A stretch of 45,782 bases of DNA from Candidatus Acidiferrum sp. Lineage in GTDB: Bacteria > Acidobacteriota > Terriglobia > Acidiferrales > UBA7541. This document shows, piece by piece, positions 1-45,782 of the stretch (position 1 is the stretch's first letter; each line of letters opens with the position of its first letter). The stretch lies in NCBI GenBank assembly GCA_036491775.1, contig DASXBH010000314.1, positions 1 to 45,782 on the forward strand, written 5' to 3'. The position numbers and the translations under genes are program-made. Under the pieces are notes generated by a model, which saw only the letters and a program-made list of their open reading frames with translations, was not told the origin of the DNA and made no database searches.

Positions 1-1
1 G

Positions 2-748
2 ATCGAGCGGGCGCGCGATCTGTCGTCTGAGGAAGTCTGGGCCGGGCTCGAGGAGGAGCGTGGGTTCAAGAATCAGTATGCCGATGGCTTCCAAGTATTG
101 CAGCCCGGGAAGACTATGGTCGGGCGCGCTTTCACGGTGCAATTCATGCCACTGCGCGGCGACGTCGACGAAGTTGCGAAGAAAAAAGCCAGGGAACATG
201 GCTTGGCAGAGCTGTCCAACCAGACTGCGATTGATATGCTTCAGCCCGGCGATGTTCTGGTTGTGGATCTGTTTGGAAAGAAAGTCGATGGCACGATCGT
301 CGGCGACAATCTCTTCTATTACGTGATGAAAGCCACGAATGGCGGTGGATTAGTGGTCGATGGAAGCATTCGCGACCTGGATGGCATCGCCAAGATCGAT
401 ATGCCGGCGTATTTCCGTTCTGTCGATCCGACACCCATCGGGAATGTAATGTTGACGGGCATCAACGTGCCGGTTCGGATCGGCGGAGTAACGGTTATGC
501 CTGGAGATCTCGTCGTAGGAGACCGCGAAGGCGTATATTTCATTCCGCCACAGTTCGTCAAAGCGGTCCTTGACCACGCGGATGAAACCCACATCCATGA
601 CGAATGGACAAAGAAGAAGTTTGATGAGGGAAAATACAAGTCTTCGGAGATTTATGGTTCACCGAGCGATCCTAAGCTGCAGAAGGAGTATCGGGAGTAT
701 CTGAAGAAGCGCCTGGACGAAATCCATAAACGAGAGACTCCACAATAG
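2..748 (+). CDS. RraA/HMG-aldolase family protein (5'-truncated by window edge)
   Basis: The frame is open from base 2 (IERARDLSSEEVWAGL...) into the 98..748 ORF. Motifs GRAFTV, PGDVLVVD, VVDGSIRD and VMPGDLVVGDREGV are typical of the RraA-like fold. Confidence 0.85.
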   Translation: MERARDLSSEEVWAGLEEERGFKNQYADGFQVLQPGKTMVGRAFTVQFMPLRGDVDEVAKKKAREHGLAELSNQTAIDMLQPGDVLVVDLFGKKVDGTIVGDNLFYYVMKATNGGGLVVDGSIRDLDGIAKIDMPAYFRSVDPTPIGNVMLTGINVPVRIGGVTVMPGDLVVGDREGVYFIPPQFVKAVLDHADETHIHDEWTKKKFDEGKYKSSEIYGSPSDPKLQKEYREYLKKRLDEIHKRETPQ

Positions 749-777
749 TTGAGGTTTCTATTCAACGCCTGCTGATT

Positions 778-3700
778 ATGACTCCCCCGAAGATTCTCGC
801 GGCTTTCTTTCTCTTATTGGTTTCTGCGGCGACGGCTCAAGTGCGGGTATGGCAAAGTACTTTGACCTTGCCTACCTATGAGGAAGGTGCGCCCGATCCG
901 AATCCTCCGTTCGATCAGTATGCTAACGGCCGCTTTAACTATCCCTATCCTCTCCGCGACAACCTGACCAATCAGCGGACCGACCACGCCTGGCGAGCTG
1001 TCTTTTTGGAAAATGAATATTTGAAGTGTTCCGTGCTGCCCGATCTTGGCGGCCATGTCTACACGTGCACGGACAAGATCAGCGGACAGCCCATGTTCTA
1101 TCAGAACCCTTCGATCAAGAAGGCTGACATCTCATACCGGGGGGCGTGGGCGGCATTCGGAATCGAGTTCAATTTTCCGGTTTCCCACAACTGGGTCAGT
1201 CTTTCTCCGGTTGATTTCGCGTTCGGACAAAAAGACGACGGTAGCGCTTTCGTTGAGGTTGGCAACATCGACCGGGTATACGGAATGCAGTGGTCGGTAG
1301 AGCTGGTGTTGCGTCCGTATTCCACGGTTCTTGAACAGAGAGTCACACTGAACAATCGCAGCGACGTCCGGCACCGCTTCTACTGGTGGAACAATGCCGG
1401 AGTTCAAGTGTGGGATGATTCGCGCATTCAGTATCCCATGCGGTTTGTCGCGAGTCATGGTTTTCGAGACGTGCAGCCTTGGCCAATCGATGCGGAAGGA
1501 AACGATCTGAGCGTTGTGAAGAATCAGACCAAAGGCCCAGTCTCGTCATTCGTGCACGGAAGCCGAGAACCTTTTATGGGCGTTTGGCACCCTCATACCA
1601 ATACCGGGACGGTACACTATGCCGACTACGCGCAACTTCCTGCTAAGAAGATCTGGTCATGGGGCACTGATCCTGATGGCCTGGACTGGCGCAAGACGCT
1701 TTCTGACAACGACAGCGCGTACGTGGAAGTGCAAGCAGGGTTGTTCCGTAACCAGGAAACGTACGCGTTTCTCGCACCGCGGCAGACAATCAATTTCTCT
1801 GAGTTCTGGATGCCGGTGCGTGATATCGGCGGAATCTCAAGGGCGAATCTGGCGGGTGTGATTCATCTGAGCCGGCGAGATGACGTCCTCGTCGCCGGAC
1901 TCAACGTCAACCAGGCAATTCCGCGAGCGACGCTGAGCATCTCCGCAGGCGATCGAATCCTCTTTCATGAGCAAACTGATCTCACTCCACAGCACACCTG
2001 GAGACATGAACTCGCGAACGTCGATTCTCAGCAGAAATATACGTTTGAGCTTCGCGACGGCAATGGGGCGGTTGTGCTGCGTCAGACCGAGGGCGAATAC
2101 GATTGGACGGCGGTCGATCAAATTCACGTCGGGAATCAGTCGTCGTATCACGTTCCGGATCCAGAACATCGCACGGAGGACGATTGGCTTCAACTGGGAA
2201 ACGGACTCGAACTCGATGGCAATCTTTTGGCTGCACTACAGACGTATCGCGAGGCTTTGACCAAGTTCCCGGAAAGCGTTGAGGGGCGTAAGTCTATCGG
2301 CCGCCTGTGTGCGAGTTTGTTGCATTTCAAAGAGGCCAAGACCTTTCTCGAACCGGTTTACGCCCGCAATACATCGGATGCCGAAGTCGCGTACTACCTC
2401 GGGATTGCCTACGACGGTCTCAGCCAAAATCGTGACGCACGAACATCCTTCGAAGCCGCGGCTCGTATGCCTGCTTTTCGCGCGGCGGCAGGGTTGCGAT
2501 TGGCCGAGTTGTCTGCCCGCGAAGGAAATTTGAAACAGGCCGAGATTTATCTGGAGGCGGTCAGTCACGCAGCTCCAGACGACCTTCGTTCTGCTGAGGA
2601 GCTGGCGGCGATCCTGCAGAAGGAAGGGCAGAAGGAGCGATCTCAGACACTTGCCCAGCAATGGCTGGCGCGATTCCCTCAAAGTTACTTCCTGCTCGAG
2701 CAAGTTGGAAGACCTGACCTGCGGCATCTCGCCGACGACGCGGAGCGCGTGTTGAACGTCGCGTCAGAGTATATGCGTCTCGGAATGTACGCGGAGGCGC
2801 TCGAAGTGTTGTCACGCGACTATCCCGCTGCAGTGGCCGATGAGAGCGAACCCGGAATGCTCCCTCCCGCTAAGCATCCGATGGTGGCTTACTATCGCGG
2901 CTACTGCCAGCAAAAACTGGGCAAGGCCGGCTCGGAGGATTTTTCTACGGCTGCGACCTTGTCGACGAATTACGTCTTTCCTAGCCGCGCAGAAGACCTT
3001 GAGGTCCTGACAGCAGCCTTAAGTGCAAATTCGCAGGGCGCGAATGCACACTATCTGCTCGGAACGCTTTACTTCTCGAAGGGAATGACGGACGAGGCTC
3101 TTGCCGAGTGGGAACTGGCGCGGACCTTCAATCCACAGATTCCTGTTCTACATGCCAGTCTGGGCCGCGCCCTATTGCATGCAAGAGGAAATCCTGAACA
3201 GGCATTGACAGCCTTTCAAGAAGGCATTCGTTCAGATCCTCAGAATGTCGAACTTTATACGGGAATAGATCAAGCCTTGAGCATTTTGCAGCGTCCGGCG
3301 AAAGAACGTATTGCGGCACTGGAGCGATATCCCGATCGCGCCAACATGCCTTCTCCCCTTGTCTATGAACTCATTTTGAATCTAACCGAGTCGGGGGAAT
3401 TCGAGAAAGCGGGCGCTTTGTTTCACAATCGCTTCTTCCAGAGGGCGGAGGGCGGCACGAACGTTCGAGAGGTTTGGCTTGAGGTGCAAATTCAGCATGC
3501 CCGCGCATTAGCGCAACATGGGCAGTGCTCCGAAGCAGTGAATATCGCCGATCATATCGCCGAGCCAGTATCCGATCTGGTGTTCACGCGTGACGGACTG
3601 GAGCCATTTCTGAAAACTGCAAGATTCAGTTATTTGCTTGGCACCGTGTACAAGTCCTGTAAGCAAGCGGAGCGAGCTGAAACTAATTTCAAACACGCAG

Positions 3701-3993
3701 CTGAGCAATCGAGCCTGCAAGACGCAGTTTGGTCCTGGAAAGCATCTCGAGAGATGCCCGGCTTTCACGAAGCTGCAGGAGAGCAGAAATTGGAGAGCAT
3801 CTTGAAACGCGCGAAGAGCGATGGCGATGCGAGTGCGCGCACTGGATGGTGGTTCTACAATGTCGGATTGCTCGATCAACTGGTGGGCCACGATCAGCAG
3901 GCAGAGACGGAATTTCGCCAGGCGTTTTTGTCCGCCGATCAGTTGTTGACTTATCACCTTACTCGGCTTGCGGTGTCCGGCAGCAATCCTTAG
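778..3993 (+). CDS. Secreted DUF5107-domain protein with C-terminal TPR repeats
   Basis: Signal peptide (LLLVSAATA-Q). N-terminal LENEYLK..VLPDLGG, GIEFNFP, FYWWNNA, KKIWSWG and YVEVQAG resemble DUF5107. The C-terminal half has TPR-like helices (AYYLGIAY, AHYLLGTLY). Confidence 0.8.
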   Translation: MTPPKILAAFFLLLVSAATAQVRVWQSTLTLPTYEEGAPDPNPPFDQYANGRFNYPYPLRDNLTNQRTDHAWRAVFLENEYLKCSVLPDLGGHVYTCTDKISGQPMFYQNPSIKKADISYRGAWAAFGIEFNFPVSHNWVSLSPVDFAFGQKDDGSAFVEVGNIDRVYGMQWSVELVLRPYSTVLEQRVTLNNRSDVRHRFYWWNNAGVQVWDDSRIQYPMRFVASHGFRDVQPWPIDAEGNDLSVVKNQTKGPVSSFVHGSREPFMGVWHPHTNTGTVHYADYAQLPAKKIWSWGTDPDGLDWRKTLSDNDSAYVEVQAGLFRNQETYAFLAPRQTINFSEFWMPVRDIGGISRANLAGVIHLSRRDDVLVAGLNVNQAIPRATLSISAGDRILFHEQTDLTPQHTWRHELANVDSQQKYTFELRDGNGAVVLRQTEGEYDWTAVDQIHVGNQSSYHVPDPEHRTEDDWLQLGNGLELDGNLLAALQTYREALTKFPESVEGRKSIGRLCASLLHFKEAKTFLEPVYARNTSDAEVAYYLGIAYDGLSQNRDARTSFEAAARMPAFRAAAGLRLAELSAREGNLKQAEIYLEAVSHAAPDDLRSAEELAAILQKEGQKERSQTLAQQWLARFPQSYFLLEQVGRPDLRHLADDAERVLNVASEYMRLGMYAEALEVLSRDYPAAVADESEPGMLPPAKHPMVAYYRGYCQQKLGKAGSEDFSTAATLSTNYVFPSRAEDLEVLTAALSANSQGANAHYLLGTLYFSKGMTDEALAEWELARTFNPQIPVLHASLGRALLHARGNPEQALTAFQEGIRSDPQNVELYTGIDQALSILQRPAKERIAALERYPDRANMPSPLVYELILNLTESGEFEKAGALFHNRFFQRAEGGTNVREVWLEVQIQHARALAQHGQCSEAVNIADHIAEPVSDLVFTRDGLEPFLKTARFSYLLGTVYKSCKQAERAETNFKHAAEQSSLQDAVWSWKASREMPGFHEAAGEQKLESILKRAKSDGDASARTGWWFYNVGLLDQLVGHDQQAETEFRQAFLSADQLLTYHLTRLAVSGSNP

Positions 3994-4005
3994 TGGGCTA
4001 AGAAC

Positions 4006-4722
4006 GTGGAGATCAAACGTACCTCAATAGATCAGTATCTTAGAATCTTGATCGTTTTCGTCGCTTGCTCCAGTTCGGTTGCGGGTGGTCAAACGATCGA
4101 GAGCACATGGGCCAAGTCTGATCCGCCTCTTGAGACGAATCCGGCTTCTTCCTTTTGGCGTGGGTCCCAGCCGATTTATATGGACGCAGACACTCACGGC
4201 AAACATGACCCCAAATATCGTACGGAAATTCGAACTCGATGGACGAAGCAGAATCTTTATTTCTTGTTCGTGTGCCCTTACGAAGAACTCAATTTGAAGC
4301 CCAATCCGAATTCAACCGCCGAAACCAATGAGCTTTGGAACTGGGATGTGGCAGAGGCCTTTATTGGCGCGGACTTCAGCGATATTCGGCGTTATAAAGA
4401 ATTTGAAATCTCGCCGCAGGGCGAATGGGTTGATCTTGCTATCGACCTCGATCAGCCGCACGACTCGGAGGGCTGGAAGTGGAACTCAGGTTTCGTGGTT
4501 TCGGCGCGAATCGATAAGGCTGCTCACGTCTGGTATGGGGCAATGAAAATTCCATATTCAGCGATCGATAATCGGCCGGCCCAAGCAGGGAATACTCTCC
4601 GCATCAATCTCTTTCGCAGCCAAGGACCATCCTCCCGCCTGCACCAGATTGCGTGGCAAGCGCCTATGGGAGAAAGCTTTCATGTGCCAGAGCGATTTGG
4701 CCTGATGAGGCTCGTGAAGTGA
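4006..4722 (+). CDS. Secreted carbohydrate-binding family 9-like (CBM9/DOMON-like) protein
   Basis: Signal peptide. Motifs TEIRTRWTKQNLYFLF, LWNWDVAEAFI, YKEFEISP, WYGAMKIPYSAI and FHVPERFG. Confidence 0.75.
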   Translation: MEIKRTSIDQYLRILIVFVACSSSVAGGQTIESTWAKSDPPLETNPASSFWRGSQPIYMDADTHGKHDPKYRTEIRTRWTKQNLYFLFVCPYEELNLKPNPNSTAETNELWNWDVAEAFIGADFSDIRRYKEFEISPQGEWVDLAIDLDQPHDSEGWKWNSGFVVSARIDKAAHVWYGAMKIPYSAIDNRPAQAGNTLRINLFRSQGPSSRLHQIAWQAPMGESFHVPERFGLMRLVK

Positions 4723-4732
4723 GACGACTTGC

Positions 4733-7690
4733 CTAATGAGCTTTTGGCTTGCCTTCGTTCGTTTCCGATGCAGTCGTGCTGATCACTCCCGTAATTTCAC
4801 GCCGTGCGTCTAGTGTTCCATCAGGAATTATCAGTGCCACCCAGGGCGTCTTTGGCGACACAATGTGAGCATGCCAGACGATCTCGTGCGCAACCGCCGA
4901 GGTAAGATTGATCTCCTGCTGACCCGTTTCCCTGAGCGTCAGATTGTCGCTGCGCACCGTGAATGTGTGATGACCTGCGCCCTCGGCAGAAACTCGCAGT
5001 GTTATGTCGCTATTTCCCACGTGCTGAGCGGTCACATTGAAATCGAGGACGCGGTCAGGACGCAGGTCGACATCGTAGGATCCACCCGGAAGTACGGTAA
5101 CACTCCTGTGTACTGAGCCCTGCCGCACATCGTAGCGACCTTCCGGCACACGAGTGGTGAAGCCCCCGTCGCGCGAACTTAGAGGCGTCGAAGTGATCTG
5201 ACCAGTTTTCTGTTCGCGGAATTCAATTGGATCGTGGTTCGCAGGATTCGCCATGCCTCGGACCGTGGCAGGCACGCTGATGTCGTCCATCAACCAGATC
5301 CACTGACCCACGGGCTGAGTCCACACTTCTTTATAGGTCCAGCAAATCTGAGTAGGCCAATAAGGGGCGTCATCGAAGCCCTTGGTTTCAATGCCTACTG
5401 GCAGCGCGCCAACCATCTGTCCGGAGCGGACGCTGTACAGCGGTGTCCAGTCATAGCCCTCGCCGTACATCACACTGGCGGCGAAAGGATTGCGCCCGAC
5501 GAACCACTGTGCTTGCTTCTGAGCCAGGTCTTCGGCCTCGAGATCGCCTCGTAACTGTCCGGCCGCCGAGAGTGCCTTGGCTTCGGAGAGCAAAACACTG
5601 GAGTTGCCGCGGAAATCGAACCACACGGGGAATCTGCGCAGATAGTTCTCGCCCCCAAGCGGAATTCCGCGGTGGACTTCTTGCACGTACGCATCGCGGT
5701 CGGCGGCCCGAAGAGGTGTCCAATTCTTGGTTTCGGGAATCAGGCGCGCTTCACTTTCGCGGTAGACTGCAGCGGGTAAAACCGCATAAGGCTCGTCCAC
5801 GACGGAGGCAGGCTTCAAATAGTATTGCGAATGCAAAACCACCGCCGAGTACCATCTCATCCATTTCGCGTGGTCGGGAAAGGCTTCGCACAGGCGAACA
5901 AGAGCAATGATCGGCTCCTGCTCCTGACCGATGTGAAAGCGATGAAAGAGATTCTCGCGCTTGGGGCTGGTGTAGAAATAGCCGGTTAACGGGATCGTCC
6001 AAGGTTGCAAGGTGCGCTCCTGCGAGCCGAGCACCTGATCACCCAAGAGGATCGCTTCCTGCGCGTAATGATCGTCTCCCGTGGAAAGGTAAAGCTCGAC
6101 CGATGCGACTACGCCAAAGGAGATTCGTTCCAACTCGTCCTGCGCGCCATAAACTTCAGCCAGCGGAGGTGCCGTTTTCAAACCTTCGACGGCGTACTTC
6201 CAGTCTTCTTCCGCGATCATGAGGCTACGGTTCGCCAACTCCGGATCGCTGTCGTTCAATACGCGTGCCGCCAGCGCTTCGACTCCGCTCACGCGGAAGT
6301 TCCATTCGGGATTATTGACGGCCTGTCCGAATCGATCGTCCGACGTGCCCATAATTCCATCGGTCCAATAACTCACTAATTGACCGGTACTGCGATATCC
6401 GTCACCAAATCGTGTCTTCAGCACCCAATTCAGGCCCCAGCGAGCTTCTTCCAGCAATCGATCGGAAAGAACCTTGTCATCCCCTCGTCGGTTCAGATTG
6501 TCCGCAAGGGATAACAATGCGTAAACCATTCCCGGAGTGTTTCCCGTCGCGGAGAGGTCGCCGGCATCGTGATATCCCCCATTGACGACGAGGCGCTTGT
6601 CGTCATGCACAGTGTAGATATCCTGATGACATCGGCCGTGTATGCCGGGAATTTCGGTTCCGCATCGCTCGCTGTACATGAAGTTGATCGATTTCCAGAT
6701 GCTGTCGAGCCAGGCGTCATCTCCGATCCGGAAAGAGCGAGTGATCGTATCGCCGGCTTTGATCGCATAGATTCCGGGCTCGCGGACGGCAGAAAAATCC
6801 AGCACTTGATAAGTGCCCAACGGAGTGGAAGTTTGCGCAATCGGCTGAGTCAGAACGATCTCGCCGGTCCGTTGGTCAATCACAGAGAACTCGTGGGCTG
6901 TGAGGTCGCTGGCGATTGCAGATTTCGAAGATCCGGTTGTGTAGCCGCTATGGCTGAATGCAATCTTTCCGGCAGCCACGTCCCATCCTTCGACGTGATC
7001 GGCGTTCACGCTCTGTAATTCCAGTTGGTCGATGTCGAGGATTGTCTGGTCGCCCGGGTCGGGAAGTTTCTTGGGAAGCATGTAGGCAAAATCAATCGCC
7101 GTGACACGATCGCGATCCAATGGAGCGATTTCCCACACGACATGGTTCCAAGCGTGGTTCTTGAGAATGATCGATTCGTGACGTCCTTCGTTGTAAGGAT
7201 CCGGCAGTTTGTGGGCTCCGTCGTTGTGCAGCGTGAGGGAGCATGAAATGGCGGGCGCACCAACAATATCGGGGTAGACCCACAGCGAGATCCGGTTGTA
7301 GCGGCTCCAGTCTTCGCCAAGGAACTTTCTCGTTGCCACAAGATCTTCCCACTCTCCGGCGCCGTCAACCTGGGCAACGTTCGTCGTAGAGCGGATTCGC
7401 AAGGAATGCTGACCATCCTTGAAGTGCACGTCGGACAACGTCATCTCGCCGGCACCATTGAACGACCAATTGGACACGTCTTCCATGCTGTCCAGCACGC
7501 GCGAATCGAGCACTTTCTTGTTCAGCCACCGGGACTCAGCGCCGTCTTCGTACTTGGCCACCATCGGCATCTGGGGAACTGTTTGCTGTGCGGTGAGAAG
7601 GGCGGTCAAATAAGAGATGCTGAGGAGAGTGGTAGTGCCGAATCGGCACATCTTAATTCCCTGCGTACTCCATCTTGAAATCATATTCAT
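4733..7690 (-). CDS. Secreted glycoside hydrolase family 9 protein (N-terminal beta-sandwich and Ig-like domains plus GH9 catalytic domain)
   Basis: GH9 signature GGYHDAGD, Ig-like SHSGYTTGSSKSA and LDFSAVREPGIY, EARWGLNWVLK, WFVGRNPF..VMYGEG, and a likely acid Glu in TYKEVW. Signal peptide present. The exact start is uncertain because there are several Met codons. Confidence 0.8.
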   Translation of the reverse strand: MNMISRWSTQGIKMCRFGTTTLLSISYLTALLTAQQTVPQMPMVAKYEDGAESRWLNKKVLDSRVLDSMEDVSNWSFNGAGEMTLSDVHFKDGQHSLRIRSTTNVAQVDGAGEWEDLVATRKFLGEDWSRYNRISLWVYPDIVGAPAISCSLTLHNDGAHKLPDPYNEGRHESIILKNHAWNHVVWEIAPLDRDRVTAIDFAYMLPKKLPDPGDQTILDIDQLELQSVNADHVEGWDVAAGKIAFSHSGYTTGSSKSAIASDLTAHEFSVIDQRTGEIVLTQPIAQTSTPLGTYQVLDFSAVREPGIYAIKAGDTITRSFRIGDDAWLDSIWKSINFMYSERCGTEIPGIHGRCHQDIYTVHDDKRLVVNGGYHDAGDLSATGNTPGMVYALLSLADNLNRRGDDKVLSDRLLEEARWGLNWVLKTRFGDGYRSTGQLVSYWTDGIMGTSDDRFGQAVNNPEWNFRVSGVEALAARVLNDSDPELANRSLMIAEEDWKYAVEGLKTAPPLAEVYGAQDELERISFGVVASVELYLSTGDDHYAQEAILLGDQVLGSQERTLQPWTIPLTGYFYTSPKRENLFHRFHIGQEQEPIIALVRLCEAFPDHAKWMRWYSAVVLHSQYYLKPASVVDEPYAVLPAAVYRESEARLIPETKNWTPLRAADRDAYVQEVHRGIPLGGENYLRRFPVWFDFRGNSSVLLSEAKALSAAGQLRGDLEAEDLAQKQAQWFVGRNPFAASVMYGEGYDWTPLYSVRSGQMVGALPVGIETKGFDDAPYWPTQICWTYKEVWTQPVGQWIWLMDDISVPATVRGMANPANHDPIEFREQKTGQITSTPLSSRDGGFTTRVPEGRYDVRQGSVHRSVTVLPGGSYDVDLRPDRVLDFNVTAQHVGNSDITLRVSAEGAGHHTFTVRSDNLTLRETGQQEINLTSAVAHEIVWHAHIVSPKTPWVALIIPDGTLDARREITGVISTTASETNEGKPKAH

Positions 7691-7950
7691 GATTAGGCCC
7701 CTGTACTTTTATGCGCTCACACTCCGTCCAATCAGTGTTCCGAGGCTAACCTGTTTGCGTCGTTGCGTCCGAAGTATCGCAAACCGCGATCGCTTGGCCG
7801 AGCAGGTCCTCATCATACAAGCGTCAAGCCGAGCGATACGGTTAGAAGTTGGGCTGTTGTGGTGCCTCTCCCGAAACAAGGAACGTAATAAACTATCCGC
7901 TATCCATGTAGAATGCGCAAAAGAAGCACGCCGCGATAGTCAACCGAACC

Positions 7951-9702
7951 ATGTCCCAGCATTCGACTAGAAGTTGCAAGCCTCGGATTAGGCCACGAAT
8001 GGCGAATTTTGTTCGGATGCTGTTGCTTTTGTTGGCAGCCGCGTGTTCCATTTTCCTCTCAAAACTACCTGCACAGAATCCGCACATCGTTCCGATCGAG
8101 TTTACAAGTGTGACGGCGGCGGCCGGCATCAAGTTCAAGCATTTCAAAGGGAACAGCGGCATTTCAATCAATCGCGAGGAATTTGGTCCGGGAGTCTGCG
8201 TCGCAGATTTCGATGGTGATGGCTGGCAGGATATTTATTTTGTTAATGGCAGGGATCTTTACGGCCGCGGCATTTCGGTTTCGAATGCGCTCTATCACAA
8301 CAACCATGACGGCACTTTTACTGACGTAACGGAAAAAGCCGGTGTGCCCGGAACCGGATACGGGTTGGGTTGTGTGTGGGGAGATTTCGACAATGACGGT
8401 TTTCCTGATCTGTTCGTAACGCAGTATGGCAAGAACGTTCTTTATCGAAACAACGGCAACGGGACGTTTAGTGACGTTACCGACAAGGCTGGGGTCGGTG
8501 GGTTGGAATCGGGCGCGTTCCATTCTGGCGCGACATTCTTCGACTACGATCGAGATGGGTGGTTAGATCTGTATGTCGGCAGCTACGTTACTCTTGGCGA
8601 CAAGCGTTACTGCAAGCTGGGTGAGATCTTGAGCAGTTGTGCTCCCAGTGAGTACAAGGGTAGTCCCGACGCGCTTTATCACAACAATCACGATGGCACG
8701 TTCACCAATGTGGCGCAGGCGGCTGGGATTTATCAGCCACAAGGCAAGAATCTTTCCGTGCAGGCCGCCGACTACGACAATGACGGCTGGCCTGATCTGT
8801 TCGTAGCAAATGATGGGCTGAATGCATACCTTTACCACAACGAGCACAACGGTACTTTCAAGGAAGTCGGCCTCACCGCCGGCATGGCCGTGACCGCGCG
8901 GGGAACGGTCATGGCTGCGATGTGCATCGCTTTGGGCGATTACGATAATGACGGGCAACTAGATCTCTATATCTCCGATTTTCAGCGCTCCTCCGATCAT
9001 CTTTGGCACAACGATGGAAAAGGATTCTTCGACGAAGTGAGTGACGAAGCCGGAATTACGCGGCCAACACGCGAGGTGCTCAGTTTCGGAGGCGGATTCT
9101 TCGATTACGACAATGATGGCCGGCTGGATATCTTCATTGCCAATGGGCACGTATATCCTGAGGTGGAGCAGGCCACTCCCGGAATCCATTACCGGCAGGT
9201 CAATTCACTGTTCCACAACGAAGGAAATGGAAAATTTGTAGAGGTGGGCAAATCCAGCGGCGGGGGATTTGAAACGCCAGCTGTAGGTCGTGGAGTCGCT
9301 TTCGCCGATTTCGATAACGACGGATTTGTAGATGTAGTGGTGGCCAACAACGGCGATTCTCCGCTGGTTCTCCACAACAGCGGAGGCAATGGCAATCACT
9401 TTCTAAATCTCAAGCTGTCAGGGAAGAAGAGCAACCGGGATGCAATGGGAGCCCGCATCCGCGTTGTCAGTGGCACGATGTCGCAGATTCGCGAGATTGC
9501 CGGGGGTGGAAGTTACCTTTCACAAAGCGACCTGCGAGCGAATTTCGGGCTGGGCAAGGAGAAGCGCGCAGAAACGGTCGAGATTATATGGCCCAGTGGG
9601 CAGCTCCAAACCTTCCGTGACGTTGAGGCCGATAGGTTTTATCTGATCGAGGAAGGGAAGGATCGGTTAGGGTTACAGCACCTTTCCGGTCGACAGCCGT
9701 AA
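7951..9702 (+). CDS. CRTAC1-family protein (FG-GAP/VCBS repeats plus ASPIC/UnbV domain), Sec signal
   Basis: Repeated DxDxDGxxD and LYHNNxDGTFTDV motifs. C-terminal SNRDAMGARI..GGGSYLSQ..FGLG..WPSG. Alternative start at 7999. Confidence 0.88.
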   Translation: MSQHSTRSCKPRIRPRMANFVRMLLLLLAAACSIFLSKLPAQNPHIVPIEFTSVTAAAGIKFKHFKGNSGISINREEFGPGVCVADFDGDGWQDIYFVNGRDLYGRGISVSNALYHNNHDGTFTDVTEKAGVPGTGYGLGCVWGDFDNDGFPDLFVTQYGKNVLYRNNGNGTFSDVTDKAGVGGLESGAFHSGATFFDYDRDGWLDLYVGSYVTLGDKRYCKLGEILSSCAPSEYKGSPDALYHNNHDGTFTNVAQAAGIYQPQGKNLSVQAADYDNDGWPDLFVANDGLNAYLYHNEHNGTFKEVGLTAGMAVTARGTVMAAMCIALGDYDNDGQLDLYISDFQRSSDHLWHNDGKGFFDEVSDEAGITRPTREVLSFGGGFFDYDNDGRLDIFIANGHVYPEVEQATPGIHYRQVNSLFHNEGNGKFVEVGKSSGGGFETPAVGRGVAFADFDNDGFVDVVVANNGDSPLVLHNSGGNGNHFLNLKLSGKKSNRDAMGARIRVVSGTMSQIREIAGGGSYLSQSDLRANFGLGKEKRAETVEIIWPSGQLQTFRDVEADRFYLIEEGKDRLGLQHLSGRQP

Positions 9703-9714
9703 TGCCAACTTCCC

Positions 9715-10980
9715 TTATGCCTTGCTTGCTTGTTGAAGAACATCGTGTAAACGCTGCGCGACGATTGTGTCTTCCCCGGGCTGCAACATCCAAACACCGA
9801 CGACAATCGTATTAGCTCCGCCCGGCAATCCTGCACTTGCAGGAGCCCCGCCCGTGGATGGATTCAGCTCAATCCGCGGCTTGCCTCCGCGCATCTTTTG
9901 CATGACTTCAGCGCCCGTGATCTTGATTCGGCTCTGGTCGTAAGTGATGAGCAAGTGTGGAACATGGTTGGCAATTTCAGGAACGAAGATCTGAGTCTGG
10001 ACCGTCGGAATCCCGCTCAAGTGTTTGGCGATACGATCAGCCCTCTGTCGGCATTGTGCTTCAATCGCGGCATCATCCTGTTTGAGGAACCAGTCCACGG
10101 CAGCGACCAGACCTACGATCTCCTCTTTCGCCACCTTCATTCCGCGCCCAATCGTGTTTGAGTTCGGGGAATTATTTTTCCGGGCGGCGTCAATTAGATC
10201 CTTTCTTCCCAATAGCAAGCCGGTGCACTGCGGTCCGCGAAGTCCCTTTCCTCCGGAGAACGTCACCAGATCGAATCCCATCTCGGTGTATTTCCATAGG
10301 TTGGAAATTGGTGGCACATCCGCCGCAGCGTCGTTGAAACAAGGCACTCCATGTTTGTGCGCCACTCGCACCCAGTCTTCGCGGCTGATCTTCCCCGCAC
10401 CCGCATTGAAAAAGTGGGCCATGACTGTACGTTCGTTGAATGCCTGCTCGTATTGCTCGAGAGTTTCCACCTCCACAAAGAGAATGCCGCAATTACGGAG
10501 AGCGTGGTCATAGCCGTAGCGATGAGATTTCTGAACGATCACTTCATTCTTGAGTTCAGACATATCCGTTGGAATATCCAGAATGGGTTGATCGTTTCCT
10601 CTGGTGATGCATGCAGCTGTTCCTACCGCGAGTGCCGCGGCGGCGCCGGAGGTGACGAGAGCCGCTTCACATCGAAGTTTCCTGGCCAGATACACTCCTG
10701 ATGCATCGAGAAGCTCATTGAGATTTACCGGCCGTTTCGCTGCGAGTTCCACCGCCGCCCGTACTTCGTCTGGCATTGACGAGGCTGAAAGTACTGTATA
10801 GGTGCCGGCCGCATTGATAAACGGAGTTACCCCGAGCTTCTGGTAATAGTCCACGACTTTGGGCGCTGTTTTCGCTGATTCCTGAGCCTCCAGATTGGAG
10901 ATTCCAGAAAGCGCTACGCCGCCCACGACAACCGCCTGCGCTCCGTCTCGTAGAAGTTTTCTCCGACTCATCTGTCGCAT
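9715..10980 (-). CDS. SelA-like/DgaE-like PLP-dependent enzyme, paralog 1, Tat signal
   Basis: INAAGTYT, VTSGAAAAL, DAAAD and the PLP-lysine motif FSGGKGLRGPQ, plus RGMKVAKEEI. Start reassigned to ATG 10980 (GGAGGGA RBS), giving N-terminus MRQMSRRKLL. Confidence 0.85.
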   Translation of the reverse strand: MRQMSRRKLLRDGAQAVVVGGVALSGISNLEAQESAKTAPKVVDYYQKLGVTPFINAAGTYTVLSASSMPDEVRAAVELAAKRPVNLNELLDASGVYLARKLRCEAALVTSGAAAALAVGTAACITRGNDQPILDIPTDMSELKNEVIVQKSHRYGYDHALRNCGILFVEVETLEQYEQAFNERTVMAHFFNAGAGKISREDWVRVAHKHGVPCFNDAAADVPPISNLWKYTEMGFDLVTFSGGKGLRGPQCTGLLLGRKDLIDAARKNNSPNSNTIGRGMKVAKEEIVGLVAAVDWFLKQDDAAIEAQCRQRADRIAKHLSGIPTVQTQIFVPEIANHVPHLLITYDQSRIKITGAEVMQKMRGGKPRIELNPSTGGAPASAGLPGGANTIVVGVWMLQPGEDTIVAQRLHDVLQQASKA

Positions 10981-11020
10981 GATTAGTCCCTCCTTCGAAA
11001 GCAACGACTGCTGACCGAGT

Positions 11021-12379
11021 TCAGTCCCGTGGAAAATCGTCGGCTCTGGCCGGCACAGACTCCCCGCGATCCGGAGTCGTGAAATACTGCGGACGCGCTT
11101 TTTCCCACTCGACCATGCTGAGGCCGGAAGGATCGTAAGAAATGCGTCCTGCACGGATCGTCATGCGGGCCATCAGTCGTACATTGGCATCCATTTTGGC
11201 GACGCCGCAATCGATGTAGCCGAAACGACCCTTCATGAGTTCTAGAACCGCAATATCAGCATCTTTGCCTACGGACAGCGTACCCAGTTCCGGTCTGTGA
11301 ATCTCGCTTGCCGGATTCACCGTGGAGCGGCGAATGACATCGTCAAGGGGAACACCCATTGCTAAAAATTTGGACATGACGTTGTTCATGCTGACGGTCG
11401 TGTAATTTCCCGTATGCAAATCGGTAGAGATGGAATCTGGGATAAATCCCTGTTTCTCGGCTGGGACCGCATTACGAAACCAGAAACTGCCGCTTCCATG
11501 CCCGACATCAAAAATGACGCCGCGGGCGCGGGCCTCGGCGAGGGCGGGATTGAGTTTTCCGTCGGGAAGAATAATGGGAAATTGTTGAGCGAATACGTGA
11601 GTGTGAATGTCGCCCGGCCGCATTTTCTTGAGAATCAAGTCCTCGTAAGTTCTGTCCGGTCGCGGCCAGAAATCGTACATGACGGGAACATTCGCGAGCG
11701 TAGCGCATTCGATCGCACGGTCAACCGCACCCCAAGGCACGTGTTCCCCATCCCAGGGTTCCTTCGTCCAGTAGTGGGCAGTTTTTACTCCTACAATGAG
11801 GTCGGGATATCGTTTGATCGTGGCGGCGCAAAGCTTCGAGTCCATTTGATCCAGGCTCTGCTCGAGCCCACCGCTCATGCCGTTCGCGACGATATTCAGA
11901 AAGGCCAGGACTCGGACTTTGGCCCGGTCGATGACTTCTTCCTTCTCCATGAGAAATGTCTCAGCACCCGCGGTGCCGGCGTCCACGATTGTCGTCACGC
12001 CTGATTGCAATGCCAGATCGGCCGGAATTCCCAGGGGCAAAGCATGCGCGCGTGCTTCAGGCGCGAACCAGTTCAGGGGTGCGCCGCCATGGCCCACGTG
12101 GTAATGAATGTCGATGAGTCCAGGCGTGACATAGAGCTTGGATACGTCCACAACCTTGCCCGCCAGTTCAGCCGGGATGTTTTTTTCAACGGCCGCAATT
12201 TTTCCTTGGGAGACAGCGACGTCTCGCACGTCGTCAATGTGATTGGCCGGGTCAATTACATGACCGCCCTTTAGCAGCAGATCGTAATGAGGGGATTGCG
12301 CAGAAAGTACAACAGGAAATACGAAGGCGATTGCGACTACCACGATGACTGCGGGAAACATTTTTATCCAGCTCTGCAT
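11021..12379 (-). CDS. Secreted amidohydrolase/deacetylase-family metallohydrolase (COG3964, dihydroorotase-like)
   Basis: PGLIDIHYH, GVTTIVDAGTAG, VGVKT, PGDIHTH, FDVGHGSGSF, ISTDLH and GTLSVGKDADIAV. Start reassigned to ATG 12379 (GAGG upstream). Signal peptide ends VLSA-Q. Confidence 0.85.
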   Translation of the reverse strand: MQSWIKMFPAVIVVVAIAFVFPVVLSAQSPHYDLLLKGGHVIDPANHIDDVRDVAVSQGKIAAVEKNIPAELAGKVVDVSKLYVTPGLIDIHYHVGHGGAPLNWFAPEARAHALPLGIPADLALQSGVTTIVDAGTAGAETFLMEKEEVIDRAKVRVLAFLNIVANGMSGGLEQSLDQMDSKLCAATIKRYPDLIVGVKTAHYWTKEPWDGEHVPWGAVDRAIECATLANVPVMYDFWPRPDRTYEDLILKKMRPGDIHTHVFAQQFPIILPDGKLNPALAEARARGVIFDVGHGSGSFWFRNAVPAEKQGFIPDSISTDLHTGNYTTVSMNNVMSKFLAMGVPLDDVIRRSTVNPASEIHRPELGTLSVGKDADIAVLELMKGRFGYIDCGVAKMDANVRLMARMTIRAGRISYDPSGLSMVEWEKARPQYFTTPDRGESVPARADDFPRD

Positions 12380-12516
12380 AGGGCCTCGTGTTCTTGGTAG
12401 AAGCGAAAGTGTACTCAGTGCGAATGAGATTGTCATCATTCCTCGGACAACAGGTCAAACGAGTTGTAAGAAGATCGGCGCTAGCGTAATCTGATCGCGG
12501 TTTTCGCTTCATCGAC

Positions 12517-12533
12517 AAGAAAATAGATTTTGT
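12517..12533. promoter_or_regulatory. Weak candidate IclR-type operator AAGAAA-N5-TTTTGT in a divergent intergenic region
   Basis: 13/17 match to the reverse complement of the 30547-30563 palindrome. Lies between the divergent amidohydrolase and DUF362 operons. Confidence 0.3.
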
Positions 12534-12548
12534 ACCAGGGGCCCTCGT

Positions 12549-13709
12549 ATGGATCGCCGTACTTTCGTCAAGGCGGGTTGCATTGGAAGCGCTTCGTTAT
12601 TGGTGCAGGGGCTGGATCCCTTGATCCGAGCAGATTCGGCTCCAGTTGCTGAGCCTCCCATCGAACTCCACGGGCTTACCGACTTCAAACCCTCGCCGCT
12701 GGGTATGCCGGGACTGTATCCGGCGCGTGTCGTCGAGATCCGCGAGGCGAAAGCGATCCTTAGTAACCGGGTTTCCCAGCCCATCGTGAGTCGGATGCTC
12801 GAGCGCGCAATGAAGGAACTGACAGGTGAGGGTTCCGCGCGGGACGCATGGGCCAAGTTTATTCAGCCGAGCGATGTAGTCGGAATCAAGATTAATCCAT
12901 CGGGAGCGCCGGCCTGTTGTTCATCCCCCGAGATCGTACGCGAGATCATCAGCTCCGTTCAGGCGCTCGGAGTTCCTGCAAAGAACATCGTTGTGTACGA
13001 TCGGTATTCTTACGAGATTGACCTCGGAAGTTATCAACCCTTGCTGCCTGCGGGGGTTCGAATCGTAGGTATCCAGGAAGCTTTTTCGAGCGGCGGCGGC
13101 TATGACTCGAATGTCTATTGTGACGCGAACTTTTTTGGAGAGTGGGAAACCCGCTCGTATATGGCGAGCATTGTAGTTCACGAAGTAACGAAGATCATCA
13201 ATGTGCCGACGATGAAAGACCACTCGGCTTCCGGTGTTACCGGGGCCCTGAAGAATCTCGCTTACGGCACGTTCAACAATGTGGCGCGTACGCATCGTGC
13301 ACCGCATTCCTTCACGAACCCTTTGATCGGATTGATGTGCACCGTCGAACCGTTACGGTCGAAATCTGTGCTGCACATCATGGACGGCATGCGGCAGGTC
13401 TGGCATGGAGGTCCCCTTACTCAAGTTCAGGAGTTTATTAATCAGGCAGGCATTCTTCTCGTAGGAACGGATCCTGTGGCAATGGACATCATCGAACTCG
13501 AGGCAATTGAGAAGACTCGTCGGGAGCGAGGCGCGCCTTCATTGTGGCAGCACGACTCGAAGAGCATCACCGCGGATAGTGATGAATTTCATCACGATGC
13601 TTCCAAGAATTTGTTCTATCGTCAGCCAGCACACATTGCGGCGGCTGGGCAGCTCGGGCTCGGCGTGGGAGACCTGAAGCAAATCGATCATCGTATCCTC
13701 TCTGTCTAA
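12549..13709 (+). CDS. DUF362-domain protein, Tat signal
   Basis: MDRRTFVK signal. Motifs DVVGIKIN, IINVPTMKDH..GVTGALKN and GTDPVAMD. Confidence 0.8.
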   Translation: MDRRTFVKAGCIGSASLLVQGLDPLIRADSAPVAEPPIELHGLTDFKPSPLGMPGLYPARVVEIREAKAILSNRVSQPIVSRMLERAMKELTGEGSARDAWAKFIQPSDVVGIKINPSGAPACCSSPEIVREIISSVQALGVPAKNIVVYDRYSYEIDLGSYQPLLPAGVRIVGIQEAFSSGGGYDSNVYCDANFFGEWETRSYMASIVVHEVTKIINVPTMKDHSASGVTGALKNLAYGTFNNVARTHRAPHSFTNPLIGLMCTVEPLRSKSVLHIMDGMRQVWHGGPLTQVQEFINQAGILLVGTDPVAMDIIELEAIEKTRRERGAPSLWQHDSKSITADSDEFHHDASKNLFYRQPAHIAAAGQLGLGVGDLKQIDHRILSV

Positions 13710-13714
13710 TTCGA

Positions 13715-14767
13715 ATGATGAGAGAAACAGATAATTCCAAAACTGGTAGAGACTGGCCTACCCTGCTCAACGATAACGCTCGCACGGGAGGGCAGGGGCT
13801 GCGTCCAGCGCACTCGCCAGAACGAGCTGTTTGGCAGTTTCGCGCCAGCAGTTCAGTGCGTTCGGCACCGATTCTCGAGGACGGCATTCTGTACGTCGCT
13901 TCCGTTTCGGGTGCACTGCACGCGATTCGTGCCGATACGGGCACTGCAAGTTGGAAATTTCAGGCCGCTGGTCAGATACATTCCACTCCATCGCTGTTTG
14001 CAGACCAAATTCTGTTCGGATCCGATGACGGCAAAGTGTACTCACTCGACCGGCGGAACGGAACGAAGCTGTGGGAGGCTCCGACCGGAGCTGAAGTGTG
14101 GACGTCTCCCGTGATCCGGAACGGAGTTGCGTTTTTCGGAAGCGCGGACGCACAGGTCTATGCGGTCGACGCGACAACCGGCAGGAAACGTTGGACGAAG
14201 GAGCTCGCTGGACGAATCTATTCCACAATCTACGCGGCCGAGCAGCAACTCTATCTCGGGTGCGGAGATGGAAAAGTTTATTGCCTCGATTCTTCGTCCG
14301 GGAAAATATTGTGGAGTTCGCCGACCGGCAACGGCATCGATTCGTCACCGTCCGTAGTTGGCGATTTGGTTCTGATCGGCTCAGAAGATTTTTTCTTCTA
14401 TGCGATGAGCGCGACCACAGGACAGCTGAGCTGGAAGTACGAGACAGGGTTGGGCATCGCGTCTTCGCCCGCCGTTTGGAACGACCTGACGGTTTTCGGC
14501 AGCAAGGATGGTTTTCTCTACGCGCTTGAAACTCAAACCGGGAAGTTGCGGTGGAAGACAGCGGTCGGCGAAGTAGTGACCGCGCCTCCCGTGATTGGCG
14601 ATGGAGTTGTTTGCATCCAGGCAGGTGCTACGTTTGCATTGGACATCGCCTCTGGCAAGGTTGTATGGAGGGCGGCTCTTGCGGGCGCAATCCAATCCGT
14701 ACCGGTGCTGGCGGGCGAGACCATTTATCTGGCGAGCCTGAGCGGTGAGGTTTATGCGCTGCGATAA
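13715..14767 (+). CDS. PQQ-like/BamB-like beta-propeller repeat protein, no evident signal peptide
   Basis: About eight repeats of SSPxV..FGSxDGxxYALDxxTGxxxW. Confidence 0.85.
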   Translation: MMRETDNSKTGRDWPTLLNDNARTGGQGLRPAHSPERAVWQFRASSSVRSAPILEDGILYVASVSGALHAIRADTGTASWKFQAAGQIHSTPSLFADQILFGSDDGKVYSLDRRNGTKLWEAPTGAEVWTSPVIRNGVAFFGSADAQVYAVDATTGRKRWTKELAGRIYSTIYAAEQQLYLGCGDGKVYCLDSSSGKILWSSPTGNGIDSSPSVVGDLVLIGSEDFFFYAMSATTGQLSWKYETGLGIASSPAVWNDLTVFGSKDGFLYALETQTGKLRWKTAVGEVVTAPPVIGDGVVCIQAGATFALDIASGKVVWRAALAGAIQSVPVLAGETIYLASLSGEVYALR

Positions 14768-15761
14768 GCGACCAATCGCAATGCTGATTGCCTTCTGCTT
14801 AGTCGGCTCTCTCATCCACAGTTCAGACAATCGAGCTCTGGTTTACAAAAAGAAGTATGTCATGGGTACGGTCTTCGAAATCGCTGCCTATGACAACTCC
14901 TCGGAACATGCCGCCAATGCAATCGAGAAGGCGTTTCAGGAGGTCGTTCGCCTCGATGATCTGATGAGCAACTACAAACCGGAGAGCGCCCTGAGCAAGC
15001 TGAACCGCTCCGGCCATTTTCATGAAGAGGAAGTTCCGTCCGACTTGTATCGCGTCATTGAGCAGGCCGTGCAGTTTTCAAGACTGTCCGATGGAAAATT
15101 CGATATCTCCGTGGCGCCGCTCGTGAATTTGTGGAAGGCTGCGCTGCGTGGTGAAAGCACACCTTCTCGGGCACAGGAAGAGGAGGTTCGAAACTGCGTC
15201 GGCTACGAAAAGATCGAATTGACTCCGCCTGACCGAATCAGTTTTCGTTCTTCCTGTTTGCAGCTAGACTTGGGCGCCATTGGGAAAGGGTATGCTGTGG
15301 ATCGGGCTGCTGAAGTCCTGCACTCCCTGAGTATCAACGATGCCGTGGTCAATGGGGGTGGCAGCACCATATTCGCGATGGGGGCGCCTCCCGGCCAGAA
15401 AGGCTGGCTTATCCACCTGCGAGATCCCTCCAACAAGGTGGATCCGCAGGTCCTACTCAAGGATGAAAGCGTTTCCACATCAGAGCAGACGGGGCCTAGT
15501 TTGCTGGGAAATGATTCACCCGGGCACATCATCGATCCGGACACAGGAGTTCCACTGAAAACGGAGTTCGCCGTCAGCGTGGTTTCGAAAACCGCAACGG
15601 AATCGGACGGTCTTTCAACAACGCTTTTACTTCTTGGTCCGACGAAGGGCAGGGCACTGATCAAGGGCAGGGCGGATGCCTCCGCAGTTTGGATTTCCCA
15701 TGATGCGCAAGTGGAGACCGTAATCGGCGGCCGGCAGATTCTTTTTGGCAGAAGGGAATAG
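14754..15761 (+). CDS. apbE: FAD:protein FMN transferase (ApbE family)
   Basis: MGTVFEI, MSNYKPESALSKLN, SDGKFDISVAPLVNLW, LDLGAIGKGYAVD, HIIDPDTG and SDGLST. ATG 14754 follows GAGG and overlaps the upstream gene. Confidence 0.88.
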   Translation: MRCDKRPIAMLIAFCLVGSLIHSSDNRALVYKKKYVMGTVFEIAAYDNSSEHAANAIEKAFQEVVRLDDLMSNYKPESALSKLNRSGHFHEEEVPSDLYRVIEQAVQFSRLSDGKFDISVAPLVNLWKAALRGESTPSRAQEEEVRNCVGYEKIELTPPDRISFRSSCLQLDLGAIGKGYAVDRAAEVLHSLSINDAVVNGGGSTIFAMGAPPGQKGWLIHLRDPSNKVDPQVLLKDESVSTSEQTGPSLLGNDSPGHIIDPDTGVPLKTEFAVSVVSKTATESDGLSTTLLLLGPTKGRALIKGRADASAVWISHDAQVETVIGGRQILFGRRE

Positions 15762-15780
15762 TGGTTCCGACTGGGCAATT

Positions 15781-17211
15781 ATGAGCATTCGTAACAGGAT
15801 CCTCGCAGGGGCCTTCGTGCTCGTCTGCAGTTCCGCGTGGTGCAATGTCTTCGTACATTGGACAAGTTCTACTGTCCCGCCCGTCGCGGAACTGGGCATG
15901 AACAATCTGGTGCTCTCTTGGAACGAGAACGTTTCGGCTCAGGTGAAGGCAGCTCGGAAGCAAGGCTATCAAGTGTATGTCGAAGTTCCGCTTGATCAGG
16001 CTACAGGCGTGGCCGAAACCGCGAGCGGACTGGCAGGGATTATCCTCCGCGCTCCTGCCTCCAAAAGTGGCGAGCTAGAAAAATCTTTGCCGAAACTGCA
16101 ATCGGCTCACCCCAAGCTCAGGTTTGTCGTTCTCGACCCCGATGGCAAGCGGCCGGAAATGCGCGGAAGTCTCGTGATCAAGCGTAACTCTGTGCTCGAG
16201 GTATCGAGTCCCACCGCTCAACCGTGGATTGACAGCAATCTCGCTCTCGTGAAGGTTGAACAACGGTCGAATCCCGCACAGGTTCCGATGTATACCTTTT
16301 CGTGGGGAGGAGATTCCGGCCAGCAACAGCCAGCACTCACAGCGGAAGATTACTCCCTGGCGGTGGCTGAGGCGGGTGCCTGTCATGCGGATTTAATGCT
16401 GGAGCTTGAGGACCGCTTGCAGAAAGGCCTCATCGATCATGATCCGCAAGCCCGAGCACTCTGGAGACAGGTGCGATCTTACGCAGGCTTCTACTCACAC
16501 GCTGCCGAGCAAGCGATGGAAGCTGCCGCCACGGTCGCTGTCGTAGTTGACGATTTCGATCCGAGTGACGAAGTCATGAACCTTCTGGCTCGTCACAACA
16601 TTCCGTTCCAGGTTCTGCGTCCTGCAGACTTGCAATCGGCTGATCTGAGAGGCTTCGATGTGATAGCTGTGTTCGCGAAGCCCGACAGGCCGGCGTGTGA
16701 ACGAATGGGCGAGCTTGCAAAGCTGGGCAAAACCGTCGTACTGGTGGACGCGCACGGTTCTTATCCGTGGCAGAACGATCAGCCCGTTCGCGTGAATGAG
16801 CACGTACTGTCCTATGCCGTTGGGAAAGGGAAGGTGCTTGAGCTCGCAGAACCTGTCACTGATCCCGAAACGTTTGCCCAGGACATTCGCAGGCTGCTGG
16901 GAACGCAAAACGTCCTGATGAATCTCTGGAATGGATTGACTACGATTGCGGTGCCGTACCGTGAGCACAGCGGAACCGTAAAGGTGCTCGAGCTAATCAA
17001 CTACTCCGGAGATCCGCTTCGGCTGCAAGTGCAAGTTAAAGGAACGTTCGCTTCCATCCGCTACGAAACAGCGGGACATGCATGTTGTGAGTCTCTGGTC
17101 CCCGTAAAACACAACGGATTTACCGAATTCGTGATTCCGGAACTACAAATTGCAGGACGCGTCCATCTTGAGGCCAACCCAGGGCCTGATTCCCAACCCA
17201 GTCCCAGGTAA
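15781..17211 (+). CDS. Secreted hypothetical protein
   Basis: Long ORF in operon position with signal peptide MSIRNRILAGAFVLVCSSAWC. The C-terminal part (LLARHNIPFQVL, VGKGKV, LINYS) loosely recalls glycosidase trimerisation/GATase-like domains. Confidence 0.7.
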   Translation: MSIRNRILAGAFVLVCSSAWCNVFVHWTSSTVPPVAELGMNNLVLSWNENVSAQVKAARKQGYQVYVEVPLDQATGVAETASGLAGIILRAPASKSGELEKSLPKLQSAHPKLRFVVLDPDGKRPEMRGSLVIKRNSVLEVSSPTAQPWIDSNLALVKVEQRSNPAQVPMYTFSWGGDSGQQQPALTAEDYSLAVAEAGACHADLMLELEDRLQKGLIDHDPQARALWRQVRSYAGFYSHAAEQAMEAAATVAVVVDDFDPSDEVMNLLARHNIPFQVLRPADLQSADLRGFDVIAVFAKPDRPACERMGELAKLGKTVVLVDAHGSYPWQNDQPVRVNEHVLSYAVGKGKVLELAEPVTDPETFAQDIRRLLGTQNVLMNLWNGLTTIAVPYREHSGTVKVLELINYSGDPLRLQVQVKGTFASIRYETAGHACCESLVPVKHNGFTEFVIPELQIAGRVHLEANPGPDSQPSPR

Positions 17212-17218
17212 GTTTCAA

Positions 17219-17941
17219 CTAGCGGAATCTGCGGATGAAGAGAGTGTGGCGGTCTGATCGGTAAAGTCCTAACACGTACAACGCGACCTTGCCTTTTGTA
17301 GAGTAAATCTCCTGGCGAATGCGAAGTACGGCCGACCCGTTCGGAATGTCCAGGAGGCGGGCACTGTGAGGGTCGGCGGCGGTAGCATCGATCTCTTCGT
17401 CGGCATGCGCGATGTGGAGTCCGTAGTCGTGCTCCAGGATAGAGAACAGCGAAACGCGGTCGAGCCGCGCCCGAGTCAACTCCGCAAACTCGTCCGCGGA
17501 CAGGTAGCACGTCTCGATAGCAAACGGTTCGTCCCCACCGAGCCTGAGGCGTTCGACCTTGACCAGTCGGCTCGACGCGGGCAAACCGAGACGCGCCGCA
17601 ACCTCTTGCTCCGTATCTATCACACCCAAAGAGAGCAATTTGGATGACACCGGCAGGCCTCGGCCGGACATCTGCTCCGTATAGCTCATCAGCTTGTTGA
17701 AATGAATCTTGGGTGGGGCGACGAACGTTCCTGCGCCACGTCGCCGTACGACCATCCCCTCGCGCTCAAGTCCGGCGAGTGCGTGGCGAGCAGTCATCAG
17801 GCTTACCCCATGAATCTTCGCCAGTTCGCGCTCGGAATCGACAATGTCACCGGGTTTTAACTGTCCCGATTCGAGTCGTTTGACAATTGTGCCCTGAATT
17901 CGCTTGTAAGCGGGCAGTCCGTTTTTCCGGAGTTGTGGCAT
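17219..17941 (-). CDS. GntR-family (HutC/UTRA subfamily) transcriptional regulator
   Basis: wHTH SERELAKIHGVSLMTARHAL..RRRGAGTFV. UTRA domain ERLRLGGDEP..E..SLFSILE..YRSDR. Confidence 0.92.
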   Translation of the reverse strand: MPQLRKNGLPAYKRIQGTIVKRLESGQLKPGDIVDSERELAKIHGVSLMTARHALAGLEREGMVVRRRGAGTFVAPPKIHFNKLMSYTEQMSGRGLPVSSKLLSLGVIDTEQEVAARLGLPASSRLVKVERLRLGGDEPFAIETCYLSADEFAELTRARLDRVSLFSILEHDYGLHIAHADEEIDATAADPHSARLLDIPNGSAVLRIRQEIYSTKGKVALYVLGLYRSDRHTLFIRRFR

Positions 17942-18257
17942 GTACGTTCCTAGGAAAAGCTGACCATACTACAAAGTGCTCTAGGGCTCCAATAGAAAAC
18001 TGCGTCGGGCGTCCTCTCGTGTAGTTAACCCTATGAGGTCAATCCGGCCGGAGCTGTTGGCTCTGAGAAGTCAAGGACAAAACGTGAACTCAACTGATTT
18101 TTCTTTGCTAAGGCCATCATTTCATGGGGGTTTAAGGGTCTTCTGTAGTGATCGCCAACTTGATCGATTCCATGGCTGGAAGTTTACGACCCGCATCAAC
18201 CTCTTTTTCGACTAGTACAAATCCATTAAAAAAATGGCTGGCGATTGCATTTTTTTC

Positions 18258-18287
18258 TTGACGACGGTTAACCGTCCGCTATATAGC
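18258..18287 (+). promoter_or_regulatory. Candidate promoter of TonB receptor 1 with palindromic operator GACGGTTAACCGTC
   Basis: TTGACG at 18258-18263, a perfect 14-bp palindrome at 18263-18276, and a second palindrome GCTATATAGC at 18278-18287 over a -10-like TATA. RBS GAGGAG lies downstream. Confidence 0.5.
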
Positions 18288-18328
18288 ATAACCCCATCAC
18301 TCGTGTTCGGGTTCTGAGGAGGGCTGTG

Positions 18329-21300
18329 ATGAGACGACCGTCAACTGTGTTTTGCTGCTTACTCTTGCTGGTGGGTGTAATCGGCGTGTCCCAATTTGCG
18401 CTGAGCCAAGAGGTAACCGCCGCCATCGTGGGAACCGTTGCAGACCCAAGCGGCGCGCCGATCAAGGGCGCGAAGGTCACCGCCACGGATAAAGATCGAG
18501 GCACGGTCTATGAAAGCGAGACCAACGACTCGGGCGCGTACAACGTCAATCGCATTCCCGTCGGAACTTACGAACTGAAGGTGACCGCTTCGGGATTCCA
18601 AACGGCGGTGCACGCGGCGTTCACGTTGGTGCTCAACCAGACGGCACGTGTCGACGTGCAGATGAAAGTGGGACAGGTTTCGGAAAGAGTGGAAGTCACA
18701 GGTGCCGCACCGATCCTGAAGACGGAGAGCACCTCCGTCGACACCGTCATCGACGCGAACACCAACGAACGGCTGCCCCTAGCCTCCCGCAACTATGTTC
18801 AGTTGACGCTACTGGCACCTGGGTCCGTTACACCGAACCCGGACAGCTTTAACAACGGCGACAACACGGCAAGCGGCGGACGCCCTTACATCAACGGGAA
18901 CCGCGAGCAGGCCAATAATTTCGTTCTCGATGGCGTAGACAACAACCAAGTCTCGGATAACCTCGTGGGCTATACGCCAGCGCCGGACGCGATTGAGGAA
19001 TTCAATCTCATCACCCAGAACGCACCCGCCGAGTTCGGCAACTATCAGGGCGGCATTGTCAACGCAACCATCAAGTCGGGGACGAATGCGTTCCACGGCG
19101 CCTTGTGGGAATTCTTCCGCAACGATAAGTTGAACGCAAACAAGTGGGAGAATGGGTTCCTGGGGCCAGGCCAAGCGCTCCCCAAAGATAAACTCCGCTG
19201 GAACATGTTCGGGGGCACGATTGGCGGCCCGATCGTCAAGAACAAACTGTTTTTCTTCTTTGATTGGCAGTCCCAGCGCTTCGATCACCCGTCTAGCACG
19301 CAGAAGGTAGGTGTGTTCACGGCCGCCGAGCGAGGGGGAAACTTCGGAGATATTTGCAACAGTGGATTCACAGCAGGAATTTGTAATGATAGGGACAGCA
19401 AGGGCAATATCACAAACCAGCTCTACGATCCCTTCGTCGCCGGAAACCCGGCCTTCCTGAACAACGTGATCACAGAGCCAATCGATCCGGTCGCTCAGAA
19501 GCTCTTCTCGTCATCTCTGTACCTGTCCCCGACTGGCGCGGGTCTTCAGAATAATGCGACTTACACCCAGGTTCAGGCATTCAATACCAACCAGTACGAC
19601 ATAAAGATCGACTTCAACGCGAGCTCGAATGATCACCTTTCCGGCCGCTACTCCCACGCCAAACAGCACAACCCGACGACGAAGTCTTTTGCTCTGCTGC
19701 CAGGCGGTTTTTCGGATGCTCCGATTGAGAACATCGCGGTAGATTGGAGCCACACCTTCAGTCCAACTCTACTGAACGACGTGCGTTTCGGGATCAATCA
19801 CGTTCGCTTGCACAATGGACCGACATTTAGTAGTGCCGCCGCCGCCGCGGGAACCGATCTTGGCATCGCCGGTGCGAATGCCAACCGGCCGGGGCTGCTG
19901 TTCCTGAATTTCGACACAAACAGCGGACCGCTCACCAACGTTGGCGACCGTTGGATCGAGCAGAAATTTCAGGACGCAGTAATCCAAGCATCCGACGCGG
20001 TAGTTGTTACACACAACCGCCATGTGTTCCACACCGGCTTCGAGTTTTGGCGCGACCGCATCAACACGTTCTACACCGGCAACAATGGCGCCCTCGGTGA
20101 AATCCGATTCAGTGGGCTATATACTGAGAATCCTGCCGGGCATGGAGGGTACGGCGGAGCAGATTTCTACCTCGGTAAAACCGATCTGGTTGACAGAGGC
20201 ATCTCTGGTGGAGAGTGGGGACAACGAGCCAGTATCTTTGGGGTATATCTCCAGGACGACTGGAGGGCTAGCGAGCACCTGACCGTCAATCTGGGACTAC
20301 GCTATGAGGCGCACACCCCTTGGGTGGAAGAAAACAACCGCCAAGACAACTTCGACTTGCTCACTGGGCAGGTCATCGCGCCAAATTGCTCTATCGTAAA
20401 TCTTGGGACGGCACCCACAACCTGTAGAAAAGGCAGTGCCGGCCTCTACAATGGCACCTACGGTGGGAAGGATTTTCAGCCTCGGATTGGCTTGGCTTGG
20501 ACTCCAGGCGCTCTGGGCGGGAAGTCTGTCATCCGGTCGGCGTTCAGTATCTCCTCCTATCTGGAAGGTACGGGGACGAACTTGCGCCTCCCGATCAATC
20601 CTCCGTTTACTCCTGCGGAAACTAGAGTCGCGCTTCCTGGTACGACTACGGGACAGGGAATCATAGCCGGTGGCTCAACCTCTGATCCCTTTGCCGCCTC
20701 GCTGGTTCGCGTCTGGGATCCGCATGTGCAACCTGCGATTACCTACCAGTGGAATTTCACTTGGCAACAACAACTTTCCAACTCAATGACGGTCCAGGCT
20801 GGCTACGTGGGTCAGCATGGAATACATGAGATGGTTCCAACACCGTATCTGCAGGAGCGTTTGAACGGTGAAGCTGGTTGTGTTACAGCCCCCGGGACCC
20901 TGTGCCCGAGTATTTACTTCGGCCAAAATCCAGCCTTCCAGAAGGACATCTCCCAGATTTCGGGTACGGCCTCGACGGGAAGCTCCAACTATCACGCGCT
21001 GCAGGCAGTGCTGCAGAAGCGCTATTCTAACGGCTTGCAATACCAGGTGGCGTATACCTTCTCACGCTGCAGAACCGACAACAGCGGCTATTACGGCAAC
21101 TGGGGCGCGCAGGCGGCTCCGGCCAACCCGTACTATCAGAACCTCTATGACCCCAGAGCGGATTGGGCGAACTGCTTCTTCGATTCCAAGAATGTGCTGT
21201 CCGCCTATGCGACCTACGAGATTCCATTCGGTCACGGAAAACGCTGGGGCGGCGCGTCGAATGCTGTCGTAAACGGAGTGGCCGGCGGGTGGTCCGTCAA

Positions 21301-21766
21301 CCCAATCATCTCGGTGCACTCCGGATTCCCGGTGGCGCTGTATGACTTCAACTTCGCTAACGGTGATTCCGCTGGTACAGGTAGCCGCGGATTACGCCCG
21401 GATTGCGGCTCCGGCGCTGGTAGAACCTTCGGACGGAAGAAGTACTTCGACCCGAGCAGCGGCGCTTTTGCCGGCTATCAGTGGTTCGACTCAACCCCAT
21501 ATACCGATCCTGCGAACGTATTCGGAACTTGTCCGGCGCAGGGACCCGTAGTCGGACCCGGCTATGCGGATATCGATCTGAGTCTGCAGAAGAACTTCCC
21601 AATCACCGAGAGAGTGAGGCTGCAGTTCCGAGGCGACTTCCTGAACGCATTCAACCACGTAAACTTGTATACCCCCAACTCGTCCTGCTGCGGCGGTACG
21701 ATGGGTGTAGTTAGCACATCATCGAGTCCGCGAAACATCCAGTTTGCGCTCAAGCTTTACTATTGA
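18329..21766 (+). CDS. TonB-dependent receptor 1 (Oar-like, N-terminal carboxypeptidase-regulatory-like domain)
   Basis: GTVADPSGA, LPLASRNYVQL, NGNREQANNFVLDGVDNN, KSGTNAFHG..EFFRND, LNLGLRYE, FQPRIGLAW and terminal PRNIQFALKLYY. GTG 18326 is an alternative start. Confidence 0.92.
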   Translation: MRRPSTVFCCLLLLVGVIGVSQFALSQEVTAAIVGTVADPSGAPIKGAKVTATDKDRGTVYESETNDSGAYNVNRIPVGTYELKVTASGFQTAVHAAFTLVLNQTARVDVQMKVGQVSERVEVTGAAPILKTESTSVDTVIDANTNERLPLASRNYVQLTLLAPGSVTPNPDSFNNGDNTASGGRPYINGNREQANNFVLDGVDNNQVSDNLVGYTPAPDAIEEFNLITQNAPAEFGNYQGGIVNATIKSGTNAFHGALWEFFRNDKLNANKWENGFLGPGQALPKDKLRWNMFGGTIGGPIVKNKLFFFFDWQSQRFDHPSSTQKVGVFTAAERGGNFGDICNSGFTAGICNDRDSKGNITNQLYDPFVAGNPAFLNNVITEPIDPVAQKLFSSSLYLSPTGAGLQNNATYTQVQAFNTNQYDIKIDFNASSNDHLSGRYSHAKQHNPTTKSFALLPGGFSDAPIENIAVDWSHTFSPTLLNDVRFGINHVRLHNGPTFSSAAAAAGTDLGIAGANANRPGLLFLNFDTNSGPLTNVGDRWIEQKFQDAVIQASDAVVVTHNRHVFHTGFEFWRDRINTFYTGNNGALGEIRFSGLYTENPAGHGGYGGADFYLGKTDLVDRGISGGEWGQRASIFGVYLQDDWRASEHLTVNLGLRYEAHTPWVEENNRQDNFDLLTGQVIAPNCSIVNLGTAPTTCRKGSAGLYNGTYGGKDFQPRIGLAWTPGALGGKSVIRSAFSISSYLEGTGTNLRLPINPPFTPAETRVALPGTTTGQGIIAGGSTSDPFAASLVRVWDPHVQPAITYQWNFTWQQQLSNSMTVQAGYVGQHGIHEMVPTPYLQERLNGEAGCVTAPGTLCPSIYFGQNPAFQKDISQISGTASTGSSNYHALQAVLQKRYSNGLQYQVAYTFSRCRTDNSGYYGNWGAQAAPANPYYQNLYDPRADWANCFFDSKNVLSAYATYEIPFGHGKRWGGASNAVVNGVAGGWSVNPIISVHSGFPVALYDFNFANGDSAGTGSRGLRPDCGSGAGRTFGRKKYFDPSSGAFAGYQWFDSTPYTDPANVFGTCPAQGPVVGPGYADIDLSLQKNFPITERVRLQFRGDFLNAFNHVNLYTPNSSCCGGTMGVVSTSSSPRNIQFALKLYY

Positions 21767-21781
21767 GCCCGCTGATATGAT

Positions 21782-21816
21782 GGGGCAGATGTTCTTCCAA
21801 CATCTGCCCCTTTTTT
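21782..21816 (+). terminator. Rho-independent terminator after TonB receptor 1
   Basis: Perfect 12-bp stem GGGGCAGATGTT/AACATCTGCCCC, 5-nt loop, then T6. Confidence 0.85.
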
Positions 21817-22767
21817 ATGTTTGAATCCCAAGGTTTCGTTTTATTCATGGCGTTGCTGGCGGTTGCCGAAGTGTTCGGCCAAGCGGCCAAATCTGCACCA
21901 TTAGCTCCGCAACGCGCCATCAAGCTCGCGCAGAATGGACGTTGCGAAGAGGCATTGCCAGCTCTGAAGAGAGCGTCGCAACCCGGTACCGATAAGACCG
22001 TAAGGCGCACAGCAGCGTTTGCAGGTGTGCGGTGCGCCATGTTGATCAATCAAACCGGCGCAGCGGTCGACTTCCTGCAGATGCTGAACCGCGAATTTCC
22101 TAACGATCCTGAGGTCCTCTTCCTTTCCGTCCACACCTACTCGGATCTTTCCACCAAAGCCGCTCAGCAACTGGCGATGACGGCTCCGAACTCAATCGAG
22201 GGGCACAAACTCGACGCCGAAGCCCTCGAAGCGCAAGGCAAATGGGATGCGGCGGAGAAGGAGTACAAAGCCATCCTGGCTCAGAATCCCCAGCTGTCCG
22301 GAATCCATTTTCTTCTTGGGCGGCTGCTGCTTTCCAAACCCGACGCAGGCCCGACCGCTGGCGAAGATGCAAAGAGAGAGTTCCAGGCGGAACTCAAGAT
22401 TGATCCTTCCAATGCCGGCGCCGAATATGTGCTCGGCGAAATGGCGCGCCAAGACAGTCAGTGGGATGATGCCATTCATCATTTCTCCCGTGCCACCGAA
22501 CTGGATGCCGGATTCGGCGACGCATTTCTCGGGCTCGGCGCCGCGTTGCTGTCCGCCAAACGATTTTCGGACGCGATTCCACCTCTTCAGACCGCCGTCA
22601 AGCTGGAGCCACGGAATCCAGGCGCGCACTATAATCTTGCAACCGCACTGACTCGTGCGGGACGCAAAGAAGAGGCAGAGAAAGAATTTGCGATTCACCG
22701 GCAGATGACACAGAAAGGCGATGCGGGACAAGGGCAGCAGGACGCTCAGCCGCAAAACCCGAATTAG
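21817..22767 (+). CDS. Secreted tetratricopeptide repeat protein
   Basis: Signal peptide and TPR motifs (IHFLLGRLL, AEYVLGEM, AFLGLGAAL, AHYNLATAL). The start could be ATG 21847. Confidence 0.82.
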   Translation: MFESQGFVLFMALLAVAEVFGQAAKSAPLAPQRAIKLAQNGRCEEALPALKRASQPGTDKTVRRTAAFAGVRCAMLINQTGAAVDFLQMLNREFPNDPEVLFLSVHTYSDLSTKAAQQLAMTAPNSIEGHKLDAEALEAQGKWDAAEKEYKAILAQNPQLSGIHFLLGRLLLSKPDAGPTAGEDAKREFQAELKIDPSNAGAEYVLGEMARQDSQWDDAIHHFSRATELDAGFGDAFLGLGAALLSAKRFSDAIPPLQTAVKLEPRNPGAHYNLATALTRAGRKEEAEKEFAIHRQMTQKGDAGQGQQDAQPQNPN

Positions 22768-22800
22768 TCAGCACAACTCTTTCTACATACCCGAGAAGCA

Positions 22801-24528
22801 GTGAACAGGTACTCTGCACAGAAAAACCGTTCTAAGTTCTTAGGTTCCCGTCGGGACTTCCTCAGAAATGCGGCAGGAGTTCTCGCCCTCAGCGGACTGC
22901 CGTATCCGCTTCGCGCGATCGCAGATCCGAATTATCCGTTTGAAGAAATTCCGCCAGATAAGAGCGGTATTCGCTGGACCCACACTTCTGGAAGGTCCCC
23001 CGAAAGATTTCTTCCTGAAACGACCGGGCCGGGCTGTGCCTTCCTTGATTACGACAATGATGGATGGATGGACATTTACCTAGTCAATAGTGGGAAGTGC
23101 GACTTCTATGATCCCAATCCGCCATTGCGGAATGCCCTTTATCACAACAATCGGGACGGCACTTTTACCGATGTCACGGAGAAAGCTCGAGTTCCTGGGG
23201 GGGGATACGGTCAAGGAGTAGCCGTTGGCGACTACGATGGTGACGGGTTCCCCGATATCTATGTCACGCAATATGGCAAAAGCATCCTCTATCACAATAA
23301 CGGGGACGGAACGTTCACCGATGTGACGGAGAAAGCCGGCGTGGCAGCGCCGGGATGGTCATCCAGTGCTGTCTGGTTTGACTATGACAACGATGGCAGG
23401 CTGGACCTGTTCGTCTGCCAATTTGTCGAATTCTCGAAAGCGTTGAATAAGTCGTGTGGCCCCGGCGAAGAAGGGAAGCACGGTTACTGCATTCCACGCC
23501 TGTATAAGTCCATGTCGAGCTGGCTCTTTCACAACAATGGGGACGGGACGTTCACCGATGTCAGCAAGAGTTCCGGGATCGCCAACTCTTCCGGGAAAGG
23601 ATGGGGCGTGGTGGCGACGGACCTCAACAACGACGGCCTACTCGATCTGTTTGTCAGCAATGACACGGTGCCGAACTTCATTTTCATGAACCGTGGAAAA
23701 GGTCGCTTTGAAGAAAATGGCACCTTTGCGGGAGTGGCTTACAGCACTGACGGCCGGGCTCGGTCTGGCATGGGTCTGGATTCCGCAGATTTCAACCAGG
23801 ACGGTTGGATGGATCTGTTCGTCGCCAACATCGATTTGGAGCGCTTCTCCATTTATCAGAACAATCACGATGAGACATTCGACGATCAGGCGGGGCCTAC
23901 CGGAATCGGGATGGCGACACGGCTCATGAGCGGTTGGGGGCTGAAGTTCTTCGACTATGACAATGACGGGAATCTGGACCTGTTTCTTGCGAACGGCAAT
24001 CCCGACGACCTTATCGAGAGTCTACACAGTCAGGTCAAGTATCAGGAGCCGCTTATGCTCTTCCATAACACCGGCAAGGGCTTCCAGAACGTCAGTTCCC
24101 AGAGCGGTCCGGTTTTCGCGAAACCTTTGTCAGCTCGTGGAATGGCGATCGGGGATTTCGACAATGATGGCGGAATCGATGTCTTGGTGGCAAACAACGA
24201 TGGGCCACCTATATTACTGCGCAATGCTGTTGGAAGGCAGAATCATTGGCTGGGCATCAATCTGGTCGGGAAGAAATCGAATCCCGGTGCCGTTGGTGCG
24301 CGGATTACCTATCAGTCCGGAGATTTGAAGCAACAGCGAATGAAGGTCGGCGGAGGCAGTTTTCTGTCGTCTCACGACCCGCGCATGGTATTGGGAATCG
24401 GCAAACGTACGAAGTTCGACTGGGTGGAAATACAGTGGCCGCAACCCAGCGGCAAAATCGAGCGTATTGCCGACCTTCCGATCGACCGGTACATCACCAT
24501 CGTCGAAGGTGCCGGTAAATGGAAGTAA
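22801..24528 (+). CDS. CRTAC1-family protein (FG-GAP/VCBS plus ASPIC/UnbV), Tat signal
   Basis: SRRDFLR signal, repeated DYDNDGxxD and LYHNNxDGTFTDV, and C-terminal [14 protein letters not shown]. Confidence 0.88.
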
Positions 24529-24859
24529 CTGAGAAGGCGCGCCGAATTTCTATCGGCCGAAACCCGGGAACCAGGCGTCTACCTGTCTTCGCGGTGATCG
24601 ACGCCTTAGCGTGGTACTGAAGTGCCCCCATGCTGTACCAATCCGAATGGGAGTCCTCGGTCCTTTTTGGTTTCTGCGGGCATGAGGTCTGGAGCAGGGA
24701 ACGCCGTTTGAGTTCCGCTCCAGCAGCTGTGTTGGCACGAGCATTGGGTGCGTCCGGCCTGGGTCTTGAGGTTTGGACCTCTGCTGTTCTATCCGTTCCC
24801 ATTAGTTTCGCTGACCGCGGTTCGGGGCAAAACCGCGCATTGAGGAGGTGTTTTCCCGG

Positions 24860-26485
24860 TTAAGGGAGTGGCAGGCTCTTCAGCTCCGGCGCGAGCTCGT
24901 ACGCCTTTTCGAACTCGTGCTGTGCCTCCGCATTCTTGCCTTCCTGGCGCAACGCCAAGGCGAGGTTGTAGTACGCTTCGGCATAGCGTGGCTTAAGACG
25001 CACCGCATCTGCAAACTCTTTCTCCGCCCCCCGAACGTTGCCAGCCTGCAACAACACTAATCCGAGATTGTTGTGACCCTCCGCGAAGTTCGGATCGCGT
25101 CGCACGAGCTCACGGAATACATTTGCAGCGCTGGTAGTGTCATTTTTCTGGCTGAGCGCCAATCCCAGCTGAACCCGCGCATCGGTGTACTCCGAATTGA
25201 GACTGATGGCTTCTTTCAGTTCGCTGATGCCTTCGTCCAATTTGCTCGATTGCGCCAGGGCCAAACCGAGGTCATAGTGCGCCTCCGCCATGTCGGGATC
25301 GCACATGGTTGCCTGCCGCAATTCCTTGAGCGCGTGCGTGTGCTCGTTCTGACGCCAATACAGCAGGCCGAGGCTCGAGTGGGCCTGTGCGTAGTCCGGC
25401 TTCAGCTCCAGTGCTTTCTCGAACGCTGTCAGAGCCTGCTCGGCGTCCCCCTTGCGCTCCCACGTGAGACCCAAGTAGTAGTAGCCGGTCGGCAGTTCGG
25501 GGCCCTTCTCAATGGCCTTTTGAAAGAAACCAAGAGCGTCGTTGAGTTTTTCGTCCTGTAGTGCGCCTACGCCCTGAAGGGTCAGCAATTTCGCCTCCGC
25601 CAGTCGCGCACGGAACCGCCGTAGCCCGTTGATCTCGTTCAATTCCTTTTGGCCCGCTTCCCGCTGGCCCTGGTCACGCAGAGCGATGCCGAGGTTGTAA
25701 TGCGCGTCTTCGTAGTCAGGTTTCAGCTCGATGCCGCGTTGGAAGGCCGCGATGGCGCCTACCAAGTCGCCGCCAGCCTTCAGTTCCTTTCCAAGATTGA
25801 ATTGTGCTCGGGGATCACTAGGATCGACAGCCACCGCTTTGCGGAATTCCGCTAACGCGCCAGCGTGATCGCCTTGGCGGCGCAGCGTCACACCCAGAAG
25901 CATGTATGCCGTCGTAAGCCGCGGATTCAACTGGAGGGCGCGGCGAAACGCGGCCGCTGCACCGGGAAGATTGGCAAGCTGTCCTTCGGTCAGCCCCAAT
26001 TCAGTGTAAAGTTCGGCTGACGGCTTCAATGCGATCGCTCGCTGAAGTTCAGTCTTGGCGGACGAAGGATTGCTCTGCTCCAGATAAATGCGCGCCAGCA
26101 GTCGATGTGCCGCGGCGTTTGTGGGGGCGAGCCCAATGGCAGCCTGCAGTTCCTTTGCGGCGGCAGGCAGGTCGTGAAGATCGTAGAAGGCGGCACCCAA
26201 TCCGTACTGGGCATCGCCCCATTTCGGTTTTAGGCGCAGCGCAGCTTCGAACTCGTCAACGGCCTGCTTCGCTTCACCTTTGTATTTAAGAGCAAGGGCT
26301 AAGTCGTAGCGAGTGAGGGCATCGTTGGGCTCGACCTGCAGCGCCTTGCGATAGCTGGCGATTGCTTGATCCCATGATTTTTGGCGGGCAAACTCGGTTG
26401 CGTCGCGCCGGTAGGTCGCTGCCGTTTGCGCAAAACAAGATGCTGCCATCAAGAGCGCCAAAACCCGGGAACCCTTCATGACCAC
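24860..26485 (-). CDS. Secreted tetratricopeptide repeat protein
   Basis: Signal peptide followed by an almost continuous array of canonical 34-aa TPRs (e.g. AHYNLGIAL, AYYNLALAL). ATG 26479 is an alternative start. Confidence 0.88.
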   Translation of the reverse strand: MVMKGSRVLALLMAASCFAQTAATYRRDATEFARQKSWDQAIASYRKALQVEPNDALTRYDLALALKYKGEAKQAVDEFEAALRLKPKWGDAQYGLGAAFYDLHDLPAAAKELQAAIGLAPTNAAAHRLLARIYLEQSNPSSAKTELQRAIALKPSAELYTELGLTEGQLANLPGAAAAFRRALQLNPRLTTAYMLLGVTLRRQGDHAGALAEFRKAVAVDPSDPRAQFNLGKELKAGGDLVGAIAAFQRGIELKPDYEDAHYNLGIALRDQGQREAGQKELNEINGLRRFRARLAEAKLLTLQGVGALQDEKLNDALGFFQKAIEKGPELPTGYYYLGLTWERKGDAEQALTAFEKALELKPDYAQAHSSLGLLYWRQNEHTHALKELRQATMCDPDMAEAHYDLGLALAQSSKLDEGISELKEAISLNSEYTDARVQLGLALSQKNDTTSAANVFRELVRRDPNFAEGHNNLGLVLLQAGNVRGAEKEFADAVRLKPRYAEAYYNLALALRQEGKNAEAQHEFEKAYELAPELKSLPLP

Positions 26486-26542
26486 AGCCTAGCACCTCTA
26501 GTCCGGCGGGAGTTCTTCCCTTGGAGTGATTGCAACACAGGC

Positions 26543-26578
26543 AAAAAAATGGCGGACGAGGCTTCGAGCCCCGCCCGC
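26543..26578 (-). terminator. Rho-independent terminator after TonB receptor 2
   Basis: On the minus strand, GCGGGCGGGGC-UCGAA-GCCUCGUCCGC (11 bp with two G-U pairs) followed by CA and U7. Confidence 0.75.
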
Positions 26579-26595
26579 ATGATTACGTGAGCGCT

Positions 26596-29500
26596 TCACC
26601 AGATAAACTTCGCACTGACTTGGCCAATGCGCGGATCACGGGCGTTGGTGACATTTCCGAAGCTGCTGCTGCTGATGTCCCCGCTCGGATTCGTGAATTG
26701 CGCGTGGTTGAAAATATTGAAGAATTCAGCCCGAATCTCGAACGACTTGCCTTCGGTGACCGGGATGATCTTCTGTATTCCGAAATCGGTATTGTTGAAG
26801 CCCGGGCCGTGGAAGAATCGCCGATTAGCGGTGCCGAAAGTGCCACAGTCAGGGCTTGGGGTGGTCCCAGTGAAAAAGCAGTTAGTCGCGACAAAGGCGC
26901 TCTGGTCAAAATATGTGAACGTGCCAGGGGTATTGCGAGGGTTGCGTTTGTGAATTGGTCCCACGAGATTCGGCATATCGGTGGAGGGGCTGCCAGCAAG
27001 CGAGCTGTCTCCCACGCATGGCTCCGGTGTGGCCAGCGCCAACCCCGGACACAGTTGCGTGGCGTTTGGTTGAGAGGGGTCGATGGGATTCCCCTGACCC
27101 ATCTGGATCGGAAATCCCGTCGCGAATCGGGTAATGCCCTGGACTTGCCAGCCTTTCGTCAGCCTTTTCGGCAAGCGCCCGAAGGCCCGATCAAAGGGTA
27201 TGGCCCAGACGTAACTGACCACGAAATTGTGGTGCACGTCAGTCGACGACAGGCCACGGCTCAGCTTTGGGTTGGCAAAATTGACTAAATCGTTAAACCC
27301 TGATGAATTATCCAGACCTTTGGCCAGCGTGTAAGCAGCGAGCAAGGTTACATCTCCGGCTTTGCGTTCCACCGTCACCTGCCCGGCGTTGTAGATCGAA
27401 TTCGCGGTGAGGTGGGTAAAGGTATTGCCGTAGCCGAAGCACAAGCTGTTCGCCTCAGGACAGTAATTCGGGTTGAGCAGGGTATTCCTAGTGCTGTAGA
27501 CCAACGGGCCGTTGCCAAGCTGGAACGTATCCTGCTCGGCATTGGGTCCGCACCCGGGGGCGCCGCTCGAGACGTCGCTATAGCCCTGCGCAGTCATTTG
27601 CATGCAGAAAGCTGCATTGCCCGGGTTGGCTTCCTGTTGAGTTATGAGCCTGTGACCTTCAGTTCCAACGTAAGCCAGCGTCAGCACAGTCGATCTGGTC
27701 AGCTCGCGCTGGATCGAGAAATTGAAGTGCTCGGCGTACGGCAGCCGGTTATGAATGTCGTATCCGGGGAAATAGGACATTGGCTCGTATACCGCGAAAC
27801 TCAGCGTCTTATTTGCCGGGCTGCCCGGAATCGGGACGGTGAACGGGAAGCGTTGTCCCCCACCGTTGTCGGTGCCTCCGTTCCCCCGATTTCGAAAAGG
27901 TTCCTCAAACAAAACGGAACCCGGACTGGTCCAGTACAAGCCAAAGGGAGCATCGGCCACCTCGTAAAACAGGTTCAGATCTTCCACTGACGTGTAGTAC
28001 ATCCCGAAGGCTGCGCGAATACTGGTCTTTCCCGGACCGCCAAAGACCTTGCCCAAGACTCCGTCGCTAAAGCTCGGAGAGTAGGCAAGGCCGAGGCGCG
28101 GCCCGAAATTGTTGTATCGGGTGGGGGCGAGCGTCTTGGGGATGCCGGGATCGCCCGGAAATACAAGACCCGTGGGGGAACCCGGAAAGACCACCGACTG
28201 CTTTCCCGGAACCCAAGTCTGGATCTTGCCCTGCGTGTCATACCAGGGCATGCTTACTTCCCAGCGCAAACCGAGGTTCAGCGTAAGGTTGGGCGTTGCT
28301 TTCCAGGTGTCTTGGGCGTATGCGCCACCATAGCGCGTGCGAGAATCCAAGAGTTGTAACGCCGCCTGGGTGTAGCCACCCCCTGCTCCTGTAGGCGCTC
28401 CAAGAAGGTAATCGGCGAAATCGACGCCGGTCACCGTGCCATCGAAGACAAATGCCCCGTCTTGGCTGGCTAAGTTGCGTTCGTTCACCTGCAGGTAACG
28501 GAATTCTCCCCCGAACTTAAGCGTATGCCTGCCCACTACCTTGGAAAACCCATCCGATACGGTGTAGGTGTTGTTGGGCTGAAACGTGATCAGAGAGGGT
28601 GCGCCGATGCCGAAGTTGTTGAAATAGAGTTGGGGCACATACTCAGGATATCCGGGAGTAGCATCCGGGATAATTCCGAGGGTACCGGCGCCGGTCACGA
28701 AGCCCAAAGAGGAGAGCGACGCTTTTCCACCCGTCGGGTTGTTCAAGTGGGTAGCCGTGCGGAAGAAGGTCGCCCGCGCCTCGTTGACCGCGGTAGGTCC
28801 GATAACCTTGGTGTTACTGATGACGAACTCTTGGGCGCGAGTGGGCGTCTGCGAGGGGAATCCTGGCACGGTGGCGCCGCCTTGCGGCAAGGCGCTGAGA
28901 ACGGTCGAATCGTCAAAGTGGTAATAGAACGACCAGTTGCCCGTCTTGCGATTGTTGAAGTCGATCCGCTCTCCGATCTTGTTATCCGTAACGGTATTTC
29001 TTTGGCTATTGTCGGAATACGTACCTAGGACGGGATCGATGTTGGGTTGGGGAATGTACTTGATAGTTCCAATCGCTGCTGGCGACCAAGCGTTTTGCGG
29101 AATCTGGCCGCCTGGAAACACGCACACGCCATTCAGAGCATCCTGCGGAGTGTTGCAGCCAGCAGTCCAGTACGGCTCTCCGCTGGTCACCGCATAGCCC
29201 AACCGCTGTGATAGCCGTGTGGGCCAGTCGGTGCAGGGCTGGACCCCCGGGGGACAACTGCCGGAGCCACCGGGCCCGCCATCGACTGTGCCGGTTAATA
29301 CTCCAGGCCCGAAGTTGCCCTGAAACTGGGCAGCGGGCGGCAGGTTAACGATGCCGGTTTCTGCGCCTTGCACCTGTCTGGTCCCTTGGTAATCCGTGAA
29401 CCAGAATAGCTTGTCCTTCCAGAAGGGGCCTCCCGCCACGCCTCCGAATTGATTGCGCCGCAGTTCGGACTTTTGGGTCGTGAAGAAATTCCGAGCATCC

Positions 29501-30327
29501 ATCTTGTCGTTGCGCAGGAACTCGAACAGATCACCATGGAAGCCGTTGGTGCCCGACTTGGTGATCGCATTCATCACCGCGCCGCTGAACTTTCCGTATT
29601 CCGCGTCGAAGCTGTTAGTAATCAGGCGAAATTCCTCGACTGAATCAAGATTCGGGACCAGGCCGGCGCCCAGGTTTCGTCCCTCGCTGACGTCGCCCCC
29701 GTTCACCAGAAACGCGTTGGCTGTCTCGCGCTGGCCATTCACTGAGACATTGCCAGCGTTATCAATGTAACCGGAGACCGGCCTTGCGCCCGTTCCGGAT
29801 GTGCCACCGATCGTCACGGACCCGCCCGGCGCCACCCCCGCCTGCAAGCCCAGCAGGTCAAGGTAGCTGCGGCCATTCAGCGGCAGAGCGAGCATCTTCT
29901 TCGAATCGATAACGTCCCCTAATTGCGTACTCTCGGTTTCTACGCGTTCCACGTCCGCAGCAACGTCGACATGCTCCGCTACCGCGCCGACATCCAGCCT
30001 GATGTCAAGGTGGAGTTGATCGTTCACCTGCACCGTGATGTCCGTCCCCGTGTAGGCTCGGAAACCAGGAGCAGTTGCGGTGACCTTGTAGCTCCCGGCA
30101 GGCAAGGCCAGGAAGTGGAAGGAGCCATCGGCAGCCGAAGTGACTTGCTGGCTGAGATTGGTTTGTATATTAATGATACTGACCTTAGCGCCAACTACGA
30201 CCGCTTGTGCACGATCATGGACCACGCCCGCGACCGAGCCGGTCACATCCGCGAGCAGAATGCCCGGAGCCAAAAACAATGTCACGATGAGGAAAATCGG
30301 AGCGAAGAACCTTTGACCGTTTCTCAT
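26596..30327 (-). CDS. TonB-dependent receptor 2 (Oar-like)
   Basis: LPLNGRSYLDLL, VNGQRE..NAFLVNG, TKSGTNGFHG..EFLRND, LNLGLRWE, FGPRLGLAY and terminal PRIGQVSAKFIW. GGAG spacing favours ATG 30327 over 30333. Confidence 0.92.
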   Translation of the reverse strand: MRNGQRFFAPIFLIVTLFLAPGILLADVTGSVAGVVHDRAQAVVVGAKVSIINIQTNLSQQVTSAADGSFHFLALPAGSYKVTATAPGFRAYTGTDITVQVNDQLHLDIRLDVGAVAEHVDVAADVERVETESTQLGDVIDSKKMLALPLNGRSYLDLLGLQAGVAPGGSVTIGGTSGTGARPVSGYIDNAGNVSVNGQRETANAFLVNGGDVSEGRNLGAGLVPNLDSVEEFRLITNSFDAEYGKFSGAVMNAITKSGTNGFHGDLFEFLRNDKMDARNFFTTQKSELRRNQFGGVAGGPFWKDKLFWFTDYQGTRQVQGAETGIVNLPPAAQFQGNFGPGVLTGTVDGGPGGSGSCPPGVQPCTDWPTRLSQRLGYAVTSGEPYWTAGCNTPQDALNGVCVFPGGQIPQNAWSPAAIGTIKYIPQPNIDPVLGTYSDNSQRNTVTDNKIGERIDFNNRKTGNWSFYYHFDDSTVLSALPQGGATVPGFPSQTPTRAQEFVISNTKVIGPTAVNEARATFFRTATHLNNPTGGKASLSSLGFVTGAGTLGIIPDATPGYPEYVPQLYFNNFGIGAPSLITFQPNNTYTVSDGFSKVVGRHTLKFGGEFRYLQVNERNLASQDGAFVFDGTVTGVDFADYLLGAPTGAGGGYTQAALQLLDSRTRYGGAYAQDTWKATPNLTLNLGLRWEVSMPWYDTQGKIQTWVPGKQSVVFPGSPTGLVFPGDPGIPKTLAPTRYNNFGPRLGLAYSPSFSDGVLGKVFGGPGKTSIRAAFGMYYTSVEDLNLFYEVADAPFGLYWTSPGSVLFEEPFRNRGNGGTDNGGGQRFPFTVPIPGSPANKTLSFAVYEPMSYFPGYDIHNRLPYAEHFNFSIQRELTRSTVLTLAYVGTEGHRLITQQEANPGNAAFCMQMTAQGYSDVSSGAPGCGPNAEQDTFQLGNGPLVYSTRNTLLNPNYCPEANSLCFGYGNTFTHLTANSIYNAGQVTVERKAGDVTLLAAYTLAKGLDNSSGFNDLVNFANPKLSRGLSSTDVHHNFVVSYVWAIPFDRAFGRLPKRLTKGWQVQGITRFATGFPIQMGQGNPIDPSQPNATQLCPGLALATPEPCVGDSSLAGSPSTDMPNLVGPIHKRNPRNTPGTFTYFDQSAFVATNCFFTGTTPSPDCGTFGTANRRFFHGPGFNNTDFGIQKIIPVTEGKSFEIRAEFFNIFNHAQFTNPSGDISSSSFGNVTNARDPRIGQVSAKFIW

Positions 30328-30516
30328 CACCATCTCCAGGGGCGGCGGTCTCCCTCGACATGCCTGCCCAATGACCCTGCTTTTGGTATTCCCCTTCTAC
30401 AGACCCGCCACTACTTGACTCATGACTCCATACCCGGTTAATCGCGGCATTCAGATTGCTTCCATTCCCGGCACTGTTCTGGGAACATCCCCGAGCTTGA
30501 CGCGAAAGTGTCCCAT

Positions 30517-30545
30517 AAATTACTCAGAAGCATGCGGACAGTCAA
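30517..30545 (-). promoter_or_regulatory. Sigma70-type promoter of TonB receptor 2 (TTGACT-N17-TAATTT)
   Basis: On the minus strand, -35 at 30545-30540, a 17-bp spacer, and -10 at 30522-30517. Confidence 0.55.
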
Positions 30546-30565
30546 GATGAAATGTATTTTCATCT
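30545..30565. promoter_or_regulatory. Palindromic operator AGATGAAA-N5-TTTCATCT (IclR/KdgR-like)
   Basis: Perfect 8-bp inverted repeat abutting the -35 box. A similar site lies upstream of the iclR gene. Confidence 0.6.
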
Positions 30566-30624
30566 GGTGATATTTCCTAAACGATGGCGGCGGTAAGAAA
30601 AAATTTCTAATTGTGTCGCGAACT

Positions 30625-31878
30625 TCAACGCTTCGGGCGACTCCGGACGGCAATGAGTGAGACCTGTTCCAATCCGGGGAATTGATCGTCCTTATCCGGC
30701 TTGCGCTCGGTGGGTGCGATTTGCTGGACCACGCTTCGCGCCGGTGGCGACCCGAAATATTGACCGTACACCTCATCGAAAACATTGAGGTCTGACAGAT
30801 CGTCGAGATAAACATTTGTGGCCACAACCTGATTGAAGGTCATTTCCGCTTCTTCAAGGTTGTCCAGTTGATTACGCATGGTCTGGCGAAGTTGGTGCTG
30901 TGTGCTGGTCGCGTACACGCCGCCGTGCGGTCCGGGAATAAAGCCGTCTTTCGCTGAGCAATACAGAGTGTCACCAGCAAAAACACATGGACTCGCGGTG
31001 GGACTGGGCGGCATGTTTTTCGGACGCACGGCTTTGCGCCGCGTGATATCTCGCACAGCAACGCCGGTGTACTCGATGTGTGCGCCACCCGGAAGACTCG
31101 ACACTTCGATTGTGGCCCGAGCTGGAGTGTTCCCGAACTCAAACCGCCGGGCATAGTGCTCATTCATAACGCGCATCGGAACATCCGGCGTCAGATATGG
31201 GTTTACGAAAACCATATTGCGGAGTTCGAGGCCCGCCGCCTTGGCGACCGCCTCGACTCGGTCGAGCGCCAGATCTACTTGTGCTGCCGTATCATCCGGA
31301 ACTTTGCCGCTGACAGGATCGCTGCCGGGCATGCTTGAGACGAAAAGCCTGTCATGAGTAAGCATCCCGGGCGGTGCCGGATCGTTCGATTTGTAATTCG
31401 CCGGATAGACGGCCTTCTTATCTGCCAAACTGCGAACTGCAACAGCGCTGATCTGAATGGGAGACGCGGGAAGTCGAGAAACTCCCAACACGGCACGTGC
31501 CGGCGGGGTCTTCCCAAAATACTCAGAGAACACCTGATTCATTTCGTCACATTTGCTGATGTCTTCCAGATACACCTGTGTGTAGACCACATGCTCAATG
31601 GTCAATCGTGCAGATTCGACGACCGCTTTCACGTTATCCAGTGCCTGTCTCGCTTGTTCCTTAAACGTCGGCGGTAAACTTCCGTCCGGGCGACGAGGCC
31701 CCTGCCCGGAAATGTAGAGGTAGTCTCCGGCGTCCACACCAGGTGAGTAGACACGATTCTCTGGAGCAGCGGATTGTCCCAGAACGACGGGGGACAGATG
31801 CTGTTGCGCCGTGAGCGTCGACGAAAGCAAAACAGCCACCGCTAACAGTCGCAAAGGATTCGGATGAATTCTTCTCAA
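30625..31878 (-). CDS. Secreted Rid (RidA/YjgF) family protein with three tandem domains
   Basis: Signal peptide, then three units each with a G/H-D-x-L-[YF]-x-S start and a PAR motif (PPARAV, TPARAT, PPARSV). Confidence 0.85.
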   Translation of the reverse strand: MRRIHPNPLRLLAVAVLLSSTLTAQQHLSPVVLGQSAAPENRVYSPGVDAGDYLYISGQGPRRPDGSLPPTFKEQARQALDNVKAVVESARLTIEHVVYTQVYLEDISKCDEMNQVFSEYFGKTPPARAVLGVSRLPASPIQISAVAVRSLADKKAVYPANYKSNDPAPPGMLTHDRLFVSSMPGSDPVSGKVPDDTAAQVDLALDRVEAVAKAAGLELRNMVFVNPYLTPDVPMRVMNEHYARRFEFGNTPARATIEVSSLPGGAHIEYTGVAVRDITRRKAVRPKNMPPSPTASPCVFAGDTLYCSAKDGFIPGPHGGVYATSTQHQLRQTMRNQLDNLEEAEMTFNQVVATNVYLDDLSDLNVFDEVYGQYFGSPPARSVVQQIAPTERKPDKDDQFPGLEQVSLIAVRSRPKR

Positions 31879-31892
31879 GACACCCTCGCGTC

Positions 31893-33176
31893 TCAGGCTG
31901 CCGCCTTCTTCTGCGCAGCGCCCAGAATGGCCCTTAGCCTCTGCCCAACTATGATTTCCTCCCCTGGCTTGATAGTCATTGAGACCAACTCGATGTGGTC
32001 GGGGCCTTTGGGCTCTTTGTGGTTAGGATTTCCCTCGCGGACGGCTCTGACCAAGCTGGGATTATCCGCCCCAAGAACTTCGATGACTGGATCGCCGGCC
32101 CGCAACTCGCGTACGCAATCGGAAATACTGAAGCCCCAGGCCTGCTGATCCCAAGAAATCTTCAGCGTCGGATAACGATTTCCATCATCGGGAGTGTAGG
32201 TATCGGTCTTGACGGCGGGAACGGTCTCCACCAGCTTTCGAATGCGATCGATGCGGCCATTCCATTCGGCGTAAAGCTTCTTCTCGTCCAGCTTCAGCCA
32301 CGTCTCGAGCGCCGTCAAACACCCGATGATTTCCTCTTTCCCAACTTTCATCGGGCGGCACACGGCGCCCTCCCTTGGACTGCAATTGAGCAGCGCGGCT
32401 TCGATCAGGTCCTTGCGTCCCAAGAGCAAGCCGCTGCACTGCGGACCGGAGAGTCCTTTTCCACCCGAAAAGCAGTAGAGGTCGAGGCCCATGCGGGCGT
32501 AAAGCTTGGCGTTGTCGGCCGGGGGAATTCCGGCAGCATCGTCCAGCAACATAGGAATCTTGTGGTCTTTCGCAATAGAGTGTTCCTTTTGAAGTTTGTC
32601 GCCGAGATCGGTGGTGTAGATCATCGCGGTTTTATCGTTGATGGCGTTGGCGAGCTCTTCCGGCGAATACGTCAGAACCAACTTGGCGCCGGTGAGTCGG
32701 ATGGCGCTGTCGAAGGCGCTCCGGCCGCCGACCATGATCACTTCATGTTTTAGGCCGGTTGTGTCCGGAAGCTGCCAGATGTACTTGTCATCGGTCCCGG
32801 CCATGCATCCGGCGGTTGCAGCCGCCATGGCGCCCGCAGCCCCGGAAGTGACGATGCCGGATTCGGCACCCGTCAGCTCTGCCAACCGCTTGCCGACGGC
32901 ACGCTGCAGTTCGAGCATGTTGACGAAATGCTGCGCTGCCTCCACCTGCGCTTGACGAACTTCGGGAAACTCCAGTGACCCGCTGAGATAGGTCCAGGTG
33001 CCGCGGCAATTGATGACTGTCTTCACCCCAAGGCGCGTATACACATTCTCCCGCGGATCCCTGCCGACGGCGGAAGCAGCTTGTGCGTACAGGTCGCGCG
33101 CAGTAATCTGGCCAAGCAGGGGAGCGGCCGCCACTAGTTTTACGAATGATCGCCGGCTGGAATTCCGGATCTGCAT
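31893..33176 (-). CDS. SelA-like/DgaE-like PLP-dependent enzyme, paralog 2, Tat signal
   Basis: INCRGTWT, VTSGAAGAM, DDAAG, FSGGKGLSGPQ and RPMKVGKEEI. ATG 33176 follows AGGAGG, giving SSRRSFVK. Confidence 0.85.
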   Translation of the reverse strand: MQIRNSSRRSFVKLVAAAPLLGQITARDLYAQAASAVGRDPRENVYTRLGVKTVINCRGTWTYLSGSLEFPEVRQAQVEAAQHFVNMLELQRAVGKRLAELTGAESGIVTSGAAGAMAAATAGCMAGTDDKYIWQLPDTTGLKHEVIMVGGRSAFDSAIRLTGAKLVLTYSPEELANAINDKTAMIYTTDLGDKLQKEHSIAKDHKIPMLLDDAAGIPPADNAKLYARMGLDLYCFSGGKGLSGPQCSGLLLGRKDLIEAALLNCSPREGAVCRPMKVGKEEIIGCLTALETWLKLDEKKLYAEWNGRIDRIRKLVETVPAVKTDTYTPDDGNRYPTLKISWDQQAWGFSISDCVRELRAGDPVIEVLGADNPSLVRAVREGNPNHKEPKGPDHIELVSMTIKPGEEIIVGQRLRAILGAAQKKAAA

Positions 33177-33256
33177 CAATGCCTCCTGACGAAAAAGTTT
33201 CAGTTGTGCCAACTTCGATCAATCTTGGTGAGTAGCTAGGGTGAAACGGGGAGGAT

Positions 33257-34147
33257 CTAATCTTCCTCACCGCTCAACGGAATCCGCGATCGTACGGCGA
33301 GGATGTAGGCCTTGGCTCCCGGCTTGTTCTGGTTGTAGAACCCCACCGTACAGTTTGGGCGGAAGTAGTAAGCATCTCCGGCTTTGGCCGGATAGCGGCC
33401 TTCAACTCCATCGATTCCGCTTCCTGCGACCATTTCACCCTGACCCTCAACCACTAGATAGATTTCTTCCGCGGTTTCGTGGTGATGCGGCAAGTTTGTA
33501 CACCCGGGCTCGAAGTTCATCCAGAAAAAGCTGGTCACTACGTACGCCTCATCGATCGCGTCACGCTTCCCGCCGCGTGGACCGACCAGCAGTTTGTAGA
33601 GGACTGAAGTTGGGTGACCTTCGACAGTTTCCTCTTTCACGTCGTTCAGATTGATGATTCTGGGATGTTGAGAGGATGCGCTAAGCGCGCTGCGGGACGG
33701 AATCTTGAAGCCCATAACCAGGACTCGCAAGCCCTGACTGGAATTGTTGGCGATCGAATGCTTGACACCGGGAGCCAGGTACACGAAATCGTTCGCACGC
33801 AGGGGATGCGTCTCGTCGCCATATTGCAGAGTGCCCGTGCCCTGCAGAACAAAATCAATCTCTTCTTCACGGTCGTACAGAACATCTTGACACTTGCCCT
33901 GAGCGTCAACCGAAACTTCCGCGAAACGAGACACACTTCGCAGGATTCGATTGTCCGCATCACCTGCTCCGAAGATTGGCTTGTAGTGGCAGGTTCCCGA
34001 GGATAGATCGGTTTTCGTCTCGCCCAGACTCGGCAGATATCGATGCAGCCAAGTGGCGTCGACATTCCGATCTTGGGCCGCGAGATCCGAGACCAGTAGC
34101 AGGAGCAGCAAGATCCTGCAGTTCTTTCCCCTGAGAGGTATGCTCAC
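33257..34147 (-). CDS. Secreted bicupin (two cupin domains) protein
   Basis: Domain 1 has EEEIDFVLQGTG..LAPGVKHSIAN and domain 2 has HHHETAEEIYLVVEGQG..AGDAYYFRP. Hydrophobic signal LLLLLLVSDLAA-Q. Start reassigned to GTG 34147 (uncertain). Confidence 0.72.
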   Translation of the reverse strand: MSIPLRGKNCRILLLLLLVSDLAAQDRNVDATWLHRYLPSLGETKTDLSSGTCHYKPIFGAGDADNRILRSVSRFAEVSVDAQGKCQDVLYDREEEIDFVLQGTGTLQYGDETHPLRANDFVYLAPGVKHSIANNSSQGLRVLVMGFKIPSRSALSASSQHPRIINLNDVKEETVEGHPTSVLYKLLVGPRGGKRDAIDEAYVVTSFFWMNFEPGCTNLPHHHETAEEIYLVVEGQGEMVAGSGIDGVEGRYPAKAGDAYYFRPNCTVGFYNQNKPGAKAYILAVRSRIPLSGEED

Positions 34148-34311
34148 AATTTCTGTCCGCTTGCGAACGCTGGTATACCACAGAATCTGCTTGACGCAAA
34201 TCGGAATCTTTCGTTTTATTAGGATTCGTTTTGTTTGCAATCGAGGTTTTGCGAGGAAGTTCTGCGTGCTACTCTCAACCGCGCAGCCGTTGTCCCCATG
34301 GAAGAGCGATC

Positions 34312-35733
34312 ATGACACTTCATGCTATGCGCTTGGATCGACTGCGAATCGTCTGGGTGGGATTTGTTGTACTCGCCATCGTGGCGACGTTGAGCTTCTC
34401 CCCGGCATTCGCTCAATCAAATCCGCCGAAAAGTACAGTCTGCCGCGTCGACGCGGTCGAATATAAGGGCTGGCATGCGCAGCAACTCTCGAACCAATGG
34501 CTCCAGTTGATTGTCGTGCCGCAGAACGGTGGCCGGCTGATGCAAGTGATCTTTGCCGGACACCCTTACCTGTTCGTAAATCCTAAATTCGCTGGCCAGT
34601 ACTTCCCCCCGAGTTCCAGTCAGTGGTTCAATTACGGCGGCGACAAGCTCTGGCTTTTGCCCGAGGGAAACAACGATGAACAACATTGGGCTGGCGACTC
34701 TGACTTGTTAGACGATGGGCCGTTCACCTTTCGAAAGCTTTCGGAAGGGCAGAGTTGTGAGATCGAATTGACGGGGCCCTCTGACCCGCAGACTGGCATT
34801 CAATTCATCCGGACCATTCAATTGGGTGCGGATTCGCCGCGCATCCGATTTCATGCGTCCATGAAGAACATCACCGGCCACACACTGGAATGGTCAATGC
34901 AGTCGGTCTCGCAATACGACACTTCGGTTTCCGGCACACGGGGCGCGGAACACGCCGCGCAGATGAATCCTGATTTCTGGACCTTCACTCCGGCGAACCG
35001 ATCCAGCAGTTATCTCAACCGCTACCACGTTCGCTTCGGTCCGGCGGAAAATCCGGCAGTTTCGGTAAGGGACGATAATCTTTTCGCCGTACACTACGTT
35101 CACATGGCTGCTGAGTTGTGGCTCGATTCGACAGAAGGTTGGCTGGCGGTCGTCGACGGAAATACGCAGTATGCCATGGTCGAGCGCTTTCAATATGACG
35201 TGAGCAAACCTTACCCTGGCAAGGCTTCCGTCATTTTCTGGACGAACGGTCCGGAAATTAGACTTAAGAGTGATGGCAATCCATCGCTTAGCTCTGACCC
35301 GGATGCGAGTCCTTACTATCTCGAAGCCGAGATCAATAGTCCTATGTGCCGCTTGCGTCCGAATGAGAGCTGTAGCTTTGAGACAGAGTGGTTTCCTACG
35401 CGATCAGGAAGTGAATTCCATGGCGTGACAGACGCTGGAATTGTGATACGCCCATTGCTGGCGACAGGCGTGGAAAATGGCAAGATTAAGTTGTCCGGCT
35501 CATTCGGAGTTTTCTATTCCGGGCGTGTGATCGCCCGCCTTTACGATGAGCACGGACGCAGTGTCGGGACTGCGCCGGTTGTCGAGGTAGATCCAAGCAA
35601 GGCGGTTTCACTGGACACGGAGATTAGTCCCGCAACAAAAGCCGCACGCCTCTCGATCCACCTCGTAGACGAAAGCGGAACCGACCGTGGAGCCCTTCAG
35701 GAAGTTCAAGTGGGCAACCAAGTCAATCACTGA
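34312..35733 (+). CDS. Secreted DUF4380-like (galactose-mutarotase-like fold) protein
   Basis: LIVVPQNGGRLMQ, WFNYGGDKLW and YLEAEINSP. Signal peptide ends PAFA-Q. Start reassigned to ATG 34312. Confidence 0.6.
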   Translation: MTLHAMRLDRLRIVWVGFVVLAIVATLSFSPAFAQSNPPKSTVCRVDAVEYKGWHAQQLSNQWLQLIVVPQNGGRLMQVIFAGHPYLFVNPKFAGQYFPPSSSQWFNYGGDKLWLLPEGNNDEQHWAGDSDLLDDGPFTFRKLSEGQSCEIELTGPSDPQTGIQFIRTIQLGADSPRIRFHASMKNITGHTLEWSMQSVSQYDTSVSGTRGAEHAAQMNPDFWTFTPANRSSSYLNRYHVRFGPAENPAVSVRDDNLFAVHYVHMAAELWLDSTEGWLAVVDGNTQYAMVERFQYDVSKPYPGKASVIFWTNGPEIRLKSDGNPSLSSDPDASPYYLEAEINSPMCRLRPNESCSFETEWFPTRSGSEFHGVTDAGIVIRPLLATGVENGKIKLSGSFGVFYSGRVIARLYDEHGRSVGTAPVVEVDPSKAVSLDTEISPATKAARLSIHLVDESGTDRGALQEVQVGNQVNH

Positions 35734-35734
35734 T

Positions 35735-37366
35735 ATGAAACGGAACGCTGCAATCACTCTCTTCCTGCTCGTCGCATGTACGCAATCGCTCATTGCACAA
35801 GAATTACGGACCTCGGGGCCTTTGGCACCACGAGTGAAGGCAGAAGACTTGCTGACAACTCCCGTGAGCGAGAACTGGCCCTCTTATAACGGAGACTACA
35901 CCGGACGCCGCTTTAGTAGCCTGCGCGAAATTAACAAGGCGAACGTTCGCCAAATGCGCGCGGCCTGGGTTTTTCACCCGGGCAATTCGCAAAGGCTGGA
36001 GGCCACTCCAGTGGTGATTCGCGGCGTCATGTACGTGACTTCCGCGAACGATGTATTCGCGCTGGATGCCCGAACCGGACGGACTCTGTGGCATTACAGT
36101 CGTCCCGTAAGTTCGGGATTGCTGGACGATGCGGCAGCCCACAAAAACCGCGGCGTGGCCGTCTGGGACAATTTTGTCTACTCCGAAACCGACGATGCCC
36201 ATTTGCTCTGCCTCGATGCCCGCTCGGGAAATCTGATATGGGATGTCCAATACGCGGACAAGGTGAAGCACTATGGCGCGACCAGCGCTCCGCTTGTCAT
36301 CAAAGATGAAATAGTCGTCGGCACGTCTGGTGGGGATTCAGGAGTGCGGGGGTTCCTGGCTGCCTACGATGCGGCCACCGGGAAACTGAGGTGGCATTTA
36401 TGGACCATCCCGGGCCCTGGGGAATTCGGTTCTGACAGTTGGCCGGGAGATTCGTATTTGCACGGTGGTGGCACCACCTGGATGCCCGGTACTTACGACC
36501 CGGAACTCGATACGCTGTATTGGACCACCAGCAACGCCGCGCCCGATTTCGTCGGGGATTCGCGGCCCGGGGATGACCTTTACACCGCCTGCGTCCTGGC
36601 AATCGACGCCAACACGGGAAAATTGAAATGGTACTTCCAGTTCACACCCCACGACCTATACGACTACGATGCCAATGAAACTCCGGTGTTGGTCGATGCA
36701 GATGAGAATGGCACGACGCGTCACCTGTTGGTACAAGCCGACCGAAACGGTTTTTTCTATGTCCTCGATCGCACGAGCGGTAAGTTTCTGCGGTCTACCC
36801 CCTTCGTAAAAAAATTGAACTGGGCTACAGGAATCGATGCCTCCGGTCGTCCCGTTTTATCGGACCGGATACCGACGAAGGAAGGCATCTATATTTGTCC
36901 CGGCGTCGTTGGTGCCACGAATTGGTTTTCGCCATCGTACAATCCCAACTCCGGATTGTTTTACGTGATGGCTCTGGAGAGCTGCAGCCTTTATTTCGCG
37001 AAGTCGACGCCGTTCACTCCGGGCGAGACCTACTACGGCACTGGAACTAAATTTCCCAGCGGTGAACGTTCACAGAAAATCTTGTTGGCACTCTCTGTTT
37101 CCGACGGGAAAGAGGTTTGGCGATATCCTCAGGCCGGCCGGGGCAATTCGTGGGGAGGAACTCTCACAACAGCAGGTGGACTGCTGTTTTTTGCAGATGA
37201 TACCGATTCCTTCGAAGCGGTGGACGCGGAAACGGGCAATCCCCTCTGGCATTTCAATACGGGCCAATCATTCAGTGCGTCCCCAATGACTTATGCGGTG
37301 GACGGGGTGCAGTATGTCGTGATTAGCGCCGGGAGCGACGTGTTCAGCTTCGCGCTTCCACACTGA
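35735..37366 (+). CDS. Secreted PQQ-dependent dehydrogenase-family protein (acidobacterial quinoprotein type)
   Basis: WPSYNGDY..RFSSL..IN, EATPVV..GVMY, GATSAPL, GVRGFLAAYDA, GGTTW..YDPE, WYFQFTPHDLYDYD, CPG..GATNW..SY and ASPMTYAVDGVQYV. ATG 35735 directly follows the upstream stop. Confidence 0.88.
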   Translation: MKRNAAITLFLLVACTQSLIAQELRTSGPLAPRVKAEDLLTTPVSENWPSYNGDYTGRRFSSLREINKANVRQMRAAWVFHPGNSQRLEATPVVIRGVMYVTSANDVFALDARTGRTLWHYSRPVSSGLLDDAAAHKNRGVAVWDNFVYSETDDAHLLCLDARSGNLIWDVQYADKVKHYGATSAPLVIKDEIVVGTSGGDSGVRGFLAAYDAATGKLRWHLWTIPGPGEFGSDSWPGDSYLHGGGTTWMPGTYDPELDTLYWTTSNAAPDFVGDSRPGDDLYTACVLAIDANTGKLKWYFQFTPHDLYDYDANETPVLVDADENGTTRHLLVQADRNGFFYVLDRTSGKFLRSTPFVKKLNWATGIDASGRPVLSDRIPTKEGIYICPGVVGATNWFSPSYNPNSGLFYVMALESCSLYFAKSTPFTPGETYYGTGTKFPSGERSQKILLALSVSDGKEVWRYPQAGRGNSWGGTLTTAGGLLFFADDTDSFEAVDAETGNPLWHFNTGQSFSASPMTYAVDGVQYVVISAGSDVFSFALPH

Positions 37367-37385
37367 TGAGTCTCGTCTCTACTCT

Positions 37386-38348
37386 TCAGTGTTCTAAGTA
37401 AGGCACAAAGCCCTGTGTCTTTGTTGGAAGACGGTATACCGATGTGGTTGCCGTGATGTAAAGCGTCCGGTAGTCCTTGTCTCCCCAAGTCAAATTGGCG
37501 GGCTGTTCCGGGGTAACAATCGTTCCCAGGTGATTTCCCTTCGCATCCCAAACCCAGATACCCTTGGGCCCTGTGACAAACAAATTGCCATTCTTATCCA
37601 CCTTAATGCCGTCCGGAACACCGTCGTTCTTTCCGCCCGGTTCTTCGCCGAAAATACGCCCATTGATGAAAGTTCCATCGGCACTCACGTCGTAGACGCG
37701 AATGTTTCGCTGGTCGCTATCGTCCACATAAAATTTCTTGCCATCCGGGGAGAAGGCCAAGCCGTTCGGTTGCGTCAGATCGCGGGTCAGCAAGCGGACG
37801 TTTCCTGTGTCGTCCAGCCGGTACACGCCTTGAAACGGGATTTCCTGCTTCTCCCCCGCAACCAGATCGAGGGTTGGATCGGTGAAATACAGTGCGCTAT
37901 CCGGTCCCACGATCACATCGTTCGGACTGTTGAAGCGCTTTCCGTCGTAGTGATCTGCAAGTACCTTATATTTCCCGTCCGGAGTTACCTCGATGATGGC
38001 TCTCAAGACGCTCGCACAATCGATCAAACGATGTCGGCGATCAAACGTGTTGCCATCCGGATCGCCCAACGCGATTACTTCTTCCTTCTTGCCGTTGGGA
38101 TACACCCGATAAATCTTGTTAATCGTCTCGTCGCTGACGTAGAGAAAACCCTCTGGATCCCACATCGGCCCTTCGGTGAAGCCGAACCCGGTCGCAACGG
38201 TTTCCAGCTTCGCGCCGCCGCCAATCAGTTCCAGGAACCTCGGAGAGAGCGGCTCAAGCTTAAACTCCCTGATTTTCTGGCCGGAAAGACTCATCGCCAG
38301 ACAGATTACGGCGACGAACTGAAGCAGAATTTTCTGCCCGAGGCTCAT
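37386..38348 (-). CDS. Secreted SMP-30/gluconolactonase family protein
   Basis: FTEGPMW, FNSPND, LYFTDP, PNGLAFSPD, PDGIKVD..GNL and LYITA. Signal peptide present. The start overlaps the cytochrome c stop (ATGA). Confidence 0.9.
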   Translation of the reverse strand: MSLGQKILLQFVAVICLAMSLSGQKIREFKLEPLSPRFLELIGGGAKLETVATGFGFTEGPMWDPEGFLYVSDETINKIYRVYPNGKKEEVIALGDPDGNTFDRRHRLIDCASVLRAIIEVTPDGKYKVLADHYDGKRFNSPNDVIVGPDSALYFTDPTLDLVAGEKQEIPFQGVYRLDDTGNVRLLTRDLTQPNGLAFSPDGKKFYVDDSDQRNIRVYDVSADGTFINGRIFGEEPGGKNDGVPDGIKVDKNGNLFVTGPKGIWVWDAKGNHLGTIVTPEQPANLTWGDKDYRTLYITATTSVYRLPTKTQGFVPYLEH

Positions 38349-39190
38349 TCAGTATCGTCCTCTTCTTTGCGGGAAGTTCTTGCCTTGCTCGCATTCGGAG
38401 TGGCACTCATCAAATAACTGACGAGATCGTCGAGTTCACGCGGGCCAAGACGCTCGCCATAGTTTGTTGGCATGAGAGAGCCCTGGAGACGATCGAGACC
38501 TCGCAATTCCGATTTCTGAAAGAAATGGAAGGCGCCATCTTTGGTTTGGAACTGAACAGAGAAGTTGTCTTCGTTGCGGATCAAGCCCTCTAGCCGATCA
38601 CCCGCGCTTGTAGTAAGCACAGCCGGCCGGTAGCCCTCGGGCGGTAATCTTTGCGACCTGACGATCTCCCCCCGAATCGCCTTGCTTGGGGCGCTTGCTC
38701 CGTAGCCAGACAGATCGGGTCCAAGGAAACCGCCTTGCCCGGAGATCGTGTGGCAACTTGAGCATTCGCCTTTGCCGAAGAAAATCTCCTTCCCGCGTAT
38801 CGCATTGCCGGGTAGAGTTTGCGCCACAGTCTTTCCCTGGAGTGACCGCAAGTACGAGACTACGGCGCGGGTCTGCTGTGCACTAAGGCTATGAAAAGCG
38901 GGCATGTCGGTTCCGGGTACACCGTTTGAAATGATGTCGGACAGTTGAGCATCGGAGAGATGCCGGACTTTGTCGCTTTCAGAAATGTTGATAGCTTTGT
39001 CGCTTCCGCGGCCATCCAGTCCGTGGCACCCCGCGCAGGCAGAGTTGTATGTGCTTCGCCCCGGTTCGCGAGTAACCTTCGTATGGTTTGAAGAAGAATT
39101 TTGTTGTCCGAGCGAGAAGGAGGGGTTGAAGGCCCACAGAAGGAGACAGAGTCCGAGCAGTGGAAGTAGCGATTTTCGGATCGCAAGCAT
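38345..39190 (-). CDS. Dihaem c-type cytochrome
   Basis: Two haem motifs, CAGCH (with distal GTDMPAF) and CSSCH (GPDLS...SLMP). Signal peptide from MLAIRKSLLPLLG. ATG 39205 is an alternative start. Confidence 0.85.
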   Translation of the reverse strand: MLAIRKSLLPLLGLCLLLWAFNPSFSLGQQNSSSNHTKVTREPGRSTYNSACAGCHGLDGRGSDKAINISESDKVRHLSDAQLSDIISNGVPGTDMPAFHSLSAQQTRAVVSYLRSLQGKTVAQTLPGNAIRGKEIFFGKGECSSCHTISGQGGFLGPDLSGYGASAPSKAIRGEIVRSQRLPPEGYRPAVLTTSAGDRLEGLIRNEDNFSVQFQTKDGAFHFFQKSELRGLDRLQGSLMPTNYGERLGPRELDDLVSYLMSATPNASKARTSRKEEDDTE

Positions 39191-39375
39191 TTGCACGCGC
39201 CACATTGTATCGCAATGGAGCGGGGCTCCTCGGAATGGCTTTCTGTGATTCTTACACAATGGAAATCTCTTCCCACCGAGGCACGGTTCCTTTAAATTCG
39301 ACAAGCACCCCGATCGCAATGTTCGGCACGCTGTAGTGTTAACGTCCGCGAACACGTAAGAAACAGGAGGAACGA

Positions 39376-40158
39376 ATGCATCTCTATCGCCCGTATTCGA
39401 AGAAACACATCTTCGTAATCATTGCCGCATTGATCTTGATTCCGGCAGCGGCGGTCCAAGTCCGTCTGTCGCACGCGCAGTCCACTTCAGGGACTGAAAA
39501 CGCTCTGACTCACGACGAACTGATCGCGCAATTCCGGCGCGTGGAAGTCGCCTCGGTTTCCGATGCGCTTGAGCAGATTACCGGAAAGCGGATGTACATG
39601 AGCCATCATATGCAGCCGATCTTTACGGCCAAATTTGCGGGGTATGCGCGAACGGTACAACTCAAAAAAGACGAGGGCAACAAAGATCCTGAAGCACTGA
39701 CGGGGATGCTAGAAGCGATTGATCAAGGCTCGACGGATTCGGTGTACGTGATGGTGGTTGAGGACGGAGAAGACATCGCTGGAATGGGCGGACTGATGGG
39801 CACCGCGATGGCCGCGCGTGGTTACGCCGGAGCGGTGATCGATGGCGGAGTACGAGACGTAGCCTATCTGCGCAAGATCGGCTTCGCGGTTTTTGCCACG
39901 GGAATTGTCCCCTCCACCTCTGTGCACCACTACCGCTTTGCCGGCGCGCAGGCCCCGGTGCTGTGCAACGGTGTGACCGTGAACCCTGGCGATATTGTTG
40001 TCGCCGATAGCGATGGCGTCGCCGTAGTGCCGAAAGCACAGGCACAAGGGGTGCTCACACTGGCGCAGCAAATGGATTACAAAGAGCACTCAATGTATGC
40101 GGTCATCGAGCAACTAAGGTCCATCGTGCAAGCAGTCAAGAAATTCGGCCGCCTTTAA
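39376..40158 (+). CDS. RraA/HMG-aldolase family protein with signal peptide
   Basis: VSDAL, FAGYARTV, GMGGLMG, VIDGGVRD and VNPGDIVVADSDGV. AGGAGG RBS and a hydrophobic N-terminus ending SHA-Q. Confidence 0.87.
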   Translation: MHLYRPYSKKHIFVIIAALILIPAAAVQVRLSHAQSTSGTENALTHDELIAQFRRVEVASVSDALEQITGKRMYMSHHMQPIFTAKFAGYARTVQLKKDEGNKDPEALTGMLEAIDQGSTDSVYVMVVEDGEDIAGMGGLMGTAMAARGYAGAVIDGGVRDVAYLRKIGFAVFATGIVPSTSVHHYRFAGAQAPVLCNGVTVNPGDIVVADSDGVAVVPKAQAQGVLTLAQQMDYKEHSMYAVIEQLRSIVQAVKKFGRL

Positions 40159-40170
40159 GGAACCTCGGCA

Positions 40171-40199
40171 TTGCATAAAAATGATTTTCATCAGATAAT
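40171..40199 (+). promoter_or_regulatory. Candidate iclR promoter (TTGCAT-N17-GATAAT) with operator ATAAAA-N5-TTTCAT in the spacer
   Basis: -35 at 40171-40176, -10 at 40194-40199, and an imperfect palindrome at 40175-40191 that matches the 30547-30563 site at 13/17. Confidence 0.55.
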
Positions 40200-40225
40200 T
40201 CGGCACTTTCATTTTGTCAGCCTCT

Positions 40226-41077
40226 ATGAACGGTCGTCCCAAACGTAATTACGACATTACCGCTCTTCAGCGTGGGTTGCGGCTGCTGCATCTTTTTAGC
40301 GAATCGCCGCAGGGACTTACTGCGAAGCAGGTGGCGGCTTTGTCGCGGCTGCCCGTGAGCACGGTTCACCGCTTTCTGGCCAACCTGGTTACTGCAGGCT
40401 TCTTGAACCGCGATGGAGAGGGCACCCATCACCTCGGAATCGCATGTTTTTCTATTGGACAGGCCGCCGTCGGGCAGCTTGATATCCGACGCTTGAGCCT
40501 GCCCTATTTGCGGGAACTGAACCAGCAAACCCGCGAAACCATCCACCTCACCGTGCGGCACGGATTGTCCGCCGTGTATGTGGAAAAACTGGACTCTCCC
40601 GAACCGCTGCGCATTCATTCACGGATTGGCGCGTCAGTTCCACTGAACTGTACCGCCGTTGGCAAGGTCATGCTGGCCTATATGCCGGAAGACGAACGGG
40701 ATCGGGTTCTTCCCAAGCTCGACTTGAAACGTCTGACTCCAAATTCGGTGGGGAATGTTCAGGAGCTCAAAACGGAGTTGTACCGTGTCCGCAAGAATGG
40801 ATACGCGTGTGACATGGAGGAGCACGAGTTGCACATTCGATGTGTGGCTGCTCCGATATGGGATCACACGGGAAGCGTGCAAGCGAGCCTCAGCATCACT
40901 GCACCCACTCTCCGCATGCCGGTGATGCGGCTTCGCCGGCTAGCGCCGATTATCCAGGCGGCGGGGATAAAGATCTCGGCTGAGCTTGGGTATCAATCGC
41001 CTGTATCTCCATCGCCATGGCCAGCGTTAAATCGGAACGGTAAAACGGAAGCCAGGCTTGGAAAGATGGCTGTCTGA
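40226..41077 (+). CDS. IclR-family transcriptional regulator
   Basis: ALQRGLRLL, LPVSTVHRFL..L...GFL, TRETIHL, CTAVGKVMLA, RKNGYA.D.EE and RCVAAPI. TTG 40214 is an alternative start. Confidence 0.93.
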   Translation: MNGRPKRNYDITALQRGLRLLHLFSESPQGLTAKQVAALSRLPVSTVHRFLANLVTAGFLNRDGEGTHHLGIACFSIGQAAVGQLDIRRLSLPYLRELNQQTRETIHLTVRHGLSAVYVEKLDSPEPLRIHSRIGASVPLNCTAVGKVMLAYMPEDERDRVLPKLDLKRLTPNSVGNVQELKTELYRVRKNGYACDMEEHELHIRCVAAPIWDHTGSVQASLSITAPTLRMPVMRLRRLAPIIQAAGIKISAELGYQSPVSPSPWPALNRNGKTEARLGKMAV

Positions 41078-41148
41078 AAGCAGGGCCTGAGGCGATCTTC
41101 TGGCCCATGGAATTCTGTATTGAAGTCTAATTTGAAAGGAGCATTTCT

Positions 41149-41658
41149 ATGAATTTGACCTCGACTCGAAGGACATTTGCGATCCGATTCGGTTCGCTTC
41201 TATCAGCTCTCGGGCTCACTGCCGCAGTGCTGCCCTCCCGCGGAGCGGCACAGAGTTCCGCCCAGGATGCGAACGCCATTCGTAAGCTGAACGCGGAAGG
41301 CAAGCCCGGCAGCGAAAAAGACGTCATTATGCCGGTGATTGTTCATAACGGTTTGATTTATGTCTCCGGTCAAGGCGCGCACGACACGCGCGATCAGAAA
41401 GAATGGACCATCGAATCCCACACCACCAAGGTCATGGACCAAATCAAGAAACTCGTAGAAGTTGGCGGAGGGACGATGGACAGCGTCCTCCAAACCAATG
41501 TTTTCCTGGTGAAGATCGAGCACTGGGACGCGATGACCAAGGTATTCGGGAGCTATTTCCCTCGCGGAGGACCCTCCCGCACGACTGTCGCCGTGGCCGC
41601 GCTGCCAGGAGATTCGCTGGTGGAAATCAATTGCATCGCGGCCGTCAGCCGCAAGTAG
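41149..41658 (+). CDS. RidA-family protein with Tat-like signal
   Basis: TRRTFA plus a hydrophobic stretch ending GAA-Q. Motifs GLIYVSGQ, NVFL, PSRTTV..LP..LVEI. AAGGAG RBS. Confidence 0.85.
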   Translation: MNLTSTRRTFAIRFGSLLSALGLTAAVLPSRGAAQSSAQDANAIRKLNAEGKPGSEKDVIMPVIVHNGLIYVSGQGAHDTRDQKEWTIESHTTKVMDQIKKLVEVGGGTMDSVLQTNVFLVKIEHWDAMTKVFGSYFPRGGPSRTTVAVAALPGDSLVEINCIAAVSRK

Positions 41659-41673
41659 GCAAAGGAGATTCTC

Positions 41674-42933
41674 ATGCGACTCAAATCGTCGTGGAATCGG
41701 CGCGGATTTCTAGGAACAGCCGCCGCCATGGCAGCGTCTGTCTTTGCGCCGCGGAGGCTTTTTTCGACCGCGACGCCGCCGTCCGGCGGGAGCACTGCCG
41801 TCAGCGGTTTCGGCCAGAGCGGCAATCCCTACGACGAACTGGGCGTCACCACCGTCATCAACTGCGAAGGCACGATGACGATGCTTGGCGGCTCTGTTCT
41901 TCATCCCGAACTCGAGGCAGTCATGGCTATGGCTGGACGCCATTTCGTGAACGTCCCAGAACTGGAGGTCGCCGCAGGGAAACGGATTGCAGAAATGCTG
42001 AAGCTTCCCGATGGCTACACCGCGCTGGTCACTTCCGGTGCGGCTGCGGCAATTCAATCTGGATTGGCAGGCATTCTCACCGGTAACAACGAAGCGTTGA
42101 TCCGGCAACTTCCCGATCTGACCGGAATGAAGTCGGAAGTCATCATTCAGAAATCGCATCGCAACCCATTCGATCATCAGTTGCGCTCCACCGGCGTGAA
42201 GCTGATCGAGATTGAAACTCGCGAGCAGTTTCGGCAAGCCGTGAATGACCGTACAGCCATGATGCACTTTTCAAACTTTGCCAACGCCGCTGGCCAAATC
42301 AAAGTGGACGAGTGGGCTAAGTTGGCCAAGCAATACAACATTCCGTGCATGAACGATGCCGCCGCAGACACGCCCCCGGTTTCGCACCTTTGGGATTACA
42401 CCAACATGGGGTATGACCTGGTTACTTTCAGCGGCGGCAAGGCGATGCGCGGGCCGCAATGCGCGGGCCTGCTCATCGGGCGTAAGGATCTCGTGGCCTA
42501 TGCCTTGCTGAACAACAGCCCGCATGAGGACACGCTGGGCCGCAGCCAGAAAGTGGGCAAAGAAGAAATTGTCGGAATGGTGAAGGCGCTCGAACTCTAT
42601 CTCGGCGAAGATCACGACGCGCTGACTCGAGAATGGCAGGCCCGCCTGGAGCGAGTCTCGCGCGAGTTGACCAAGGTTCCGGGAGTGACCACATCGTTTT
42701 TTGTTCCTGACATTGCCAATCATGTACCCCACATGCAAATCACGTGGGATTCCAAAGTCTCACTTGAGCCGCAGCAAGTTTCGAAATTGCTGCGGAATTC
42801 CAAACCAGCAATTGTCATCGGCGGCGGCGAAGGCCGCCCCGGGCTCACCATGTGCTCATTTATGTTGCAGCCGGGCGAAGACAAAATCGTTGCCGAGCAA
42901 TTGTCGCGCATCCTGCGCGAGCACTCAGCTTAA
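41674..42933 (+). CDS. SelA-like/DgaE-like PLP-dependent enzyme, paralog 3, Tat signal
   Basis: NRRGFL signal. INCEGTMT.LGGS, VTSGAAAAI, DAAAD, FSGGKAMRGPQ and KVGKEEI. AAGGAG RBS. Confidence 0.87.
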   Translation: MRLKSSWNRRGFLGTAAAMAASVFAPRRLFSTATPPSGGSTAVSGFGQSGNPYDELGVTTVINCEGTMTMLGGSVLHPELEAVMAMAGRHFVNVPELEVAAGKRIAEMLKLPDGYTALVTSGAAAAIQSGLAGILTGNNEALIRQLPDLTGMKSEVIIQKSHRNPFDHQLRSTGVKLIEIETREQFRQAVNDRTAMMHFSNFANAAGQIKVDEWAKLAKQYNIPCMNDAAADTPPVSHLWDYTNMGYDLVTFSGGKAMRGPQCAGLLIGRKDLVAYALLNNSPHEDTLGRSQKVGKEEIVGMVKALELYLGEDHDALTREWQARLERVSRELTKVPGVTTSFFVPDIANHVPHMQITWDSKVSLEPQQVSKLLRNSKPAIVIGGGEGRPGLTMCSFMLQPGEDKIVAEQLSRILREHSA

Positions 42934-42956
42934 ATCTGCGCACGACAACAAAAACG

Positions 42957-44288
42957 ATGCCCACGGAGAAGACAACGCGCGTGCGCTGGTTTCTGGTGTT
43001 CTGGCTTTTCGTCCTGAGTGCAGTGTCTTATCTCGACCGCGTCAACATCTCCATTGCCGGTGGATCGATTGTTGATGCGTACCACCTTACGGATGTCCAA
43101 CTGGGGAAGGTTTTCAGCGCGTTGGTCGTGGGGTACGCGCTGTTTCAGACGGTTGGCGGTTATCTTGCCGACCGCTTTGGCCCCCGACGCGTACTAACTG
43201 CCGGAGTTGTCTGGTGGGGAATCTTTACCGCCCTGACGGCGCTTGTCCCCGCGAACATCGGGGGCGCACTCTTTTTATTTGTACTGGTTCGGTTTTTTCT
43301 CGGCGCCGGCGAAGCCGTGATCTACCCAGCGGCCAATCAGTTCGTTGCGCGCTGGATTCCGGTGCGCGAGCGCGGTATCGCCAACGGCTGGATCTTTGCC
43401 GGCGTTGGTGCTGGAGCTGGCCTTTCGCCGCCTCTGATCAGCTATCTCATGATTCATCACGGCTGGCGCTCGTCGTTCTGGGTCTGCGCCATCATCGGAT
43501 TTGTTGCCGGGGTAGTCTGGTTTTTCGCGGCTCGCGACAATCCGGGGGAACACCCGCGAGTGTCTGCCGCAGAACTTTCTGCCATCCAAACCGGACTTAC
43601 GGTTACAAATAATTCACCAACTCTTACGAAAGAACCTGCTGATGCCCTTGTGCCCTGGAAGCGAGTCGTGCGAAGCCGGGAGGTCTGGGCAGTGACTATC
43701 AGCTATTTCTGTTACGGCTACGTTGCGTGGATCTTCTTCAGCTGGTTCTACCGCTACCTCGCAAAGGTGCGCGGACTCGATCTCAAATCAAGCGCATTTT
43801 ACTCCATGCTGCCGTTTCTGGCGATGCTGGTCTGCTGTCTCTTGGGTGGGACTGTGAATGATCGACTCACAAAATGGCGCGGACCGCGGCTGGGGCGATG
43901 TGGCCTCGCGGCATTTGCGATGGGAGTGGCGGGAATTTTCATCGCATTCGGTTCACAAGTTCAGGGTGTACGGCTGGCGAGTGTCATTCTCGCTGGCGGA
44001 GCTGGTGCGCTGTATTTTTCTCAGAGTTCGTTTTGGTCGGTCACTGCGGATATTGCCGGAGCGTCGGCCGGATCGGTATCCGGATTTATGAATATGGGCG
44101 GGCAATTTGGCGGGGCCTTGACTGGCTCGCTCACTCCCTGGATCGCCGTACGCTACGGCTGGACGGCCTCGTTCCTTGTGGCTGCCGGTTTGTGCCTGGT
44201 GGGAGCTATAAGTTGGCTTGCTGTAGATCCACTGAACACGTTGACCCAGGTGCGAGCTGCCGAGATGCTTGATGAGGTCCACTCTTAA
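42957..44288 (+). CDS. MFS transporter, anion:cation symporter (D-galactonate/glucarate permease-like)
   Basis: SYLDRVNISIA, GYLADRFGPRRVL, RFFLGAGEA..YP, W.P.RERG.ANG and GSVSGFMN.GG. Start reassigned to ATG 42957. Confidence 0.88.
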   Translation: MPTEKTTRVRWFLVFWLFVLSAVSYLDRVNISIAGGSIVDAYHLTDVQLGKVFSALVVGYALFQTVGGYLADRFGPRRVLTAGVVWWGIFTALTALVPANIGGALFLFVLVRFFLGAGEAVIYPAANQFVARWIPVRERGIANGWIFAGVGAGAGLSPPLISYLMIHHGWRSSFWVCAIIGFVAGVVWFFAARDNPGEHPRVSAAELSAIQTGLTVTNNSPTLTKEPADALVPWKRVVRSREVWAVTISYFCYGYVAWIFFSWFYRYLAKVRGLDLKSSAFYSMLPFLAMLVCCLLGGTVNDRLTKWRGPRLGRCGLAAFAMGVAGIFIAFGSQVQGVRLASVILAGGAGALYFSQSSFWSVTADIAGASAGSVSGFMNMGGQFGGALTGSLTPWIAVRYGWTASFLVAAGLCLVGAISWLAVDPLNTLTQVRAAEMLDEVHS

Positions 44289-44295
44289 GAGACCG

Positions 44296-45081
44296 TCACT
44301 CGGTCACCGTCACCTGTGAGTCTGCTTTCAGCGCGGCCTGCAGTTCCGGGCCCAGCATTGAAGCCGAATTCTTGTCCAGATACACGGTCGCGTTAGGATG
44401 GCGCCGCAAAATCGAAGCTGGCGCCATAGGATTGATCTCTCCCTCGAAGCATAGCTTCACTGCCTGTGCTTTTCGACGGTCCGGGACCACGGCGAGGATT
44501 TCTCTTGCCTTGAGAATCTGTCTCGCCGACATCGAAATGGCTCGCTTCGGTACCTGCGATATATTGGCGAACCATGCCTCGCCGACCTGCTGCTTGCGGC
44601 ACGCTTCATCAAGGTTGACGATGATGTAGGGTTCCCCGGTATTGAAGTCGGCGGGCGGATCATTGAATGCAATATGCCCGTTTTCGCCTATGCCGAGGAA
44701 TGCGACATCGATCGGTGCTGAAGCTAGTTGCTTGCCCGCCTCCTGCACTGCGGCGGACGGATCGGCAGCATCGCCCTCGAGCAAGTGATAACGCGTGATT
44801 CCAGTTTTGTTGATCAACTCGGTCATCAGCATCTTGCGAAAACTGCCCGGATGAGTGCTCGGCAGACCGATATATTCATCGAGATGAAAGGCCTCAACCC
44901 AAGTCCAATCGATGCCTGGAGCTTTTGTCAGTGCATCCAGAAACTCGAGTTGAGACGCGGCAGTAGCAGCGATGATGCGGGCCATTCCGCGCTCTGAGAT
45001 GGCGCGTCGAATCGCGTTTGCGGCCTGCTCGGCGGCAGCGCGGCCCAACGTGACTTTGTCGTCGAATACTCTAAGCAGCAT
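44296..45081 (-). CDS. nagB: Glucosamine-6-phosphate deaminase family protein
   Basis: FHLDEYIGL...[26 protein letters not shown] and PASILRRH. Start reassigned to ATG 45081. No signal peptide. Confidence 0.8.
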
Positions 45082-45194
45082 GGGCAGATCCCGTTGAACG
45101 AGGATTGCAAACGGCAAATTATACAAGGTGATGTCGCGTTGCCAGTGCTATTGGGGGCCGGATTTCTTGCGGCATGAAAGCAATCCTCAGCTTC

Positions 45195-45782
45195 TCAGAC
45201 TGGGGTTGGGGCGTTTTGCTCGATCAACTGCTGGGCTTTGAGTTCAATCCAGAATTCGGCCGGAATCCTGGTTTGCATTGACGTATAGTCCGCGAGAATC
45301 TGTTGCTCACTACTCGCGCCAACGACTAAAGCCACGGCCACGTCCGGTGCCGCGGAGAACTGGAGCGCTGCCGTGCGCAGGTCTACTCCGTGATTCGCCG
45401 CCACTTCGCGCAGTTTTTTTCGTTTCTCCAGAAATTCGGAAGGTATCTTGTAAGACTCTTTTCCATAGTTGTAGCGAGGACTCCCTGAGAGGAATCCGGC
45501 ATTCAGCGAGGAACCAACCACGAGAGATGCATTCTTTGTTCGCACGGCAGGAAAAAGCTGGTTCAGCGCATTCTTATGATCGATCAAGGAATACTGCGAT
45601 GCCATGAGGCATACATCCGGATCGGCTTCCGATAGTACTCGCAAAATCGGTTCGGGCGTATTAACGCCGATTCCCCACCCTTTGATCAACCCCTCTTCCC
45701 GCATGCGCATTAGTTCTGGAAAAGCACCCTTCACGGCAATGTCGAATTGTTCCTGCCAACTCGTCGGAAGTAACTTATTATC
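45195..45782 (-). CDS. Aldo/keto reductase (aldose 1-dehydrogenase-like), 5'-truncated by window edge
   Basis: The frame is open to the window end. Motifs MREEGLIKGWGIGVN, QYSLID, GSSLNAGFL, HGVDLRTAALQF and IPAEFW.ELK..LI...AP.P. Confidence 0.8.
   Translation of the reverse strand, partial: DNKLLPTSWQEQFDIAVKGAFPELMRMREEGLIKGWGIGVNTPEPILRVLSEADPDVCLMASQYSLIDHKNALNQLFPAVRTKNASLVVGSSLNAGFLSGSPRYNYGKESYKIPSEFLEKRKKLREVAANHGVDLRTAALQFSAAPDVAVALVVGASSEQQILADYTSMQTRIPAEFWIELKAQQLIEQNAPTPV

Follow-up and report, generated by a model that had tools for sequence, protein, structure and literature searches.

Three PLP enzymes with predicted Tat leaders and a candidate periplasmic route for amino-sugar acid deamination in Candidatus Acidiferrum

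The window analysed here, a stretch of 45,782 nucleotides from Candidatus Acidiferrum, encodes three paralogous PLP enzymes, for which export by the Tat system in the folded state, together with the cofactor, is a well-supported prediction from sequences and a structural model. We propose that they are periplasmic ammonia-lyases for unphosphorylated 2-amino-2-deoxy-aldonates (e.g. D-glucosaminate), acting in a Rid-assisted route, and we give this proposal an even chance of being right. The larger point, missed by an earlier note on this DNA, is that the partner enzymes also carry export-type leaders (Table 1).

All three reading frames are intact, with an AGGAG upstream of each ATG, and the motifs previously read from them are present: the leader motifs SRRKLL, SRRSFVK and NRRGFL, the PLP lysine motif FSGGK-x3-GPQC, and the active-site motifs DAAADxPP/ANHVPH (paralogues 1 and 3) and DDAAG/GNRYPT (paralogue 2), all near-invariant within each orthologue set. 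Pairwise identities are 38–46%; in paralogue 2, GGRS additionally replaces QKSHR, and the histidine of the latter is absent from its orthologues (GGRS in 120/120). The partner genes match their earlier description, and the placement of three paralogues in three separate operons holds in part: paralogues 2 and 3 lie in separate transcription units, but they share one conserved cluster (a paralogue-2 gene lies within 8 kb in 19/80 paralogue-3 loci), and the genome holds five paralogues in all, the fourth being followed by an MFS gene, a KDG-kinase-like gene and eda. A promoter and terminator scan gave a signal at chance level, and an expression look-up returned five runs with 0.05–0.09 of the sampled words and with contigs that were mostly <90% alike.

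Table 1. Features of the window. Fractions of 80 count paralogue-3 loci with a homologue; these loci are close kin (81–93% identity) and not independent. Partner leaders were assigned from hydropathy and visual inspection alone.
Feature	Positions	Strand	Details
RraA-like protein, second copy	62..748	+	Frame open towards contig start; homologue beside paralogue 3 in 20/80
Paralogue 1, PLP enzyme, DgaE/Cap15 fold	9715..10980	-	421 aa; predicted Tat leader SRRKLL
Amidohydrolase/deacetylase-family metallohydrolase	11021..12379	-	PRK09237 above cut-off; Sec-type leader, hydrophobic; lies immediately upstream of paralogue 1
Divergent unit	12549..17211	+	Encodes an RR-leader DUF362 protein, a PQQ-type beta-propeller, an ApbE flavin transferase and an uncharacterized exported protein
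Three Rid domains in one chain	30625..31878	-	Sec-type leader; PAR motif in every repeat
Paralogue 2, PLP enzyme	31893..33176	-	427 aa; predicted Tat leader SRRSFV(K); divergent active-site loops
Bicupin	33257..34240	-	Hydrophobic leader
DUF4380/weakly mutarotase-like protein	34231..35733	+	Hydrophobic leader; 37/80
PQQ-type quinoprotein dehydrogenase	35687..37366	+	Acido-empty-quinoprotein-like, below cut-off; leader; 66/80
SMP-30/gluconolactonase	37386..38348	-	Leader; 57/80
Di-haem cytochrome c	38345..39355	-	57/80
RraA-like (HMG/CHA aldolase family) protein	39376..40158	+	Sec-type leader; 73/80
IclR/KdgR-like regulator	40214..41077	+	51/80
RidA	41149..41658	+	Twin-arginine leader TRRTFA
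Paralogue 3, PLP enzyme	41674..42933	+	419 aa; predicted Tat leader NRRGFL
MFS transporter, closest to D-galactonate transporter DgoT and sialin	42852..44288	+	True start likely downstream of 42933; 78/80
NagB-like glucosamine-6-phosphate deaminase homologue	44296..45126	-	Below cut-off; 34/80

Near its supported start, each paralogue presents a Z-R-R-X-hydrophobic-hydrophobic motif, the Tat consensus as given in PMC13673990, and in all three an uncharged h-region follows the twin arginines. The RR pattern recurs in 119/119, 115/119 and 120/120 of the best homologues of paralogues 1, 2 and 3, respectively, the four exceptions being sequences that begin downstream of the motif; the genome-wide background is 40 of 621 long RBS-started ORFs. 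The leaders are thus kept by homologues. The profile TIGR01409 matches all three with 13.8, 14.7 and 15.8 bits, just under its cut-off of 16.7. Moreover, residues 1–33 of the predicted paralogue 3 model are unstructured, with pLDDT <50, and TatC is encoded in the genome. The family itself is split by the leader: RR was found in 40 of the 45 representatives with a long leader, and the 55 others are leaderless (100 of 150 representatives were kept, 50 fragments being dropped).

The three paralogues belong to a large uncharacterized family (7135 hits among 7999 scored candidates), thousands of whose members carry the label 'selenium transferase' or 'aminotransferase class V'. As judged from sequence trees (FastTree, and a quick IQ-TREE run under LG+G4, with SH-aLRT as branch support), the Tat-bearing members, from Acidobacteriota, Bacteroidota and other groups, are placed separately from the principal leaderless group, to which DgaE belongs. 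In the core-only tree, 51 leaderless rows, two DgaE among them, lie behind a branch with support of 95 and all 46 Tat rows fall outside it; support for the Tat side is 67 and 12 rows there lack RR, so the Tat group may have more than one origin. The family trait is found in 35 of 60 genus relatives, and the same module is seen at a SusC/D locus of Bacteroidota and in Granulicella tundricola; cultured hosts are G. tundricola MP5ACTX9 (plasmid pACIX902) and Chondrinema litorale, the evidence for Bacteroidota consisting of one named plasmid and metagenome contigs. In one subfamily, a C-terminal extension of ~120 aa was considered as a fused RidA and rejected, as it has no Pfam match.

The paralogues had been described as SelA/DgaE-like; they have the DgaE-type fold and the PLP lysine, but are not SelA and fall outside DgaE proper. 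The folds closest to the predicted model are Cap15 (TM 0.77) and DgaE (TM 0.76, 26% identity), while scores with the DgaE profiles NF047797 and TIGR01437 are 130–149 against a cut-off of 600 and 158–175 against 385, respectively. The paralogues keep the PLP lysine of DgaE in an SG[AG]K motif (position 213 by sequence, Lys-217 in PMC9529869), the equivalent of R242 and an RxxKxxKE motif (RxMKxxKE); further likenesses are a nearby amidohydrolase gene, which some dga-like clusters also have, and the proposed beta-elimination of a 2-amino-aldonate. They differ from DgaE in their Tat leaders, in lacking the His162/His163 loop and in having lost the phosphate-binding arginines R301/R332/R346 (to H/N/W, T/L/M and H/G/F), residue roles that rest on the docked model of the 2022 paper (PMC9529869). 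Loss of these arginines supports unphosphorylated substrates. Additionally, the enzymes here have RidA partners, and no PTS or DgaF (KDGP aldolase) genes were found within the window. The H163A variant of DgaE releases its enamine, for which RidA has been named as the remedy (PMC9529869), and because His163 is absent from the paralogues, we propose that they too may release the enamine. Most leaderless relatives lack the residue as well (histidine in that column in 10/52), so its loss does not set the exported members apart.

The neighbourhoods suggest how such a route might run. Amino sugars (GlcNAc, GlcN or an epimer) would enter through TonB-dependent receptors and be oxidized by the quinoprotein and cytochrome c (pqqC is present in the genome), and the lactone would then be opened by the lactonase. 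The amidohydrolase would remove the acetyl group, after which the PLP enzyme would eliminate the C3 hydroxyl of the amino-aldonate and release the enamine for hydrolysis by co-exported Rid proteins to a 2-keto-3-deoxy acid and ammonia. The DgoT-like MFS transporter would bring this acid in for KdgK/Eda; alternatively, the exported RraA-like aldolase would split it outside. The invariant active-site motifs particular to each paralogue make it plausible that the paralogues divide epimeric substrates among themselves.

In Rid proteins the arginine of the PAR/PSR motif is catalytic, and both this residue and the PF01042 domain are present in the Rid partners. RidA adjoins paralogue 3 in 72 of the 80 loci, and its N-terminus shows an RR leader in 71 of these; at distant metagenome loci RR is seen in 30 of 34 Rid ORFs; the RidA leader of the window matches neither TIGR01409 nor a stricter RR pattern. 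The amidohydrolase adjoins paralogue 1 in six of the seven closest genus loci and in none of seven more distant ones, and near paralogue 3, at a distance of up to 8 kb, the deacetylase is present in just 4/80. Among 78 distant metagenome loci, deacetylase, RraA and lactonase genes occur in 25, 11 and 9, respectively. The divergent unit (DUF362, PQQ-type beta-propeller, ApbE) also recurs beside family members. KduD-like and ManD genes are found at some loci, and sugar-related neighbours further include SusC/D and glycosidases. Several observations limit the lyase reading, among them that KdgK-like and Eda genes occur in a minority of paralogue-3 loci (15/80 and 10/80, respectively), that Cap15, an oxygenase, is structurally as close as DgaE, and that no LPMO to supply the oxidized sugar was found in the 82%-complete genome.

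The proposed logic, from unphosphorylated N-acetyl-glucosaminate via glucosaminate to KDG, with a TonB receptor, RidA and KdgK, resembles that proven for the Ong pathway of Pseudoalteromonas prydzensis, in which GlcNAc1A is converted via GlcN1A to KDG and whose enzymes are the deacetylase OngB, the PLP deaminase OngC, the RidA protein OngD and KdgK (PMC9537276). However, OngC is of fold type III and predicted to be cytoplasmic, whereas the enzymes here are of fold type I; OngB is D-aminoacylase-like and the transporter is of the SSS type, whereas most components here have export leaders. PF14031 was not found in the 82%-complete genome.

One alternative, which we regard as unlikely, is that the paralogues are exported beta-eliminating deaminases that physiologically act on beta-hydroxy (D-)amino acids, free or N-acylated (D-Ser, D-Thr, hydroxy-Asp and the like), and not on sugar acids. 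A RidA pairing suits serine/threonine-type elimination, deamination by OngC extends beyond GlcN1A to D-Ser and D-Thr (PMC9537276), the substrate of Cap15 is a beta-hydroxy amino acid, and D-aminoacylases are among the weak structural relatives of the amidohydrolase; set against this is the sugar-type company of lactonases, quinoprotein, mutarotase-like, DgoT-like and NagB-like proteins, together with KdgK/Eda/KduD/ManD, SusC/D and glycosidases. Differing chemistry among the exported paralogues, one being a lyase and the others C2 epimerases, retro-aldolases or Cap15/PvdN-like oxygenases, is improbable to the same degree, an estimate that also covers its variant in which an O2-dependent decarboxylating oxygenase yields an amide that the neighbouring amidohydrolase hydrolyses. 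Cap15 (PDB 8T7J), a monooxygenase-decarboxylase that depends on O2 and PLP and belongs to capuramycin biosynthesis, tops the fold search (24–25% identity, with lysines matching its K262/K265 kept) and, for paralogue 2, the sequence ranking as well (E 1e-34, against 2e-29 for DgaE); the invariant absence of the QKSHR histidine from paralogue 2 points the same way, as does PvdN, a Tat-exported enzyme that performs such oxygenase chemistry (PMC6206403). Yet the substrate of Cap15 is glycyluridine, in a pathway that makes an antibiotic and has no RidA or sugar-acid context, and Cap15 is phosphate-dependent, retaining the DgaE-type small-domain arginines that the paralogues have lost. 8JE0, the PDB entry that matches the amidohydrolase best, is labelled 'Amidase', which would suit an amide product. 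Rid proteins, however, whose substrates are imines and enamines, not amides, stand beside paralogues 2 and 3.

A reading in which the leaders have no function, and in which these are DgaE-like or SelA-like enzymes of the cytoplasm, is very improbable. In its favour are database names such as 'L-seryl-tRNA selenium transferase', for which distant homology to SelA is the source, the TIGR01409 scores under the cut-off, weak alternative starts in paralogue 3 (codon 19) and paralogue 2 (codon 45), and the presence of selD in an incomplete bin in which canonical selA was not found. Against it are the invariance of RR among orthologues whose flanking residues vary, the retention of those alternative starts by no more than 63% and 81% of the homologues, TIGR00474 scores of 21–53 bits against 267.9, TM values to SelA of 0.52–0.57, and a separate canonical selA in 40/40 genus relatives, one unpublished genome included.

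For the exported lyase reading there are precedents both for the chemistry (DgaE, and Ong as a cytoplasmic analogue) and for the export. The earlier note fairly called exported PLP enzymes uncommon, but PvdN and PtaA of Pseudomonas are known examples, exported by Tat as folded holoenzymes with cofactor, as described in the available portions of PMC6206403 and PMC13673990; those portions present them as non-catabolic siderophore tailoring enzymes of other families and report no RidA partner. Neither the Tat-bearing family nor a periplasmic RidA was found described in the literature searched, most subscription journals and supplements lying outside its scope. A more ambitious version, which we hold tentatively and consider rather doubtful, is that soil Acidobacteriota and Bacteroidota may carry out complete, phosphate-free amino-sugar catabolism in the periplasm, from oxidation through lactone opening, deacetylation, PLP-dependent deamination and RidA clean-up to aldol cleavage into pyruvate and glyceraldehyde, with Tat-exported paralogues sorting epimers. 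In that case RraA-like aldolases, like RidA, would gain a periplasmic role, and ammonia would be freed outside the cytoplasm from sugars of chitin and the cell wall.

The proposal offers a concrete function for a family abundant in soil Acidobacteriota and Bacteroidota, and it would place in the periplasm a deamination of amino-sugar acids so far described in the cytoplasm. If it is correct, RidA, which is regarded as a damage-control enzyme of the cytoplasm, would be active beyond that compartment as well, and amino-sugar nitrogen would be mineralized in the periplasm without ATP, which would bear on soil nitrogen cycling and cross-feeding.

The three PLP enzymes of DgaE/Cap15 fold in the window (paralogues 1, 2 and 3) share 38-46% identity with one another; in each, AGGAG precedes the ATG, and every sequence motif quoted in the earlier note was found. 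All three are intact at the coordinates given in that note, but they are not the full complement: the source genome (82% complete) encodes five, the others lying on its contigs C468 (67% identical to paralogue 3) and C1 (83% identical to paralogue 2). The nearest named homologues of the source are Acidobacteriota (Terriglobia), many labelled Ca. Sulfotelmatobacter. Contig C1 also carries, at locus L259, a second copy of the block that surrounds paralogue 2.

Coordinates of the paralogues and associated features
Feature	Location	Strand	Remark
Paralogue 1	window:9715-10980	-	intact ORF
Paralogue 2	window:31893-33176	-	intact ORF
Paralogue 3	window:41674-42933	+	intact ORF
TPR-TonB-triple-Rid-paralogue 2-DUF4380-quinoprotein block	window:24860-37366		second copy at L259
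Triple-Rid	window:30625-31878	-	Sec-type leader
Triple-Rid, second copy	L259:7779-9059	-	Sec-type leader
RraA-like/HMG aldolase	window:39376-40158	+	clear Sec-type leader
RraA-like/HMG aldolase	window:62-748	+	homologues in complete loci L066 and L123 have Sec-type leader
DUF362-propeller-ApbE unit	window:12549-17211	+
Glycan-uptake genes	window:778-9702, 18326-30333
Second single-domain RidA	L070:3292-3765	-	about 30 similar loci
selD	C498:5601-6569	-	in-frame TGA
C-terminal extension subfamily	L158:13845-15443; L159:7932-9527

The Tat leaders are conserved: the twin-arginine (RR) pattern is present in 119/119 of the best homologues for paralogue 3, 115/119 for paralogue 1 and 120/120 for paralogue 2, the four exceptions having starts that fall 3' of the motif. 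The two arginines are invariant, several adjoining positions are variable, and the genome background is 40 of 621 long RBS-started ORFs. Weak starts do exist downstream of the RR motifs, yet they are poorly conserved. The leaders score slightly below the TIGR01409 cut-off; the AlphaFold model (pLDDT 91) of paralogue 3 shows no structure at residues 1-33, and the genome encodes TatC. Export of the paralogues is thus predicted with high confidence. The earlier note had called exported PLP enzymes uncommon; they are rare but not unprecedented, since the PLP holoenzymes PvdN and PtaA leave by Tat, according to PMC6206403 and PMC13673990.

Sampling of the family at the 50%-cluster level gave 150 representatives, from which 50 fragments were dropped; the 100 full-length sequences are bimodal, 45 having a leader of at least 25 residues (RR in 40) and 55 starting at the catalytic core. 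The paralogues had been described as SelA/DgaE-like; in a 110-row tree built from the core, leader excluded, two annotated DgaE fall among 51 leaderless rows behind one branch (SH-aLRT 95), together with a Rhizobium and a haloarchaeal protein, and outside it lie all 46 Tat rows and 13 rows without RR. The leader label changes 11 times on this tree versus 35 in shuffles, and FastTree gives a similar result; the support for a single origin of the Tat-bearing members (67) falls short of proof. Paralogues 1-3 occupy three separate, well-supported subclades. The distribution is patchy: 35/60 genus relatives and 16/150 other genomes of the phylum (the latter including the unpublished G048). One subfamily (including P0148, P0154 and P0185) has a C-terminal extension of ~120 residues, without a match in Pfam; a leaderless member is encoded on a Rhizobium gallicum plasmid, in a cluster that includes phosphoenolpyruvate mutase.

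The nearest solved folds are Cap15 (8T7J, TM 0.77) and DgaE (7LC0, TM 0.76), followed by SelA (0.52-0.57); scores fall below cut-off for both TIGR01437 (NCBIfam; 158-175 bits, cut-off 385) and DgaE NF047797 (130-149, cut-off 600). SelA identity was rejected, as 40/40 genus relatives, including the unpublished G218, hold a separate canonical selA, and it is very improbable that the paralogues are non-exported or SelA-like proteins. In the 82%-complete bin itself, canonical selA was not found and ARAGORN reported no tRNA-Sec; the TGA in selD likely encodes selenocysteine.

For DgaE, a docked model in PMC9529869 puts the substrate phosphate at Arg301/332/346 and its carboxylate close to Arg226; that source also demonstrates protonation of the enamine by His163, so that H163A lets it go. 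The lysine is 217 in that source but 213 by sequence position, and there is therefore some doubt over its residue numbering. Mapped to DgaE, paralogues 1-3 keep the PLP lysine, the Arg242 motif and the GRK arginine (226); the phosphate arginines are replaced by H/N/W, T/L/M and H/G/F, respectively, and the His pair is missing. His163 is also rare among leaderless relatives (10/52), and DgaE is therefore a specialised branch. Three sets of near-invariant loops, one per paralogue (NC[EQ]GTMT/QKSHR/ANHVPH; NAAGTYT/QK[GS]HR/ANHVPH; NCRGTWT/GGRS/GNRYPT, the last of paralogue 2), are compatible with distinct specificities, without naming them. Ammonia-lyase chemistry appears probable and, slightly less firmly, amino-aldonates would be the substrates.

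Among 80 GTDB loci of paralogue 3, all close kin (81-93% identity, flanks up to 8 kb), the neighbours are MFS (78), RidA (75), RraA-like (73), quinoprotein (66), cytochrome c and lactonase (57 each), IclR (51), DUF4380 (37), NagB-like (34), second RraA (20), paralogue 2 (19), KdgK-like (15), cupin (13), Eda (10), triple-Rid (8) and deacetylase (4). A KduD-like gene recurs at nine loci and ManD at four. The adjoining RidA has an RR leader in 71/72 loci, as it does in the window, unlike the Sec-type triple-Rid, which has three Rid domains in one chain. RidA is a trimer, and triple-Rid is likely a single-chain mimic of it. A second RidA, on the opposite strand and divergent from an RraA gene, has a hydrophobic Sec-type leader; it is absent from the window. 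Hydrophobic N-terminal segments are found in the window deacetylase, triple-Rid, cupin, DUF4380, quinoprotein, lactonase and RraA-like proteins; export of the last is unusual. The window MFS is nearest to DgoT, pqqC is present in the genome, and the order on C468 is RidA(RR), PLP(RR), MFS, KDG-kinase-like, eda.

Paralogue 1 adjoins the deacetylase in 6/7 of the closest genus loci and 0/7 more distant ones, and its linkage to paralogues 2 and 3 is variable (within 30 kb in 1/5 genomes checked; 229 kb apart in another). In the adjacent unit, DUF362 (with an RR leader), a PQQ-type propeller, ApbE and an uncharacterised exported protein may make up a periplasmic electron-transfer module; the unit recurs near family members of distant taxa, with ApbE at 6/78 loci and DUF362 at 5/78. 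The genes at 778-9702 and 18326-30333 make up a glycan-uptake setting typical of Acidobacteriota: they encode two TonB-dependent receptors, three TPR proteins, a pair of ASPIC/UnbV FG-GAP proteins, of which one has an RR leader, and one each of GH9-like, DUF5107 and CBM9-like proteins.

Similar arrangements occur in Chondrinema litorale (Bacteroidota; SusC/D, RidA(RR), PLP(RR), deacetylase and RraA, downstream of a Tat-type lactone oxidase) and Granulicella tundricola (TonB, RraA, PLP(RR), RidA(RR), PLP(RR), deacetylase, lactonase(RR)). Across 78 metagenome loci (GC 38-72%, many short), RR is present in 81/93 family ORFs and 30/34 Rid ORFs, and Rid, deacetylase, RraA and lactonase occur at 31, 25, 11 and 9 loci, respectively. 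The Rhizobium leaderless relatives have as neighbours an ABC transporter and a RidA that lacks a leader too. For haloarchaeal chitin use, PMC12343721 puts forward a DgaE homologue beside a RutC/Rid gene, phosphorylation being assumed.

In the cytoplasmic Ong route, as described in PMC9537276, unphosphorylated GlcNAc1A is deacetylated and then deaminated to KDG by OngB and fold-III OngC, together with a required RidA and KdgK. A periplasmic version of this logic would be the simplest account: whereas OngC is a cytoplasmic fold-III enzyme, here a fold-I paralogue without a phosphate site would carry out the elimination beyond the inner membrane, on substrates that bear no phosphate there. The enamine set free would be hydrolysed by exported Rid proteins, and the resulting keto-deoxy acid would be taken up into the cell or cleaved. 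From the chemistry, elimination should erase the C2 and C3 stereocentres, gluco- and manno-substrates converging on KDG and galactosaminate giving KDGal; it would therefore make sense for several paralogues to supply a single downstream route. Two other readings share the predicted export: that the paralogues are beta-hydroxy amino-acid deaminases, which we consider unlikely, and that their chemistry is mixed, including Cap15-like oxygenation (PMC7497351, PMC6411801), which is similarly unlikely. The reading as exported ammonia-lyases of unphosphorylated amino-aldonates has, taken whole, roughly even chances.

A literature search of limited coverage found no account of a Tat-bearing DgaE/Cap15-fold family or of a periplasmic RidA. 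Overall, we conclude from these comparisons that this is a real, conserved and uncharacterised family of predicted exported enzymes, which would represent known chemistry in a new compartment.
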